A stretch of DNA of 64,000 bases from Haplodiscus bocki (lineage: Eukaryota). The number at the start of each line of letters is the position of its first letter. Position 1 is the stretch's first letter. Location of the stretch: contig OZ296648.1 of assembly GCA_965655095.1 (NCBI GenBank), positions 151,838,001 through 151,902,000 of the forward strand, in the 5' to 3' direction. The translations under genes and the position numbers were made by a program. Below, one piece after another: positions 1 through 64,000 of the stretch. A model generated the notes under the pieces. The model made no database searches. It was given only the letters and a program-made list of their open reading frames with translations, and had not been told where the DNA came from.

Positions 1-860
1 ATTTTTGCACATCACGTTCACACCATCCAACACAACATCTTCAGACATACGTGAAAAATGAAACTCTCTAAAAGCAGTCGACACTCAAACGACTTAGGCA
101 GTCCTCAGCCGTGTGAAAGAATCGTTAAAAGTCCAAACATCATAAATGACAAATACTCATTCTAAAAAACAGCAAAAGGCGACACCGGGTACGAAAGAGA
201 ATTCCAGGGTCACGTCAAAAGGATCTAATCACGTCTCATTTGTCAAGACATCTCAAGACATCACCCAAAACAACCCCTTGGAACGTAACTTAAAAGTAAA
301 ACTCTTCTTTAAGAAGCTATCGGCGTTCAGACGATTGAGACATAAGGTCAGACGTGTGATAGAATCGTAGAGAGTCCAAACACCAAAATTGACAATTAGT
401 CGACTGTATGTAAGAGCAAAAGGCAACACCGATGTCAGAAGAGAATTACAAGGACACAATAAAAAGATCTAACCAAGTTTCGTTGGTCCAGATATCTTTC
501 GAGATCACGAAATATGGCAAGCCAAAACAACCTAAGACGGCAAGAAAAACGGGACTTGAACATTAACTCTCAGAATTTCAATTTAAAAGAAACAGAAGTG
601 CCAGCATACAACGGTATAATCAAAATTCATTGATCCAGACACATTTAAACGTCACTTTCACAGCACATAACACAACCGCTTCAGATATAGCCAAAAATAC
701 TTCTCAAAGCAAAGTATTTAAAAAAAGATCGATGCTCAAACGAAAGACAGAAATTCAGATTTTGATAAAAATCGTTATTAGTCCAAACACAATATTTGAC
801 CACTAGTCGACGCTGTGTGGGATCAAACACCACCATCAGACACGACGGAGAATTCTAAAG
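1..860. repeat. Degenerate tandem-like repeat array (units of roughly 240-400 bp)
   Basis: The motif aatcgt..a(g)agtccaaaca.....tgac recurs at ~121, ~363 and ~771; cacaac..cttcaga.ata recurs at ~31 and ~671. Confidence 0.5.
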
Positions 861-1406
861 TCAGCAAACAAGCTTGAAGAAGTATCCTAACCCACTACCT
901 ATCGGCGCCCTTACCCCTTCGTATTATATAGAGCGCTATGTGTGCAGACTTGCAGTGCGCGCTGTACGTGGCAGTGTCGGCTATCTAAAGTCTGTGAGAA
1001 TACGATCAATTCTATGTGTGATGGGTAATTTCAGTAAAAGTAATGAAACTACTTGAAGAAATTTTCGACAGAAAAAAAAATTCGGTATATTTCAAGTACT
1101 TACATGGGTGTTGCCTCATCATACAAGTACATACAGGCATCAGCATTTCTCGTGTACTTTGTGCTTTTCATAAAGAAACAGCGATTATTTACCACCAACA
1201 TACATAAAACAGTGGCAAGACAAAAAACCTTGACTTAAAATAACCCGGCCAAAAATGCCCCAAATCCCAAAATATCCAAAGGCAAAATGCCCACAGACCC
1301 AAAAAAGGAACAATCATACTAATCGAAGAATTAACGCTAAACTTTAACAGACGCTACCAATTACCCAAGTTTAACGTTTTAAAATATTGATGTCAGATTG
1401 AAATAA

Positions 1407-1678
1407 ACAGATGCGGAGCTGTGTTTTGCAACACTTGCGCAAACGGAATACAAGTAAGAAACGCTATTTCACTCGATTCATGAATGAAATGAATATACTG
1501 ATTCTCAAGCAGCAATAGTGCAGTCAGTGGAGCATGCAACAGCGGCACGAAAGATTCGGTTCGATCATCGGCCAAGATTTTCTTAGTCGGAGTCTCGGAA
1601 GTTTAGGGCTTGTGAACAGATCGTGAAAGTGACCAAAGATTGCGTGCGATACAACACTGGAATAGCGCAAGTGTAGCA
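1407..1678 (-). mobile_element. Non-autonomous Helentron/DINE-1-like element (HINE), copy 1, with internal tRNA-like segment
   Basis: Subterminal inverted repeats ACACTTGCGC (1431-1440) and GCGCAAGTGT (1665-1674), a decayed terminal hairpin, and homology to copies at 17.2, 19.9 and 29.7 kb. Confidence 0.6.
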
Positions 1679-3209
1679 GAGAGGCGAAGCCAAAATCCTC
1701 CAGTTTTGCGAACAAAGAGAACAGCACGACCCATCAATACCGGGAAGCTTGTCTAAAAGAATGCGAATCCGAAGTTATCAGAACGGATTTATACCAAATA
1801 AAGGAACTAAAAAATTGCCAAACTGTGTCCAAAAATCAACTCTGGGATTTTTCCCACAAAATGCATAGTTCTTTTCTTAGGAAACTGCGGAGATCGAAAA
1901 TTCTAGAAATGTGCGACATCTACAAATGATGTTTTCAACTGGTCTCCGAAAACAACACCGAACAACAGCCCCTAGGTCGCAATGAAGCACGCTTTTCGCT
2001 CAGAAAAATGTTGCGCGAAAATGAAACTTGACGAAGTTGCTCAGAGCAGTAGTTTGTCAGATACAGTACATATAAGAAAGAATTGGAAAGCAAACGAACA
2101 AAAACTAGCAGTTTTTAGTCATCTCCGGAGCGCCATTTTGAAAAAAAAGGACCATTTTGAAAGAAGACCATTTTGAAAAAATTCGAAGTTCTGAAAAAAA
2201 ATCGAGAAAATGACACATTCTACTTTCAATTAAGATGGACGTGTCGTTGATTCGGAAAGCGACAGCAATAATTATGCAAAAACAGCAAAATTAGCTATTT
2301 TTGGCAAGTAAAACAACTTTAGAGCAAAACAACTTATGATTTTACGATTAAATGCTGGACCTGTCCTCCCGTTTTGGCTTTTATTGCACTGGAAGGTAAT
2401 AGCAAACTTGGAAAGCAAATAATCGAAAATTCCTTGGGGCCAAAAATTCTCGTCGACTTTGAACTACCAGAAAGCCTAATAATGAACAGTTCTGAAAACT
2501 ACTGATAATTTGAGCTGAATTTGGGCTTTTATCGTATTGGTTCGGTATACTTCCTGGAAAGTTGACAAGGAACGCAAAAGTGTAAAATTTGGAAAAATTG
2601 CAATATCAGCTATTTTCGGCCCCTTTAAATCAAAAAATCAAAATAGGCTACTGAAAAACCTCATCAAGGAACTTTTGGAGAAATTGTGCTGAAGTTTCGT
2701 TTATCCGCGCTTCATCGTATAAGTTTAGAAAAGCTGCTACAAAGTTTTTCTTGTGACGAAAACGGCGGAATATCTGGAAAACAGCTACTTTTGGCCAATT
2801 TTCAAACAATAAAAACACCATTTTTTGAGATCTTCAGAAAGTTCGACTCATTCCTGAGAAATTAACGGTTCATATTGATCTATGCCTCATACATACAAAA
2901 AAAACCTTCAGGCAAAAGTGGGAAAATCGCGAAAAAAAACAGCAGAATTTCGCTCAAACCCACGAAAACTTATTGGTTTTTCACAAAAAGAACCCAAAAA
3001 TTCAAAAATTCTGATTGTACAATGGCTTTAATTTTTTCCAAAAACGTTGACTCAGCGGCGAAGCTACCGGAACTTCGATGGAACACTGCAAAATTGTTGT
3101 TGATAGTTGAAAAATTAGTTCAATTCGGAAAATGACACACTAGTTTTTCTGCAACAAATTCAAACCCCTGCGAAAAAATCGAGAAGTTTCAGAACAAATC
3201 AGTTTGAAG

Positions 3210-4379
3210 CAAAATTTCAAAACAATCCTCAAAGCAGAAAATAGACCCTTAGCAATTGCGACACTAGGTCTTAGTTCAAACAAGGAGATTCCAAATGTGA
3301 GAAAAAAAAACATCGAAGGCAAAAGAAATTTGGTCAGGAAGCCATTAGGACAAGATGCTCGTAACAACCGAGAGCACATGGCTTTTGTCAATAGCCACTA
3401 CACTCAAAAGTACCTGCTTGTTCAGCAAAAGGCGAAGTAATAAGAGCAACACAGCAATTGACAATGGCATCAAATGCCAAATGCGGGTTATGAACGATAC
3501 AAAACACGCGCGTCGACATCAAGCTAGCGTTGCCAGCTTAGCAAGTCAAAACAATTCCATTAAATACATTGAACAGAAAACAGCTGCTGGACCCAAAGAA
3601 TTGGGTATATCGGGGGTTAACACGAATTTGTCTCATTGTGTCGAAGATTTTTCCAGTAAATCAAAAATAGTTTTCACAATTTGAAAAAAAAACGAGTTAC
3701 ATTTCTATTCCAAGACTCCGCAATTCTTGTCGGGAAAATTTTAATTTAAAAACAATTTTTCGAAACTGTCATGTTTTAGATTTTCGAATTAATGATTATT
3801 CTCCGTCGCCAACCAACACTTTGAACTTTACCATAAACAAACAGTTCAGAAACAATTTCAAAATCTTCGGGAAACATTAAAGCTATCCCACAAATATTTT
3901 GGCACTTTGAGACACAATTGGGATACTCCTTTTCCAAATACATATTTTCTGCATCAGACTATTCTGAAACCGCGGAATCGAGCCTTGCTTGCCTTGATCA
4001 CATTTATTTGCCTTTTTGCCATAAATTTTAGTATATATTTTGCAGTTTCTGTTTATCAAAATTATGGAAAACTTCAAATTCCAAAGTAGTTCGTTTTTGG
4101 AAAGTAGATGGATGTGGTAACAATTTTGTGCAGTGTATTTATAATGGCGTAAAAAATCGTATAGTACTGACCAAAAACAATTCGCATCATGGTTACGATA
4201 TCAATTAAGTAATTATGCCACATTCAAATAATTTGGGCTTTTTCAACTTCAAGACACTTTTAATTTATTACTTGGTATGCTTGTTTCAACCTTGGGTATT
4301 TTTGGCTGTGGTTTTTTGGGGTGGAACCACTTAAAACACACGCGCAACACTCGAGACGACTTTGTCCAAAAGACTATAA
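3210..4379 (+). repeat. 1.17-kb direct repeat, copy 1 (partner 7681-8850)
   Basis: Near-identical sequence at a constant offset of 4471; ORFs 3355..3684 and 7826..8155 translate identically. Confidence 0.95.
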
Positions 4380-7300
4380 CCCTCTATCGGTCATTGCTTT
4401 TTGTTCCATTTCATTTTCATTTGAACAGTATTAGCTAACTTTGTTTGATGACTTCAGGCGAATAATCTAGGAAAACTTCGAGAATTTTTGAATGTTTTTC
4501 ACAATGTCCATGGTAATTGACAGAAATGTTCTGCACCTTTTCAGATCAGATGTTGTCCCTCCAGATGAACAAGTTGTCCACTGTATTGGACAGAATGATT
4601 CACGAACTCTAGTTGGAAAACGATTTGAGCGTCAAAAGTTTAATTTGAATGAAACACAGCAAAACACTTACGCTCCTTCTGCAAGCACAAATACACTGCG
4701 CACTTCTTGCAGAACCAAGAAGTTTTGCGCTGGCAGTTGTTCTTGCATATCTAGACTTTTTCACCGTAGAAGGGTAGATGCTCGGCATTTTCAGTGCCTT
4801 GGTCTTTAGAGACGAAGTGAGGTTGAGCTTGCCTTGGTTCGAAAAGTTCTACCTCGATGTTTTCATCGGTCTGTAGAGGCCACCCAACTTTAGTTGTAGT
4901 AGGATCCTGACTCGGCAGTAATTGTCTTGCTAACAGTCTTAAAATCATACAAGGGCATGTATTCATCACGCTTACTTCGGTACACTAGCCAACTGTTCAC
5001 GATTGTTTGCTCCAAAAGCATTGCGAAAATCCTGAAATACCAAACTTTGTATCGAAAGGGAACGGATAGAAGCCAATAAGCATGTCACTTAAATCGACTC
5101 CTCCCATAAATCTGTTATACCACGAGGCAATACTTGGTTTTCCGACTTCTTGCTGCTTCTCCTTTCGGCACCAACGCTTGCAATTTGATAACGATTGGAT
5201 ACCGGTGAAATTTGATGCAAAAATCACAGGTTTCGTATCGAGCGATTGAATCAGGGCGAAATTCTCATATCTACTGTGAAGCACGTCGTGAGATCCTCTG
5301 GGACGTCTCTCACTCAGCTTTTTCCGTCATTTTGGATTGTGCCTCCCTAAGGCGATTTCTTCTGAATGTGCAGACGAAGTTCAATCCTCACTCATTCAGC
5401 TCCTTTAGCAATTCCATGCTAGAGAATAGATTGTCAGTAAAAACAAACGTTCTTCGTGAGAGATCTTTGGTCAACTTCAGCACAATAGCTGAGCATTTGT
5501 TGGTAACTTCTGACAGGTCTTCAGCTGTTTTTTTTGCCTTGGTAGAACTCTACTTCTTATTATAACCTGATGCCCCACATCTCGCCCAGTTTTTGAAACC
5601 ATGCTGGATGGGTTTTGCTGGCGTACATTGCTTCAAACCAGTTGGAGTTTTCCTTCCTTTGTACAGGGTCATTTGCTCGTCGATACATTGTTCTCTCTCA
5701 GAGTTGACGACTGCTTTGTACCGATTGTTTAGATAATCCACAAGCGGTCTGATTTTATAAAGATTGTCAAATTTCAAAGAAGTTATTTCGGGCAACAATG
5801 CCGAATCATTGAAATGTAGGGCTTTCTTGATTAATTTCATGTTATTTGTGCTGACGTTTTCGACAACGTTCTGTTGAAGTAAACCATACGACCAATATCT
5901 GTCCTTCGAGCCCAGGTCCACACAAACAGAATATGTAAGAAAACCTATAAATTTTGAAAGCAGGTCAGTGGTGACTTGACCTCGCATATCTTGTGGTCGC
6001 AAATTGAGATTTGACTGCTCAACGATCATATTGTAAAGGTCCCGATCAAAAAAAAAAAGAAACAAATAGTCCACAGGAGTGAAGTTACGTGAAATGTTTT
6101 GCGTATCCAACAATTCAAGCGTAGGTTTCTCTTCTGGTAGATGGTAATTGGGGGCAATGTCTTTCTGAACCCCACACTTCCCGAGACTGCTTCAAGGATG
6201 CCAGTGTTTCACAGCTATCCAAATCAAAATCTGAACTGCTGTCCGAGCGAAATGAAACTTGTTCGTTGTCAGCCTTATCATCAGTTTGAATATGGTTCAC
6301 AATAACTTTTCTTTTGAATTGTTTCCTGGCGTTAATTTGACTTTTCAAAAGATCACATGGCGTGGCTGTATTTTTCTTACTGGTTTTTTTCCTTGCTGGA
6401 AGTCAATCCTTCACAATCAATTTAACTTTGGATCAAAGCTACTTTTTTGAAGTATCTTTTCTTATTCTGGGCCGGTGCATAGTCAGGATCTTGGTTTTCG
6501 TCATTTTCTTTTAGTTTCTCTTCCTTCAAGTACTTTTTCCTCTCCAGCTCATCTGCTTTCATTTGTTTAATTATCATCAAGTCTACATTTGGTTTTAGCA
6601 CACATATCTTTTAGCTGTTTCGGTGTGCTGGGTAGGGCAGCTGGCTGGAGCAACTTCATCGCAATTCTGCAAAATAACTCCTCCTCCATAAGCGGACTCA
6701 AGAGACGAGCCACATGGCTCAAATGTGTGGCATGGACGTGAACAGAAAACACACAAACGATCAGCATCCGCAAATGAACATATGACGCAAAAAACATCCT
6801 GCAAACTTTCATTTGATGCAATCAGGTGAGATTTTATGCGCTGTGGTGTCGCAATTTGTAATTTTCTTTGTTTTGGATTTGAAATATGTGACTGTTCCGA
6901 TCCACTTCTTTCCTTTGCACTTTCTCCATGTCACCACTGCTTTCTTGCCAGGTATCAATGTTAAGTCTTCCTTAACAACTGTAATTTTCAGAGAAGTGGG
7001 TGTGGTCCATTGGATTTCTTTACTTTTCCGTCAAAACTGATAATTTGTCCTTGCCAATCCAAATCATATTTCTACGCGACAGTATCTCCCGCCTTGAATA
7101 GGGGCTCAAGATGTTGTTTTCGTACCCAATCAGACGTGCCGTTTCTCCATGTGATGAAGAATAATGCGTCTGCCATGCAATTCTGAAAAAAAGAAAATCG
7201 GAAACGAAGGATGTCTTGATGATGTGATGAAGTCATAATAGAAATAATCATAATTCTGCTAATTTTTGTCGAACTCAGTGGACAATTTGGTAAGTGCAGT

Positions 7301-7680
7301 GGCCAATTTTCACTTGAACTTTCCGTCGAGAAGTTTTGTCTATTGCAGTGGACACTGAGTTTCTCCACCGCAAAAAAAATGGAATTCTTTTTTGTTCCTG
7401 GCATTAAACTTTAGCATTCGCTAAAAGGAATTCTTCTTCGTTATTCAGTTGTTCAACTGCGATTCTGAATTTCGGCTTCTTCAATTTTTCGAGGAAGTTG
7501 ATTGGTTGTAAGAAATTCAATCTAAGTTTGTGGGACGGTATGGTGGCTCGAGAATGAGGATGAATTTACAGCATAAGTGCCACAACCAATCCAATTACTG
7601 GTCCACTTCGCAAGTTATGTAAAACGTTTTTGTGTTAGAAGAAACGTTGTTTTCGTTTGTCCATTGTAGTGGACGTTGGC
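4380..7680 (-). mobile_element. piggyBac-family DNA transposon, degenerate; only one terminus visible
   Basis: Starts CCCTCTATCGG directly after ATAA (TTAA-like) at 4376-4379 and contains PGBD-type transposase fragments; no matching ...AGAGGG end near 7680. Confidence 0.85.
4640..7176 (-). pseudogene. piggyBac transposase pseudogene (frameshifts and stops) with long N-terminal extension
   Basis: Motifs TPVDYLFLFF, LYKIRPLVDYLN, CIDEQM, KPIQHGFKNW, VFTDNLFSS and YNRFMGGVDLSD; C-terminal Cys-rich domain CKNNC..WFCKKCAVYLCL..KCFAVFH ending at TAA 4642-4640; ATG at 7176 follows a TTTTCAG acceptor. Confidence 0.85.
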
Positions 7681-8850
7681 CAACATTTCGAAACAATCCT
7701 CAAAGCAGAAAACAGACCTCTCGCAATTGGGACACTAGGTCTTAGTTCAAACAAGGAGATTCCAAATGTGAGAAAAAAAAACATCGAAGGCAAAAGAAAT
7801 TTGGTCAGGAAGCCATTAGGACAAGATGCTCGTAACAACCGAGAGCACATGGCTTTTGTCAATAGCCACTACACTCAAAAGTACCTGCTTGTTCAGCAAA
7901 AGGCGAAGTAATAAGAGCAACACAGCAATTGACAATGGCATCAAATGCCAAATGCGGGTTATGAACGATACAAAACACGCGCGTCGACATCAAGCTAGCG
8001 TTGCCAGCTTAGCAAGTCAAAACAATTCCATTAAATACATTGAACAGAAAACAGCTGCTGGACCCAAAGAATTGGGTATATCGGGGGTTAACACGAATTT
8101 GTCTCATTGTGTCGAAGATTTTTCCAGTAAATCAAAAATAGTTTTCACAATTTGAAAAAAAAACGAGTTACATTTCTATTCCAAGACTCCGCAATTCTTG
8201 TCGGGAAAATTTTAATTTAAAAACAATTTTTCGAAACTGTCATGTTTTAGATTTTCGAATTAATGATTATTCTCCGTCGCCAACCAACACTTTGAACTTT
8301 ACCATAAACAAACAGTTCAGAAACAATTTCAAAATCTTCGGGAAACATTAAAGCTATCCCACAAATATTTTGGCACTTTGAGACACAATTGGGATACTCC
8401 TTTTCCAAATACATATTTTCTGCATCAGACTATTCTGAAACCGCGGAATCCAGCCTTGCTTGCCTTGATCACATTTATTTGCCTTTTTGCCATAAATTTT
8501 AGTATATATTTTGCAGTTTCTGTTTATCAAAAATATGGAAATCTTCAAATTCCAAAGTAGTTCGTTTTTGGAAAGTAGATGGATGTGGTAACAATTTTGT
8601 GCAGTGTATTTATAATGGCGTAAAAAATCGTATTGTACTGACCAAAAACAATTCGCATCATGGTTACGATATCAATTAAGTAATTATGCCACATTCAAAT
8701 ATTTTGGGCACTTTCAACTTCAAGACACTTTTAATTTATTACTTGGTATGCTTGTTTCAACCTTGGGTAATTTTGGCTGTGGTACTTTGGGGTGGAACCA
8801 CTTAAAACACACGCGCAACTCTTAAGACAATTTTGTCCAAAAGACTATAA
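7681..8850 (+). repeat. 1.17-kb direct repeat, copy 2
   Basis: Matches 3210-4379; ends at the same ..agactATAA but is not followed by the piggyBac end. Confidence 0.95.
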
Positions 8851-9279
8851 AATTGAGAAGGCTCGGGTGTCATCAAAACTTTTGCTACTTCGAACACAGC
8901 GGCTACACAGAACTTTGCAACACATTCTGGTCAACCAGCAGTGCACATCAAGGATCCTGAAAATCATCTGAAATCGTAATCGGAGACATGATTGACATAT
9001 TTAGAAAAAAATCAACAGCTGTCAATCAACTGTTTGTTAGAAAAATAGGAATTGAAACAAATACTTGTCTCAGTGTCCCATATTCAACAATTTGATCGGT
9101 CAATCATGTTTTTTAGGATACGCTATTCAACAGCTCAATGTATGAGAAATCTGCACATTTTACAACGCAAAGCCAAACAAATACCTGCCACATTGTCTTT
9201 TATTCGAAATGTTGGTATATCAAACATGACCTTTTAAGACGCCAATGCTAACCTTTTTCCAGCAAAAAGATACCACTTT

Positions 9280-9440
9280 TACAACGCGAAAATGAACAAA
9301 TACCTGTCAAATATTTCGAAAAAGGTCGTTTTGACCGTTTACACATGATTCTCTAATGCAAGTTTTGAACAAAATAAAAAGTGGGCATCAGCCGGTTTCA
9401 ATACACATTCTTCTTTTCAATCAGAATGTGTAAAAAAAGC
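9280..9440 (+). repeat. Dispersed repeat fragment (partner ~15620-15790)
   Basis: Both loci share aacgcgaaaa..gaaaaag.gtcgttttgaccgtttacac..gtttcaatacac.ttcttc..atcagaa. Confidence 0.55.
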
Positions 9441-9703
9441 GACGCAAAAAAGTGACGAGAATTTTGGGGAATTGTTCATAGAAATTTAGCGTGTCTCAAA
9501 AGTTTTACTTTCCATGCAATGAATACCCTTCTCGGAGTTTAGGTGTGCTTGATCCTAAAACTTATGGAGAAATGGTTTTACATTGCAACAAAGACAATTT
9601 ACACTCATGAAGAAAGTCCGTTTCAAAAGGAACAACTTGATTTATATCAAACAAGTTGAAATCTGTTGAGATTATTTTTCTTGAAAATCGGGAGAAAACA
9701 AAC

Positions 9704-10215
9704 CTGATTGACGTCAAGGGGTCGAATACTTCGAACACCTCTCCTGTGTTTAGAGTGTACGTGTCCGGCTTTTTCTTGAACGCGTAATTACCCACATACC
9801 AAACTAGATAGTCCTGCAGAATTCTTGCTACTGAAAGTTTTTGAGGTAGTCTGTGCTGCTTGTTTTTCATCGTAACCATATAGCAGTCGAATTCAAGAAA
9901 GTTGACTATTCTCTCAGGAATCCTCAAAGAGAAGCTTCTTCCACTTTCGGAGTTAGTCCCCGTGATTAGCATGGCTTCGGAACCATCATTAGTTGGAACA
10001 TCCGGTAATAATGTTGCTTCACTATAGCCGCTCGATGATCCAGGCGAGGAAAATTCCGTCAACAGTTGATCTTCATTGCCAAAGAATGTTCTTACACAGA
10101 TTGGGTCATTGACCTTCTGCGCTGCTTCTTCACATTTGATTAGTTTCTTCCCAGGTGTTAAATCGATATGTAACTTTGTTCCTTTTACCATTCTCGAACT
10201 TGCCTTGTTATTGAC
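9704..10215 (-). CDS. MSL3: MSL3-like protein, exon 2 (linker and start of MRG domain)
   Basis: Acceptor tccag|GTC at 10215, donor AG|gtttgt at 9704/9703; LRIPERIVNFLEFDCYMV..HRLPQKLSVARILQDY resembles the N-terminal part of the MSL3 MRG domain. Confidence 0.8.
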
Positions 10216-10589
10216 CTGGACCATAAACAAAGTATGTATCAAACAGTATAATTAGGAAATTTAAAAAATACACTTCAAAAGTCCCAGTACAAACCAGAGA
10301 ATAATATTTGCCAACAGCAGCCTACAAACTTTTCATTATTTTTTCTCAGAGCTAAATACAGCAAATGGATAAGGGCAGTACGTGAAGATTAATGAATGAA
10401 CTTTAGACGTAGATATTGAGAGAAACACATTCCACAAAATCAAACCGAAAGCGCCAAAATTTTACGTCTGGCCTGTCGTTAGATTTGTGTAAGACTTACA
10501 TTTTTACTCATAGTGTATGAGTCCTGATAGTTGCAGGAATTCTAAAGTTGTTTCACTACCATTGAAGATCGTTGGTTGAGGAAACTAAC

Positions 10590-10895
10590 CTTGGCTTTCA
10601 GAGCTCTATTCTCGTCATTATCATCCAGAATATAATCTTCGTCCACCCACTGACAATATTTCTGGTCCAATCCAGGAAAACTCACGTAATACTGAGGAAC
10701 TAATCGCCTTCTGGAGTTAGGGATGAAGCGAATTTTCTCGATGAGACACTCAAAAATAGCCAGTATTTTGCGCTTATCTGGCTCGTAACACAAAGCTATC
10801 TGGGCCACTTGGAATTTGGCCCTGGACGATGACGTAGACGCTGCTGTTTCAAGGTCAGAAGCAGCATTCTCAAGAGAATTTCTTCGTGATACCAT
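10590..10895 (-). CDS. MSL3: MSL3-like protein, exon 1 (chromo-barrel); alternative start at 10919
   Basis: ALCYEPDKRK..YYVSFPG..QWVDEDYILDDNDENRALK matches the MSL3 chromo-barrel; donor AAG|gttagt at 10590/10589, phase 0, in frame with exon 2. ATG 10895 (MVSRR) is preferred because a TTTCAG lies 5 nt upstream and it resembles the MVSTRG start of invertebrate MSL3. Confidence 0.8.
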
Positions 10896-11568
10896 TCGAC
10901 CTGAAATTTCGAAGTCCATGAAATTGGCGGACTTTAAAAGTTTCAGCTAGCTTCCTTTTGTAGATGCATGTTCGTAGAGTCCTTTTGTCAATCAGCTAAC
11001 AAGAATAACTTGATTTACAAACATTTTATTTGGAAGTCAATTGAAAATCAAGTTGAAATTGATCAATTAAAATCATCGTGAAAAAATTTAAAGGGAATTG
11101 TTGCTTGGGAAATATTAGCAGGATAAACACGTGGCCCTAAATATTCTAATGAGAGTTGCCGTTTCAGTGGAGTAGAGATAAACTTCGGCCATACGGGGAA
11201 TTTTTATTCAGAATTTAGACAATTCTACAAATTAGACATTTCAAAACTGATGCTGAGCAGAATTCACAGTGAACGGGATAATATTCTGTTGATGAACCGA
11301 AGAGTTAATTGCCTTGGAAAATAAATAGACTTCGATAAATTCAATGGTGGCCCCAGAAATGTTACGATTATTGGGGACATTCAGATATATATGTCTTTAT
11401 TGGCACCAAAAATAGCGATTCAACCTTCGAGAATGATTTCCGCATACTTGAGAGCTGAATTACGAATTTATGAAGAACTCATTGACTGTTTTTTTTTCGC
11501 AACAAGGCAAGCAAGTTGGATAAACGCCAAACTTTTGATGTTATTCATAATTCAAAACTGTAATAATA

Positions 11569-13461
11569 TCACTCCTGGTAGCCAGGTCTTCTTCGACAAT
11601 CGCCATTTTCGTATACATCTTCGGTTTGACTTGGCTCAGCGTGTGAAACCGATTCTCTGCCGTAAAAATGAGATTCTCTTTGATTTTCGGTGCTCTGTGA
11701 ACCATGTCTGTGAATACTTTTGTGGCCATTCGACCTCCTGGAGGAATTGTGTGTTGAAGGATGGTGGATGGATCCCACTGAAGAGAAAGCACTGACAAGA
11801 CTTCCTCCAAAGATGAACATCATCATCAAAAACAAAGACAATAAAATAAATCCATCTTCTGAATGGAGAAACCACGAAACCCATTCAGGAATAGAAGCAA
11901 TGGCATCAAACACAGTCTCATAAATCTCAGCGGCTTTTTCAAAATACGGATTTGGGGCGTGTTCGTTTTGAAGAGTGGTGAATTTGGAATTGGTGGAAAG
12001 GCGCGTTCTACTAGATGCAACGTTGATGAGAAAGCTTTCAACGTTCTCGTAACTTTTCGGATCATTCCAATTCTGCCATTTGTAGTAAACGTCTCTATCT
12101 CCGACTCTTAAAATTGTCAAAAGCTGCGCTTTTCCGGAATCAACAAACCCGAGATGCGATAAAAATTCGGACTGAGCGCTGACTGGAGATATGTATCCAA
12201 AAGAAGTTCTTTCCAAATATGGCAGTTGAGGTTCCTTCATTTTTGAAATTTGTTCGGCATACGAAGAGACTTCTTCGAAGACTGGATGGACAAGAATGGC
12301 GCAATACTTCCGATTACTTATTGACCTGACTGTTGGACAAAGATGATCAAAGATAACTTGATTAGACAAACGCGGGAATTCCACATGTTTGTATTTGTCC
12401 ACAAGCTGCGACGCTGTGCTATACGTCGGCGGCCGTAGCAGCATATCTTCGGGACCAGACTTTGAAGTAAACACAGAAAGATGTCCATTCAGACGCAAAT
12501 ATTCGTCTTTGTTTCCAGTGAACGAGCTTGATAAAATGTAAGCAAAGTTATGGGTTTGGTGGTTAGCAAACGACAATGTGTTAAACCATTTGGACACTTG
12601 TTTTTCCGTAACGAAGTACACAATCAAGGGTTTATTGTCGATAGCGATGTTTGATAGAACATTATTTAATTCACCTGTACTCTTCAATTCTTGTATCATG
12701 TGTTTAGGTACATGACTGAACATAAATTGTTCAATATTTGACAGAGACCATTCCTTCATATTATACAACCGGTGTTTGCCTTTTATGACAACCATAACTG
12801 AAGGTACTCTGGTGATTCCAAGTTTGTAAACCAAAGATCGGTCAACGTCTGCATCAGTTGTTGCGAACTTGACGCCCTTTTCCTTGTATGTTTTGTAAAG
12901 TTGGTCGAACATTTTTCGCACTATTTTACAGTTTCCACACCAATCTGAGTATGCAAAAATTAGATAAACATGTCTGTAACTTTCAGGGATGACTCCATTC
13001 TCGTAAACGTGTCTGTTTATAAGCAGCTCATCAGGTTCGGAGTCAAAAAACGAAGAGAAAGGACCTCCTCGGAACCCACCAGGGCCCCCACGTCCTTCGT
13101 TAGTTCGGAAAAACGAAAAAGGGAACGGGAATCCAAACCCGCCGCCTTCATGGCCTTGACGAGGTCTGTCATCAGTGGTGCCAAACCTGTCGTAATCTCG
13201 TCTTTTATCGTCATCAGTTAGAATTTCGTAAGCTTTGTTGATTTCAATAAACCTCGCCTCTGCGTCCGGACTTCTGTTTTTATCTGGGTGCCATTCCCTG
13301 GCTAATTTCTTGTACGCTTTCTTAATTTCCTGACCAGTAGCTTGACGACTCACCCCCAATACGTCATAAGGATTGAATGCTTCCAATAAAAGTACACACA
13401 ATGTCAAGATCATCAAAAAGTGAACATAGATTGTACAAAATCTGTACTGAGTCGCGGCCAT
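11569..13461 (-). CDS. DNAJC16: DnaJ homolog subfamily C member 16 (ERdj8)-like, single exon, 630 aa
   Basis: Signal peptide, J domain with HPD, thioredoxin domain [19 protein letters not shown] motif and C-terminal TM helix [16 protein letters not shown]. Confidence 0.9.
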
Positions 13462-16400
13462 GATAAACTGAAACAGATAACAAATTCGATTTTATGAAGG
13501 ATGACCATAGAGATATATTAAATTTACGCTAACCAGAAAATCTCAACAAGTAACACAAGCTGAGAACGGCCCGAGCCTGCGCATCCAATAAGGCTCAAAA
13601 GATTCGGAACTTATTCCTCTTCCCCCAACACATTGCCAAACTTTCATTCAAATTGATTTCTAATGGATAGTAACAATTTTTGGGTTTTTTCACATTTTTG
13701 AAGAAAAGTTGAATATTAGTGCCAAAAAGAATCCATTAAAAAGATAATTACATTCAAAATTTTAGAAAAATATTGTGCTGGGGGGGGGGGCGCAAAAAGA
13801 GCCAAATATTCTCAAGGGACCTTATGATGGCACATGAAGTGTTGCTTTTTCAGGAAATTTGCATCACTCTCATCTTTGCCCAAAAATTTTACAGATTGCT
13901 CACTTTGCGGCGCGTTATAATTGACGTTATAATTACATATTCAGCACAATTTTATGCTATTTACCATTGGTAAAAATTTCGGTATTCGGGATTTTTTGGT
14001 ATTCATTTTTTTTGAAAGATTTTGGGTGAAAATCAAATAAGAGGCATCATGAAAATGTTTGATATTTGCCTTTTCCGAAAATGTATTGTGGTATCAAGAA
14101 ATTTCCGGCTTTAGATGGTATGGTAGTTCATAGCATCAGCAGCAGCCCATTGCGTAACTTGGGCCATTCTGAAAATGGTGGGTCGTATTTCGAGTAGATT
14201 AAAGCTCCGATTAAAATGAGGTCAACATAAAGCCAGAACTTAAAACGACCCGCAGTGTTATTAAAATTATTAGAGCAGCCCCGGTAATTTGAACTGAGAG
14301 AGCATTCCCAGCATAACAATTTTTCTGTCTAACATGCTTTAATTGGCATGAAGTTGGTGATCATAAGTTTGAATCGATAAAGCTGAACTCACAGAGACGA
14401 AACGAACATATTCTGACTTGTCAGTAGAGACCAAAGATCATGCAGACATATGAAACCGAGATGTGATTGACACTTTTCGAAAAACTACAGTAGTGATTTC
14501 AATTAAATGAACTCCCAAGGAAAACTCCGCTTTTTTGAAGCTAGAAATCTGAGAGTAATGGGTTTAGAAATAAACTGTAGGAACAAAAGTCTCCTGGAAT
14601 TTTGATAACATTACAACGGTTTTTATTTCATCGAAATGGGACACGAAACGAAAATTTAAGAACCCCAAATTTTGGCATTTTTTGATATTTTTGCACTTTC
14701 TGAGTGGCTAAATGGACAAACAATTTCAACTTAATGCATCCAAAGGAACCTTTTGCAATCTTCCCAAAGTCATGATAAATAAACTTGACCCAAATTCTCT
14801 TGTCTTTGAAAAATCTCGTCCTTCCAAAGTAGTGATGTCTTATCATCCTTGCTTTGAAACTGCAAAATCTCAACCCTCGAAAAAGTTAGAAAAATACAGT
14901 ACGTACCGTTTTACAGCCTTGAATCATCTCTCCTAGATTTTTCAGATTTCTCAATTTCCTGAGACCTGAACTTTGAAAAAGATGAATCTTTTTTTTATAA
15001 CTGAAAGTATAGAAAACTCACTTCAACTAAGTAGTGTTAACTTTTAAGGACTTCATTTTCCAGAAAATTTCAAAAGGCAAAAGTTATGGGGGAGATTCAA
15101 CGCTGGAAAATTGTCATGGGACGCTTCTCTGTATCTTTTTACTTTTTCTTCTCTACTTTATAAGATATTCGCGGAAAACCTCAAATATGGTCAAAAAAGA
15201 CCTAATTTCGAAACAAAAACACTTATGAAAAATCCAAGAACCTTTGGCTTTTACCACTTCTTTGTAAAATCATTGCGCTTTCACAAAATAATTTCCAAAA
15301 TTACTCAATTTTTTCTCAGGGGTTTTTATTTGAATGAACCAGTACTGTACATCGGCTGTCATTTAAAAGTTTGTTCGAAAAAGTTATTGAGACAAGTACC
15401 TGTCACAGTGTCTCATACTCGAACATTTGATTTGTCAATCATATCTTCTTACGCCATTTTACAGCTCAAACTTTAAAAAAACTTGCAGATTTCACAACGG
15501 GAAACTGTACAGCTATCTCTCACACTATCTCAAATTCAAAAAAAATGATCCATCAAACATGACTTTTTGAGACGCTACTGTTCATTTTGAAACCCGTGCT
15601 TACCAAAACTAGCACTTTTTAGAACGCGAAAACAGAAAACTACGTACCGAATATCTGAAAAAGTGTCGTTTTTGACCGTTTACACCACACCGTTAGATGC
15701 TCTCCTGATGACGACAAAAATGCAATTTGTACACAGGATAAAGAGACTAACCCAGTTTCAATACACGTTCTTCCCTTCATCAGAAGAAACCAAAACTACA
15801 TAATTCAGGAAAAAAAATTATTTAGGAAAATTTTGCACGGACAAAGTTTCATAAATTTGCACAGCGAACATCAGGATGCTTTCATTTTTAGAGTCCCGTT
15901 ATTATCCTAGTATTTATTCATTCCATCCATTTCACCTTTTTACCATAAAGTTCAATAATTACGTGAATATTAGCCATATCGGAAAGAAAATTTTGGAGAT
16001 TCAACTCTCTGAAATGCAACACTTTTTGCAGAAATGATTCATTGAGGCATGAACGAGAAAAAGGTCAGTAAGATCAGAGTGAATTTTCACATTCAAAAAA
16101 TGTTGACGTTGGGAGTGAAGGTTTCTGCCAAGTAGTTTGCTAGCAAAAATTTTTTCGCAAAGAGTGTTAAAGTTGATGACCCTGGAAGAAACATGTATCT
16201 CAAAATTTTGGTATTCATTTCCCATTAGTTAATACTGTTTGAAAATATCTAAAGTTAATCATAAAAATTAACTGATTTGAAGAAAGGGGAAACATCGAGA
16301 TATTCACAGGAAAAGTAATGGAATTTTTGTTCCCGCAACGTTCTCCAAGTATTTTCCTACAATAAGGAAGTTACTTTTTTTCTGAAATTCTCAACGTTCC

Positions 16401-17231
16401 AAACATCCGCTCATCTACTATAAAAAGCTTTTCAAACCATTCGCTGCCAATAAACCAATAAACGTGCCTAGGTATTCATTTCTTACTGCGGTAAACTTTC
16501 TGGATAGCCGCTTCAAAACGCGTTACAAAAATGCTTTACTTTCCTGGACGTGTTGTTACGTTATTCGAATAAAGTTTTGACCACAATGACAAAGCTGCAG
16601 GTCATCATCATGTGTCACAAAATTCATTTGATCAACAACCGAGGTTTTACACTTGGTGCTTTTTACCAGAGTGCTTTTTCAGGGTTGCTATTAATTTCAG
16701 GTAACCATGATTACAGGGGACGCGAAAATAACATACTTAAGTACGGAAAAATTGTACCTTCGGTCTAAAATTTCTTCATGATACCCCCCAATTACCGAAC
16801 ATTTTCTGCAAAAGCATACATAAAAGATGTTTGAATTAAAGACTTCTTCAGACAGTATATATCTTAAAAAGAGTCCTTCAACTAAATTTTCAAGCTTTTG
16901 ACAAATTCCACGAAAATTGCGACAAAGTTTTTACCAGAAAAAAAACATTGTACTAGCATTTTTTGTTCGAAAAGCCACAATTTTTCAAATATTTTGGGCC
17001 TTCCGGGCGGTGCCTACTTGGGCCGTTCCCGGCTTGTTATATTTTTTAACCTTTTCAAGCTTTTACGCAACCAATTTTTAAACCTTTGGAAACTTCAATT
17101 GTACAATAGTGACTTTAATTACTGACTTGATTGAACTCCCCAGCAAAAATGGTGCGAGTTTGGAGTTTATTTTCTCAAAGCACAACAATTTTACAAGAAT
17201 ACGGTAACAAAACAACTTGCTTATATTTTTC

Positions 17232-17616
17232 ACACAGAGGCAAAGCTGTGCTTCGCAACACTTGCGCCAACGGAACACTTGTGAACAAATTGACTGAATA
17301 TGGCTGATTTTTGAAGAGGCCACGATACTGCGAATATTAGTGATTACAGAGTACAGAAACTCAGTTAAACCTACATTTATAAACAAGTAAGAAACGCAAA
17401 AATATTTCATTCATTTGATATTTTAGAAAGAAGTACTGATTCTCAAGCGGCAATGGCAAAGTCAGTAGAGCATGCGACTGCTGCTCCAAAGGTCCCATGT
17501 TGGAGCAAAGGACTCTACCCCTTTTCTTTGGTCAAAATCCAAGAACTTGTGCGAGTTGAGCGGATCGGAAAAAAAAAGAACGCAGAAGCTTGTGATATAA
17601 CGCTCGCACAAGCGTA
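17232..17616 (-). mobile_element. HINE-like element, copy 2 (with ~100-bp internal insertion)
   Basis: Hairpin gcaaagc-tgt-gcttcgc, subTIR acacttgcgc at 17258-17267, tRNA-like core ~17450-17520, right subTIR gcacaagcgt at 17606-17615. Confidence 0.6.
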
Positions 17617-18249
17617 ATAAAATTTCATTCGTTCTTGAAATAGGAACAATTGTTGAACTAATTGAAAGATGGAAGGAATGGACTCGGAATCCTGAACAAC
17701 GTTTACAATACAGGTCACATCCCGACTCTTTGGGCCCCCCAAAATTCGGCATTATACAAAAAAAGCCCGATACGAGTCAGTATACCATAGAACGATCAGC
17801 CTGAAATACCACGGATGGAAGATCCTCTCAAAGATAATTCTCCAACGTGAAAAAAGGGACATCCAAAAAAAACCAGTGACTAGCAGTTAGACTTCCGTTT
17901 TAAAATTGGTACTAGAAATACTATTTTTACCATGAGCAAAATCATTGAAAAGTCTATCAAAATGCAGCAACATGTATACTCATGCTTCAACTATTATAAG
18001 AAATCGTTTGGCAAAAACAACCACAAGGAAGTAATTCACACCCTTCACGACGTGGGTCTAAATTGAAAAGACTTACACCTAACTCACAACATCTACTGTG
18101 GCCAGAAAGCTAGAGCATACATCAACCAAAATGAAAAAAAAAACAAAATTGTGAAAATAAATGAAACGGCGTCCGGTAGCGTTGCCTGGAGTCACTGGAC
18201 CTCTATAATCTCTACAGCGAGAAGATATCTAGTGGAATGGAGAAATTCC

Positions 18250-19035
18250 CTGGAATTAAGCTGGCAGGACGACTAATCAACAACATAAAGTATCCCAACG
18301 ACACGACATTAGATGAACTGCGATAATGAACTGAAGAAACTACTCAACGAAACTGTTAGATGCAGTGAGAAGTACGGGATTCAGTTGAACGTGAAGAAAA
18401 CACAAGTCATGGCAACTACGACAAGAATTCATTTGATCAACCTCAGGCCTGTAGTTTCGTCAAGGTAATAGTCGTGAAACAAGTCGAAAAACTCAAAAAA
18501 CTTTCCACAACGCTCAACGGGCGAACGCCACGACGTTAAGATCAGAATTAGAATGGCTCAGGCAAATAGAGCTTTCAACGACATGCAAGCTATTCTCTAA
18601 AACATCTTCAATACCCGTTAAAATGTCCAAGGATATATGTCTCTTTAGCCACTTACAATGCTGAGATGTCGACCATCAACAGAAATATTGCATACAAAAA
18701 CATCCCAGCCGGAATATGCTGCCTGAGAAGGATGCAACGAGTCAACTGGTTTCAAAAAAGTCCAACAAAGACATCATAAATGCTTGCAAAATGCAAAAAT
18801 TCCTCAGAAAGAAAGAAATAACTTATTTTCTTCGGCATGTCATGAGCAAACGTGGTCCTGAAAACTTGAGCCTCAGAAAAAATTGCTGTTCAGTGAGCAC
18901 GAGGCAGACAACGTGAAACACATGCCAAACGTCCGGGGAGAGAAGAACAAACTGCTACAGATGACATCACTGACAAGTGGAGAGTGCATGCTGCTGTGAC
19001 CGCTGACGACTACAACAGGCTCGGCAACTATAAGA
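18250..19035 (+). mobile_element. RTE-clade LINE fragment (degenerate RT and 3' part)
   Basis: GIKLAGRLINNIKYPNDTTL (decayed INNLRYADDT), EKYGIQLNVKKTQVM and DVKIRIRMAQANRAFNDM. Confidence 0.7.
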
Positions 19036-19884
19036 ATTGCTGAAAAGTTTTACCAACTATTATCTTGGTCACATTTGAAGTTCTCAGAAATCTAAACAAC
19101 CATCCAAAACCTCTCACTATTTTATAGCTGTAGAACTTTCCCAAAGCTTTCGACTCTAACACTTTTTGAGAAAAAGAAGAGGTACTCCGAGTTATCAAGA
19201 GGTTAATCTTTTTAGTTCCCAGATCACAGTAGATCCTATACGAAATGGAGCTAGTGAACCATGTCGCTGCTTTTCAAAACGCTCACAATTAAAGCGAGGT
19301 CATTGTCTAAAAAAAGTCAGCAAGTGAACATAGCGAGCCAATAAACAGCAGTAAATAAAACTCAGTGATTGTTTCGGTTATGGCGCCATGACCATCATGC
19401 CGAATTAGGAAAATCAGTGAGTTCATCAAGCCGTCCATTACATTCACTCGCCTGCTTTATTCATTCAGTGTGATAATAGTGACTTCGGAGCCGGACGAAA
19501 AAGAGGTCCTAGATAGATTGAAAATTTACTTGATCTGCCGATCTGACAGAAGGGTCTGCTTATTGTAAAACCAAAAGTTTGACAGATTCAAAATTCAAAG
19601 CTCTAAACTGTGTTTTTTTTAGATTTTTTTGAGGACCGATATTTTTTCAATAAGTTTTAATACATGGATGACAAGACACCACGATATTGCAAGAACGAGC
19701 GTTTTCAACGAAACTGAATTTCGGGTCAAATTTGATTATTATGGCTTCGCGTGGATTGTAAAGGTTGATTTGAGCGGATTAAATTGGATTGCTCTCACTA
19801 TTTATCTCCCCAAAATCTACAAAGTGCAAAAATGACGAAAAATTGGCAGTCTCAAACAAACACTTAGCTTTCGTCTGATTGTGA

Positions 19885-20165
19885 GACAGAGGCGAAACTC
19901 TACTTCGCAAAACTTGTGCAAACGGAATACAAGTAAGAAACGCTATATTTCATTTGTTTCATATTTAAATATAAGTACTGAGTCTCAAGGGGCAATAGCA
20001 GAGTCAATAGAGCATGCGACTGCGCCGCATCGTCTTATGTTCGAGCCCCGGACACTCCCTTCTGTTTGATCAAAATATAGGAACTCTTGCGAGTTGTGAA
20101 CGGATCAGCAAGACAAGTTTGCGGAAACCTGTGATATAACACTAACACTTGCTTGCGAAAGTGTA
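19885..20165 (-). mobile_element. HINE-like element, copy 3
   Basis: Same architecture; tRNA-like core ggcaatagcagagtcaatagagc..tgttcgagccc at ~19990-20060. Confidence 0.6.
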
Positions 20166-20499
20166 ATGAAATACGCACTTCTGTAATCTAAAAAATCTTA
20201 TCCCCAATACTTTTGATGCAACTCGTCAGTTTTGAGAATTTCAGCTTCAAACCGCTAATTTTAGCTTGGCTCACTTGGGATCACCACTGTAGGATCCTCA
20301 TGGTTGTTGTACACTTGAATTATGAACCCTATGTCCCAAAAATGTGGTTACCAGCAGTTACATTTTATCGGATCCAGTTCACAATTCACCCCAATTGCAG
20401 CGGGTGCAGGTAATGAATATGGTTAGACTACCGAATTAAATCTCATTTCGATTGCGCTGCGTGTGGGGTGGTGATTTTGAACTAGGTGCATGCGGGGGT

Positions 20500-21713
20500 T
20501 AGATATTGAACTTGATCCATTTTATTATTTTTCGCCGTATATGAAATATACAAGAAAAATTATTCATTCAGTAGGGTCGTTTTTCTTTTTTTTATCTGAC
20601 CAAAAATGCCAACTTTTTATTCAAAAATAAATGGCAGCGGTAGGCTTAGGACAACAAGGTTCTCAAGCAGTAGGTTCGGGTCACTGCCCTGCCAAAATTT
20701 TTTACGATTTATCCCTAACATTTTTCGATACCCGCAATTAGTGAAATACTGAGGGGTTCCCCTACGAAAATTTTTGGCACTGTGAGACATAAAATTTCGT
20801 CAGAAAATCGTGACATAACCCTCTGAAGCATAAAATTTTTCGATACCCGAAATTAATGACACACTAAAGGATTCCCCTACGAAATTTTTCGGCACTGTGA
20901 GACAAAAAATTTTCGACAGAAAATTTTGACACTCCCACCCCCCTTCTTATCCAAAAACTTTTTCGCTACCAGAAACTTTCTGAAACACAGCACAGAAGGG
21001 TTCCTCTACGAAATGTTTCGGTACTGTGAGACAAAAAATTTTCGATAGAAAATCTTGATACTCCCCCCTTTTATCCATAAACTTTTTGGCTACCGGAAAT
21101 TTTCTGAAACACAGCACAGAAGGGTTCCCCTACGAAATTTTTCGGCACTGTGAGACAAAAAATTTTCGACAGAAAATTGTGATACTCCCTTCCTCCTCCT
21201 CCCCCTTCTTATCCATAGATTTTTTCGATACTAGAAATTTTGTGAAACACAGAAGGGTTCCCCTACGAAGTTTTTCGGTACTGTGAGACAACAAATTTTC
21301 TATAGAAAATCGTGATATTCCCCTCATAGGCATAAAATTTTTCGATACCCGAAATTAATGAAACCCTGAAGGGTTCCCCTACGAAAATTTTCGGCAGTGA
21401 GAAAAAGTTTTAGACGGAAAATCTTGATACCCTTCCCCTCTCTCTTATCCCTAACATTTTTAGAAAACAGAAATTTTCTGAAACACAGAAGGGTTGCTCG
21501 ACAAAATTTTTCGGCACTGTCAGACGAAAATTTTTCAAGGGAAAATCGTGATACCCTTTTGCATAAAGTACAGAAATCAGTGGTGTAATTGATTTGTAAA
21601 AACTCTTTGAAAACTAATATCAAAACAGTAGTTTTGTTTTTAACCGTTTGCAAAAATTGATCAAAATATTTGTAGTTGGGCGAAAAATAAGCCGGTGCTA
21701 GCCGGCCGTCTTG
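20500..21713 (+). mobile_element. Non-autonomous Helitron-like element with internal ~120-bp tandem array
   Basis: 3' hairpin gccgg-tgctag-ccggc (21691-21706) followed by cgtCTTG|T; homologous inverted copy at 61302-62560. Confidence 0.6.
20715..21560 (+). repeat. Tandem array, about 7 units of ~115-133 bp
   Basis: gg(c/t)actgtgagac-like motif at 20776, 20891, 21020, 21144, 21277, 21393 and 21513. Confidence 0.9.
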
Positions 21714-22250
21714 TTCATTAGTTCATCTCAGAGTCGAGGTAGATTCAAGTATATTGAAACTTAAATTCCAACAAATAAGATGAAAACTAATACTTTTCAA
21801 TATTGAATATGCTAAACTTCCCATGTTTCAGAAAACGGAAATATGTACAAAGTATTTACAAAACCATTTACAATGGAATTTTATTTTATAAGCAGCGATG
21901 ACATATAAGGATCAGATGAGCAAGACTACGCACTACATGATGATTAAACTGTTCTTTTTACGGAATAACAAAAATGTCTCTAAACCGATTTAAAATGCTG
22001 TATTGTGTATTGTTCCGCTGTAAAGCCAAGCAATCCTTTATAAAATGGAGATGGCGAACAAAGCTGAAACAAACGTGAACAGATCTTTAAAATGAATCAG
22101 ACGATTGAAAATTTAATCTGCCGGTCTGGCAGAAGGGTTTGCTAGTACTTGAAAAGCTTCAAAACAACGAAAATTTAAGGTAGCAGACGTTACAAAATCA
22201 AGTTTTTCAACTCTTCTGAGAAATCCAACTGCGTTACGACTGACGCTTGG

Positions 22251-24266
22251 TTAATATCCATTCAGATCTTCATTTCTTAACCTTTCGTCCGCCAGAGACT
22301 TCCGCAAACTCTCCAACTCTGACAAATAATTACTTTCTTTCTCCTCAAATTCCTTTTTCTTCGCTACATGTGCCTCAGCAATCTTTTTCACCTTTTGTTT
22401 CATCAGACTTCTGTAATTGCGAATTTTTTGCTCGATTTCCATTTCGGACAATTGCTTCAAGTGCAAATCAGAAATCGTCTCATTTTTCTCATCAAGGAGT
22501 AACTTGATTTCGTGAGAATATGAATCGCGATCCTCTATTGCTTGTTCAGCTGCATCCAGGGCAGCCGATAACTGTTCACTCAACTTCTGTTCTTGTTCCT
22601 CAGCGTACAACAATTTTTTCTCCAAAAGAATCGCTTTTTCTTGCCACTTCCTCTGGGCCCGTACTATGGTTTCAACTCTTGAATGCATGTTATCCACTTC
22701 CTCGCGTCCAGACACCTTCTCTTCTTTTAGCCTTCGAGTTTCTAATTCAGATTTCTCAAGTTTTTCTAAAAGCACTTCGAAGTCAACCTTTGCTTGGTTT
22801 TTGAAATCGGTCAAATTTTTCTCGCTAGCTTCTAACGCCTCGTTGTGAGCTTTCAAAGCCACAAATTCAGTAGCACCTTCCGGTTCCAATCGCTTTTTGA
22901 GCACCAAAAACTTGTCACTCAATTCTTGGAACTCACATTCGTAGTAAGCTTTGTCAGCTTCGGCTGCCACTAATTTGCGAGTGAGTCGAGCAATTTCATG
23001 TTTATGAACCTCTAATTGCTGTTTCGATTTGTTTCTTTCCACATTTAATTGCTCAATTAGGATTTGATTTTCCTCTAAAACTAGTTTTGCCTGCTCTTTC
23101 ACGCGTTCCCATTCCCGGTCGTCGGTCGGCATCGAATTTGAAACATTCAGCAACTGGTTTTCTCGCAGAACTTCGTCCATGGAGTCTTTGAAATGCATCA
23201 CCCGGCGCTGCAGATCTCTCACTTCGACTTCTTTTTCATTCAGTCGGTCGTCAAAAGCCAATATTAAAGGGCTGAGGTACTGTGTACTTGTTAGCCAAGG
23301 TGGTTTGGCAACATTGAGAGGAATTCCGTTGTCATCGTTTGGCAAAGTTGTTCTGAACTTTTGCTGATAGCGGGCCAACTCTGTGTTGAGTCTTTCGATC
23401 ACTATTTTAAGATCTGAGTTCTCTTGGTCCAAAGAGCATCCATCTTTTCCACCTATTTTGGCCTTCCTTTTGTTCTTCGAATCCACCGAGTCACTCTGTC
23501 TGAGATCCACAATCGTTTTCTTGTACTCGTTTATTTCAGCCTGCAGATTCCCAATAACTGACTTCATATTCTGCATTGCGATTTCGCGTTCTCTCACTCT
23601 TGTTTGTAACTCTCCGTTCTTATGATGCAACACTTCCAGACGTTCCAAAACATTACGCAACTTGGCTTGCAATTCAGTATTGGTAGCTCCTACGCTATCT
23701 TTTTCCATTTTCTCCACGTAACCTAAGCCCCCGGGGTAACTCGGACTCATTAGCTTCTTCTCTTCAGAACAGACAGCAGAAGATTCGCGACTTTTCTTCA
23801 AACTGATTTGACTGATACGAGCATAATTTGACATTTGACTCTCATCCGCATTTTCCAAACTCAAAGGCACTGATGATGACGCAAGTAGATGACTGTTTTG
23901 CTCCTCAGCTTCGACTACAGATTCCAACACGCTCACTTCCTTGCCATCCGCGACGTCTGAAAGTATTGAATTTTCAACTTCTTCATACCCTTCACATCTA
24001 GACAAGGTTGAAAGTCTTGCATTTCCCCTTTCAGGAAGCTTCACGGTCTGGGTATTCATCCTTTCTGCTTGCCGACGTTGATCAGTTTCAAAGTCACCAG
24101 CCAAGAAGGAGCCAGTGACAAAGGAGCCTGCGTTAATTATAGCCAAGTGTATGGGGTTCCCATTTGTTTCTGTGTGTGGTAAATTGGGAGTTGCTGTGAA
24201 AATAAGTCTAGGCATCAGGGCATTGATGAAACGGAGATTTTCCGATGAGTTCTTCTTCTTTCCCAT
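22251..24266 (-). CDS. CEP89: Centrosomal protein of 89 kDa (CCDC123)-like, single coding exon, 671 aa
   Basis: PPWLTSTQYLSPLILAFDDRLNEKE and KEQAKLVLEENQILIEQL are CEP89 signature blocks within a long coiled coil. Start placed at ATG 24266 (MGKKK), 6 nt after a TTTTCAG; the upstream ORF extension reads like non-coding sequence. Confidence 0.85.
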   Translation of the reverse strand: MGKKKNSSENLRFINALMPRLIFTATPNLPHTETNGNPIHLAIINAGSFVTGSFLAGDFETDQRRQAERMNTQTVKLPERGNARLSTLSRCEGYEEVENSILSDVADGKEVSVLESVVEAEEQNSHLLASSSVPLSLENADESQMSNYARISQISLKKSRESSAVCSEEKKLMSPSYPGGLGYVEKMEKDSVGATNTELQAKLRNVLERLEVLHHKNGELQTRVREREIAMQNMKSVIGNLQAEINEYKKTIVDLRQSDSVDSKNKRKAKIGGKDGCSLDQENSDLKIVIERLNTELARYQQKFRTTLPNDDNGIPLNVAKPPWLTSTQYLSPLILAFDDRLNEKEVEVRDLQRRVMHFKDSMDEVLRENQLLNVSNSMPTDDREWERVKEQAKLVLEENQILIEQLNVERNKSKQQLEVHKHEIARLTRKLVAAEADKAYYECEFQELSDKFLVLKKRLEPEGATEFVALKAHNEALEASEKNLTDFKNQAKVDFEVLLEKLEKSELETRRLKEEKVSGREEVDNMHSRVETIVRAQRKWQEKAILLEKKLLYAEEQEQKLSEQLSAALDAAEQAIEDRDSYSHEIKLLLDEKNETISDLHLKQLSEMEIEQKIRNYRSLMKQKVKKIAEAHVAKKKEFEEKESNYLSELESLRKSLADERLRNEDLNGY

Positions 24267-24810
24267 ATTGATCTGAAAAAAAATCGTAGACATATAATTT
24301 TGAAAGTTTAAAGGACAGTTGTATTTTTTTGAAAGAGAGCCTGAGTGCAATTTGGCACTAAGTAAATTCCGTTGAAAATCAAAGCAGAAAGAAAAAGGCA
24401 ACATTGAAATCTCTGGAAAAACTACCAAATTTGGCAAGTGCCAGATTGAACAGTTGCCTTCTGGAGTATAGCTGGTAATTATATAACTAATTCGAAATGG
24501 CTAGCTGAGCTAAGTATACATGTAATTTTGAATGACACTGTAAGCCGAACATTTTGTTCACATAAATGAAACAGTAAAATAGTATCATTAAATAAAAACC
24601 AACGATTTAGACATTTTTCAATTTCTTATTCGAGAAATATTTCACAAAAAATGATTGCATAAAAATGAAATGACAAATTCTAAATTATGGAATCATTGCG
24701 CAAACAAGAACTCCAAAAAACCGAAAAAAAGGCATCACATCTATCAGATCAGGCAATTCATCTCTCCAAATCCAAAATCCGCAGCCGAAAAAAAAACACT
24801 TTTCCCATAT

Positions 24811-27633
24811 TCAAGATGCACCTGCAACTTCCAGAAGTTGCTGGCTGGGGGCTGATTTATTAGCAATACATTTATAAAAATCAGCCACTGATAAACATTT
24901 TGTTTCAGACTTCACTGAACAGCTCTCACTTTCGGCGAAAATGTAAAACTGAGCATTGCAAATTTCAGCTTCAGAAGCGTCTGTCAAGTTACCATCATAT
25001 GCAATGATGTACCTTTCAAGAGCACATGAGACGTCTTTTGAAAGGTGAGGCGATAACGCAAAACAACAACCTGACAAGAAACTGGGCAATGTCACACCAT
25101 TTTTTTGACTGTTATTGCTGACATTATTAATTTCAATTGAGCTAGTTGAAGGCTCATCATCAGCAATGCCGTAGTCTGCGACAACTTTTCTGCTTTGAAT
25201 CTGTGTAGAATAAGTGTGATTTTGCCTCGAATGATAGTAGACAAGTGTTTTAACATTTTTGGATATGAAATGCTTCTTCAAAAGTCTTTCCGCACAATAC
25301 CAGTTGAAGGTCTTCATGGAATGCCCCAAACGAGGGGAGTGAATAACAGAGGTATACCCGGCGGCCCTCTGCTTCTTGCAGAACTGGGCAATTACCTCAA
25401 AAGCAGAGTCCAGAACTGTAACATCTATATCTCCAATAACCCCTTTGTTTGACCGTTTCTGTGCTACAATCAGGGCAACGTATCTTCCTACTTTATCACC
25501 TGACTGTGTGTCGTCTTCTTTGATGGGCACAACATGCACATCTCCAAATGTCAGGTCTTTCATGTCGGATGCCAGCTTATACCTCAATGACACGTCAGCA
25601 GACAATTTATTCAAAGCAGAGAATACTCCACCTTCGCCCCACTGACCAGTATTGTCCACACAATGAATAATTATAGCTTGCTCTTGATTTCCATGAGAAA
25701 TAGGTTTAGTAACATCTCCTGCAACGTAGTTGAGAGTCAAACACTCGCCATCTTCTTCCTGTGACGTCATCAAATCAGGCTCTTCATTTGACGCAAAGAG
25801 ACTAGTTGAGTCGCCCATAATTAGTTTCAAGCTTTCGTACTCGTTTTCTGCCCATAGTTTTTCCAGGCGTAACCTTCGAGCTTCTTGGCGCTTCAGAGCA
25901 TTTTCAGCATCTAGTTTTGCTTTCTTGGCAAGAATTTCATCAATTTCTTCTTGAGAAGTGATTCTTTTGCTAGTTTTTACTCTAGGTCCCAGCACCTGGT
26001 TAGAATTGGATTGAGATTCAACCACTTTCTGTTCCTGCACTTCTTCGACTAACTTCTGCACTGCCTTATCAGAAAGCTTCATTCTATTTTTATAGTTTTC
26101 GCCTTCAAAGTCATACATATCTTGCGCTGAAGCGACTCCGTTTTTACTATTTTTGACAGCAGAAGTTTCATTCATTTTTACCGTCTTCACGGCCCATTCC
26201 CCACTTTCATCTGTGGCGCCCAAAACATCTTCTAAAACCACGTCCAGATCATCAGTATTGTCTACGTCACTCAAAATCTTCTCCAGCCCAAACTTGACAG
26301 CTTCACCCATTTTTTCAACATCAGCGTTCGCAGCAGTATATGAGGGATTGTCTTCAAGACCTCGCAAATCCCCGGTATCCAAGATGCTGCACGAAAGTTG
26401 TAGCTTCTTCGTAGCCCGATCAATAATGATTTCCTCAATTGAATCTTTACAAACTAATCGAATAATTTTGACTGGCTTGGTTTGACCAATTCTGTGAGAT
26501 CTCGCTGCTGCCTGAATGTCATTTTGAGGGTTGAAATCACAGTCCATGAAAATTACAGTATCCGCACTGGTTAAAGTGATTCCTTGACCTCCTGCTTTGG
26601 TACTCAGCAGAAAAACGAAAGTTGATTCTTTAGAGTTGAAGTTTTTGATAGATAGAAATCGCTCTTGGCTTCGACATGAGCCGTCAAGGCGTTCGTAAGC
26701 GAAACATCTGTACTCTAAGTAGTCCTGCATTATGTCCAACATAGATGTGAATTGTGAAAATACCAAAACTTTGTGCTTTTTTTCCTTGAGGAAATCCAAC
26801 ATTTGGTCCAGAAGCGTCAATTTCTGGCTAGTATGGATCAAATGGTCACCAGCCTGGAATGGTTCCGGTTCTATACCCTGGAATAAATAAGGATGCAAAC
26901 AGCACTTTCTGAGTTGGCATAAGATATTATTCAGAGATGACTTTTTTGGCATCCCTTGCGAAGCCAAGGTACTTAGAAGTTCCGAATCCTTCAACAATAT
27001 CGTCTTGTATAACTTTTTCTGAAGAGCCGTCAAACCATGGAAGATAATAAGTTCAGATTTTGGCGGTAAATTAATATTAACATCTTTTTTTGTTCTTCGC
27101 AACACATAGTTTTTCAAAATTTTTGTGAGTCCTTCAGTTGGCGTGCCATTTCTTTCAGCTGAATGCTTCGCAACGAACGATTCCAAGTTTTTCAAGGGGA
27201 AACTTCTATTGTCTACCAGAGCAAGAAGACTATACAATTCACGCAGGTTATTTTGAATAGGAGTTCCCGTCATCAACACTATATGAGCAAATGTGAGATC
27301 CTTTATCAAAATTTCATACAGCATACTCTCAGAGTTCTTCACACGATGCGCTTCGTCTATCACGATGACATCCCAGCTGAAATCTGCAAACTCTACATCG
27401 TTCAAGACAGTCTCATAATTAGATGCCACTAAGCGTGAAGCTGAGGTGACACGTTTCAGAGAATTGTAAAGACGGGTGCGCTCATCTTTTGATCCCCGAA
27501 GAATCGTCACACAGTCAGAGAAAACTTCAATCAATTTTGTCTCCGATGACCATGTATCCAAAACTGACAAGGGACAAAGTATGAGAACATTAATCCTTTT
27601 CTTCTCCAACAATTTTTCCAGAAATGATAGGAC
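24811..27633 (-). CDS. CHD1L: CHD1L/ALC1 chromatin remodeller, exon 2 (SNF2 ATPase remainder, macro domain, BRCT-like tail)
   Basis: Acceptor ttttcttgacag|GTC at 27633; DEAH, TGTPIQNNL, LLSTKAGGQG and QAAARSHRIGQ motifs; macro domain YVAGDVT..HCVDNTGQWGEGGVFSAL..WYCAERLL. Confidence 0.93.
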   Translation of the reverse strand, partial: VLSFLEKLLEKKRINVLILCPLSVLDTWSSETKLIEVFSDCVTILRGSKDERTRLYNSLKRVTSASRLVASNYETVLNDVEFADFSWDVIVIDEAHRVKNSESMLYEILIKDLTFAHIVLMTGTPIQNNLRELYSLLALVDNRSFPLKNLESFVAKHSAERNGTPTEGLTKILKNYVLRRTKKDVNINLPPKSELIIFHGLTALQKKLYKTILLKDSELLSTLASQGMPKKSSLNNILCQLRKCCLHPYLFQGIEPEPFQAGDHLIHTSQKLTLLDQMLDFLKEKKHKVLVFSQFTSMLDIMQDYLEYRCFAYERLDGSCRSQERFLSIKNFNSKESTFVFLLSTKAGGQGITLTSADTVIFMDCDFNPQNDIQAAARSHRIGQTKPVKIIRLVCKDSIEEIIIDRATKKLQLSCSILDTGDLRGLEDNPSYTAANADVEKMGEAVKFGLEKILSDVDNTDDLDVVLEDVLGATDESGEWAVKTVKMNETSAVKNSKNGVASAQDMYDFEGENYKNRMKLSDKAVQKLVEEVQEQKVVESQSNSNQVLGPRVKTSKRITSQEEIDEILAKKAKLDAENALKRQEARRLRLEKLWAENEYESLKLIMGDSTSLFASNEEPDLMTSQEEDGECLTLNYVAGDVTKPISHGNQEQAIIIHCVDNTGQWGEGGVFSALNKLSADVSLRYKLASDMKDLTFGDVHVVPIKEDDTQSGDKVGRYVALIVAQKRSNKGVIGDIDVTVLDSAFEVIAQFCKKQRAAGYTSVIHSPRLGHSMKTFNWYCAERLLKKHFISKNVKTLVYYHSRQNHTYSTQIQSRKVVADYGIADDEPSTSSIEINNVSNNSQKNGVTLPSFLSGCCFALSPHLSKDVSCALERYIIAYDGNLTDASEAEICNAQFYIFAESESCSVKSETKCLSVADFYKCIANKSAPSQQLLEVAGAS

Positions 27634-28699
27634 CTGTCAAGAAAAAACAGAGTCATCGGCGGTTTTTTTAGGAGGTCTCTACTTTGAAAGCACAAGGTGA
27701 AATAATGAAAAAAAATGATTGCTCAGCTTGAACCCAGCCACCCATGGGCCTTCGGGCAGGACGGGACTTCGGGAACGTTTTTTAAATTAGCTTCTCCCGT
27801 TCAGCACTTAGGTGATTTAACACTATGTCATGTCAATGACATTCTTGACCTGAACTTTGAAAGTATTTGAGAAGCCTGAGAGAGATACCTTATTAGAAAA
27901 CATAAAAACATGTTCATATCATATTTTGCTCGGTGTTGATAACTTAATCACTTTTCCCTAAGTTACCACAGTCACCGGTAGTAAGTTTCAATTGTCTATT
28001 TGGTAACCACGATACAATTTCAAAGCATTACCGCTCGAGTCATGATATGGTGGCAATTCAGTCGGATCGATTATCAGTGGCGTAAAAACGAATTCAAGCA
28101 TCGGAGTCAACAAAAGAATGCGGTGAATTCGAAGATGGCAATTTGATCTTACGAGATCTACCGTGTAAGAGGAGCGCCGAGACTGACTCATCGTCAAGTT
28201 TGGAAAACATCAGTATCCTGTATTTTTCAGGTATCAGCTGGTAGACATTAGTTGCTTAATGAGCTTTATTCGATGACCCCCACGTTGCGCCGCTACTCTG
28301 TAGAAAGATGGTCAGGCAAAGTAGCAGCAATCGACATATTGTTTGGGAGGACCAAAGATTGGCACTTATTGCCCAACTTTTTTCAAAATTTGTTCGAAAC
28401 AGTGCATCATTACTAGAAAGTACAAAAAAAAACAAACAAGTGGCTGGAGAAGAAACAGTTAGTCCAAATCTTCGATAATTCAAACAATTTCTGTGCTGGG
28501 GGTTGAACATTAGTATTGTAAACCTCTTCTACTGAACCAGGTCAGTTTTTGTTCAGCCCCTTCATTATTTCTGAAAACGAAAATAAAGTAACAAAGGAAG
28601 AAATAAATACAACGTACAGAAAGTCCAACGTTAAAAAAACTATTGCTGCAATATTTAACATCTCAAGTACAGTTTCTCAGGAAAGTTCGTTTCATTTCT

Positions 28700-29240
28700 G
28701 AATCCATGAAGGGAGCAGTTGCAACAAATACTCCAATGATCGCAACTCATCACTGCAGTTTCGTGACTTCATCCTTATGAACACCACAATAAAAACAGCT
28801 GAGCGACAAACGCCACCTCCTGTTTGAAAAATGTCCACCTGTACTACGTCTCAAGTCGAGAAAAAGCTTCTTAAATGAACCCAAATCACTGCAAATAACG
28901 AAGCAAGCATTTCGCCTTAAAAAGTGGAAACTGACATCAGATCTCAAAGGCGAATTAATTAAAACAAGTGAAACCAAAACTATTGGGACGGACTGGAAAT
29001 GGAACGAATGGAAGACGCTGAATCGCCTCAGAGCTGGTGCCGGAAGGTTTAGGAAGACACTACATCAGATGGGATGTTACATCGACATAAAATACCCTAC
29101 CTGTTTTGAAGTGGAAGACATGAGCCATTTCTATACGTGCCCGAGACACAAAACGGTCAAAGAAATATGGGAAGAAGATTTAGCGAAGTACATGGCAACA
29201 TCTCTGGCAAAACGCGTTTGATTGTAAACGAAGAAAAAGA
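28700..29240 (+). mobile_element. Non-LTR retrotransposon 3' fragment (RTE-X/L2-like C-terminus)
   Basis: RLKSRKSFL and WKTLNRLRAGAGR..CFEVEDMSHFYTCP (decayed CCHC C-terminal domain). Confidence 0.55.
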
Positions 29241-29660
29241 ATACTAAACGAGGAGGCCCGTCGATTCCCGTTTTGATATTAAGCTCATTAGATACATCCT
29301 AGTGGAACAATTGTGTTTAAATCCATGTTTATTGATGAACATATCACCTCTTCTGCCTTTACATGAACGGCATCTTGGCGTTAACTATCTGGAAACGAAA
29401 TATCAGAAAAACCAAAGTTCTTTCAGAGGATTCGAAACAGCGTCCGATGAAGAATAACAGTGGTCACCAATGTTTCATTCGTGGAGCACCTTGTCGCTTT
29501 AGATTTTATTAGTTTAGAGGCACGAATCTCAGAACCTTGATCAGAAACCTGTCATTCCAGGAAAGCGATGCTTACAAAAAAAACAATAGTGTGGAACGTA
29601 GTGAAAAATAGAAGACAATAGTGATCGTCAGAATGGGGGAGCGTCAACAAAATTGCCAAT

Positions 29661-29818
29661 TCTCGAGCACATAAAGCTCAATTGATAGAGCAAGCGACTC
29701 CAGCGAGGAAGGTCCCAGGTTCGAGCCTACGCCACTCCCTCATTGGTCAAAATCGAGCAAATTGTGTCAGTTGTCAAGGAATCGGAAAAAACTTGAGGAC
29801 TGTGCTATAACAAGTGTA
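29661..29818 (-). mobile_element. HINE-like element, copy 4 (partial), best-preserved tRNA-like core
   Basis: agctcaattgatagagc..gactccagc..ggttcgagcc (A-box/B-box-like, + strand) followed by the family tail ..tgtgctataacaagtgt. Confidence 0.5.
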
Positions 29819-30121
29819 ATAATGAAGACTACATCACTGTAGATTATGATACAAACACCTTCGATGATTTCTGCTGCTTAGTATACTCAGCTATAGCATG
29901 AAAGTGCAATCTAAAACATCCTTTTGTTAGTACATTTTGAACGGAAATAAAACAACGGTGCAATCTGGCTCGATCATCTGAAGACCGCTTCTGTTGATAT
30001 TCTTTCTAAATCCATTCAGAATTTTAGTTGTTGGCCTTCATCCAGATTTCCGATTTCAGAGTTTCGGATCGAAAATGAAAGGAGGGGCAAAATCCGAGAA
30101 TTGATACGAGTGGGAAAACTA

Positions 30122-30332
30122 ACAAGACGCCCGGCTACCACCAGCATATTTTCTGCCTTACCATTTTGGTAAATACGCCTCTTTAAAATATTAAAGCGTT
30201 TTTTTTTTTTCAAAAAACTCTGCTTCTTGATCATATTTTCCATGTTTTCCACCTTTGAAAAATTTCCGATTTCCAGCCAAAAAACCTCACAATTAAGGTG
30301 GAAAAGACATCTTTAGGAAAAAAACATCATTT
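30122..30332 (-). mobile_element. Helitron-like non-autonomous element, left part, interrupted by the LTR element (continues 42196-42478)
   Basis: acaagacgcccggctaccaccagc is the reverse complement of a hairpin + CTTG|T end like those at 21691-21714 and 61302. Confidence 0.5.
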
Positions 30333-30757
30333 TGTGAGGTCATGGCTCGGAGCGGTTGGCAAGGCAGATTTTTATACAATTCAGTAGTCATTTGATGTGA
30401 GTTCGGTTTTAAAATTTTGGTTTGAAATAAGATGCAACCGTGGATAACAAGAGTTTTCTCTAGGACGTTAACTCAAAGAAAAGAGATTGTTGGAGATTAA
30501 AGTAGTTTTACTATATAAAGGCGAAAAGAGCGCTGAACATATCTTTAATATTGAAGGCATAAGTGGAATGCACACGAAGTACCACTAGACTGGTTACTAA
30601 GTTAGTTATGCGGCTTGTTTCGTCTCAGAAATAATGCCTATAAGCTTTGATTCTCTGGTGATCTGGCTTGCTCTCATTGGCCCGTGACTGTGATTGGTCC
30701 AAGTGTTCTTTGGAATAGGTCGTTCATCTGATGCCGTTTCTTTGAGATATCATGACA
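30333..30757 (-). repeat. 3' LTR
   Basis: tgtga(g)gtcatgg...atcatgaca; homologous to 41754-42190; preceded on the minus strand by PPT-like gtgggtag (30758-30765). Confidence 0.9.
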
Positions 30758-30899
30758 CTACCCACAAAAAGTGGAGCTACGGTGAGAAAAAAGGAATGAG
30801 GAGAGAAGGAAGATCCAGAATCCAGAGCGTGAAACAAGTGAATGATGAACCAAATGAACACTGGGGGAGACCACACAGGAGTCCAGAAAACGAATTACA

Positions 30900-32745
30900 T
30901 AGTACATAATGAGAAAAAGGAAAAGGAGCCTCGATTTGAAAACATGCTTGAGAAAAGAAGGACAGGAGGAAAAGAAGAGGGAGGGAGCTGAGCTTAAAGA
31001 GGAGAGGTGGCAAAAGCAAAGATGTAGTATGAGAGGCGGATGTCAATATTGAGAACCAAACCGGAGGTGTGCGAGAGTAAACGGTTGAAGGGATGCAAAT
31101 GAAACGAGGTCGGTAAAGTGGGACCTAAAGAGGGGCTGACTCAAAAGGGCGAGCCGAGAGTCAACACAAAACTGACATTGTCCGTGACCAAGGGGTCTAA
31201 AGTGGAAAAACGAAAGAGAAAGAGGAGGGAGGCATGTGACCAAAAGCAACATTCGAGTGGCTGAGAACGAGGAAAACGTTAGGCGAACGCTAATTAAAAG
31301 TTATAATTCCTGCGCAGGGGGTTGTTGAAAAGGGCGCATAGCGGAACGTGGAACTAGAATACTACGGTGGTTTCAGGGGCAAAAAGAGTCAATTTGAAAA
31401 TATGGGAAGGACTCGTCATCAACAGACATCACAGCGTGAAGGCGAATTTTAACTTGAAGTTTTTTAGATTTACGAGAAAAGGGCAAGAACTTATGAAGAT
31501 TTTATATCTATTAAAATTAAATATATCACAAAAACATGTAAAATCATTGAGATAACAAAACTACAGAAACGCATGACATAGGTGGTTTTGAGAGCTGAAC
31601 ACGGCAGCGGAACAGCTTCATAAATGGTCATGACAATTGTGCGTGAGGCCAAAGAAGTGTCAGCAGAAATTCAAGAAGCGTGAAAACATCTTGAAGGAGT
31701 TGGGCTTCGTAATATGAGAGAAAGTTATCGAAAAGGATCGCAAGAGTAAGGCGATCAGTGGCATAAAATTGTATATGCGCAACTTGTTCAAAAACTTGAT
31801 GGAATGAAGCTGAATTGAGAAAAGACATGCGAACGTAGTTACGGAGACGAGCAGGAATGCTGTTGAGCATATTAATATGGTAAGCAAAAAATGCTGCTCA
31901 AAAGGATTTCAGGTTGGCGTAAATGAGTGACAAAAGGGAAGAAACAGTATCGAAGTTGAAGTTTATTTGTTGGCGAGAAAAAAGCGACTGATCACAATTA
32001 CGCACAACATAAATATTGTCGCAAAGAGTTTCTAATTGATCTGCAAAATTACGTCAACTAGCCTTGTGAAGTTCTTGCATTCGTTGTTGTAGGCCTCGAA
32101 GAGAACGAAGTTCGTCACTAGCTATGAAAAAACATCTTGTTTCAGTTGCAACATTTTGAACGGCATCAAAATATCAGAGTTCATCCCGAAGAGAAGGGAG
32201 ATAGCATCTGCGTTATCATCGGCTCGGCAACTGCCAAAGATACCAGCAAGGCCACAAGAATTGGAGCGATATTTCCGGTGCCGAAAAGGTCAAGGGCACC
32301 AGCAGCAACGGCAGCCAAGGGAAGAGCATGGCGGGGATGAACAAAAATGAAAAGAACCTTAGGTTGAACAAGTAAAAAACGTTTCTCGTCTAAGTCGGTC
32401 AAGATCATGTTCCGCAGAGACAATTTCAGATTTGACTTCGTTAACCATCCGAAAGACCTTGAATCCGGCCATTGGTGAGATTGAGATAACAGAAAGAATT
32501 GGGCATTGTCCACATGGTGTCCAAGACTTCAGTGATATACTCAAGTTCAGATTTAGTCGATACTTCAACCATCGGAAAAAGTAAGAGAAACTGGACATCA
32601 ATAAAATTCTCAGCCAAAAGAATCTTTTTGGTCTAATGAAACATGAAGCCTTTTTTTGAGGTGAAAATTTGACGCATCATACGAAGAGATGAGCTTTTAC
32701 AAAGGTATCCGAAAAGGTAAAAGAATAGAAACAAAAACACCAAGC
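30900..32745 (-). pseudogene. env: env-like glycoprotein (class I fusion, F-type), frameshifted
   Basis: Hydrophobic N-terminus MLGVFVSILL (~32740); cleavage site and fusion peptide HPRH|ALPLAAVAAGALDLFGTG (~32340-32275); heptad region; hydrophobic TM-like segment near 31000; located immediately before PPT/3' LTR. Confidence 0.65.
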
Positions 32746-33644
32746 ATTCCAATGCTACAATGGTGCTACAATGGTTTCTCATTCATAAAATGATATTCAG
32801 AATATGAAATTCGGAGGGAAGAAATAACGAAAGTCGCAGGTTTCGAAGCTATTCAGGGCTCAAATGAGAGAGTGAATGGCACAAATAAGTCGAGGCGTGA
32901 TTGTTGGGTCAATAAAAGAATTATTGAAGAATCACACCATTCTGGAAAGTGTTTATTATTGTTCGAAAGCTATTTGTTTTAGTTGTGCTTAAGCTAAATG
33001 TTATAGTTGCTTCGTGCAAACAAGCGACAAGTTCATCATACTACAAGTACTAGACTGTTGGGAAACCAAGTGAGTCCAATTGAAAAGAGTTCCTGAGCGT
33101 TTCAGAGTCTTGTTTACTGCAAAAAAAAGGAAAAAGAAGACAGCCGAAGGAAAAGAGGAAAAACAGGAAGAAGAAAAGAATGGGCAGCCATACGTCTCCT
33201 TCAAGCCCGAAAGAGATCCTGCTTAACCTCTTTGGCCATCGAAGGAGGCAAGAGACCCTTACGGTTCGATAGTAGCTACAGAAGTCATTACAGTAGCAAA
33301 AGTCGTTATGTATCCGGCAATGTTCACAGTCCAATATTACAGAAAGAAGAAACATACAGTAGTAGAGTAGAAAGACGTAGAAGACCAAGACTCAGATCTA
33401 AAGACATATTCTCCTGAGTGCGTTAAAGCTGATGAGCCTGGTTTAGCGTGTTGTCGTAGTTATGTATATCATGTAGTTATGTAAAACTTTAAAAGTCCAG
33501 GTAACTGATAGTTAACTCGTTGTAGTGTAGAAAAAACAAAAACATGCAAAAAAATAGCTAGCAGAAAAGCTTTTTACGTGAAGATCGAAAAAGTGTAGAG
33601 CAGTGTGCCATATGTCAAATGTTGCATTACGTGTGCTATTTCAG

Positions 33645-34855
33645 ATTTCGAAATCATGGATAAAGTCTTGCGAGAAGCCAGTGAAAAGTATCTGCGAGAA
33701 AGGTACATCAATAGGGGGACCTGAAAAATTCAGAGAAAGTAAAAACCTAAAAGTTTTGTCAGAATCTGTCGCTGGTGGTTGACGTATTGATGTACAAAGG
33801 AAGACTAGCAGGACCCAAAGTAGTACCAACACCTGAGCAAGTTTTTGATCTTGTGTGGTGCTCACGTGGGAGTGACAGGGAAGCACTCGAAAGATGTACA
33901 GGAGCAGGTTGGGGGTGCTTAGCAAGACTGGGATGTCGTATCCATGAGCCTGGGCGGTTTGGAAGCCTTAGTCAGAGAGTAAGTCATATCGAATGATATA
34001 AAGTAATAGAAGGGATATTCCAATGAAAAATAATTAAACATACATGCAACAGAGTCATATGTTCTTTCAGATACATGAGGAACCGTCAAATCTGGTATTT
34101 CAAGGACGTAGCAGGGAAAAAACAACCTTATGTACATGGGACAACGATGAAGCGCCAGGAGCTGTGCCAGAGGTTCGACTATCCTTGCTACTGGGAAGTG
34201 ACGTTGACAAATCAGTCTCGACGCTGGTGTGCTCGAGAGCCAAAGAAGAAGCCTGCTGTGGTAAAACTATCTGAAGTAGGAGGTGAAAGCTGGCTTTCGA
34301 GCACTTATTATCTCCTAGTGGGACAAAAAACAGGTAAAACTTGACAAGAAAGGAAAAAACAAAAGTAGCAAGAAAGCATAAGACAAAAATGAATGATGTT
34401 GCATAGACAAAGTTTCGGATGCATCAAAGAACAAGAGGTTGCGTGAAGCAACAGCAGAAGTGATGCCGACGGCTGAGTTCGAAGAGTTCTGTCGCAAGGA
34501 GATGGGGAGTGCACCGAATGACTTCATCATCCGGGAGTACACCCGTACAACAGCAGCAGTGACTGGGAAGAGGGTTAATAAAATGTCCATAGGATAAAGC
34601 ACAAATTTAGAAGAGCGACTGGAAAAACTCTGAAAAGCTATTTAATTGCAGATTTTTGAGACAGCATGCATACTGGGAGCCAACATCTTTAAGTACTGGC
34701 AGTACTGGAACGGTGGAGGTAGGGTGCGATATCGGCACGCAGCTACCAAAAGTGGGCGGGGAAGCACTTTCCTGTGTCATGAGATGTAAGGAGGCCTCAC
34801 CAAAAACAGATCGTTCCATTGCGAGCCCATACCGGACGTTCCAGAGATTGAGTTA
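33645..34855 (+). pseudogene. Spliced antisense accessory gene inside the Gypsy element (exons 33645-33978, 34071-34333, 34407-34573, 34652-~34855)
   Basis: GT-AG introns 33979-34070 and 34334-34406 join exons in frame (GLEALVRE|YMRNR.., GQKT|DKVSD..); further candidate introns 33501-33644 and 34574-34651; first exon resembles an integrase zinc-binding N-terminal domain. Confidence 0.55.
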
Positions 34856-35987
34856 GTCGAAGATGTCAGAAAAATGAACTGCACGATAAAAGACATTAAG
34901 AGGGACGTTTTATTAGGAGTGCACCACCAATGTCCAAAAGATCCTCACTGCACCCTCTGATGAAGCAGAAGAACGAGAAGAGGCGCCAGGACCAAGTACA
35001 GCCAGTCTCTCAGAGTTAGTGTGAAGAAGAAAAGTTTAAATTGTAAGATATCGGAAAAGCAACTGTTTCGTAACCAAAAATAGGTAAAAAAAAACCGAAG
35101 TCTTCATAGGTGGAAAAGGATTTTAAAAAAAGCGCATAGGGCATCATAGGTCACGCTTGAACTCGTTGAGACGCCATCAGAAACGAAAAAGTGGCAAGAA
35201 ATAGACTTTCGGCTAAAAAAAAGCGATTTCAGGAGAGGCTCCAATATGTCCCGCAGAAAGCAGTATGTTGATAATGGCATGAACCGACAGCTATATGCCT
35301 ACAAACAATAAACCACGCCATTTCGGTGGTGCAAACGAAACTCCGACAAACTCATAGGAATTCAGGAGCCTATGAGAGGTATGGAGGTTGAGGACCAAAA
35401 AACGGAAAAATGAAAAAAAATTGAAGCAGGGTAAATGAAGATATGGGTAGCAACGGAAGGAAGGAAGAATGCCAGAGAAACGCCTACAAGGCGCAGAAAG
35501 TGCAAAAAAAGGATTGATGACTGAAATTCGCAAAAAACACCAGAAGAGGCATGAAAAAATAGAAGAAAAAGAGGCAAAAGCGAATTTTCCCACGTTTTAG
35601 AATGAAGAAATGAGGCTTCACGAAGTTTCTGACGTAGACCTAGACGACAGGAGCTGGAATGAGTACCAGTGGTAGGCGGTGGAGCCATCGGTAAGTGCAT
35701 GTTTTCATCATACCAGAAGGAGATGCACGAACGGCATCTGCAACAATATAGGGAGCCAGCATGGTGGGGGTGGTCAGGCTCAAGGCACAAATTCGAGGCC
35801 TCTACAGGTGCAGAAGAGTTGAGAGAAACATAGCTTGACGCAAGAAGGTGTGGTAAACACGTTTGAGCCCCTCAAAGGTAGAAATCTAAGTGAAGGCGAC
35901 GGAACGCAAAAAGCTGTCAAAAAAGGAGGAAAGGAAGTTACTGGGTGGGTAGGGGTGAGCCTAGAAAGGGAAGAAGGCGTACAAGGC

Positions 35988-38900
35988 CTAGGAATGCGGG
36001 AAGATGGGGGAACAAGAGAAGTTCCCAGTTGTGAAGAGGGGTTTGACAAGGTACCAAAGGAACAAAAGAATCCGACAAAACCGAAGGATCAGAAGAGGAA
36101 GAAGTACAGGGATAGAGACACGGTTACGTGCTCGTTCCACAAAGGATTCAGAAAATCCTGAAAAGGTGGATGATGAAGATCCCCATTGAGACGGAGGGTA
36201 AATTTGAGGAGTATAAATGAAAATCGACGTAGAATGACAACTAGGTGTCGTCGCAACAGTATAAATAAGCGTTGAGGGTGTGTGGGCTGCAGCGACAGTC
36301 AATACGTTGGAAGAATCAAATGAGGCTTCTGAAAGTCTACGGCCTGCTGAATCGTCCGTTAAAAAGCGTACATTCGTCAAAGATAGGGGTGAAGACTCGG
36401 TGTCAGAAAACGTGTCAGGAGGTGAAAGAGGGTCAGAATCAAATGCAGCTAAAATTGGGGCAACTGATTGTGGGGTAACCTGAGCACGAGGTGGGGATGG
36501 CGCTACTAAGCGAAGTGCCATGCGGAGTGGCACGTAGCGCAAAAGAACATTAGGTTGATTAGATGGTTCAACTTCAGGGGAAAAAGTTGTATCAGTGAGA
36601 AGATCAGGTAAAGCATGGTCAAAAACGGCGAGTTCAGAACAATTTCTGGTAATAGGGTCAGGTTGAAAAACCAGAGGGTTAAAGCCAGAAAAGTCTTCCA
36701 CTGAGTATTGGGGTGTGATAGGCCGTAACCTAATGCAATGGGATACTGAGCGAAGAGTGTGCCAACTTCACGAATAATATAATTCGAATTTGTTAGGACT
36801 TGTCCAATACGGTAGTGGCAACCATTTAGTCAGGGATTCACCCATATGTTCATTGACATTCGATAGTTTCGGATTCAGGAGTATTTAAAAACAGTGCTTT
36901 TTGAGAGTAAGAGCTATCCCGTCATGAGACTGTCGTTATTAGCTGTACACGGAAACCGTGGTATCTCATGAATACTTCATTCATGCGATCTTGTAAAGAA
37001 CTAATGAATTCATATCGCGTTTGTAAGTTTTGTTTCATTTTCTCGTGGAAACGAAGATCTAAGGGAGTAATTGGTAGTCGACCAGGGAAGACAAAAATAG
37101 CAGTACACCCTATAGAAGTTAGTAGGAAGTTTTGTTCAGAAAAACTGCAAAATCGACATAGTTATGCCAATCGCGTTTCATATGATTCTCGTAGATACCA
37201 AGATACTGTTTGAGAGACGCCTGAGTGCGCTCACATAACCTATTAGTCTCTGGGTGCTTGACAGTGGCATAATCAATGTCAACTTCAAGAATTTCACAAA
37301 GACGAGCAGTAAAAGCGGTGCCCATATCCGAAAGAAAGATCTTATGCATACGGGACGTTCGAATGAAAACCTGGAAAAGCTGCTTAGCGCCATTGGAAGC
37401 ACCGGCGTTGCGCACGGGAACGGTGAGAACGTACTTCGAAAAGACATCTTTTGCGGTTAAAATCAAGGTGAAACCTGCCGATTCTGGTAACCTGCCAACT
37501 AAATCGATTTGAAGCATGTCACCAAAGAAATGCTTATCCGTGGCGAGAGAAAGAAACGGGGGTTTGGGTGTTCCATGTTTCACCGGTTTCATTTGCAAGT
37601 CTGAATGGCGGTTTTTGATGTAATTCGTAAGGTATTCAACAAAATTCAAGAAGTAGAAACGTTGTCTAAACAGTTCCGCTGTTTTGGCAATACCATTTTG
37701 ACCGGCATAAGTACTGTTGTGTACCCGATAAAGGAGTTCTTGTCGCATGTGGGCTGGGACCACATTTTGCCGTGTAACATTGCCCCCTGTATGGTCAAAA
37801 AAATCCGATAGAGCACTCCATGGTGACATTCAAGACGTGTAAAATGTTCAAGAAATTTGAAAAATTCGCTATTCCAATGAGCCGAAGAAGGAGGTAGTAC
37901 TTTTTCTATCCACTCAGTGAATTGCATAATATTCAGATCTTTCTGCTGTTCAATCTGCCATTGGATCGCAGTCAGGCAGTCCGTTGATTTTATGACTATC
38001 CAATGGGTTAGGAACATGCAGTGCATTCAAAGAGTACAATACTCGCAAGTTCATGATGTCAATAGGACTTCAGTCATGACGCATGTCATTAATGGAGTCT
38101 TCGGAGACTTGTATTCTCATTCGTAAGGACACATCACGCGTGGGAAGTTTCGAGTTATTGCGCTATTCAAGCTTGTGTGCGGATGTATATGTTGCGTGAC
38201 AAGTAGTCAGCGGCGGCAACTCCTTTGCCTTGAATGTGAAGGAGGACAAAGTTGAAAATCAAGACATGATCGACACATGTCCAAAAACTAAAAGGAATCC
38301 TTTCAGTTAAGACAAGTACTGGCTTTGAGCTTCCCCATAGAACATGGGGGTAAATATCAAAAGCGAAATGTAAGGCCAAAAACTCTTTGAAGTATAATGA
38401 CAGTTTCCAGTAAATTGTGAAGATTAGAAGCTTCTATGCATCTATGATGTTCATCCGTAAGTTGCAATTCGGCATTGTTTCGAAGGAGTTGCGAAGAAGG
38501 TAGGAGTTTTCCTCCTATTTTCGGGATGAAGGAAGGTACTGGAAAAATCCGACGAAGCGTCGAATCTGCTTCGGGCTTTTTGGAACTTCAAGAGTCTAAA
38601 GGAAATGAGAAACTTTCGTTTTATTCCGAGACATGCTTTCGGTAGTAATTGCAAAACCGAGGAATGTCATTTTGCCTTCAATCCAAATTCACATTTCGAA
38701 GGTGTCAATTTAAGTCATGAATCATTCAATTTTTCAAGGCATGTAAAAACTGCTTTAAGGTTGTCAAAAAACTTCAAACGTAGCGGCGGCAGCACTTAAA
38801 TCATCTACATACTGGTCTGCAACTATGCAAGGATATATTTACTTTTAAAGAAAAGCTGAAAACACAGAACGGCTAAAACACTACGCGAGACGTAAGTACG

Positions 38901-40360
38901 CAAACGTTCCTGAAAGCAAGTAAAAAAATTTGGACAGAAGGAGAGTCAGCCAACTGAAGCACACGATGGGCTTGACTAGAGTCTAGTTTAGCGAAGAACT
39001 TTTTCCCAGCAAGATGTGCGTTAACATAAGCTAAGGTAGCGATAGGAAATTTATGATTGTCGTAAACGAGGCGAATAAGTAGTGAATTCGTCGAAGATCA
39101 ACTGAAAGACGTAATTTTCCAGAGGGTTTATGGACGGCAAAAATGGGACTCCAGTATTTCGAGTAGGTGAGAGTGGTGATAATTCCCCAGTATTGCAAAA
39201 GTGCAAGTTCAACAAGAATTTCATCACGATAATGTATTGGTGTCGGTGGACCTTGTGTATACATTGCGTCCGAGTTTTCCGGAGTGATTTGCACCTTGAC
39301 ATGTTTGTTCGCACCTATGTCAAGGGGATGACGCGCAACAATATGGTAAAATCTTATAAAAAAGGTCTTCCACGGTTCAATTCTATGTAACATTGAAGAC
39401 AGAATTCTCCAAGGAAATTGTTTCAGGAATTGTTGTCTATCTTCTTCAGATTTTAGGGGATTCAATGTTTCTTGTGACTTGAGTTTAGAAAGTTCACCGT
39501 AGATCCTATGATTAATTTCTGTAACGAGTTCAGGAGTTTTACAATTTTCCGGCGTACGAAACCAAAGAATCGTTACCCGGATAGACCTTGGTTTCCGAAT
39601 CAGCTATTAAATAATTCAGTTGTTCATTAAAGGATCTAGTCTAGAGTGCAGGATTCACTGGTTGTAGGTACGTAGCTAGTTTCGGTGTAAGGATCGCTAT
39701 TCGAGCGGCTTGAGAGTTTCTGGATTAAGTGATGTTATGTGGCATAACGTTCAAAACACCTAGCGAACTTTTGTCTTCGTCTCATTTTACAAAAGCCCTT
39801 GTGATACAGAGACCTGTATCTTTTTCAAATTCAGGGCTCTGTTGTACTAAAGCAACTGTACGTTCAGGGAAGGTACTGTGCTGCAAACAGTAAGAAAAAA
39901 CTGAAGAACTCGGTTTTATGGTCAGAGAAAGATTAGAATAAAAAAGAGGTTCTTTCTCGAACTAAGCCAACTAATTTTTCTATCACAGTGTAGACGCTCA
40001 AATATTTGTAGAGTTAGATTAGGCAACTTAAGAGTAAGTGTTTTCGGGTGAACAGCAATGTCGTTATGTTCAAAAAATGGCAGACCTAAAATGGTCTGAT
40101 TCACAGTCTTAAGAATGAAAAATTCTCAGTAAAAGTTTCATTAGCTATAGAAAATCGCGAAGAGTTTCAGAGGTGGGGACAGCAGCATCATTGCCTACTT
40201 TGAAACTGCTCTGTTGGGCACAAAATTGAGATATAGCAGAAGGATACAGGCGTTTGGGTTTCTGAAAATTTTTTTAAGGCATGGCGCTGGAAAAGGCACC
40301 AGTATCTACAAGAGCCTTTATTGGAAACGAAAAAGTTATCGCTATACAGAAACGAAAACT
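35988..40360 (-). pseudogene. pol: Gypsy pol (protease, RT, RNase H, integrase, long S/P/T-rich C-terminal tail), multiply disrupted
   Basis: RALVDTGAFSSA (protease); WSPIFAVHKPSGKLRLSVDLRRI (RT); AADYLSR (RNase H end); LQIDLVG..SDMGTAFT..HPETNRLCER (integrase); IRLRP running into ORF 35988..36701. Confidence 0.9.
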
Positions 40361-40449
40361 ACGGGGCTTGTTAATTACTACCATAATAGGAGATAAAGGA
40401 GAAAGCGACAAGGGGCAGTGTGTAGCTCAAGTAATATTTTCGGTTCTGG

Positions 40450-41621
40450 TTCATCTGTTGTTGATTTTACATCGGTTGTGGCATCATCTGTTGATGCGGC
40501 AACATCTGAAATTGTGATTGATTGTAAGGTGAAACATCTTGATAGGGTAAAGGTGGAACTGCGCGGTACGTCTGACTAAACCAACAATTAGCGGGTATAA
40601 GACCAAAATTGTTGCAAATATTGCAATGACTACGAACCGATTGTGCGCGGTACTGATTCTGGTTATTGTTTCGGAAATTGGAGTTTCGGGGCGCCAATTC
40701 TGTTGATTATTTTGTGAAATTTGCTGAAAATGTCGGCAGCGCTGATGATGGTTTCCACGTGGATCAAAACTGCGAGGACCAATGTTGATTCTGTTGAAAT
40801 TATTATTTCCATTGTTGTTATTGTTTTTGCGTCTCTGCTGGCTATCATTTTGATTATTGGGTCGATTGTTGTTTCCAAGCTGGTTGATGGAAGATTCTGA
40901 GAGGGTTTTGCTGATTTTCTCTAGTTCATCCGTAATCTTTGACATTCCTTGTTGGAACTTGTTTTGGGCTTTCGTCAATTCTTCGATTCCGGCGAAGAAA
41001 ATTTTTCATGACTCATCTGGAATTTCATTAAATGCTGTGTCATCATCTTCAAGACAGAGCCGAGCTACTATCATTTGACTAGCTGCTTTGGCACAAAAGT
41101 CATCTATTGTTGAATTTTTGCGTTGTCAGGAGAAATCGATTAAGTTTCAATGGCATTCCGTTGATGAATGCTTCTCGAATTCGGCGGTTTCTTTCTTGTT
41201 CTCTGTTTTCTGCAAGCAGGGCTGGGCGACCTCCTGCAGCTTCTAGTGCCTTTATATTTGAGTATGCTTCCAGCGCCAGGCGTTGCAAGTCTGTAAAAAA
41301 ATCCTGAGCACTTTCATCTGAGGCTTTAATCTTTCTGGACTGGAAGAGTAGTTTCTGCAAGTGCACACGCTGATCATCTCTGTAGCGCTCTCGGAGAGCT
41401 GTTATTGCATTGGCGTAATCGGTGCGGGTAGTTTCTGGTAGTTGGTCCAAATATGTCACTGCACCTCCTTTGAGGTGAAGATGTAGATATGTATGGCGGT
41501 CTGCATCAGCAATTCCAGCAACATCAATGCAACTATTGAGTTGTCGTATGACTTCTTCAAAATTTTCTTTTTCAGTGCCTTTACAAGGCTGTAAAATCAC
41601 AAATGGTTGTATGGCGGCCAT
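40450..41621 (-). pseudogene. gag: Gypsy gag with Asn/Gln-rich region and decayed CCHC knuckle
   Basis: ORF 41100..41621 (LHLHLKGGAVTYL..ESAQDFFTDLQRLALEAY..IREAFING) and CNICNNFGLIPANC near 40620. Confidence 0.85.
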
Positions 41622-41734
41622 AACTTCAAATGAAGTAGAAAAGTGAAAGTAAAGATGAAGAAATTTGTTTTAGAATTGCGTGGCTGTGAGAATGGCGAGT
41701 GTTCGTGGTTTCCGATGTTCAGGAGTTAACAAGA

Positions 41735-41750
41735 GAAAGGACTCCTGCCA
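41735..41750 (-). promoter_or_regulatory. Putative primer-binding site
   Basis: TGGCAGGAGTCC.. begins 3 nt inside the 5' LTR end; cognate tRNA not identified. Confidence 0.5.
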
Positions 41751-41753
41751 TCA

Positions 41754-42190
41754 TGTGATGTCATGGCTCGCAGCGGTGGCAAAGCAGAATTTTATACAAT
41801 TCAGTAGTCATTTGTGGTGCTTTCAGTTTGAAAATTATGGTTTGAATTTAGATGCAATCGTTGATTACAACAGTTTTCCCTAGAAAGTTAACTCGAAGAA
41901 AATAGATTGTTGGAGACAGAAATAGTTCTACAAAATAAAAGCGAAAAGGTTGCTGAACATATCTCAATTAATGAAGGCATAAGTAAAATGCACTAGAAGT
42001 ACCACTAGACTGGTTACTAAGTTAGTTATGCGGCTTGTGTGGTCTCAGAAAGGTTGTTTTAAAATCTTTGATTCTTTGGTGATCTGGCTTCCTCTCATTG
42101 GCCCGTGACTGTGATTGGTCCACGTCTTCTTCGGAATAGGTCGTTCATCTGTTGCTGCTTCTTTGACATATCTTGGTGAATATCATGACA
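41754..42190 (-). repeat. 5' LTR
   Basis: Homologous to 30333-30757, visibly diverged (roughly 15% by eye), so an old insertion. Confidence 0.9.
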
Positions 42191-43547
42191 CATTCGATAC
42201 GCATTCTACAAAAAATTTGCTGCATTTAGCGATTTTGGATAAATTCAAGGTTTTATTCTCGAAGAAACCCTTCTATTTTTCCAAAAACCCAAATTTCGTT
42301 TGTTTTGAGAAATCATTTCACGGCAAATTTTATACAATTTGGTGGGAAAAAATTTCACGTTCAGAAACGAACGAACATCGTTTAACAACGCAATTGGCAA
42401 ACATCGGGTGAAAAATCGTTCCATTTAAGAGGAAGATTTTCCTTCCATATTTTATAAATATGGGGAAAATAATATTGTTTTGGAGAGAGCGAGAACAGAT
42501 ATTACGAAGAGTTCAGAATGTCACACCTTCAATTCTCTCCAATTGGGATCGGCTATAAAGCCAGAGACAATTATGGAAAAAGACTGACCGCCAGGCGAAA
42601 GTACATTTATGAGGGGAGACTGGATGACGGCTGGGAAAACGGAAGAGAAAGCCACGGAGGAAGCAAAAGCCATATTTCAGTATAGGGCGCTTTGGATGCA
42701 GGCTGACTGACGACGATCCGCTCTGAGATTTTAAAAACTTGCTTTGGACGAGTTTGTGCATAAGGAGCTGCGAGTGGAGGCGGCTCAGAGTACTTTTGCA
42801 ATAATATTGCTTGGCATTCGTGCCCCTCTCATTTGCATCTTTCTTCTGTTGCGTTCGCCCTTTTCTAGAAGCCCACCACCGATTCAAAAAGGTATCAGTC
42901 TCAGATTCCTACTATTAGCGCTAAAAAGCGAAAGTTTTCAATTAACGAAAGGTACCGACAGTTATCAATGACAAACTTAGCAACAAATATTTAAGCAATT
43001 CACGGCTTTTGGAAAGTCCATGAAAATGTTCTACCTCTCCTTTCAAAGTTGGCCGGAGCATATTGCTGCTAGTACTCGATATCTGCCTAAATCCGAAAGC
43101 AAAGTTTTTAGGCATGCAATTTAAACGCCACTGATGATAGTCTTAGCTTGAATACATACACCATTGAGAAATTGGATCTTTTTGTTTTTTCAATTACCTT
43201 TTTTAATGAATTTTTTTGAAAGCTCAATTTATTTGCAATTTTGAACACTTTGGCAAGTTTTGAGACCAGATTGTTGAAATTTAACGCACACGTGAGTCTT
43301 TATATCGCAAAAACAATCCGCATATAACCGATTTCCCCGGATCGGTCTTAATATTCGTCTAGTTCCATAGAAACTTTCAATACAAACGGAAAAAAACGCA
43401 ACAAAAATGTTGACAATTCTTCAACTTCGCATTACAATAAGTTCCAGACATATGTGAAAAACGGTTCAAGCATTTAGGTAATAATAATGAAACCAATAGC
43501 CTTCAATAATTCACAGAAACATGCAACTTATGAAAAGTTATTATTAC

Positions 43548-43664
43548 CTGGAAGGTTTTTCCAAGTCCCATTTCATCCGCCAAAATAGATCCATGGCCTT
43601 CTCCGAAATTCGAAAGAAGCCAACTGACACCTTTCTTTTGATAATCTTTCAATTGTCTCGCCAT
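43548..43664 (-). CDS. CHD1L: CHD1L exon 1 (39 aa; Q motif and Walker A), missed by the ORF track
   Basis: MARQLKDYQKKGVSWLLSNFGEGHGSILADEMGLGKTFQ, then donor gtaata; in-frame stop upstream of the ATG. Spliced protein is 979 aa. Confidence 0.92.
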
Positions 43665-43809
43665 TAAATAAAGGAAAATCTACATCGTTCGTCACATTTT
43701 TCAACTCTGAAAACTAAACTACATCACAATAAAATTCAACCTTCCGTAACACTACATCACAAACAGACAGATGGTGATCCCACTCACCTTTCGGTCTAGT
43801 CTAGACAAT

Positions 43810-44340
43810 CGCCCCCCCCCCCCAGATTTCGGAATTTAAAGAAGTCCTGTGGGAAAATCAGGTTAATCAAAAATTAACAAAAGGAAATTTGACGGGTGCT
43901 AAATAACCAGAATCTTCCTCAGATCGTTTAAAGAACTTTGAATCTGTAGAAGACACCACAAATTGTATGGAACAATGTCTGATTCCAAAAGGCAACAGAA
44001 GGAATGTGTCTACCTATAAGTGTTTCCATTCGAAAGAAACGACGGTCAATTTTATTGCTCTAGAAACATAAAGTACACCAAAAATTGGCGGCAGTAGAAT
44101 GATGGCAATACTCAATGAAAAACTTGAATTTATCCGTGAACAAGAGGAATCTGTAAATTTTGTTATAGTAAACTGAGCTTATTGGAAATCATTAGGAGGC
44201 GCAAGTGTTCGACGCGAAGTTTCATGGCTTGGAAAAAAGTTGGACTATAAAATATTTCGCCTTCAGCTGTGAAATTATAAAACATTTTATGAAGTAGCGG
44301 AAAGATCGTTCCAGCAATCAATTTCAGCACCAGAATCATT
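43810..44340 (+). mobile_element. Very degenerate LINE RT N-terminal fragment
   Basis: Remnants P.ISEFKEVL, LIPKG and LEFIREQEE in the order expected for RTE-type RT. Confidence 0.4.
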
Positions 44341-44349
44341 TTCATTTAA

Positions 44350-46500
44350 AGATCTGAGGAAACAGTATCTAATGGAAGAAGATCTAAAGAAAATCACTTC
44401 GAGAATAAGATCTGATGGAATATGATCTAAAGAAATAAGATCTAACGGAATAAAATCTTATGGAATGAAATTTAAGGGAACAAGATCTGATGTATTAAAT
44501 GTCCCACAATAGGACATCTCACTTTTCAAGAAAAACAAAAAGAGCGGCCTTTTCTACGAAATTTTTTACGATCAATGAACTCATTTATAAGCATTTATAA
44601 GCATTAAAATGTCAACATATTACAAAAAGTATACAGAAATAAAGAAGCTGAAAAAAACAGCTGGTGCACCATTAAGATTAAAGCACTGAAAGACATTGAA
44701 ATATCATTCAAAATTGTCAAAATCAATCGATATGTTATTGGATAATCGACATCCACATAATTGACAGTTCTCTGTCTTGACACATGAGGCACAAACAATA
44801 CGTCCGCATGTTTGGACAAGGAAGCAATAGGTTTCTCATCACAAACTGAATACAAATCGTATTCTTCTTCATCAACCTCCTCCCGAAACAGATTACTACT
44901 ACCGTAAAAATCATCATCATCAAGCTCATCGGCAGTATTATTCTCTACCTATTCTTCAAACTCCTTCAGCAACTCCGCTGCTCTCAAAGACCTCCTAATT
45001 CCACACCGACGCGAATAAGGAACTCGGCGGCATTTATTCGTTCAATTCCCTCCGCAACCGGTGTTGCGCTGACCACAGCTTTTGACAATTTCGCTGAGCG
45101 CCTGCGGGTTTCCCGGCAGTTTTCGACTTGCTGTAGCTGAACACTTGAAAAAAATCATGCATTTTAATGAATAAGCAAAAATTTGGATAACGAGATTTGA
45201 ACATTCGTGACAGGACACAGTGAGAATTCTCCACCTCGGAGATATTTCGTCTAGCACAGCTGTAGTCGGGGAGATGTCCCTAGGGTAATTTTAGAATCCA
45301 ATATTTCTCAAATCATGTATAGAACCAAACAACCTAATTACCCTTGTTCCTTGCTTTAATGTAGACTGTTGGTGCCAAAAACGTTAAAAAACACCTCTTG
45401 TCGAGAAGCAACGCCATCAATATTTTCTGGCAGATAAAAATGCCTTCATTTTCACCAATGGCGAGTTTGGAAGGATTTCTCCAAAAAGTTGAACGAAAGT
45501 GGGATAGACATCCTTGCATTTGCGATTCGATACTGAGTTGGATCGATGAATGTAGTCTAGTTTTGAAATCGACAACGTATTTATTTCGCTTCAAACTTGG
45601 GAATACGTTTCGTTTGAAGAGGAAAAGGGCATCGTACATTAGTTGTGACTTGAGTCATGAGCGCATTGAGCACCGGAAACCATTAAAAAAATTTTTTAAA
45701 TGGCAATTGGTAAAACAATTTGGCGATATCCTAAATGTAGCATCAGCGTGAACAACTAACAAAGTTTTCAAAGGTTCGCGTGTCACATCACGGGAAAATA
45801 GAAAATATAATAGCGAATTTCACCCATTCTCTCAAAGACCGGTACAAAAGGGCAGGTTTTTTTCAGGGCACTTCTGATTTCCTTCGCTAAGGTAGGAATG
45901 GGTGGTGAAAACTCTTCCTACGTTAACCCGTTGCCCAATGCAGCTTCAAGGAAGTTTGAATATTTCACTTAACAGCAGCATGACAGTCCTTATCTGTCTG
46001 AGGGGTTGCAAGTTGTACCTTCAATGTTTTTAATTCCACTCTCACTTTTTATTTTCCTGACTTTAGCCAAATCTGTTTCATGTTGACTTTAAAAATTCAA
46101 ATAAAATGATTGTCTTGTTTGAAAGCTATGCTGATACAACCGTCTCGCTATCGATGGCATCTTAGTTTCCTTCTCTGGTATTGTTGTCGGGTATGTGTGT
46201 TGTCTCTGGTATCAACGAAGCCTTTATGAACAAAAGTCACCAGACTTTTACGTTTGATCTCTATTTTCTCAAGACCTGGCGTTGCTATTTTATAAACTCA
46301 CAAAATTTTGCAAAAATTTTGTTTGTTTTAAAGCTAAATTAGATGGTATTCCACGTCAGACTTTTTCTCATTCTAAATCTTATTCCATTAAACTTAATCC
46401 CGAATAAAATCTTCCACCATCACTGTGCAACTCAGCCCTTCAAAACTTTAGATCTTAGTTCATTCGATTTTCTTCTCTAGATCATATCTCACTCTCTAAA
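44350..46500 (-). mobile_element. MULE/Mutator-like transposon relic with 15-bp-unit subterminal repeats
   Basis: Transposase remnants ADATF, YVVDFK and MQGCLSHFRSTFWR (45334..45750); ~15-bp gaataagatctaatg repeats at 44370-44495, mirrored in inverted form at ~46340-46490. Confidence 0.6.
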
Positions 46501-46789
46501 ATTTTGAAACAGAAAACATCGTCTTGACGCTTTGCGATTTCACTTGGCTGTTCAACAGTGCGTACAAAAATTGCCGTTGTCAGCCACCCAAATATTCAGA
46601 GATCGAGCCTCAAGGGAAAAACAACTATTAAACAACAATGGGTGACAAAACTAACTTTGTAAAACATTTTCCATGTATCAGTAAATCTTCACCGTGTGTT
46701 TCGTTCTTCTACTGCACTCTTTGAAAATAGTTCTCAAAATTTTTCTTGTCACCGTGTTGATAATTATCTATAGTTGAAAAAAAATTATA

Positions 46790-47100
46790 CTTGTACCTCT
46801 TGGTTGTCAAAACGAATCGCTACCTCAAGCTCTCTTTAGACATCCCATAGTCAAAACAATCCTCTCTCAGTCCAGTAGGAACCCTTATCATGATAATCTC
46901 CGTTTGTTCCGTCCAATTGCTTGCGGAAATTTTGGTAGTGACGGTCTCGTTGCTTCAACAAAATTTTCAGTACCGGAGTTTCCTTCAAAAACCGGAGAAG
47001 ACAGCAAAATTTTTACTGGTGTTTTACCGAGTGAAATTCATGACGTTGAGCAGATCGTGAAAATGAACCTATATGTTTATTCCATTTGCTTTCATGAAGA
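46790..47100 (+). repeat. Diverged partial duplicate of pPolB segment 47755-48045
   Basis: Both loci carry tacctcttggttgtcaaaacg..ccttatcatgataatctc..ccgagtgaaattcat..tattccatttg. Confidence 0.8.
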
Positions 47101-47313
47101 GCTCATCAGTTCCAGTGTACGCAGTGCCCAGCATCATTCACCACATCTAAGAAACTGACATATCATTCGGCAGCCAAACATTCGACAAAGTCTTCAAACC
47201 CAAAATTTCAATGCTTTTTTTGTTATCTATCTTTTTAAACCTTCAACAGACTCAGTTATCACAAACGCATTGCCCATAGTGAAAGTCGACAAAAATCATC
47301 CGAAAACGTTGAC

Positions 47314-50300
47314 TTGTATTCTTTCGAATGTTTTGACCCGCACTTCCCTCAGGAACTACGCTCTGTACAGCATTTTCTCGTAGATTCAAAAATCGAGTTT
47401 AGGAAGAAGACTGTTTACAATTTTTGTTTAACAGAATACAGTCCAACCTTCATTAACGAAAAGCTGACCGAAATCTTCAATGGCTTAAACTGTGCAGTCA
47501 AAATCAATCTATCCTTGAGATTCGTTCTCCATGACCCTGTGGAAACACAAGTTTTTAGATACTTTTATCCGGCTGACAACAATCCTCTTTTCCAGCTCCC
47601 TTTGACAGTGGCAACTGAAGAAGATCTTGACAAATTGAAGAACAAAGTGGAGCAGAAACACTTATTCAACCAATGTGTATCTCATCGTCCAAATTCCAAA
47701 TGGAAATTCTTCAGGCTAACAATTTTCATGGTTTTCGCTTTCCATCTTACAGATATACCTCTTGGTTGTCAAAACGCATTGCTACCTCTTCTTAGACATC
47801 CGTTAGTCGAAACATTCCTCTCTCACTCCGATAAGAAAACCTTATCATGATAATCTCTTTGTTCTGTGCAATTGCTTTCGAAAATTTTGGCAGTGATGGT
47901 CTCGCGGCTTCGACAAAATATTTAGTATCGGAGTTTCTTTCAAAAACCGGAAAAGACAGAAGAATTTTACCGAGTGAAATTCATAATGTTGAGCAGATCG
48001 TCCAAATGAACCTACAAGTTTATTCCATTTGTTTTGATGAAAAGCAGAGCCTAATAGGAGTACTCTCTCATCAGTCAGCAATTTTGTTCTCTGACACCAT
48101 ATCTTTGCTACAATATGATAATCACATATGCTGGACGAAGAACATTGACAAATTCCTGAAAAAGTATCGTTGCCGTAATTGCGAGAATTTTTGGTCTCGC
48201 TCTTTCAACTTTCAGAGACATATCAGAACCTGTAGTGAACGTATAACTCACCGCTATCCTACTGGCCCCTACCAATTCATTGAAACTGTCTTTGAGAATG
48301 TCAGAAACCTGGATATTGAGGTGGAAAACTACTTATTCAAAAACCTGGTTGTCTTCGATTTTGAGTCAATCACCGTGCACGATCAATCTCTTAATCATAC
48401 AGACTCCACAACCTTCATTGGGAAACACGTTCCCATAAGCGTTTCCATTCATTCAAACCTTATCTGACAACCTATTTTCATTTGTGACATTAACCCTCGC
48501 TGTTTGGTTACCAAATTTGTTCCGGAACTACTAGTTTTTTTCAAGAACAAGTTCCATGGAATTGCGTCAAATGTTTGATCCATACTTCCAAATAAATCAA
48601 CGGAAAAAAACCAATTAAAGGGAAACATGCCAAAGAATGCAGATGACAAAAAAGAGGATGAAGCATCAAACCAGATATTTCTACGGTATCCTAAAAAATT
48701 ACATGTTGGAGTCAAGATTGAACTGGAGAGGTATTATGAAAACCTATATGTTTTTGGTTTCAACAGCTCACGCTATGAACTCAACCTCATTAAAGATTAT
48801 TAACTTGAAAATTTTATGAGGGATTTCCACTGCTCTCCATCAGTTATCAAATCTTGCAACAAGTACATTGCAATGAATTCCAGGGGATTATAGTTTCTGG
48901 ATGTTCTAAAGCTTTTGGGTGGTGCAACGTCTGTTGACAAATTCCTGGAAGCATATGGAACATCGGAGCAAAAAGGATTCTTCCCTTACGAATGTCTCAA
49001 TGAAAAAGAAAAGTTTAGACACACTGAACAACTGAATGCGAATGCATTTTACAGCAAACTCAAAAACTGTAACGTGTTGGAAAAAAACTTCAATATGTAA
49101 AATTTTTTACTCAAAAAGGTGATATCTAGCAAAGTTGCTTATAAAAAACCTAGACTGACGTCTCCTCCCCACGGAAAAGAACAAAATTATGAAGATTTGA
49201 AAGAAGTATGGAAAAGGAACCGTATGGAATCGTTCAAGGTTTTCCTCAGGCGGTACAACAATGAAATTGTTGTTCCTACCCTTGAGGTTTTACGAAAAAG
49301 GATTCAGTTTCATTACCAGAAAGGATATGACTTGTTGAAGTCAAGTTTTACCTTACCAAACATAGCCATTCGCATCCTCCATTCGTTAACCTCACTTAAG
49401 TTCCTCCAATTCAACCAGGAAGATGAAAGTTCTGAGGACTGTACACGCAAAAGGCTGAGAGCAGGTTCGTTGAACATTGTCACAAGACATGCAAAAGTGT
49501 GAAGTTCGAGAATCAAAAACAGTTCCAAAAGAAGTAAGATTATAGTTGGTAACGACACCAGTCGGCTCTGTCCCTTCTCAATGATGAAAGATATGCCAGC
49601 AGGAGTCTACACAAAATGGGACTAGCGTGAAGACACAGGATTGTTTCATCCTCAGAGGAGCAGAAAAAAAACAATCTGGAATGCACCGTTCTGAAATACT
49701 TTCAGAACCAGAACCCACATTCTTCTAGTCAGACTCAATTCAATCAAAAATCACGAAAAGGATTCGGTGTATTTTTTGTTGATGATTTTTGCTCACATTG
49801 TAACACAGTTCTTGGGGTGCTTGGATGTTACTGGCATTTTTGTCCATTTCAAGAGAAGAAGGGACTACCTATCGATGAAATTCAGAAAAGTGTGAAAATG
49901 TCGTACTTTTGGGAGTACGACAAATGCGGACGCAAGTTTCTGTTGAAATGTGGATTCAAAGTTTGTGAAATTTGGGAGCGCCATTGGTGGAAGAACGTGA
50001 AAAACAAACTTGATGGTGTTGGGGACTATATGAAAACTATATATCCGTCCCAGAAACAGACTCTAGAAAACAAGTTGATTGGAAACATCAAGAGCGGCTG
50101 GAGGTTCGGCGTAGTTGACTACACAACTGAAGTACCTAAACGTTTGAGTGAAAAGTTCAGTGAATTTCCCGTTTTTTTCAAGAATTGTGCAGTCAGTTTG
50201 GAAGACATTGGTCCGCACATGAAGAATTTTGCACATGAAAAATTTCTTATGAAGAAACCTATAAAAATGCTGATATCGAGTTTCTGTCTCCAAGGAGGAC

Positions 50301-51285
50301 CAGTAATCACACCTCTCCTTCAGTTTTGTCTAAAAAAACGTCTGGTATTGGATCAATTTTACTGGGCTATCCAATATACACCCAGAAATATTTCGAGTTT
50401 TTCGCCAACTCGGTCGTGGAGGCTCGACGAGAAAGAGACAAAAACATATCTTCCTCAGCTGTTGCTGACACAATGAAACTAATTGGTAGTTCTTCATATG
50501 GACGCCAAGTTATGGACCGGGCAAAACATTCGAAGACTCAGCATGTTGTTGGACCAGAAGTTGATAAACTAGTGAATAAAAAGGATTTCAAAAACTTGAT
50601 TGTGCTTCCTTCATCCATTTATGAGGTTGAAATGGTTTTGTCAGAAGTGAATCACAAAGAAACCATAATTCTTGGATTCTTCATTCTGCAGTATGCAAAA
50701 CTCACAATTCTACAACAGTTTTACAATTTTTTTCAAGTGTTCTGTGATTCTCAAACGTACGAGCCAATCGGAATGGACACAGACAGTCTTTATATGGCTC
50801 TAAGCGGAGATAAAGTTGAAGATTTCATAACACCAGAGATGAAACTAATATGGGAGATGAATAGAGAGAAAGACTGTAGAGATGACTTTAGAGCCGATGA
50901 ACGCTACAATTTTTTCCTCAGAAACTGTTATCAGCAGCATAGGAAATTCAATCAGAGGACAGCTGGACGTTTCAAAGAAGAATTTAGATGTACTGAGATG
51001 GTTGCTCTTTGTTTCAAAACTTATTGCTGCTTTGATGAACCGTCGAGAGTAACCAAGTTGAGTCGCAAAGGACCTAATGAAAAGTCGTTGAATGATGAAC
51101 CCATCAATGAATATCGCGTAGTGTTGGAGGAAAAAGAGAAAGTAGTAACATGCAAAAGAGGTTTCCGGGTTTTTGGAAAAATTAAAGTATGTACATACGA
51201 GCCAAAGACAAATGGACTGTCTTACTTTTATCCGAAACGTATAGTATTCAGCGATCAAATTCATACCAAAACTCTCCAAAAATAA
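47314..51285 (+). pseudogene. Protein-primed family B DNA polymerase (Polinton/Maverick/adintovirus-like), frameshifted
   Basis: C2H2-like YRCRNC..QRHIRTC; Exo I VVFDFES; Exo II FGFNSSRYE; GFFPYE; YNNEIVVP; motif A-like IVGNDTSRLCPFSM; GCYWHFCP insert; KLIGSSSYG; MDTDS; LSYFYPKR before the stop at 51285. Confidence 0.88.
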
Positions 51286-51829
51286 TTTTTGACATTTAAT
51301 CTTTTTATATAAGTTTTCTTTAATGTCTACAGGTTTGATTTTCAATTCTGTGCCCAATTCAGTTTTTTCGTACATTTATTTCAGTTTCTTCCAGATTGAT
51401 AGACAGTTATAAAGTTTTCAACTCTTCATCATCTCTTTCACCGATCAATAATTTAAATTTCAAGTAATTGAATTCGCATGAGCTTTTTCATGATTGATGG
51501 ACTTCAGTAATTGATTTTTTTTCACTCAGCAAAAAATACGACTCTAATAAGTGAGAATATTCAAGTTTTTCACACTCTGTTGATTACGAATATTTTGAAT
51601 ACTTTGCTTTTTGAGCGCATTTTCCATTCTTCAAGGAGTATGACTTGAGCCAGCGAAGACATTGACTTTTTTCACAATCTGATGAATACCAATTTTTCGC
51701 AAAGATAACTTTTTGACTACATTTTTTACTCTTCAATGATCTATGACTCGACTAAATGAGGACATTGACTTTCTCACACTCTCATAATTACAACTTATTT
51801 GCGCATAGATGACAAACCGAGTATCTTTT

Positions 51830-52680
51830 CTACTATTTTTTTTGGACTATTTCAAACTTTTGTTAATTTTTTTGGAATTTTCAGAATTTTTTTGAGCTTT
51901 TTCCTACTCTTAGAAACAATTTTCTCTGCGTTTTGATAGTTTTTCACAACAGTTTGTTGCTTTTTTCCGCATTTTTTGCACTTTTTTCCAAAAATTGTGC
52001 ATTTTTTTCAACTTTTCAACACTTTTGCACAGAACTTATGAACCTTTTTTTCAATTTTTCTCCGACTTCTGTTGCAGTTTTTTGTCACTTTGATGTTTTT
52101 TTAAAACTTTTTGACGCATTTTTCTACCTTTTCTGTACTTTTATTTCAATTTTTTGCATTTTTTCTTACTTTTTTCAACTTTTGTTTGCTTTTTCGCATG
52201 TTTTTTGCAAATTTGTCATTTTTTCTTACTTTTTTCAACTTTTGTTTGCTTTTTCGCATGTTTTTTGCAAATTTGTCATTTTTTCTAACTTTTTTCAACT
52301 TTCCCACACTTTTTTAATTTTTTCATGCGTTTCTCCAAGCTTTTTGCACTTTCTTCCAACTGTTTTTACTTTTTTTCGTTTTTTTGACACAGTTCATTTC
52401 AGTTTTTTCCATATTTTTCCGAGTTTTTTCCGCTTTCAAAGCAGTTTTTTCAAATTTTTAATGATTTTCCATATTTTTTCTGACGCTTCTGCCAACTTTT
52501 TTGCATTTTTCTTTCAACTTTTTTGCACTTTTCCTTGCTTTTCTCAATTTGTTTTCGCTTTTTTTCAAGCTTTCTGCACTTTTTCTCAACTTCTCTACAC
52601 TTTTTTTTTCAACTTTTGAACACATTTTTTCAAGTTTTTAACACTTTTTGTCAATTTCTTTTTGCAATAAATAACTTTTT
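51830..52680. repeat. T-rich low-complexity tract with an exact ~60-bp tandem duplication (~52158-52285)
   Basis: Poly-T-rich sequence; ORF 51933..52619 shows the repeated IFSYFFQLLFAFSHVFCKFV. Confidence 0.8.
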
Positions 52681-53631
52681 TCCTATTTAGCAACATTGTT
52701 TCCAATTTTTGGCCATTTAGTTCTCTGTTTAAGAAAGTGCCTACTTTAATTTCAGGATGCAAATTGTAGAAGAAGTAAAGTAGTAGACATTGCAGAAAAT
52801 CTTGTGACATCTGCACAAGATTTCCAATGGAAGTATAGTGCCTTTTTGGTTATACTGTGAATTATTATATACAAAAAAATCTTAACTTGAAATATTGTAT
52901 GCTTTTCCTTGATTTATGGATTGCTATGTGAGATATGCTACGGTTTTGCTCTCTAGGGTTCCGCTGAGGAACTTCAAACAACTTTTTTTCAATAGTTTCG
53001 ATTGAGAACGAATGTACCGATTGAAAATTCGAAATGCTGTAATTTCGGATTCGCTAGATTTTGAGTTTGAGCAACATGAAAAATATTTTTATCATTCCAA
53101 TACGTATCGTAATCACGACGGTTCAAACAACAACTATTTGAAACACAATGTACATTCGTTAGAGTCCGATCGTGTATTGGATTAGCCTTGACTAAAGGCC
53201 ACGGGGAGAGGATTCCCCGCGTTCCTGAGACTTCAGAAGACAACTGAGCTAGACAAAATCGACAGCAAGTAGGCAGTTTTGAATATTTTCTCAGTTCTAT
53301 TCATTTCAGTTCTTTTAGACCACAGTGAACTTCACTGAATTTGGATCATCAGTCGAATCAAAATCATAGGTCACTCTTTCAGCGTTCGTAACTGCTGACA
53401 TCACACCAGCAGAGTAAGCACTTTCACAAACTATAATCCTTTGACGGGCTATTAGCAAACATAGTTCTCAACAATAATTACCTTTTAATTACAATTGTTT
53501 CTTTCATTTCTAACCTTTGAAAAGTCAGTATGCATTCGCCTAATTACTCTAATTAAGTACGCGTAATAAATCTCTCCGACGCTAATCCGCAAACGGTGGA
53601 ACGATTTGAATTCCCGGTCCGACGATTACTA

Positions 53632-53712
53632 GCTCCCGTGGCGCCGCGGATACGACCGGCGGCCCGATTTACTTTTGCACTCCATCCGCTCAGGTTCGAA
53701 CCCCGTGGAGAC
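53632..53712 (+). ncRNA. tRNA-derived (Pol III type 2 promoter) sequence, pseudo-tRNA or SINE head
   Basis: A-box-like TGGCGCCGCGG (53639), B box GGTTCGAACCC (53693), partial acceptor stem ctcc/ggag. Confidence 0.4.
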
Positions 53713-53949
53713 CTCGTCTTCCTCCCCCCCACTTATGCTCACACTATAGTACTTATGTGCATAGCCTATGGATCCGCTGGGTCGAGCGTTCATCAAATAT
53801 ATCTGGCGTGTGATTTTTTCATGCCAAAAAAGATCCTATCATTCCGTCGTAACAGAGATGAGTAGGTTCGAGACGTTCTGGGTCACTTGGAACTTCAAAT
53901 AGGGCGTGTCTATTGGTGGAATTTGCTAGAGAATCGTTGTTAGATCATA

Positions 53950-55400
53950 AAAAATTTGATTTTTTTACTCACATAATGCTTGACGCCTTTTATTCAAGCT
54001 TCTCCAAGACCTCCAAAGAGAGTTGTGCAAAGTAATATGAAGCTCCAATTCATTTGAAGATTCACAGTGACGGCGAAGACAGTGACTGCATGTTCAAATT
54101 CGGTTTTAACTAGCCTGAATTGCCTTCCATTAAAAGAATGTTTGTTAGATGGACATCATTTTCTGGCAGCAAATTGATGCAAAAAGTCGATGCAGGCGCG
54201 AATGATTAGGACATATACGGTAGCAAATCGAAGTGTACGACTGACAAAGCAAACGATAGGCTGAAAACTTGATTTTGGCGGCGTAAGAGGTCTGTCCTTG
54301 ACAGTCCAAAGTCCTCCAAAATGTAACCCTACTTCAGCTGCTTTGATTTGAACGTTTTTTCTTGAATTCGGAAGATCGCCAACTAAAAAAATCTATAAAC
54401 GGAAATGCTAACGAACGCGACTACTCCCAACGCTTTTTCGGAACCAGTTCATTTTAGGAAAGTCACAACACGAAAAGGTTTAAAAATCTCTGCATCGATG
54501 GCGTTATCGTGGCTTTCTCTAAGTTTGCAAAGGATACATTCCATTCCTTTTGCCTCGTTTCTTCGGACTCGTTTTCAGAATTGATTGGTTGTAAGCCAGT
54601 TTGGTCCAGATAACCGCATTGAAGATTTTTTCGAGGCTTTAGGGTCTAGACCCCGTGAAATAGTATATAAAGCGTTTTGATCACCAAGCACCTCACGCCA
54701 TACAACAACTTCGTAATCTGGTTTTTTTGAGACTCCTTTTGCTACGAAACTGGGACATTGATTAGGTTGTTTTGCAAGCCACGATAAAACAAATGTAAAG
54801 CGGTGCAGGCATGTCCGGAACAGATGCTCAAATATAACTTCACAGGACTTCCTGGGAAGTGCAGCTGCGAACGTCATTCCAGGAAGAGCCGAACACTGTT
54901 CCCGCCGGGGAAAAACTGTGTTTTCGACGAAACTTTGTAACATCTTGCTAAAATGCACTTTTGGAAAGTCCAAATCGATCAAAAGGCAGCACATAAACGC
55001 CAGCCGAATAGCCTTTCCAAATGCGTAGCCGAACAAGTTTAGGGAAACTTTTTCAATGTGTTCTATTCTTGAGACAAAATCATCTATCTCAAAATCAATC
55101 ACCGAATCACAGAATGCTTTTGACCTTCATTGGAAACATGAATTGGAAACTTCCAATGGAAGCGTTTCATCTCTTTGACTTTTCGAGTGCCTTTGTTTTC
55201 GCATGAGCCTTTAAACTTTAAATTGGCGGGAGATAGCTAACCAAGTGGATCTAAACTGTTGGCTAACTGACTCAAAGGCAGTGGTTTAATTATCTTGTCT
55301 GATAGGTCTCCTCTGAAGTGATTGATGATGAAAGTGAAGTTTTCTTCAGTGGGACTCCACACGATGCCAAGTGCTTCAATTGTGTGGTTCTCGTTAAGAA
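53950..55400 (-). pseudogene. PIF1-family helicase relic (possible Helitron/Helentron Rep-Hel; may extend to ~57060)
   Basis: Walker B-like EIDDFVS; motif III-like PGGNSVRLFLE*RSQL in an alternative frame; motif IV-like LTTNQF..LCKLRESH..D; heavily decayed. Confidence 0.4.
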
Positions 55401-58400
55401 ATCAGGAGGAAACGCAAGCTTCACAATACTCAGGAGGAAAGCCTTCTCTCAAGCAAAACATGATTCAATACAAGTCCATTTTCTAAACTCAAACTGTCAT
55501 TTTTTCAACGTTTCTACAGTGCCGATGTACAACTTCAAGGTAGTTATGGTACCATTTAAGACGCCAACCACAAAATTGCTGAAATCAAGAGAATCATGGT
55601 TAATTTTAGGTGCAGCATCAAAGTTAACATTTTCAAAGAGAGACTTTGTTGTATGACTCAAAGACCTAGTAGTGCCAGAATTCAGTCACTCTGGTTGCTC
55701 GATAAACCTGAATGGGTTCGTTTGAATTCTTCCACCGCAACGGAATCGAGAATCACGATCTTGATTAGCAAGTTTTATTTGGCGGTTTCTTATGGACTAT
55801 TTCAGCCGACCTAGCAGTTTAAAACAAGCTATATCTGATCAAAATAACCATCAAATCATCTTGTCATTTTGTTACTACTAATTGACGCTCTTTAAGAGAA
55901 TAGCCATTGATGGTTTTTTTTAATCAAGTCAATTACAACACCATGTCTCGTCTTCAAAAGCCACAATGTTGTAGCACGTGGAATTGTTCGGACTTTCTAA
56001 CTGATCGTCAGTCACTTTTTAATAAATATACCACATCGATGAAAGCTCGAATGAAAGCCGTGTAGCGTTCTTTCTTGACGATTCATTTGTTTTCTCTCAC
56101 GTTTAGGAAAATGGGCCATAGTGTTAACTTTGCCTGAACCTTGCACGAGCCAATGGATGTTAAAGGCATTTTGGCTTGAAATTCTGCCATTTTGTTTTCG
56201 TTTGGTGGTTTGCATTAATTGTACAACCCAACCATTTCTTTTTTACACTAGGTTAGGTAAGTTTTTCCCGCCTGGCACAAAATGGAATTCCAGAACAATT
56301 GTGATGCGAACGCTGTTAATAGGAGTTATGTTATTTTGGAAGTTAACATTCGAAAATTGAATGAGTAGCGTACGTTCAATCCATTTTTTCTAATTTTACT
56401 TTTCTCATTATGTCATGCAGCAAATCTGCACCTAAGTACACTTGAGTTCAACCTGGTGAATCCAGATGAGTCTCGGTTCACTGGAGTTTTGTTTGTGCAA
56501 TTTACTTTTCACACATTTAAGTTCTTAGGAGAAAACAGATTGAATCCGCTGACAGCAATGCCAAGTTTCGCGTGAATGACATGACTAAACGTTTGTTGAA
56601 AACGTTCTATATATTTGGGAGGGGAAGGACGCAAAAGGTGCTACATTGATTTGCTTCTGCTGAAATTTAAACATCAAAGACTGTTGTGCTTTTTGAAAGA
56701 AACTTGCTAGAACTTAAGAGCTTGGCGACCCTCGGAATTTCGGCGGGTTGCCATTGGGGTCCTCGTTGTGCACCTGATATCTGCTGGCTTCGAGGCCGCA
56801 CAGGAGGCAGTATCACAAATAATGGACTTTGACCGCATTAAAACATGCGGCTAGCGGCAAACATCAAATTTTTGGGGAAGCGAGCAATCGGTATTTCTAA
56901 TCCAAACCATATTTACAGGCATGTGATGCAGCACAAACTTGAGTTGCTGGCGAGGCAACGAGCTTTGAATTGCTCAACTTGGGTATTGACTCCTACTGTT
57001 TGAATAGTCGGCCGGTTGTTTTCGGCTCAATTGATCTGACATGAGTAGTCGCCATATGCTGCCTATAGATATTCATCTTTAGATATTCTTCATTTCCTTC
57101 TATCTGTTTTCCATGTCTATTAGTTTAATGTTTTTCAAAGATGTTTCTTCTCCTAATGAAAACCGATGAAAAACAGAATCATTTACCTTGCTTGTTTTTA
57201 GAGGGACATTTTTTGTATAAACCACACTCGGTGCGTTAAGTAAAAAGACAGTTTTAAAAAAAACAATCTTGACTTTCCAAAAAACATGATCTTTCAAAAA
57301 CAGAAAATATATAGCTATTCACACCATATACGTAACCACATGCAATTTCGAGAATGTTTTTTCTAAGGTAAACACTTTGCATTTGTTTGACTGGTTGGTC
57401 GTTTTTTAATTAAAATGCCATCTAAAAACTGCTATGGTGAATATTATTTTCACTGATTTTTGTTACATAAAAACTTTGAAATATTTCAATAGGAAAAATA
57501 TCTTCCAGGATCATTCACTTTATCAGACCTGGAAAGGTGAAAAAAAGTGAAGCATATCCAAAAAAAACACAGGGTCACAACTGTAGAGAAAGCTAATTAA
57601 AAAAACTAATTAATGGCGACAACTACGAATTTAGAAAGATATTCCAATGAGTTATTTTATTTAGAAAAAACTACTCTAAATTTTAATACTTTTCCAAAAC
57701 ACAAGCAACGAGAACAGAATACTAAAGCATATAAAATCTAAGAATCAATTTCCAAAAAATGGTGACATTACAAAATGTATAAAATGTTATTGTAATGTAT
57801 AATGAAAACAGTCATATATACGAAATGCAATGAATTTTTGCAGCGTTCGCATTTAAAAAATTGACTTGGAACTTGCGAGTAGTTTTCATGAACAAAACAA
57901 ATTTTTTTTCAATAATCAAATCTTTAGAGTAAATGGTTACCCAAAAGAGTTACATGCGCTGCTTGCAACTCAATTTGAAGGAGGGAAGCTGCAAAAAACC
58001 TACTAAATGCGAAAAAGGATTTTTTGTAACAGGAAAAATTATCTGGCACTAACGTGAAACTTCCAAATTTGTGACAGTGACAGTCTCCAAAAAACATTTA
58101 CAATCATTCAAAAGTTTTTGAAATATGGAAAAAAACTTCATCACCATGTTTGCAAAAAAATTCTAACTCTCAAGAAGGGACATAGTTGTACAAAGAAATG
58201 CAAATAAAGTTTTGGCAATATGTAGCACGAAATTCTACAAAAACACAAAACATCAAAAAAGCATTCCAAACTGAAAATAGAGCACATTCATTAGCTTATT
58301 GTTTATGTGAGAATTGTAATTTTGATGTTATAAAGTCATAATATGAACAAAGTTTTCCTATAGAGCTTGTCAAAAAACACAATTAAATCCTGATGAGATA

Positions 58401-59199
58401 AAGAAATTGAGAAAGAAAGCTTATACATCAAACAATTCATTTACCTTCTCAGTGAAAAAGGAAAAAAGATACACTGCAATTTAGGTTTTCAGCCCAACAG
58501 TATGCTGATACAAACATTAGAAAATCTCATATTGAAAATTTAAGAAAAGTGTTGCTAAATGCTTTGACCAAAGATGCATTAGGGCTATGCAGGAAACATG
58601 AAACAAAAGCATCACAAAAAAGTAGGACTTTTCATGGAAATTTTGATAAATTAGGTTATGATAAAAGAGACGCTAAGAAGAAACTTGTCGACGCTACTAT
58701 CAAAAAACACTCCAGAGGGAAACCACTATAAAACTAGATGCAATTCAGCGAGGGAAACAACAACCAGAATTACATAATGGTATTGAATGTCTTGAAATGA
58801 ACGGATTCATATTTAGATTTGACAAGCTTTTTGATAAGGCTTTTACATTTTCAAACACAGAAAAAAAAGGATGTTCCTGTTATGTTGATCTACCATGAAA
58901 CCATTTTTCAAACGTTGGATCAAAGTTGGAAGTGTACTATTTGACTTCTATGTCCATTTTGGATTACCTTAGCTCTTTTGTTTCCAGCGAAAACTGTATC
59001 TTTAACTAACTTCCACGAAAGTTTCTTTATAGCTATAAAAACAATCGAAGAGGTTTAAATAATGACTTAAATTTGGAGGACAACCCACTTTGAAATATAA
59101 GAGAAATCATCAAACAACATCATTGATATATTGTAATCTGAAAAACGGTGGCCGACTCTTTTTGATACGCTTGTTGTAACAAAAAATATTGAATGTCAT

Positions 59200-62100
59200 A
59201 AAGTAATTGACCCAGTGATTTATAGAAAAAATCACTGTCTGATAAAACTTTCACAGACCTGTTTAGGGGTAGCTAAAAGGAATTTAATTCCAGAATTCGA
59301 TTAATTTCTCCCACCAGTTTTATTTTTTTATACTCCATTCTGGTTTCTGATTAACACATGAGTCACACAAAAACAAATCTCTTGATGTATAACCCTTCCA
59401 AAAGCAAAAATTTGAATTACAAAACATTATTAAACTTTATTCCAGTTGCAGATATCGAAAGTTTGTGTAAACCAATACGCAATGCAAGTTTATCAAAAAT
59501 GAAAAAACTGAAACAATTGAGCGAAAATCTGTTGGTGTGTGAAAGTAGTTAACGAAGAAAAAATTCTTATGGCCATTTTACTCGCATAGTGATTTTGTAG
59601 AGTTTATTATGAAATCAGTGGTGAAGTTTTTGATACTTTTAGGTATTAACGCATGTCAGTTTTTTCAAGAATTTACCACTCCACAATAACGGAGGGAGGA
59701 AGAAAAAAAAACGATTTCAAGGCAGCAAAGAAATTGTTGCATAGGCGGAGAAAAGAAAAAGAACATCTTTATCAATCCCAAGTATAATTTTAATGACGCT
59801 CACAATAGTCCAGGTAAAACAACAAGATGATTAAGATGAAGCAAGTTGGATGAAAAAATTACCAAAAAAAGAGATCACTTCGCTTTAACAGTGAAAGAAA
59901 CAATAGAATGTTGTTTTGTTTTGTTTTTGATCTAAAAGCAAAAAAGCAAGATCATTGTTTTCAAGCTTTATGTCTTTCATATTACATAATTTGAGTGGCT
60001 AAGATATATGATTCAAACTTTTTGAAAAATAAAGTAAGAGCGAGTTACATGAAAAAGTTTTTCGTGTCATTGCCGAACAAATTAAAACATTTCCCAATCA
60101 TTTGTGTTCCTGTAGGATTTTTAGATACTTCAAAATCAATGAAGTTGGACTCAGACGAATTAGTACTAACTTAACAAGATGAAGATTTTGCTAAACGAGA
60201 AAAAGTATTTATTAAGCAGTGAAAACTTGTGCAAGAAAAGATAGAATTTAGGTCAATGACAAAAAAGAACATTACCAGCCTACATAAATGTTCAAAAAAA
60301 TTATTGTTCGACGTTAACGAGTGGAATTGTAGATCCGATGAAAAGAAAAATCACGACAAAATTTATTCTTCGAACGGGCTAAGTTATAACAAAGTTTACT
60401 ATTAGTACTGGTAAACTGTTACTGTGAGAGGTTTCTCTTAAATATGTGAAAGAGCCTAAGAAATCTTTTATTTGAAATCCTTTTTACTTCGTACGTTCAT
60501 CAAAGTTTTTTATCAGGGCGCAGTTTAGAAGTCAAAACAAGAAGAAAATCAGTTTTTGAGATCAAAATCTCTAACTTCGTCTAGAAAATTGTATCAGGTG
60601 AAGACAAATGGCGCACTTTGCTCTCGCTTTAAAATTCAAATTGGGTTTTGTGTTTCAGTTTTTGTTTATGCGAATAATTTTTGTCAGTTGAGTCTGTCAC
60701 ATGATTTATCTTGGAACGTTTCAAAAACACTTCACTTGAGAAAAACTGCTGAAATCCTCGGACGGAACAAAAAGTGGATACTTTGTGGGAATTGGTTTAA
60801 AATAACGCCAGAAAAATTGAAAGAAAGACTAGATTTTTCTCGATTTTGTCCAGTTGTTAAAAATGGCCCCATCAATTTACTGAGACCTTAAGGAAATCAA
60901 AAATGCAAAAAAAGACTACAGAAAGAACTAATTTGTAAATGGACCTTCAAAAAAATTGATCTACGCAATAAACCGCCTTAAGATTTCGCGTGCGACATGG
61001 TATCGTGCTTTTTTAAAAAGCAAAATATGAAACATTTTCGGTGAAAATAAAGAACTCAGTTCAAAATTAGGCATGAAAAACCAGGAAAAAACTTAGAGAG
61101 AAAATCCTCATGAATATGAGCACTTTCGTTTTTGTAAAAAATTGGAAACTGTTCGCCAAGGAAATTTTTTTTTAAATTTTGCCAAAGCTAGCTGATTTTG
61201 TTAAAGAGCAAACCGTATTTAATTTCACTGCTTTTACACAAACTGAAACTGATGAAAGTGATCCAAGTTGGACTTACTTTAGCGATAAAAGAACAAGTCC
61301 AACAAGACGGCTGGCTAGAACCGGCATATTTTTTGCCCGAAAACAAAGATTTTGATCAACATTTGCAAACAGTTAAAAACGAGACTACAGTTTAAAACTT
61401 AGTCAATGCTACCACTGATTTCTGTATTTTACCCAAAACAAGGGAAGTCACTCTTTTCGTTTTTTTTTGTCTCACAGTACCAAAAAGTTATAATGAAACA
61501 ATTCGGTGTGTGAGGAAACTTTCGGTATCGATAAAAATTTTTGCATAGGGGGATATCACAATTTACTGTCCAAAAATTTTTGTCTCACAGTACCAAAAAT
61601 ACTCGTAGAAAAACCCTTCTGTTTCCAAAAATCTCTGGTATCGAAAAAATTTATGCATAGGAGGGGGGCCATCGAGGTCTTGTCGACAATTTTTTTTTCG
61701 CAGGGCCGAAAAACTTCGTAAGAGATCCCCTAGGTGTTTCAGAAATTTTCTAGTCTGGAAAAAAGTTATGGATAAGAGATGGGGAGGCGGATATCTTTTC
61801 TTCCGTTGAAAAATTTTCGTCTCACAGTGTCACAAAACATCGTGAGGACCATCAGTATTTCTGAAATTTTCGCGTATCGAAAAATTTTACGCGTAAAAAG
61901 GGGATGTCACTAATCTACCTTGAAATTTTTTTGCCTCACAGGGCCAAAAAAACCTCTCTTTTGAGAAAATTCTGGTACTGAAAACTATCATGCGTAGGAG
62001 CGGAAAGGCAACAATGATTTTTCGAAATTATTTTGTTTCACTTGACCGAAAAATTTCATAATAGGTCACTTCTCTGTTTCAGAAATTTTTTCGTACGGAC

Positions 62101-63800
62101 AAAAGTTGATGGATAAGAGATGGGGGGTATCAGGCTTCTCCGTCGAAAAAATTTTGTGACAGTAATTAAAAAAAATCGTAGGTGGGCTGTGATTCAGAAA
62201 ACTTCTGTGGTCGCAGAGTTTTACAAATAGGAGGTGGTAGGGAGGGAGTATCACCAATTTCAGTCGAAAAGTTTTTGTCTCACAGTCCCGAAAAAGTTGG
62301 TAGGTGAACCCTTCAGTAATTCAATAAATTCGGGTCTCGAAAATTGTTAGGGATAAGCCGTAAAAATATTTGGTACGAGAGAGTCTTGAACCCCAAACGT
62401 ACTGCTTGAGAATGCTGTTGTCCTAACCCTACTGATGTCAAACATTTTTGAATAAAAAGTTGGCAGTTTTGCACTGAAAAAGAAACGAAAAACAACCCTT
62501 CTGAATGATTAATTTTTCTTGCATTTTACAAATGCAGCAAAAAGTTTAAAAAAATTTGAACAGAAATGAATTTAATTCATGTTTTGACAGAAGGGATCAA
62601 ACATCTAACCAAGGACCGATATAAATTCACAAAAGTTGGTTGGTTTCATTTTGGTATATTAGGTTAAAACCATGAAGGTTTTTATAAAACGAATGAAACA
62701 ATTCCGGGACTTTTTCAGAACAAACACATCAAATACAAATGCTTGTGAAGACTTAATTATACTAAAGGCACAAGCATATGCTTACAAACTTAGTCTTTTG
62801 GACGAAAAAAATTGGACGTGTAACTAAAGCAGCATCAAAAATGTTGAACTTGATAGATACTAGGTTTCTCGGAAGAAATGATTAGAGAATAACCAAGAAA
62901 CTGCTTGATACAGGTATTACAAGTGGATATAAAAAATCATTACAAACTAAAAATTAAAGAGGTTTATGCTGTTTTGCGGATTGGAAATTTTTTAAAACAC
63001 AGCAATTGAAAAGGAAATTGGGGGGCAAAATTGTGATTTTTTTGACTTAAAAGGTTAAATTTGTATTTGTATTTGTTACGTATATGTAATTATAATTGTG
63101 CCTGTCTTTTGTATTTGCATGATTTTTCTCTGCATTAGAATTTTTGTAAGTGCAATTGCTTTTATTCTATCTCAATTAGTCAATGATGATTTCCTTTTGA
63201 ATAAAACTAAGCCAACGAACTGAAACTTTGATCAAAACTTCATCATCACAAAACGTTTTATAAAATGACAATAATGGTTTGATGCATTGGGAAAAAGCTA
63301 CCAAAAACTTAATTAACCTAAAAGTTCATGACAGATTTTGGATTGTGAACGAGACTTTAATACAAAATTGATACTGACACAGACGGAATATTTCATGGCG
63401 GATACATAAGAAAAGTACGAATAACACATTTCTGACGCCAAAGAGAGCAAAAAGTAAACGGGTAAAAAAGGCTTTTTAAAGAAACAATTTCAAAGCGGTA
63501 CTGAAACACAGATAGAAGCTATAGTTCTCCAATTCAAGTAAGTAAAAGTTTTAATCAAATTGAAGCATAAAAGAATGTAGAAAACATATAATATTTCAAA
63601 ACAGGGCTAGAATTGAAAAATGAATCAACCAAGTTGAAGACTCGAAAAATGATATTGCCGAAAACTTAATTTTTCTATCCAATACAAATGTAGCGAAGAA
63701 ACAAGAAAAACCCCCAAATTTAAATCTTAAAGATGTAGTTTAAAAAAGACTTTGAATGTAGATGGCCAAGTGTCTTCACAAAAAGGGGATAGATATAGAT
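59200..63800 (+). pseudogene. Second, highly decayed Polinton-type pPolB (endonuclease VII-insert type), split by an insertion at 61302-62560
   Basis: Collinear remnants: VADIESLCKPI (59445), KRDHF (59870), LHNLSG*D (59980), FLDTSKSMKLDSDELV (60115), HDLSW (60700), DTDTDG (63370); not represented as long ORFs. Confidence 0.6.
61302..62560 (-). mobile_element. Helitron-like non-autonomous element with ~120-bp tandem array (inverted, more diverged relative of 20500-21713)
   Basis: acaagacggctggctagaaccggc end, repeated gtctcacagt units at ~61470-62290, and shared flank ..tactgcttgagaa..gttgtcctaa..gaataaaaagttggca. Confidence 0.7.
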
Positions 63801-64000
63801 GCATCAAATGAAACAGTAAAATGTTTTGAAATTTATTTCCGGGATGATTAAAATGTGAAAAGTGTATTATCCATAGTTTTTGATCAAAATATGAAAACGT
63901 TCAAAACTGTCAAAGACAAAACATAACAAAAAACGTGTATAAACAGTTAGTGAGCCAAAAAAACGTGAAACATGAAAACAACTTAGTTCCTTCTATTTAC

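What the first reader, a model, noticed from the sequence alone, without database searches (positions are those of the whole stretch)
10895..43712. TTTCAG acceptor just upstream of the start codon of all four host genes: candidate SL trans-splicing
Seen on the minus strand: TTTCAG then ATG after 5 nt (MSL3, 10906-10901), 6 nt (DNAJC16, 13473-13468), 6 nt (CEP89, 24278-24273) and 42 nt (CHD1L, 43712-43707). The piggyBac ORF has the same arrangement (6 nt, 7188-7183). Known: an unpaired UUUCAG close to the AUG is the hallmark of spliced-leader trans-splicing, as in nematodes. Inference: these genes are trans-spliced. Ordinary 5'-UTR introns are the alternative explanation.
Basis: partly seen in the sequence, partly recalled or inferred. 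Interest (0 to 1): 0.7.

Follow-up and report, generated by a model that had tools for sequence, protein, structure and literature searches.

The report
Spliced-leader acceptors before acoel start codons

Summary
All five TTTCAG..ATG arrangements are at the stated coordinates. They are not chance: only 1.6% of minus-strand ATGs have a TTTCAG 0-10 nt upstream. The window is a contig of an unnamed acoel (ENA metagenome assembly). The closest named relative is Convolutriloba macropyga.

SL trans-splicing is already published for Acoela (2008, 2022).

- **DNAJC16:** an orthologous mRNA contig carries the full published acoel leader, then 7 nt, then the ATG.
- **CEP89:** two transcript contigs of a closer relative are identical downstream and diverge exactly at the AG. 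One reads TTTCAG (unspliced); the other reads TAAATAG, the leader's 3' end.
- **MSL3:** no transcript was found. The acceptor-ATG arrangement is conserved in two other acoel genomes, and no donor-like site scores above 5.1 bits within 1 kb upstream.
- **CHD1L:** this case differs. The best splice donor of the whole strand (AAG|GTGAGT) lies 81 nt upstream, so an ordinary 5'-UTR intron is more likely.
- **piggyBac:** the ATG opens only 34 codons in a decayed element and is unsupported.

No transcripts or SL RNA gene of this organism itself could be reached.

Verdict: observation confirmed; interpretation supported for two to three genes. It is a new instance of a known system, of low to moderate interest.

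The parts
13468..13473 (-). TTTCAG acceptor 6 nt upstream of the DNAJC16 start codon; best-supported SL trans-splice site
   Evidence: The identical TTTCAGtttatcATGGCC is found in the related species. C. macropyga has TTTCAG + 6 nt + ATG. The orthologous mRNA L002 carries the full SL, then 7 nt, then ATG.
11569..13461 (-). DNAJC16 coding region, one uninterrupted ORF of 630 codons (stop included in the range)
   Evidence: An in-frame stop lies 11 codons upstream with no ATG in between.
24273..24278 (-). TTTCAG acceptor 6 nt upstream of the CEP89 start codon; supported SL trans-splice site
   Evidence: Conserved in both haplotype contigs of the related species. Logan transcripts of a relative read L004 TTTCAG|GTCAAAATG (unspliced) and L005 TAAATAG|GTCAAAATG. 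No donor-like site lies in the intergenic 540 nt.
22251..24266 (-). CEP89 coding region, single ORF of 671 codons
   Evidence: Orthologues are 655-670 aa and carry Pfam PF28159 (CEP89).
10901..10906 (-). TTTCAG acceptor 5 nt upstream of the MSL3 start codon; probable SL trans-splice site
   Evidence: The related species has TTTCAGatcgaATGGTATC. C. macropyga has AATTCAG + 8 nt + ATG. Within 1 kb upstream the best donor-like site scores only 5.1 bits.
10590..10895 (-). MSL3 exon 1 (102 codons, chromo-barrel), ending at donor AAG|GTTAGT
   Evidence: It is 78% identical to the related species over 114 aa.
9705..10215 (-). MSL3 exon 2 (start of the MRG domain) after acceptor TCCAG. The 3' limit is approximate and later exons are unresolved.
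11005..11128 (-). Single-copy conserved block between DNAJC16 and MSL3, ending in AATAAA (11030-11025), 129 nt upstream of the MSL3 acceptor. Possibly the end of the DNAJC16 3' UTR.
   Evidence: It is 83% identical over 118 nt to the related species while the flanks are diverged. The link to the 3' UTR is inferred and weak.
43707..43712 (-). TTTCAG acceptor 42 nt upstream of the CHD1L start codon; more likely the 3' end of an 81-nt cis intron
   Evidence: The related species has a TTTCAG 46 nt before its ATG, inside a ~60-nt tandem duplication.
43782..43787 (-). GTGAGT donor (context AAG|GTGAGT), the top-scoring donor-like site of the whole minus strand
   Evidence: It scores 11.9 bits (100th percentile of 3561 GT sites) and is the only AGGTRAGT on the strand.
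43548..43664 (-). CHD1L exon 1 coding part (39 codons, MARQLKDYQ...GLGKTFQ), ending at donor CAG|GTAATA
   Evidence: The exon-1 orthologue in L118 carries Pfam SNF2-rel_dom.
24811..27633 (-). CHD1L exon 2 (SNF2, Helicase_C, BRCT-like) after acceptor TTGACAG. The 15.9-kb intron (27634-43547) holds a BEL/Pao-like LTR retroelement.
43692..43697 (-). AUG-UGA mini-uORF in the CHD1L 5' leader. A second one, AUG-UAG, lies at 43685-43680.
   Evidence: An AUG-UGA is also present in the related species at L118 6496-6501.
7183..7188 (-). TTTCAG 6 nt upstream of an ATG (7176) near a decayed piggyBac-like element; role unsupported
   Evidence: The ORF is 34 codons. The DDE pieces (5550-6113 and 5000-5284) are in different frames about 1 kb downstream.

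Best explanation
The window is from an acoel flatworm. The TTTCAG motifs 5-6 nt upstream of the start codons of DNAJC16, CEP89 and (probably) MSL3 are 3' splice sites for spliced-leader trans-splicing.

Each gene is transcribed with an upstream outron. The spliceosome joins the leader of a small SL RNA to the base after the AG and discards the outron. That leader is 38 nt, GCTTTTAGCCTAATTGTTGTGATAAACTTATTAAATAG, in the acoels whose transcripts could be read. The mature mRNA then begins with the leader, followed by 5-6 nt and the AUG.

The CHD1L TTTCAG is more likely the acceptor of an ordinary 81-nt 5'-UTR intron whose donor is AAG|GTGAGT. Whether its upstream exon also receives the leader is unknown.

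Shown: the motifs, their non-random placement, their conservation, and SL-bearing orthologous transcripts for two genes. Inferred: that the same happens in this organism, that its SL is the same, and the MSL3 case.
For: Organism: the best named relative of DNAJC16 is Convolutriloba macropyga at 55%. The contig comes from ENA assembly ERZ26859043.

Published SL trans-splicing in acoels: S. roscoffensis, SL GCCTAATTGTTGTGATAAACTTATTAAATAGA, 30.2% of genes (PMC9911081). Convoluta pulchra (PMC2481426).

DNAJC16: the orthologous mRNA contig L002 starts with a template-switch-oligo remnant, then the exact SL, then AGGGAAA, then ATG.

CEP89: orthologous transcripts L004 and L005 are identical downstream and diverge exactly at the AG. 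L004 reads ...TTTCAG and L005 reads TAAATAG, the SL 3' end. The chance of matching the 5 informative bases is about 1e-3.

Conservation of acceptor + 5-8 nt + ATG: in the related species for all three genes, and in C. macropyga.

General rule in acoel SL-mRNAs: 95 contigs carry the SL at their 5' end. The main ATG lies within 10 nt in 42 of 93 and at 5-6 nt in 18 of 93.

SL RNA genes with SL|GTAAGT, a stem-loop fold and a linked 5S gene were found in metagenome contigs.

No consensus donor lies upstream of the MSL3 and CEP89 acceptors.
Against: No transcript of the window's own organism was available, and no SL RNA gene or SL copy lies in the window or in the related-species loci.

L005 shows only 7 nt of leader. 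L002 comes from the other acoel clade, about 51% identical in DNAJC16.

A moderate donor-like site, CTG|GTTAGC (7.8 bits), lies 65 nt upstream of the DNAJC16 acceptor, although it is not conserved in the related species.

MSL3 has no transcript evidence at all.

In S. roscoffensis only about 30% of genes are trans-spliced, so the prior for any one gene is modest.
Confidence: 0.72

Rival explanations
1. All of these TTTCAGs are acceptors of ordinary cis-spliced 5'-UTR introns. Each gene has its own promoter and a non-coding first exon further upstream.
For: For CHD1L this is the better reading. AAG|GTGAGT, the best donor on the strand, lies 81 nt upstream of the AG, with a plausible 59-nt exon before it. 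DNAJC16 has a moderate donor-like site 65 nt upstream. About 70% of genes in S. roscoffensis are not SL trans-spliced.
Against: The orthologous DNAJC16 and CEP89 transcripts carry the SL, not gene-specific exons, at the homologous junction. No donor-like site of 5 bits or more lies in the CHD1L-CEP89 intergenic region, and the only one within 1 kb upstream of MSL3 scores 5.1 bits, 546 nt away. The DNAJC16 donor-like site is absent in the related species, while the acceptor is conserved.
Confidence: 0.2
2. The same-strand gene pairs CHD1L-CEP89 and DNAJC16-MSL3 are polycistronic operons. The acceptor before the downstream gene serves to cut the polycistron, as in nematodes, tunicates and chaetognaths.
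For: The pairs are on the same strand with short spacers: 540 nt from the CHD1L stop to the CEP89 acceptor, and 670 nt from the DNAJC16 stop to the MSL3 acceptor. An AATAAA at the end of a conserved block lies 129 nt before the MSL3 acceptor. In the related species, AATAAA lies 174-220 nt before the CEP89 acceptor. The four genes are collinear and co-oriented in the window, the related species and C. macropyga.
Against: No polycistronic transcript was seen. Spacers in C. macropyga are 3.5-9 kb and CEP89-DNAJC16 is 8.8 kb in the window. The window has no AATAAA between CHD1L and CEP89. The conserved block could equally be an MSL3 promoter, and its resemblance to a DNAJC16 3' UTR is weak. Operons have not been reported for acoels (the table in PMC2481426 gives '?').
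Confidence: 0.15
3. The TTTCAG-ATG proximity is a coincidence of AT-rich sequence or a translation-context motif, with no splicing involved.
For: TTTCAG is common, at 57 occurrences per strand. The piggyBac-like case may well be chance.
Against: Only 1.6% of ATGs have this arrangement. The motif and its spacing are conserved while the flanks diverge. The transcripts L004 and L005 differ exactly at the AG.
Confidence: 0.03

Closest known systems
SL trans-splicing of the acoel Symsagittifera roscoffensis (Martinez et al. 2022, PMC9911081); first noted in Convoluta pulchra ESTs (Marletaz et al. 2008, PMC2481426)
   Same: Same phylum. The DNAJC16 orthologue's mRNA carries exactly the published leader. 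The CEP89 orthologue of a closer relative shows the leader's last 7 nt. The SL RNA genes found here have SL|GTAAGT and a stem-loop fold, as that paper describes.
   Different: The window's organism is an unnamed acoel from a different clade, about 50-55% identical in DNAJC16 to C. macropyga and to the leader-bearing orthologue. Its own SL and transcripts were not seen. The papers give no acceptor motif, no SL-to-AUG distance and no statement on operons. Contig 5' ends and the gene L061 suggest a leader 6-7 nt longer at its 5' end (GCTTTTA...) than the published 32 nt.
Nematode SL1 trans-splicing
   Same: A UUUCAG acceptor close to the AUG, an outron without a donor, very short 5' UTRs, and SL RNA genes linked to 5S rRNA genes (for L061). 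The nematode features are from general knowledge.
   Different: The leader sequence, length (38 nt against 22 nt) and lineage are unrelated. No Rfam SL family matches the acoel SL RNA. No SL2-type leader or operon has been shown.
Ordinary cis-spliced 5'-UTR intron
   Same: For CHD1L: a consensus donor AAG|GTGAGT, 81 nt, then a TTTCAG acceptor, all upstream of the ATG.
   Different: For MSL3 and CEP89 no comparable donor exists within reach. For DNAJC16 there is only a moderate, non-conserved one.

Membership tests
Spliced-leader trans-splicing | A common leader that is not encoded upstream of the genes is found at the 5' end of many unrelated mRNAs | not testable with these tools
   Met in related acoels: 95 metatranscriptome contigs begin with the same leader. 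No transcript data of the window's organism could be reached.
Spliced-leader trans-splicing | The leader is joined exactly at the AG of the candidate acceptor (orthologous transcripts) | tested here: met
   DNAJC16: L002 has the SL, then 7 nt, then ATG. CEP89: L005 TAAATAG|GTCAAAATG against unspliced L004 TTTCAG|GTCAAAATG. Both are orthologues in other acoel species. For MSL3 and CHD1L no transcripts were found.
Spliced-leader trans-splicing | An SL RNA gene: leader + GT donor + Sm-like site + stem-loops | tested here: inconclusive
   Found in metagenome contigs L048, L061 and L034: SL|GTAAGT, fold z = -3.7, and a 5S gene 177 nt downstream in L061. None lies in the window or in the related-species loci. 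The rest of this organism's assembly is not searchable by DNA.
Spliced-leader trans-splicing | The acceptor is unpaired: no cis donor upstream in the same transcript | tested here: inconclusive
   MSL3 and CEP89: no good donor-like site (best 5.1 bits for MSL3; none of 5 bits or more in the CEP89 spacer). DNAJC16: one moderate site, 7.8 bits, 65 nt upstream, not conserved. CHD1L: not met, as the best donor of the strand lies 81 nt upstream. Sequence alone cannot prove the absence of a donor.
SL-resolved operon | A polycistronic precursor, with the downstream gene's trans-splice site a short distance after the upstream gene's poly(A) site | tested here: inconclusive
   The neighbours are on the same strand. 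AATAAA lies 129 nt before the MSL3 acceptor in the window and 174-292 nt before the acceptors in the related species. The window has no AATAAA between CHD1L and CEP89. C. macropyga spacers are 3.5-9 kb. No polycistronic read was available.
cis-spliced 5'-UTR intron | A consensus donor and acceptor pair upstream of the start codon | tested here: met
   CHD1L only: AAG|GTGAGT (GT at 43787), then TTTCAG ending at 43707, 81 nt in all. Not met for MSL3 or CEP89.

The most novel reading that the evidence does not exclude
The four genes CHD1L-CEP89-DNAJC16-MSL3 are collinear and co-oriented in three acoel genomes that are only 33-55% identical at the protein level. They may be held together because they form SL-resolved polycistronic units, with at least the pairs CHD1L-CEP89 and DNAJC16-MSL3 acting as operons. 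These would be the first operons described in Xenacoelomorpha.
Probability: 0.15. Interest if true: 0.55.

Novelty: new member of a known kind. Interest (0 to 1): 0.28.

Why it matters
The finding shows that SL trans-splice sites can be read from raw genomic sequence in an uncharacterised acoel, as an acceptor 5-8 nt before a conserved start codon with no donor upstream. It also shows that the same genes are trans-spliced at the same position in distant acoel clades.

In practice this helps gene annotation. Prokaryote-style or naive callers extend these ORFs upstream through the acceptor: the window's own DNAJC16 and MSL3 were called 67 and 8 residues too long.

It adds little conceptually, because SL trans-splicing in acoels has been known since 2008. 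The open points it makes testable are whether acoels have operons and how widely the leader is conserved within Acoela.

Tried and rejected
- **SL in the window.** I searched for the published SL, and for shorter parts of it, in the window and the related-species loci with mismatches and indels. Nothing was found. A 16-nt match to the SL/donor junction in L117 is antisense to a reverse-transcriptase ORF and is chance.
- **RNA genes in the window.** Rfam and tRNA scans found nothing.
- **MSL3 orthologous transcripts.** The representative-library search returned only the window's own exon ORF and distant MSL3/MRG proteins at 26-41% identity. None of the 110 SL-bearing loci encodes MSL3 or CHD1L.
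- **CHD1L orthologous transcripts.** The word-index search returned only genomic exon ORFs for acoels.
- **CHD1L exon 1 of the related species.** It was absent from 6.8 and 10 kb of upstream flank. It was found only after walking a further 10 kb.
- **The conserved DNAJC16-MSL3 block.** Comparison with the 3' UTR of the orthologous mRNA gave only a faint resemblance, not usable as proof.
- **Pfam on other ORFs.** Twenty further window ORFs and the pieces upstream of the piggyBac DDE domain gave no hits.
- **Sample identity.** A literature search for the run and assembly accessions found nothing.
- **Rejected ideas.** The window is not nematode. The piggyBac ATG is not a validated start.
- **Operators' rules.** No contig was taken for human, and no N stretch was met.
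Full report
**Observation**

Reading the minus strand confirms every coordinate:

| Gene | TTTCAG | Gap | ATG |
|---|---|---|---|
| MSL3 | 10906-10901 | 5 nt | 10895 |
| DNAJC16 | 13473-13468 | 6 nt | 13461 |
| CEP89 | 24278-24273 | 6 nt | 24266 |
| CHD1L | 43712-43707 | 42 nt | 43664 |
| piggyBac-like | 7188-7183 | 6 nt | 7176 |

- The window has no N.
- Pfam confirms MSL3 (chromo-like, MRG), DNAJC16 (DnaJ, thioredoxin), CHD1L (SNF2, Helicase_C) and a piggyBac DDE fragment. CEP89 is confirmed by homologues carrying PF28159.
- Twenty further ORFs have no Pfam hit, so these four are the only recognisable host genes.
- TTTCAG occurs 57 times on the minus strand. Only 18 of 1134 ATGs (1.6%) have one ending 0-10 nt upstream, so three verified start codons with a 5-6 nt gap are far beyond chance.
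- The start codons are real. In a related species the same ATG is preceded by in-frame stops without another ATG, and the N-terminal residues are conserved.

**Whose genome**

- DNAJC16 is 55% identical to the protein of the acoel Convolutriloba macropyga. The other close hits are unnamed ENA, JGI and Logan sequences.
- The window lies on contig ctg86637 of ENA assembly ERZ26859043.
- Pairwise identities define two acoel clades. One holds the window, a 79% relative ('sp2', ENA ERZ25074608, two haplotype-like contigs) and a Logan transcriptome species. The other holds C. macropyga and a JGI metatranscriptome species.

**What is known**

SL trans-splicing was noted in ESTs of the acoel Convoluta pulchra in 2008, with operons marked '?' (PMC2481426). 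It was described for Symsagittifera roscoffensis in 2022: leader GCCTAATTGTTGTGATAAACTTATTAAATAGA, 30.2% of genes trans-spliced (PMC9911081).

**Direct evidence from orthologous transcripts**

- *DNAJC16.* L002 is a 2433-nt JGI contig encoding the DNAJC16 orthologue. It begins with ACATGGGG, which I read as a template-switch-oligo remnant (inference). Then come GCTTTTA, the exact published leader up to AAATAG, AGGGAAA, and the ATG. The homologous mRNA in another acoel therefore carries the leader 7 nt before its AUG, against 6 nt between the AG and the ATG in the window.
- *CEP89.* Two Logan contigs of a species 72% identical to the window's protein are identical from GTCAAAATGGGC onward and differ upstream. 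L004 continues as genomic-type sequence ...AAACATTTCAG. L005 starts TAAATAG, the last 7 nt of the leader. The divergence falls exactly at the acceptor. Five informative bases match the leader, a chance of about 1e-3.

**Conservation**

- sp2 has TTTCAGtttatcATG (DNAJC16), TTTCAGatcaaaATG (CEP89) and TTTCAGatcgaATG (MSL3), while the sequence upstream diverges.
- C. macropyga has TTTCAG + 6 nt (DNAJC16), TTTTTAAG + 7 nt (CEP89) and AATTCAG + 8 nt (MSL3).

**General rule**

- A scan of JGI metagenome contigs with the leader's last 22 nt gave 110 loci.
- In 95 of them the leader sits at the contig's 5' end. The main ORF's ATG follows within 10 nt in 42 of 93, and at 5-6 nt in 18 of 93. The median gap is 14 nt. 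The window's spacing is therefore the modal one.
- Three loci are SL RNA genes: leader|GTAAGT, a stem that pairs the leader's 3' part, a U-rich single-stranded stretch and a terminal hairpin (z = -3.7). L061 also has a 5S rRNA gene 177 nt downstream.

**Paired or unpaired acceptors**

A simple donor weight matrix, with frequencies from general knowledge, scored all 3561 GT sites on the strand.

- The two cis donors inferred from exon-intron structure and reading frame score 6.9 bits (CHD1L exon 1, CAG|GTAATA) and 10.2 bits (MSL3 exon 1, AAG|GTTAGT).
- Upstream of the MSL3 acceptor nothing exceeds 5.1 bits within 1 kb.
- Upstream of CEP89 nothing of 5 bits or more lies in the intergenic 540 nt.
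- DNAJC16 has one moderate site, CTG|GTTAGC (7.8 bits, 65 nt upstream), which is not present in sp2.
- CHD1L is different. AAG|GTGAGT (11.9 bits) is the best site on the strand and the only AGGTRAGT. It lies 81 nt upstream of the AG, with a pyrimidine-rich CACAG ending at 43847 that could start a 59-nt exon.
- I therefore read the CHD1L TTTCAG as the end of an ordinary 5'-UTR intron.
- In sp2 the CHD1L TTTCAG lies 46 nt before the ATG, within a ~60-nt tandem duplication. An AUG-UGA mini-uORF is present in the 5' leader of both species. This suggests the stretch is part of the mature 5' UTR but does not decide between cis and trans.

**The piggyBac-like case**

The ATG at 7176 opens 34 codons. 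The DDE domain survives as two pieces in different frames (5550-6113 and 5000-5284), about 1 kb downstream and behind many stops. The intervening pieces have no family match. Nothing ties this ATG to the transposase.

**Mechanism and confidence**

- The most likely picture: DNAJC16, CEP89 and probably MSL3 are transcribed with outrons. They receive the acoel leader at the TTTCAG, giving mRNAs with leader + 5-6 nt + AUG.
- This is shown for orthologues and inferred for this organism.
- My confidence is about 0.8 for DNAJC16 and CEP89, about 0.65 for MSL3, and about 0.3 for a leader joined directly at the CHD1L TTTCAG.

**Operon reading**

- The four genes are collinear and co-oriented in the window, sp2 and C. 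macropyga.
- Spacers are 540 and 670 nt for two pairs in the window.
- A single-copy conserved block ending in AATAAA lies 129 nt before the MSL3 acceptor.
- Against this: spacers reach 3.5-9 kb in C. macropyga, no polycistronic transcript was seen, and the block's link to the DNAJC16 3' UTR is weak. I keep this reading as a low-probability novel case.

**Verdict**

Noticed in passing
L022, L030, L040, L063, L078, L081, L083, L093 (JGI/NCBI metagenome contigs; SL copy positions): Genomic contigs hold a 5'-truncated copy of the acoel leader inside the contig. It is followed directly by TTTCAG (or TTTCA/CTTCAG), a few nt, and the ATG of an ORF1-like protein (coiled-coil, Cys-rich or chromo-like). 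An ORF with APE endonuclease and reverse transcriptase follows. These look like LINE retrotransposons copied from SL-trans-spliced mRNAs that keep an acceptor next to the relict leader. I found no report of this in the searched literature.
   Followed up: partly
L061 524-632 and 738-856; L048; L034: These are acoel SL RNA genes: leader|GTAAGT, a predicted three-part fold, and in L061 a 5S rRNA gene 177 nt downstream. No Rfam family matches the SL RNA. Contig 5' ends and L061 suggest the full leader is 38 nt, starting GCTTTTA, which is 6-7 nt longer than the published 32-nt sequence. The base after ...AAATAG is A in 69 of 95 transcripts, which may explain the published terminal A.
   Followed up: partly
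window 9562-43712; L006/L117/L003; L121/L122 (C. macropyga OZ077299.1, 356-389 kb): The gene order CHD1L-CEP89-DNAJC16-MSL3, all on one strand, is kept in three acoel genomes, although CEP89 is only 33% identical between the clades. From general knowledge, the four genes are on different chromosomes in human.
   Followed up: partly
window 43697-43692 and 43685-43680; L118 6496-6501: Two AUG-stop mini-uORFs (AUG-UGA and AUG-UAG) lie in the CHD1L 5' leader. An AUG-UGA is also present in the leader of the related species.
   Followed up: partly
window 3210-3509 and 7681-7980 (wider: about 3140-4223 and 7635-8694): A 98% identical direct repeat, 4471 nt apart, brackets the decayed piggyBac-like region. 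The ORFs 3355-3684 and 7826-8155 are identical. Its nature (tandem duplication or another element) was not determined. It may also truncate the 3' part of MSL3, whose later MRG exons I could not find.
   Followed up: no
window about 30000-42000, minus strand (Pfam hits at 41100-41621 and 37119-37829): A BEL/Pao-like LTR retroelement (DUF1759 gag-like, integrase) with many broken ORFs fills the 15.9-kb CHD1L intron in the gene's own orientation. G+C skew is strongly positive across it. I described it only and did not reconstruct it.
   Followed up: no
L003 3726-10000 and L117 17625-18860, against window 11569-13461: In the related species DNAJC16 is interrupted after the J domain by 6.3 kb in one haplotype contig and about 1.2 kb in the other. 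The window's gene is one uninterrupted ORF at that point. This is either intron gain or loss, or an insertion of varying size.
   Followed up: no
window 47314-52619, plus strand: A run of six ORFs of 127-319 codons in shifting frames has no Pfam match. It may be a decayed element or an unknown gene.
   Followed up: no
window 43824-43811, minus strand: A run of 14 G lies in the putative non-coding first exon of CHD1L, about 25 nt before the GTGAGT donor.
   Followed up: no

Follow-up and report, generated by a model that had tools for sequence, protein, structure and literature searches.

The window analysed here, 64,000 nucleotides of Haplodiscus bocki DNA, carries a degraded Gypsy element on its minus strand and, on the opposite strand of that element, the remnant of a gene with five predicted introns (Table 1). 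The element is ordered gag, pol, antisense gene and env, and its pol remnants follow the same order (protease, reverse transcriptase, RNase H, integrase) that Pfam finds in a young relative. Pfam gave no match with the env fragment 32181-32528. Young relatives of the element have LTRs that are 94.6-100% identical, with 5-bp target duplications readable in three of the five examined; in the youngest elements the LTRs are 99.4-100% identical and gag (449 codons), pol (1957-1979) and env (806-809) are open. The env ORF of young relatives (806 aa) has a signal-like start, a hydrophobic peptide after the motif RQRR and, at the C-terminus, another hydrophobic stretch; searches of Pfam and of PDB sequences with it, in which homology to F-type or gB-type fusogens was sought, returned nothing significant. 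These elements are env-carrying Ty3/Gypsy elements and would count as errantiviruses in the broad sense.

Table 1. Features of the Gypsy element and of its antisense gene, in window positions.
Feature	Position	Strand	Remarks
3′ LTR	30333..30754	-	85.3% identity to 5′ LTR over 423 nt
env remnant	31600..33000	-	degraded, approximate ends; 44% identical (aa) to env of young relatives (806-aa ORF)
Small antisense ORF remnant with hydrophobic, likely transmembrane stretch	33227..33367	+	open stretch; ORFs of 95-106 aa at this place in young relatives
Predicted intron 0 (5′ untranslated)	33501..33644	+	close copies: GT 7/7, AG 6/7
Coding exon 1, ATG 33656	33645..33978	+	reading frame shifted in this copy; two conserved His in an integrase N-terminal-like module
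Predicted intron 1, phase 2	33979..34070	+	young loci: exact GT 30/35, AG 35/37
Coding exon 2	34071..34333	+	CxxC, linker, start of OTU-like domain; Ser at putative catalytic Cys here
Predicted intron 2, phase 1	34334..34406	+	young loci: exact GT 24/31, AG 24/29
Coding exon 3	34407..34573	+	OTU-like domain, helical part
Predicted intron 3, phase 0	34574..34651	+	young loci: exact GT 33/36, AG 34/37
Coding exon 4	34652..34851	+	OTU-like beta part with conserved His; premature TAA 34787-34789 here
Predicted intron 4, phase 2	34852..34919	+	close copies: GT 6/7, AG 7/7; young loci: exact GT 37/38
Coding exon 5, short tail	34920..35012	+	stop column 35010: stop in 6/8 copies, none in the window copy
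AATAAA, candidate polyadenylation signal	35307..35312	+	
pol, integrase part	37119..37829	-	Pfam Integrase_H2C2 E 8.8e-9, rve E 3.9e-6
pol, reverse transcriptase part	38400..39603	-	degraded, approximate ends
gag, N-terminal part	41100..41669	-	
5′ LTR	41754..42175	-	pairs with 3′ LTR 30333-30754

Other features were observed in the elements and in the window. In most young elements the C-terminus of pol (L113:8691-9140) is formed by a macrodomain that closely resembles human OARD1/TARG1 (PDB E 5e-22), with no match in the window family or in four distant copies of the element; it represents a second enzyme acting on protein tags in young elements, beside the protease predicted below. Residues 216-298 of L113:3204-9140, between protease and reverse transcriptase, gave a weak dUTPase match (Pfam E 0.037, below cut-off). 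Elsewhere in the window, positions 22251-27636 (minus strand) hold two long uninterrupted host-like ORFs, one of 941 codons for an SNF2-type helicase with a macro-like tail, which we take to be CHD1L-like, and one of 749 codons for a coiled-coil protein. Two inverted arrays of a repeat of ~125 nt are found ~40 kb apart (20500-21570 and 61500-62550).

The Antisense Gene and Its Decay in the Window Copy

Four GT-AG introns (introns 0 to 3 of Table 1, the last as a possibility) had originally been predicted on the strand opposite to the element, together with an ATG following the first acceptor and two junctions (GLEALVRE/YMRNRQIWYF and VGQKT/DKVSDASKN) at which the flanking exons join in frame. 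All of these are found in the sequence as described, the first intron thus lying upstream of the coding start, but the set was incomplete, as intron 4 and the short fifth coding exon had been overlooked. The exons of the window copy have a GC content of 46-54% and its introns of 28-35%, and a YAG is found at most 16 nt before the ATG in 32/35 young loci (a count without a computed background).

For exon 1, "about three" frameshifts had been noted in this old copy; relative to the columns common to the copies it carries four frame-shifting indels and one codon loss. Exon 2 contains a compensated -2/-1 indel pair and exon 5 a 4-nt loss. The window copy of the antisense gene is dead, and the gene is broken in all seven close sisters too. 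The GT-AG pair of intron 2 is present as predicted, but its acceptor at 34406 is a sub-lineage variant and not the site of the six other close copies, in which the frame is kept only from an acceptor located 4 nt upstream, with its CAG intact in five of them. In the window copy and in the sister copy L002 this usual CAG is lost, and a common 1-nt insertion fits a TAG 4 nt downstream, which, read from these two copies, looks like a compensated splice shift. Intron 0 is conserved as strongly as the exons. Contigs from four sequencing runs of one study (kind not stated) contain joints at 33805-33953 and 34214-34432, neither of them at a predicted intron, and are evidence neither way. A profile of the small membrane ORF matched sister copies weakly (E 0.0007-0.26) and did not match the window copy.

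Copies and Position of the Gene in the Genome

A DNA search with the segment returned nine matches, namely the window itself, a partial duplicate located beside L002 and seven independent copies with an identity of 74-89%. Part of the antisense gene region is duplicated in the closest sister (G000:C1:136129135-136133445; L002, L003). The location first proposed for the gene, antisense to an env-bearing Gypsy element and between its pol and env, is found in close, distant and young copies: the segment lies between pol-side sequence and env in 7/7 close copies, gene order and orientation are unchanged in the four distant copies (30-60% aa identity in pol), and at 26 of 29 young loci with flanks the gene lies antisense between an integrase and an env that share one strand. 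At the other three young loci env adjoins the gene, integrase being absent from the stretch read. Protein searches yielded at least 145 matches with exon 4 (150/172 candidates scored) and at least 150 with exon 1 (150/255 candidates scored), and the figure of ~150 exon-matching loci is therefore a lower bound. Neither a stand-alone host gene nor a Ginger1 donor was seen among the 29 young loci (of ~150 matches), all of which have env or pol parts adjoining the gene. A separate insertion absent from sister copies, the alternative raised together with the original prediction, is contradicted by the sister and distant copies, which hold the segment at the same place; the antisense gene is shown to be part of the element across the lineage and not an insertion.

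When the exon 1 profile was compared with 1.84 billion representative proteins, 24 proteins were found, and the ten clusters checked were unnamed ENA records. Some of these matches correspond to copies in the present genome. However, the best identity of one of them, P0020 (8 members), in the present genome is only 37%, so that relatives of the antisense gene likely exist in another genome.

Evidence for a Spliced Gene Under Selection

In the eight old copies, i.e., the window copy and its seven sisters, columns common to at least five copies give intron phases 2, 1, 0 and 2. Over the 354 codons of the spliced frame, no column has a stop as its commonest codon, whereas the 11 other frames, spliced or not, contain 8-24 stops each. 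Two further tests on these copies carry less weight. The splice dinucleotides are kept in 5-7 of the 7 close copies, but 35-43% of all plus-strand GT/AG dinucleotides are kept in at least 6/7, and this high background makes the close-copy splice test weak. Similarly, the shared-versus-private comparison of pN/pS in the old family (0.51 vs 0.84, p 0.016) proves little, because the control, in which the introns were pooled and read in one frame, gave a comparable shared value (0.48, p 0.005), which is itself probably due to chance among the many frames tested, although intron 0 is no less conserved than the exons.

Among young relatives, exact GT/AG is found at 217/243 homologous splice positions, against 7% nearby; two near-duplicate loci were dropped from this count, in which related copies are not independent. 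In a scan of 41 young loci (10 duplicates dropped), all seven tested sites were present at 16; nine of these also have an open frame throughout exons 1-4, and 32 of the 41 were not scored open. As this search imposed the phases, what it can tell is limited to site presence and stop counts. Pairs of young copies that belong to the same cassette type (see below) have dN/dS values of 0.15-0.24 where at least 17 synonymous differences are available, and of 0.05-0.27 over all 10 pairs. Between types, synonymous sites have reached saturation (pS 0.73-0.87); pN is 0.29-0.37, and the identities at the three codon positions are ~0.6/0.7/0.4. The substitution patterns of the young copies show that they are under purifying selection.

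The proposal that this lineage has its own multi-exon antisense accessory gene is supported by the splice positions, by the open frame and by purifying selection in young copies, the very place where conserved splice dinucleotides and an open spliced frame had been asked for. Almost certainly the element once had a functional protein-coding gene here, whose own transcript, antisense to the element, is predicted to undergo splicing. That it would instead be a passenger, whether a nested Ginger-like transposon, a host gene fragment without function or a chance GT-AG chain, can be given hardly any credence: its domain order and introns do recall Ginger1 (PMC2836005), and none of the eight old copies is intact, but the position is fixed across the lineage, no DDE core is present, and the open frames, conserved splice positions and dN/dS values of young copies largely refute this reading.

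The Predicted Protein

The product of the gene is likely an integrase N-terminal-like HHCC zinc module fused to an OTU-like cysteine protease, i.e., an accessory deubiquitinase, as judged from conserved residues, profiles and models. The predicted zinc module shows the pattern H-x6-H-x35-C-x2-C, in which the two His are conserved in 34/37 and 36/38 rows and the two Cys in 35/38 and 32/37 rows. With a structural model of the N-terminal part (pLDDT 65), the top three of 48,161 chains were the integrase N-terminal domains of PFV, Ty3 and MLV, these matches being weak and below the trust level of the tool (Z 4.6/4.2/4.0, rmsd 3.7/4.9/4.3, 81/93/89 aligned). Foldseek with the same model found nothing significant, Ty3 integrase occupying ranks 2 and 7, and the antisense profile did not match the N-terminus of the element's own integrase (score 17.1; controls up to 17.7).

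For the C-terminal half, a 38-row profile was aligned with the set of OTU domains of the present genome using hhalign, giving a probability of 88%, an E-value of 3e-6 and a score of 46.4, while 20 reversed or shuffled controls scored at most 19.5. This match stems from one OTU subgroup only, borne by a Helitron-like element. A Cys conserved in 31/37 rows lies ahead of the first helix and is aligned with the catalytic Cys of the OTUs; a His conserved in 34/36 rows and followed by x-Glu, as in the L057-type OTU, was matched by eye to the place expected for the catalytic His, beyond the hhalign-aligned range. The Asp that precedes the Cys by three residues in the other OTUs of the genome is replaced by Gly in the antisense protein. 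A model of the OTU half was poor (pLDDT 45, introns read through): OTU domains made up 32/39 rows listed by Foldseek, the best with E 0.27 and none significant, and a wide VIA fold search with it returned generic helical bundles and one OTU at rank 24 (Z 3.2). Pfam on single exons and read-through sequence found neither OTU nor Integrase_H2C2, Pfam gave no rve match in the antisense gene, and PDB sequence searches with the antisense protein gave nothing significant. Word-indexed protein searches for longer relatives yielded none, which is weak evidence, and one ESM Atlas query gave no usable match. An OTU fold of the C-terminal half is, in our judgment, very probable, and an active deconjugase that aids the element is slightly favored over its contrary.

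In a rival reading, the accessory gene is real and its OTU-like domain acts as a ubiquitin-binding decoy or as a protease with another substrate, e.g., the element polyprotein. The altered motif before the Cys, the lack of a Pfam OTU match and the Ser that the window copy, L018 and L151 have instead of the putative catalytic Cys would fit this possibility. However, the window copy and L018 are decayed, and the Cys and His are kept in the above proportions across synonymous-saturated types, beyond what a pure decoy would need. We consider this reading unlikely, the deubiquitinase being preferred.

An Exchangeable Cassette Between pol and env

The pol-env gap of young elements measures ~3.5 kb and includes a 3.2-kb cassette that contains the antisense gene, a small antisense ORF for a membrane protein and a sense ORF. 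The small antisense ORF (95-106 aa) has a signal-like start, a conserved Cys and a transmembrane-like stretch; both hydrophobic ends, or nearly so, are present in 7/8 elements, and one lacks the signal. The sense ORF (~94-132 aa; L115:8564-8845, minus strand) lies between the membrane ORF and exon 1, is intact in 6/8 elements, shares 49-81% identity among types and has no match in the window family. Two young elements with 99-100% identity elsewhere have strongly different membrane ORFs (L115:7930-8247), which is a swap within the cassette.

The cassettes fall into at least six types, deeply divergent from one another but carried on backbones that are more than 90% identical. Comparison of 19 well-covered elements gave 77 pairs with at least 90% identity in integrase and at least 88% in env; the antisense proteins of these pairs are less than 70% identical in 61 cases and at least 85% identical in 16. 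In 9/9 elements of other types, DNA similarity to one young element breaks off at 9086-9154, no more than 54 nt from the pol stop (9140), and returns at 12288-12470, 140-325 nt before env (frame from 12613); in two elements of the same type it runs uninterrupted across the cassette. Integrase pS is 0.11-0.17 whatever the cassette type. The tree of antisense proteins consists of six tight clades supported at 100/100 and six long single rows, and the integrase tree of 22 young rows, a quick tree, is one open fork, shallow and unresolved. No contrast between cassette and backbone is seen at the DNA level in the old family.

The coexistence of many types on one backbone, the integrase-NTD-like module and the variation of the membrane ORF even between otherwise nearly identical elements could also point to a self-regulator or exclusion factor. 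An integrase-NTD mimic would bind integrase or cDNA of the same or competing types and limit them, or antisense RNA would tune silencing, diversity then reflecting competition among elements and not host defence; regulatory roles have been proposed for plant antisense ORFs (PMC7264820). This explanation leaves the conservation of the OTU-type Cys and His without a reason, a role of the RNA only is ruled out by codon-level selection, and we regard it as quite improbable compared with an exchangeable accessory deubiquitinase.

Two other observations concern the cassette. L176 (G000:C4:20207600-20217599) carries a mosaic cassette, in which a 640-nt block 88% identical to one type lies beside a gene of another type. 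A window-wide repeat scan (40-nt minimum) listed no terminal inverted repeats at the antisense gene.

Comparison With Known Systems and Possible Origin

HBZ of HTLV-1 is a spliced antisense gene with one intron that encodes a bZIP regulator near the 3′ LTR. The present gene is likewise an antisense gene of an env-bearing retroelement that would be spliced by the host, its splicing being predicted. Differently from HBZ, it lies between pol and env and encodes a zinc-module/OTU-like fusion without bZIP, none being detected by Pfam on intact exons 1-4. The parallel with HBZ that had been drawn at the outset holds for the layout but does not extend to homology. The antisense promoter of HBZ is cited in PMC7264820.

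Antisense extra ORFs have been described in plant Gypsy elements, including Retand TRP28, Grande gene23 and RIRE2, and their products have no known function (PMC11963269, PMC7264820). Grande gene23 has its own antisense promoter, and PMC7264820 calls for a search for antisense spliced transcripts, the word "intron" being absent from that paper. As in the present elements, conserved coding sequence runs antisense in the plant elements in the interval from pol to the 3′ LTR (PMC11963269, PMC7264820). The plant elements differ, as described there, in carrying no env-type ORFs at that place, whereas the present gene has five introns, an enzyme-like domain and exchangeable types.

Metazoan errantiviruses combine Ty3/Gypsy gag-pol with a downstream env that has a signal peptide, a basic cleavage site, a hydrophobic peptide and a transmembrane segment (PMC13524379), and the present elements share this organization, with similar env features. 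Outside insects, the survey accepted no more than 1,000 nt between pol and env, and 10 kb in all, and "antisense" and "accessory" are absent from its main text (PMC13524379). With a gap of ~3.5 kb, the present elements would have been excluded by this filter, as it is described there. Modular extra ORFs are also found in other invertebrate LTR elements, the bdelloid LTR retrotransposons, whose ORF3s encode enzymes and small transmembrane proteins common to several retroelement types (PMC5408684). The bdelloid enzymes, however, are GDSL esterases and DEDDy exonucleases, and PMC5408684 mentions no introns or antisense ORFs. In full-text searches, which cover few subscription papers, no multi-intron antisense gene or OTU accessory gene of an LTR retrotransposon was found.

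Cys/His OTU-like domains on mobile elements are known from viruses (nairovirus OTU, PDB) and from Helitrons, where they are parts of long intronless polyproteins, whereas the present OTU-like domain belongs to a separate multi-exon gene. Several OTU-bearing Helitron-like families occur in the genome, and the closest OTU is the N-terminal one of a Helitron-like element (L191:417-8513, minus strand; probability 83%). The cut-and-paste element Ginger1 is described in PMC2836005 as having an N-terminal H2C2 zinc finger, a C-terminal OTU and 1-4 introns in its coding sequence. The antisense gene resembles it in its H2C2-type residues, OTU-like domain and introns, a comparison made by description and with modest domain scores. 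It differs from Ginger1, as described there, in having neither DDE core nor GPY/F, in its short distance of ~65 residues between the CxxC and the OTU Cys, and in its fixed antisense position within an LTR element. Of the 21 OTU matches of the genome, some of which were read with their complete flanks, none was seen to be linked to an integrase. Descent from a Ginger1-like gene that lost its core has, to our mind, a little less than an even chance; that an integrase N-terminus was joined to a Helitron OTU and that introns were gained later is a more tentative scenario.

Proposed Mechanism and Significance

Introns are expected to be purged from retroelements. The packaged RNA, however, is the strand opposite to the antisense gene, and introns antisense to it are never spliced from it and thus survive reverse transcription; moreover, co-packaged retroelement genomes recombine. 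In the mechanism that we propose, an antisense transcript from the integrated element would be spliced and translated into a protein of ~350 aa, the zinc module of which would bring the enzyme to DNA or to the integrase complex of the element. The OTU domain would free element proteins or host silencing factors of ubiquitin or a related tag. Template switching between genomes packaged together would allow the exchange of cassette types, and host counter-pressure would keep many of them in circulation. We assign a probability of roughly 0.55 to the whole reading, according to which the window would hold a dead copy of a spliced antisense gene encoding an exchangeable accessory deubiquitinase. 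The HHCC module with the OTU-like protease, the two further accessory ORFs and the exchangeable cassette go beyond what had been noted before at this locus.

A more far-reaching possibility, which we put forward with reserve, is that the 3.2-kb cassette is a counter-defence hotspot. It would combine an integrase-docking deubiquitinase having antisense-protected introns with a variable membrane protein and a third ORF, and its ancient allelic types would be reshuffled onto one active backbone by recombination and maintained by host-driven balancing selection.

The lineage keeps a selected five-intron gene, at no fewer than about 150 loci, by placing it antisense. Antisense extra ORFs have so far been without assignable function (PMC7264820, PMC11963269), and the present gene provides an enzyme prediction that can be tested. 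It also bears on the open suggestion, made in PMC2836005, that OTU and Ulp1 domains aid transposition. Deep cassette types on one backbone constitute a natural experiment in host-element conflict. Given the pol-env gap filter described in PMC13524379, complex errantiviruses may have been overlooked elsewhere. If the gene is spliced and its product enzymatic as predicted, the element would be a retrotransposon with a virus-like accessory enzyme.
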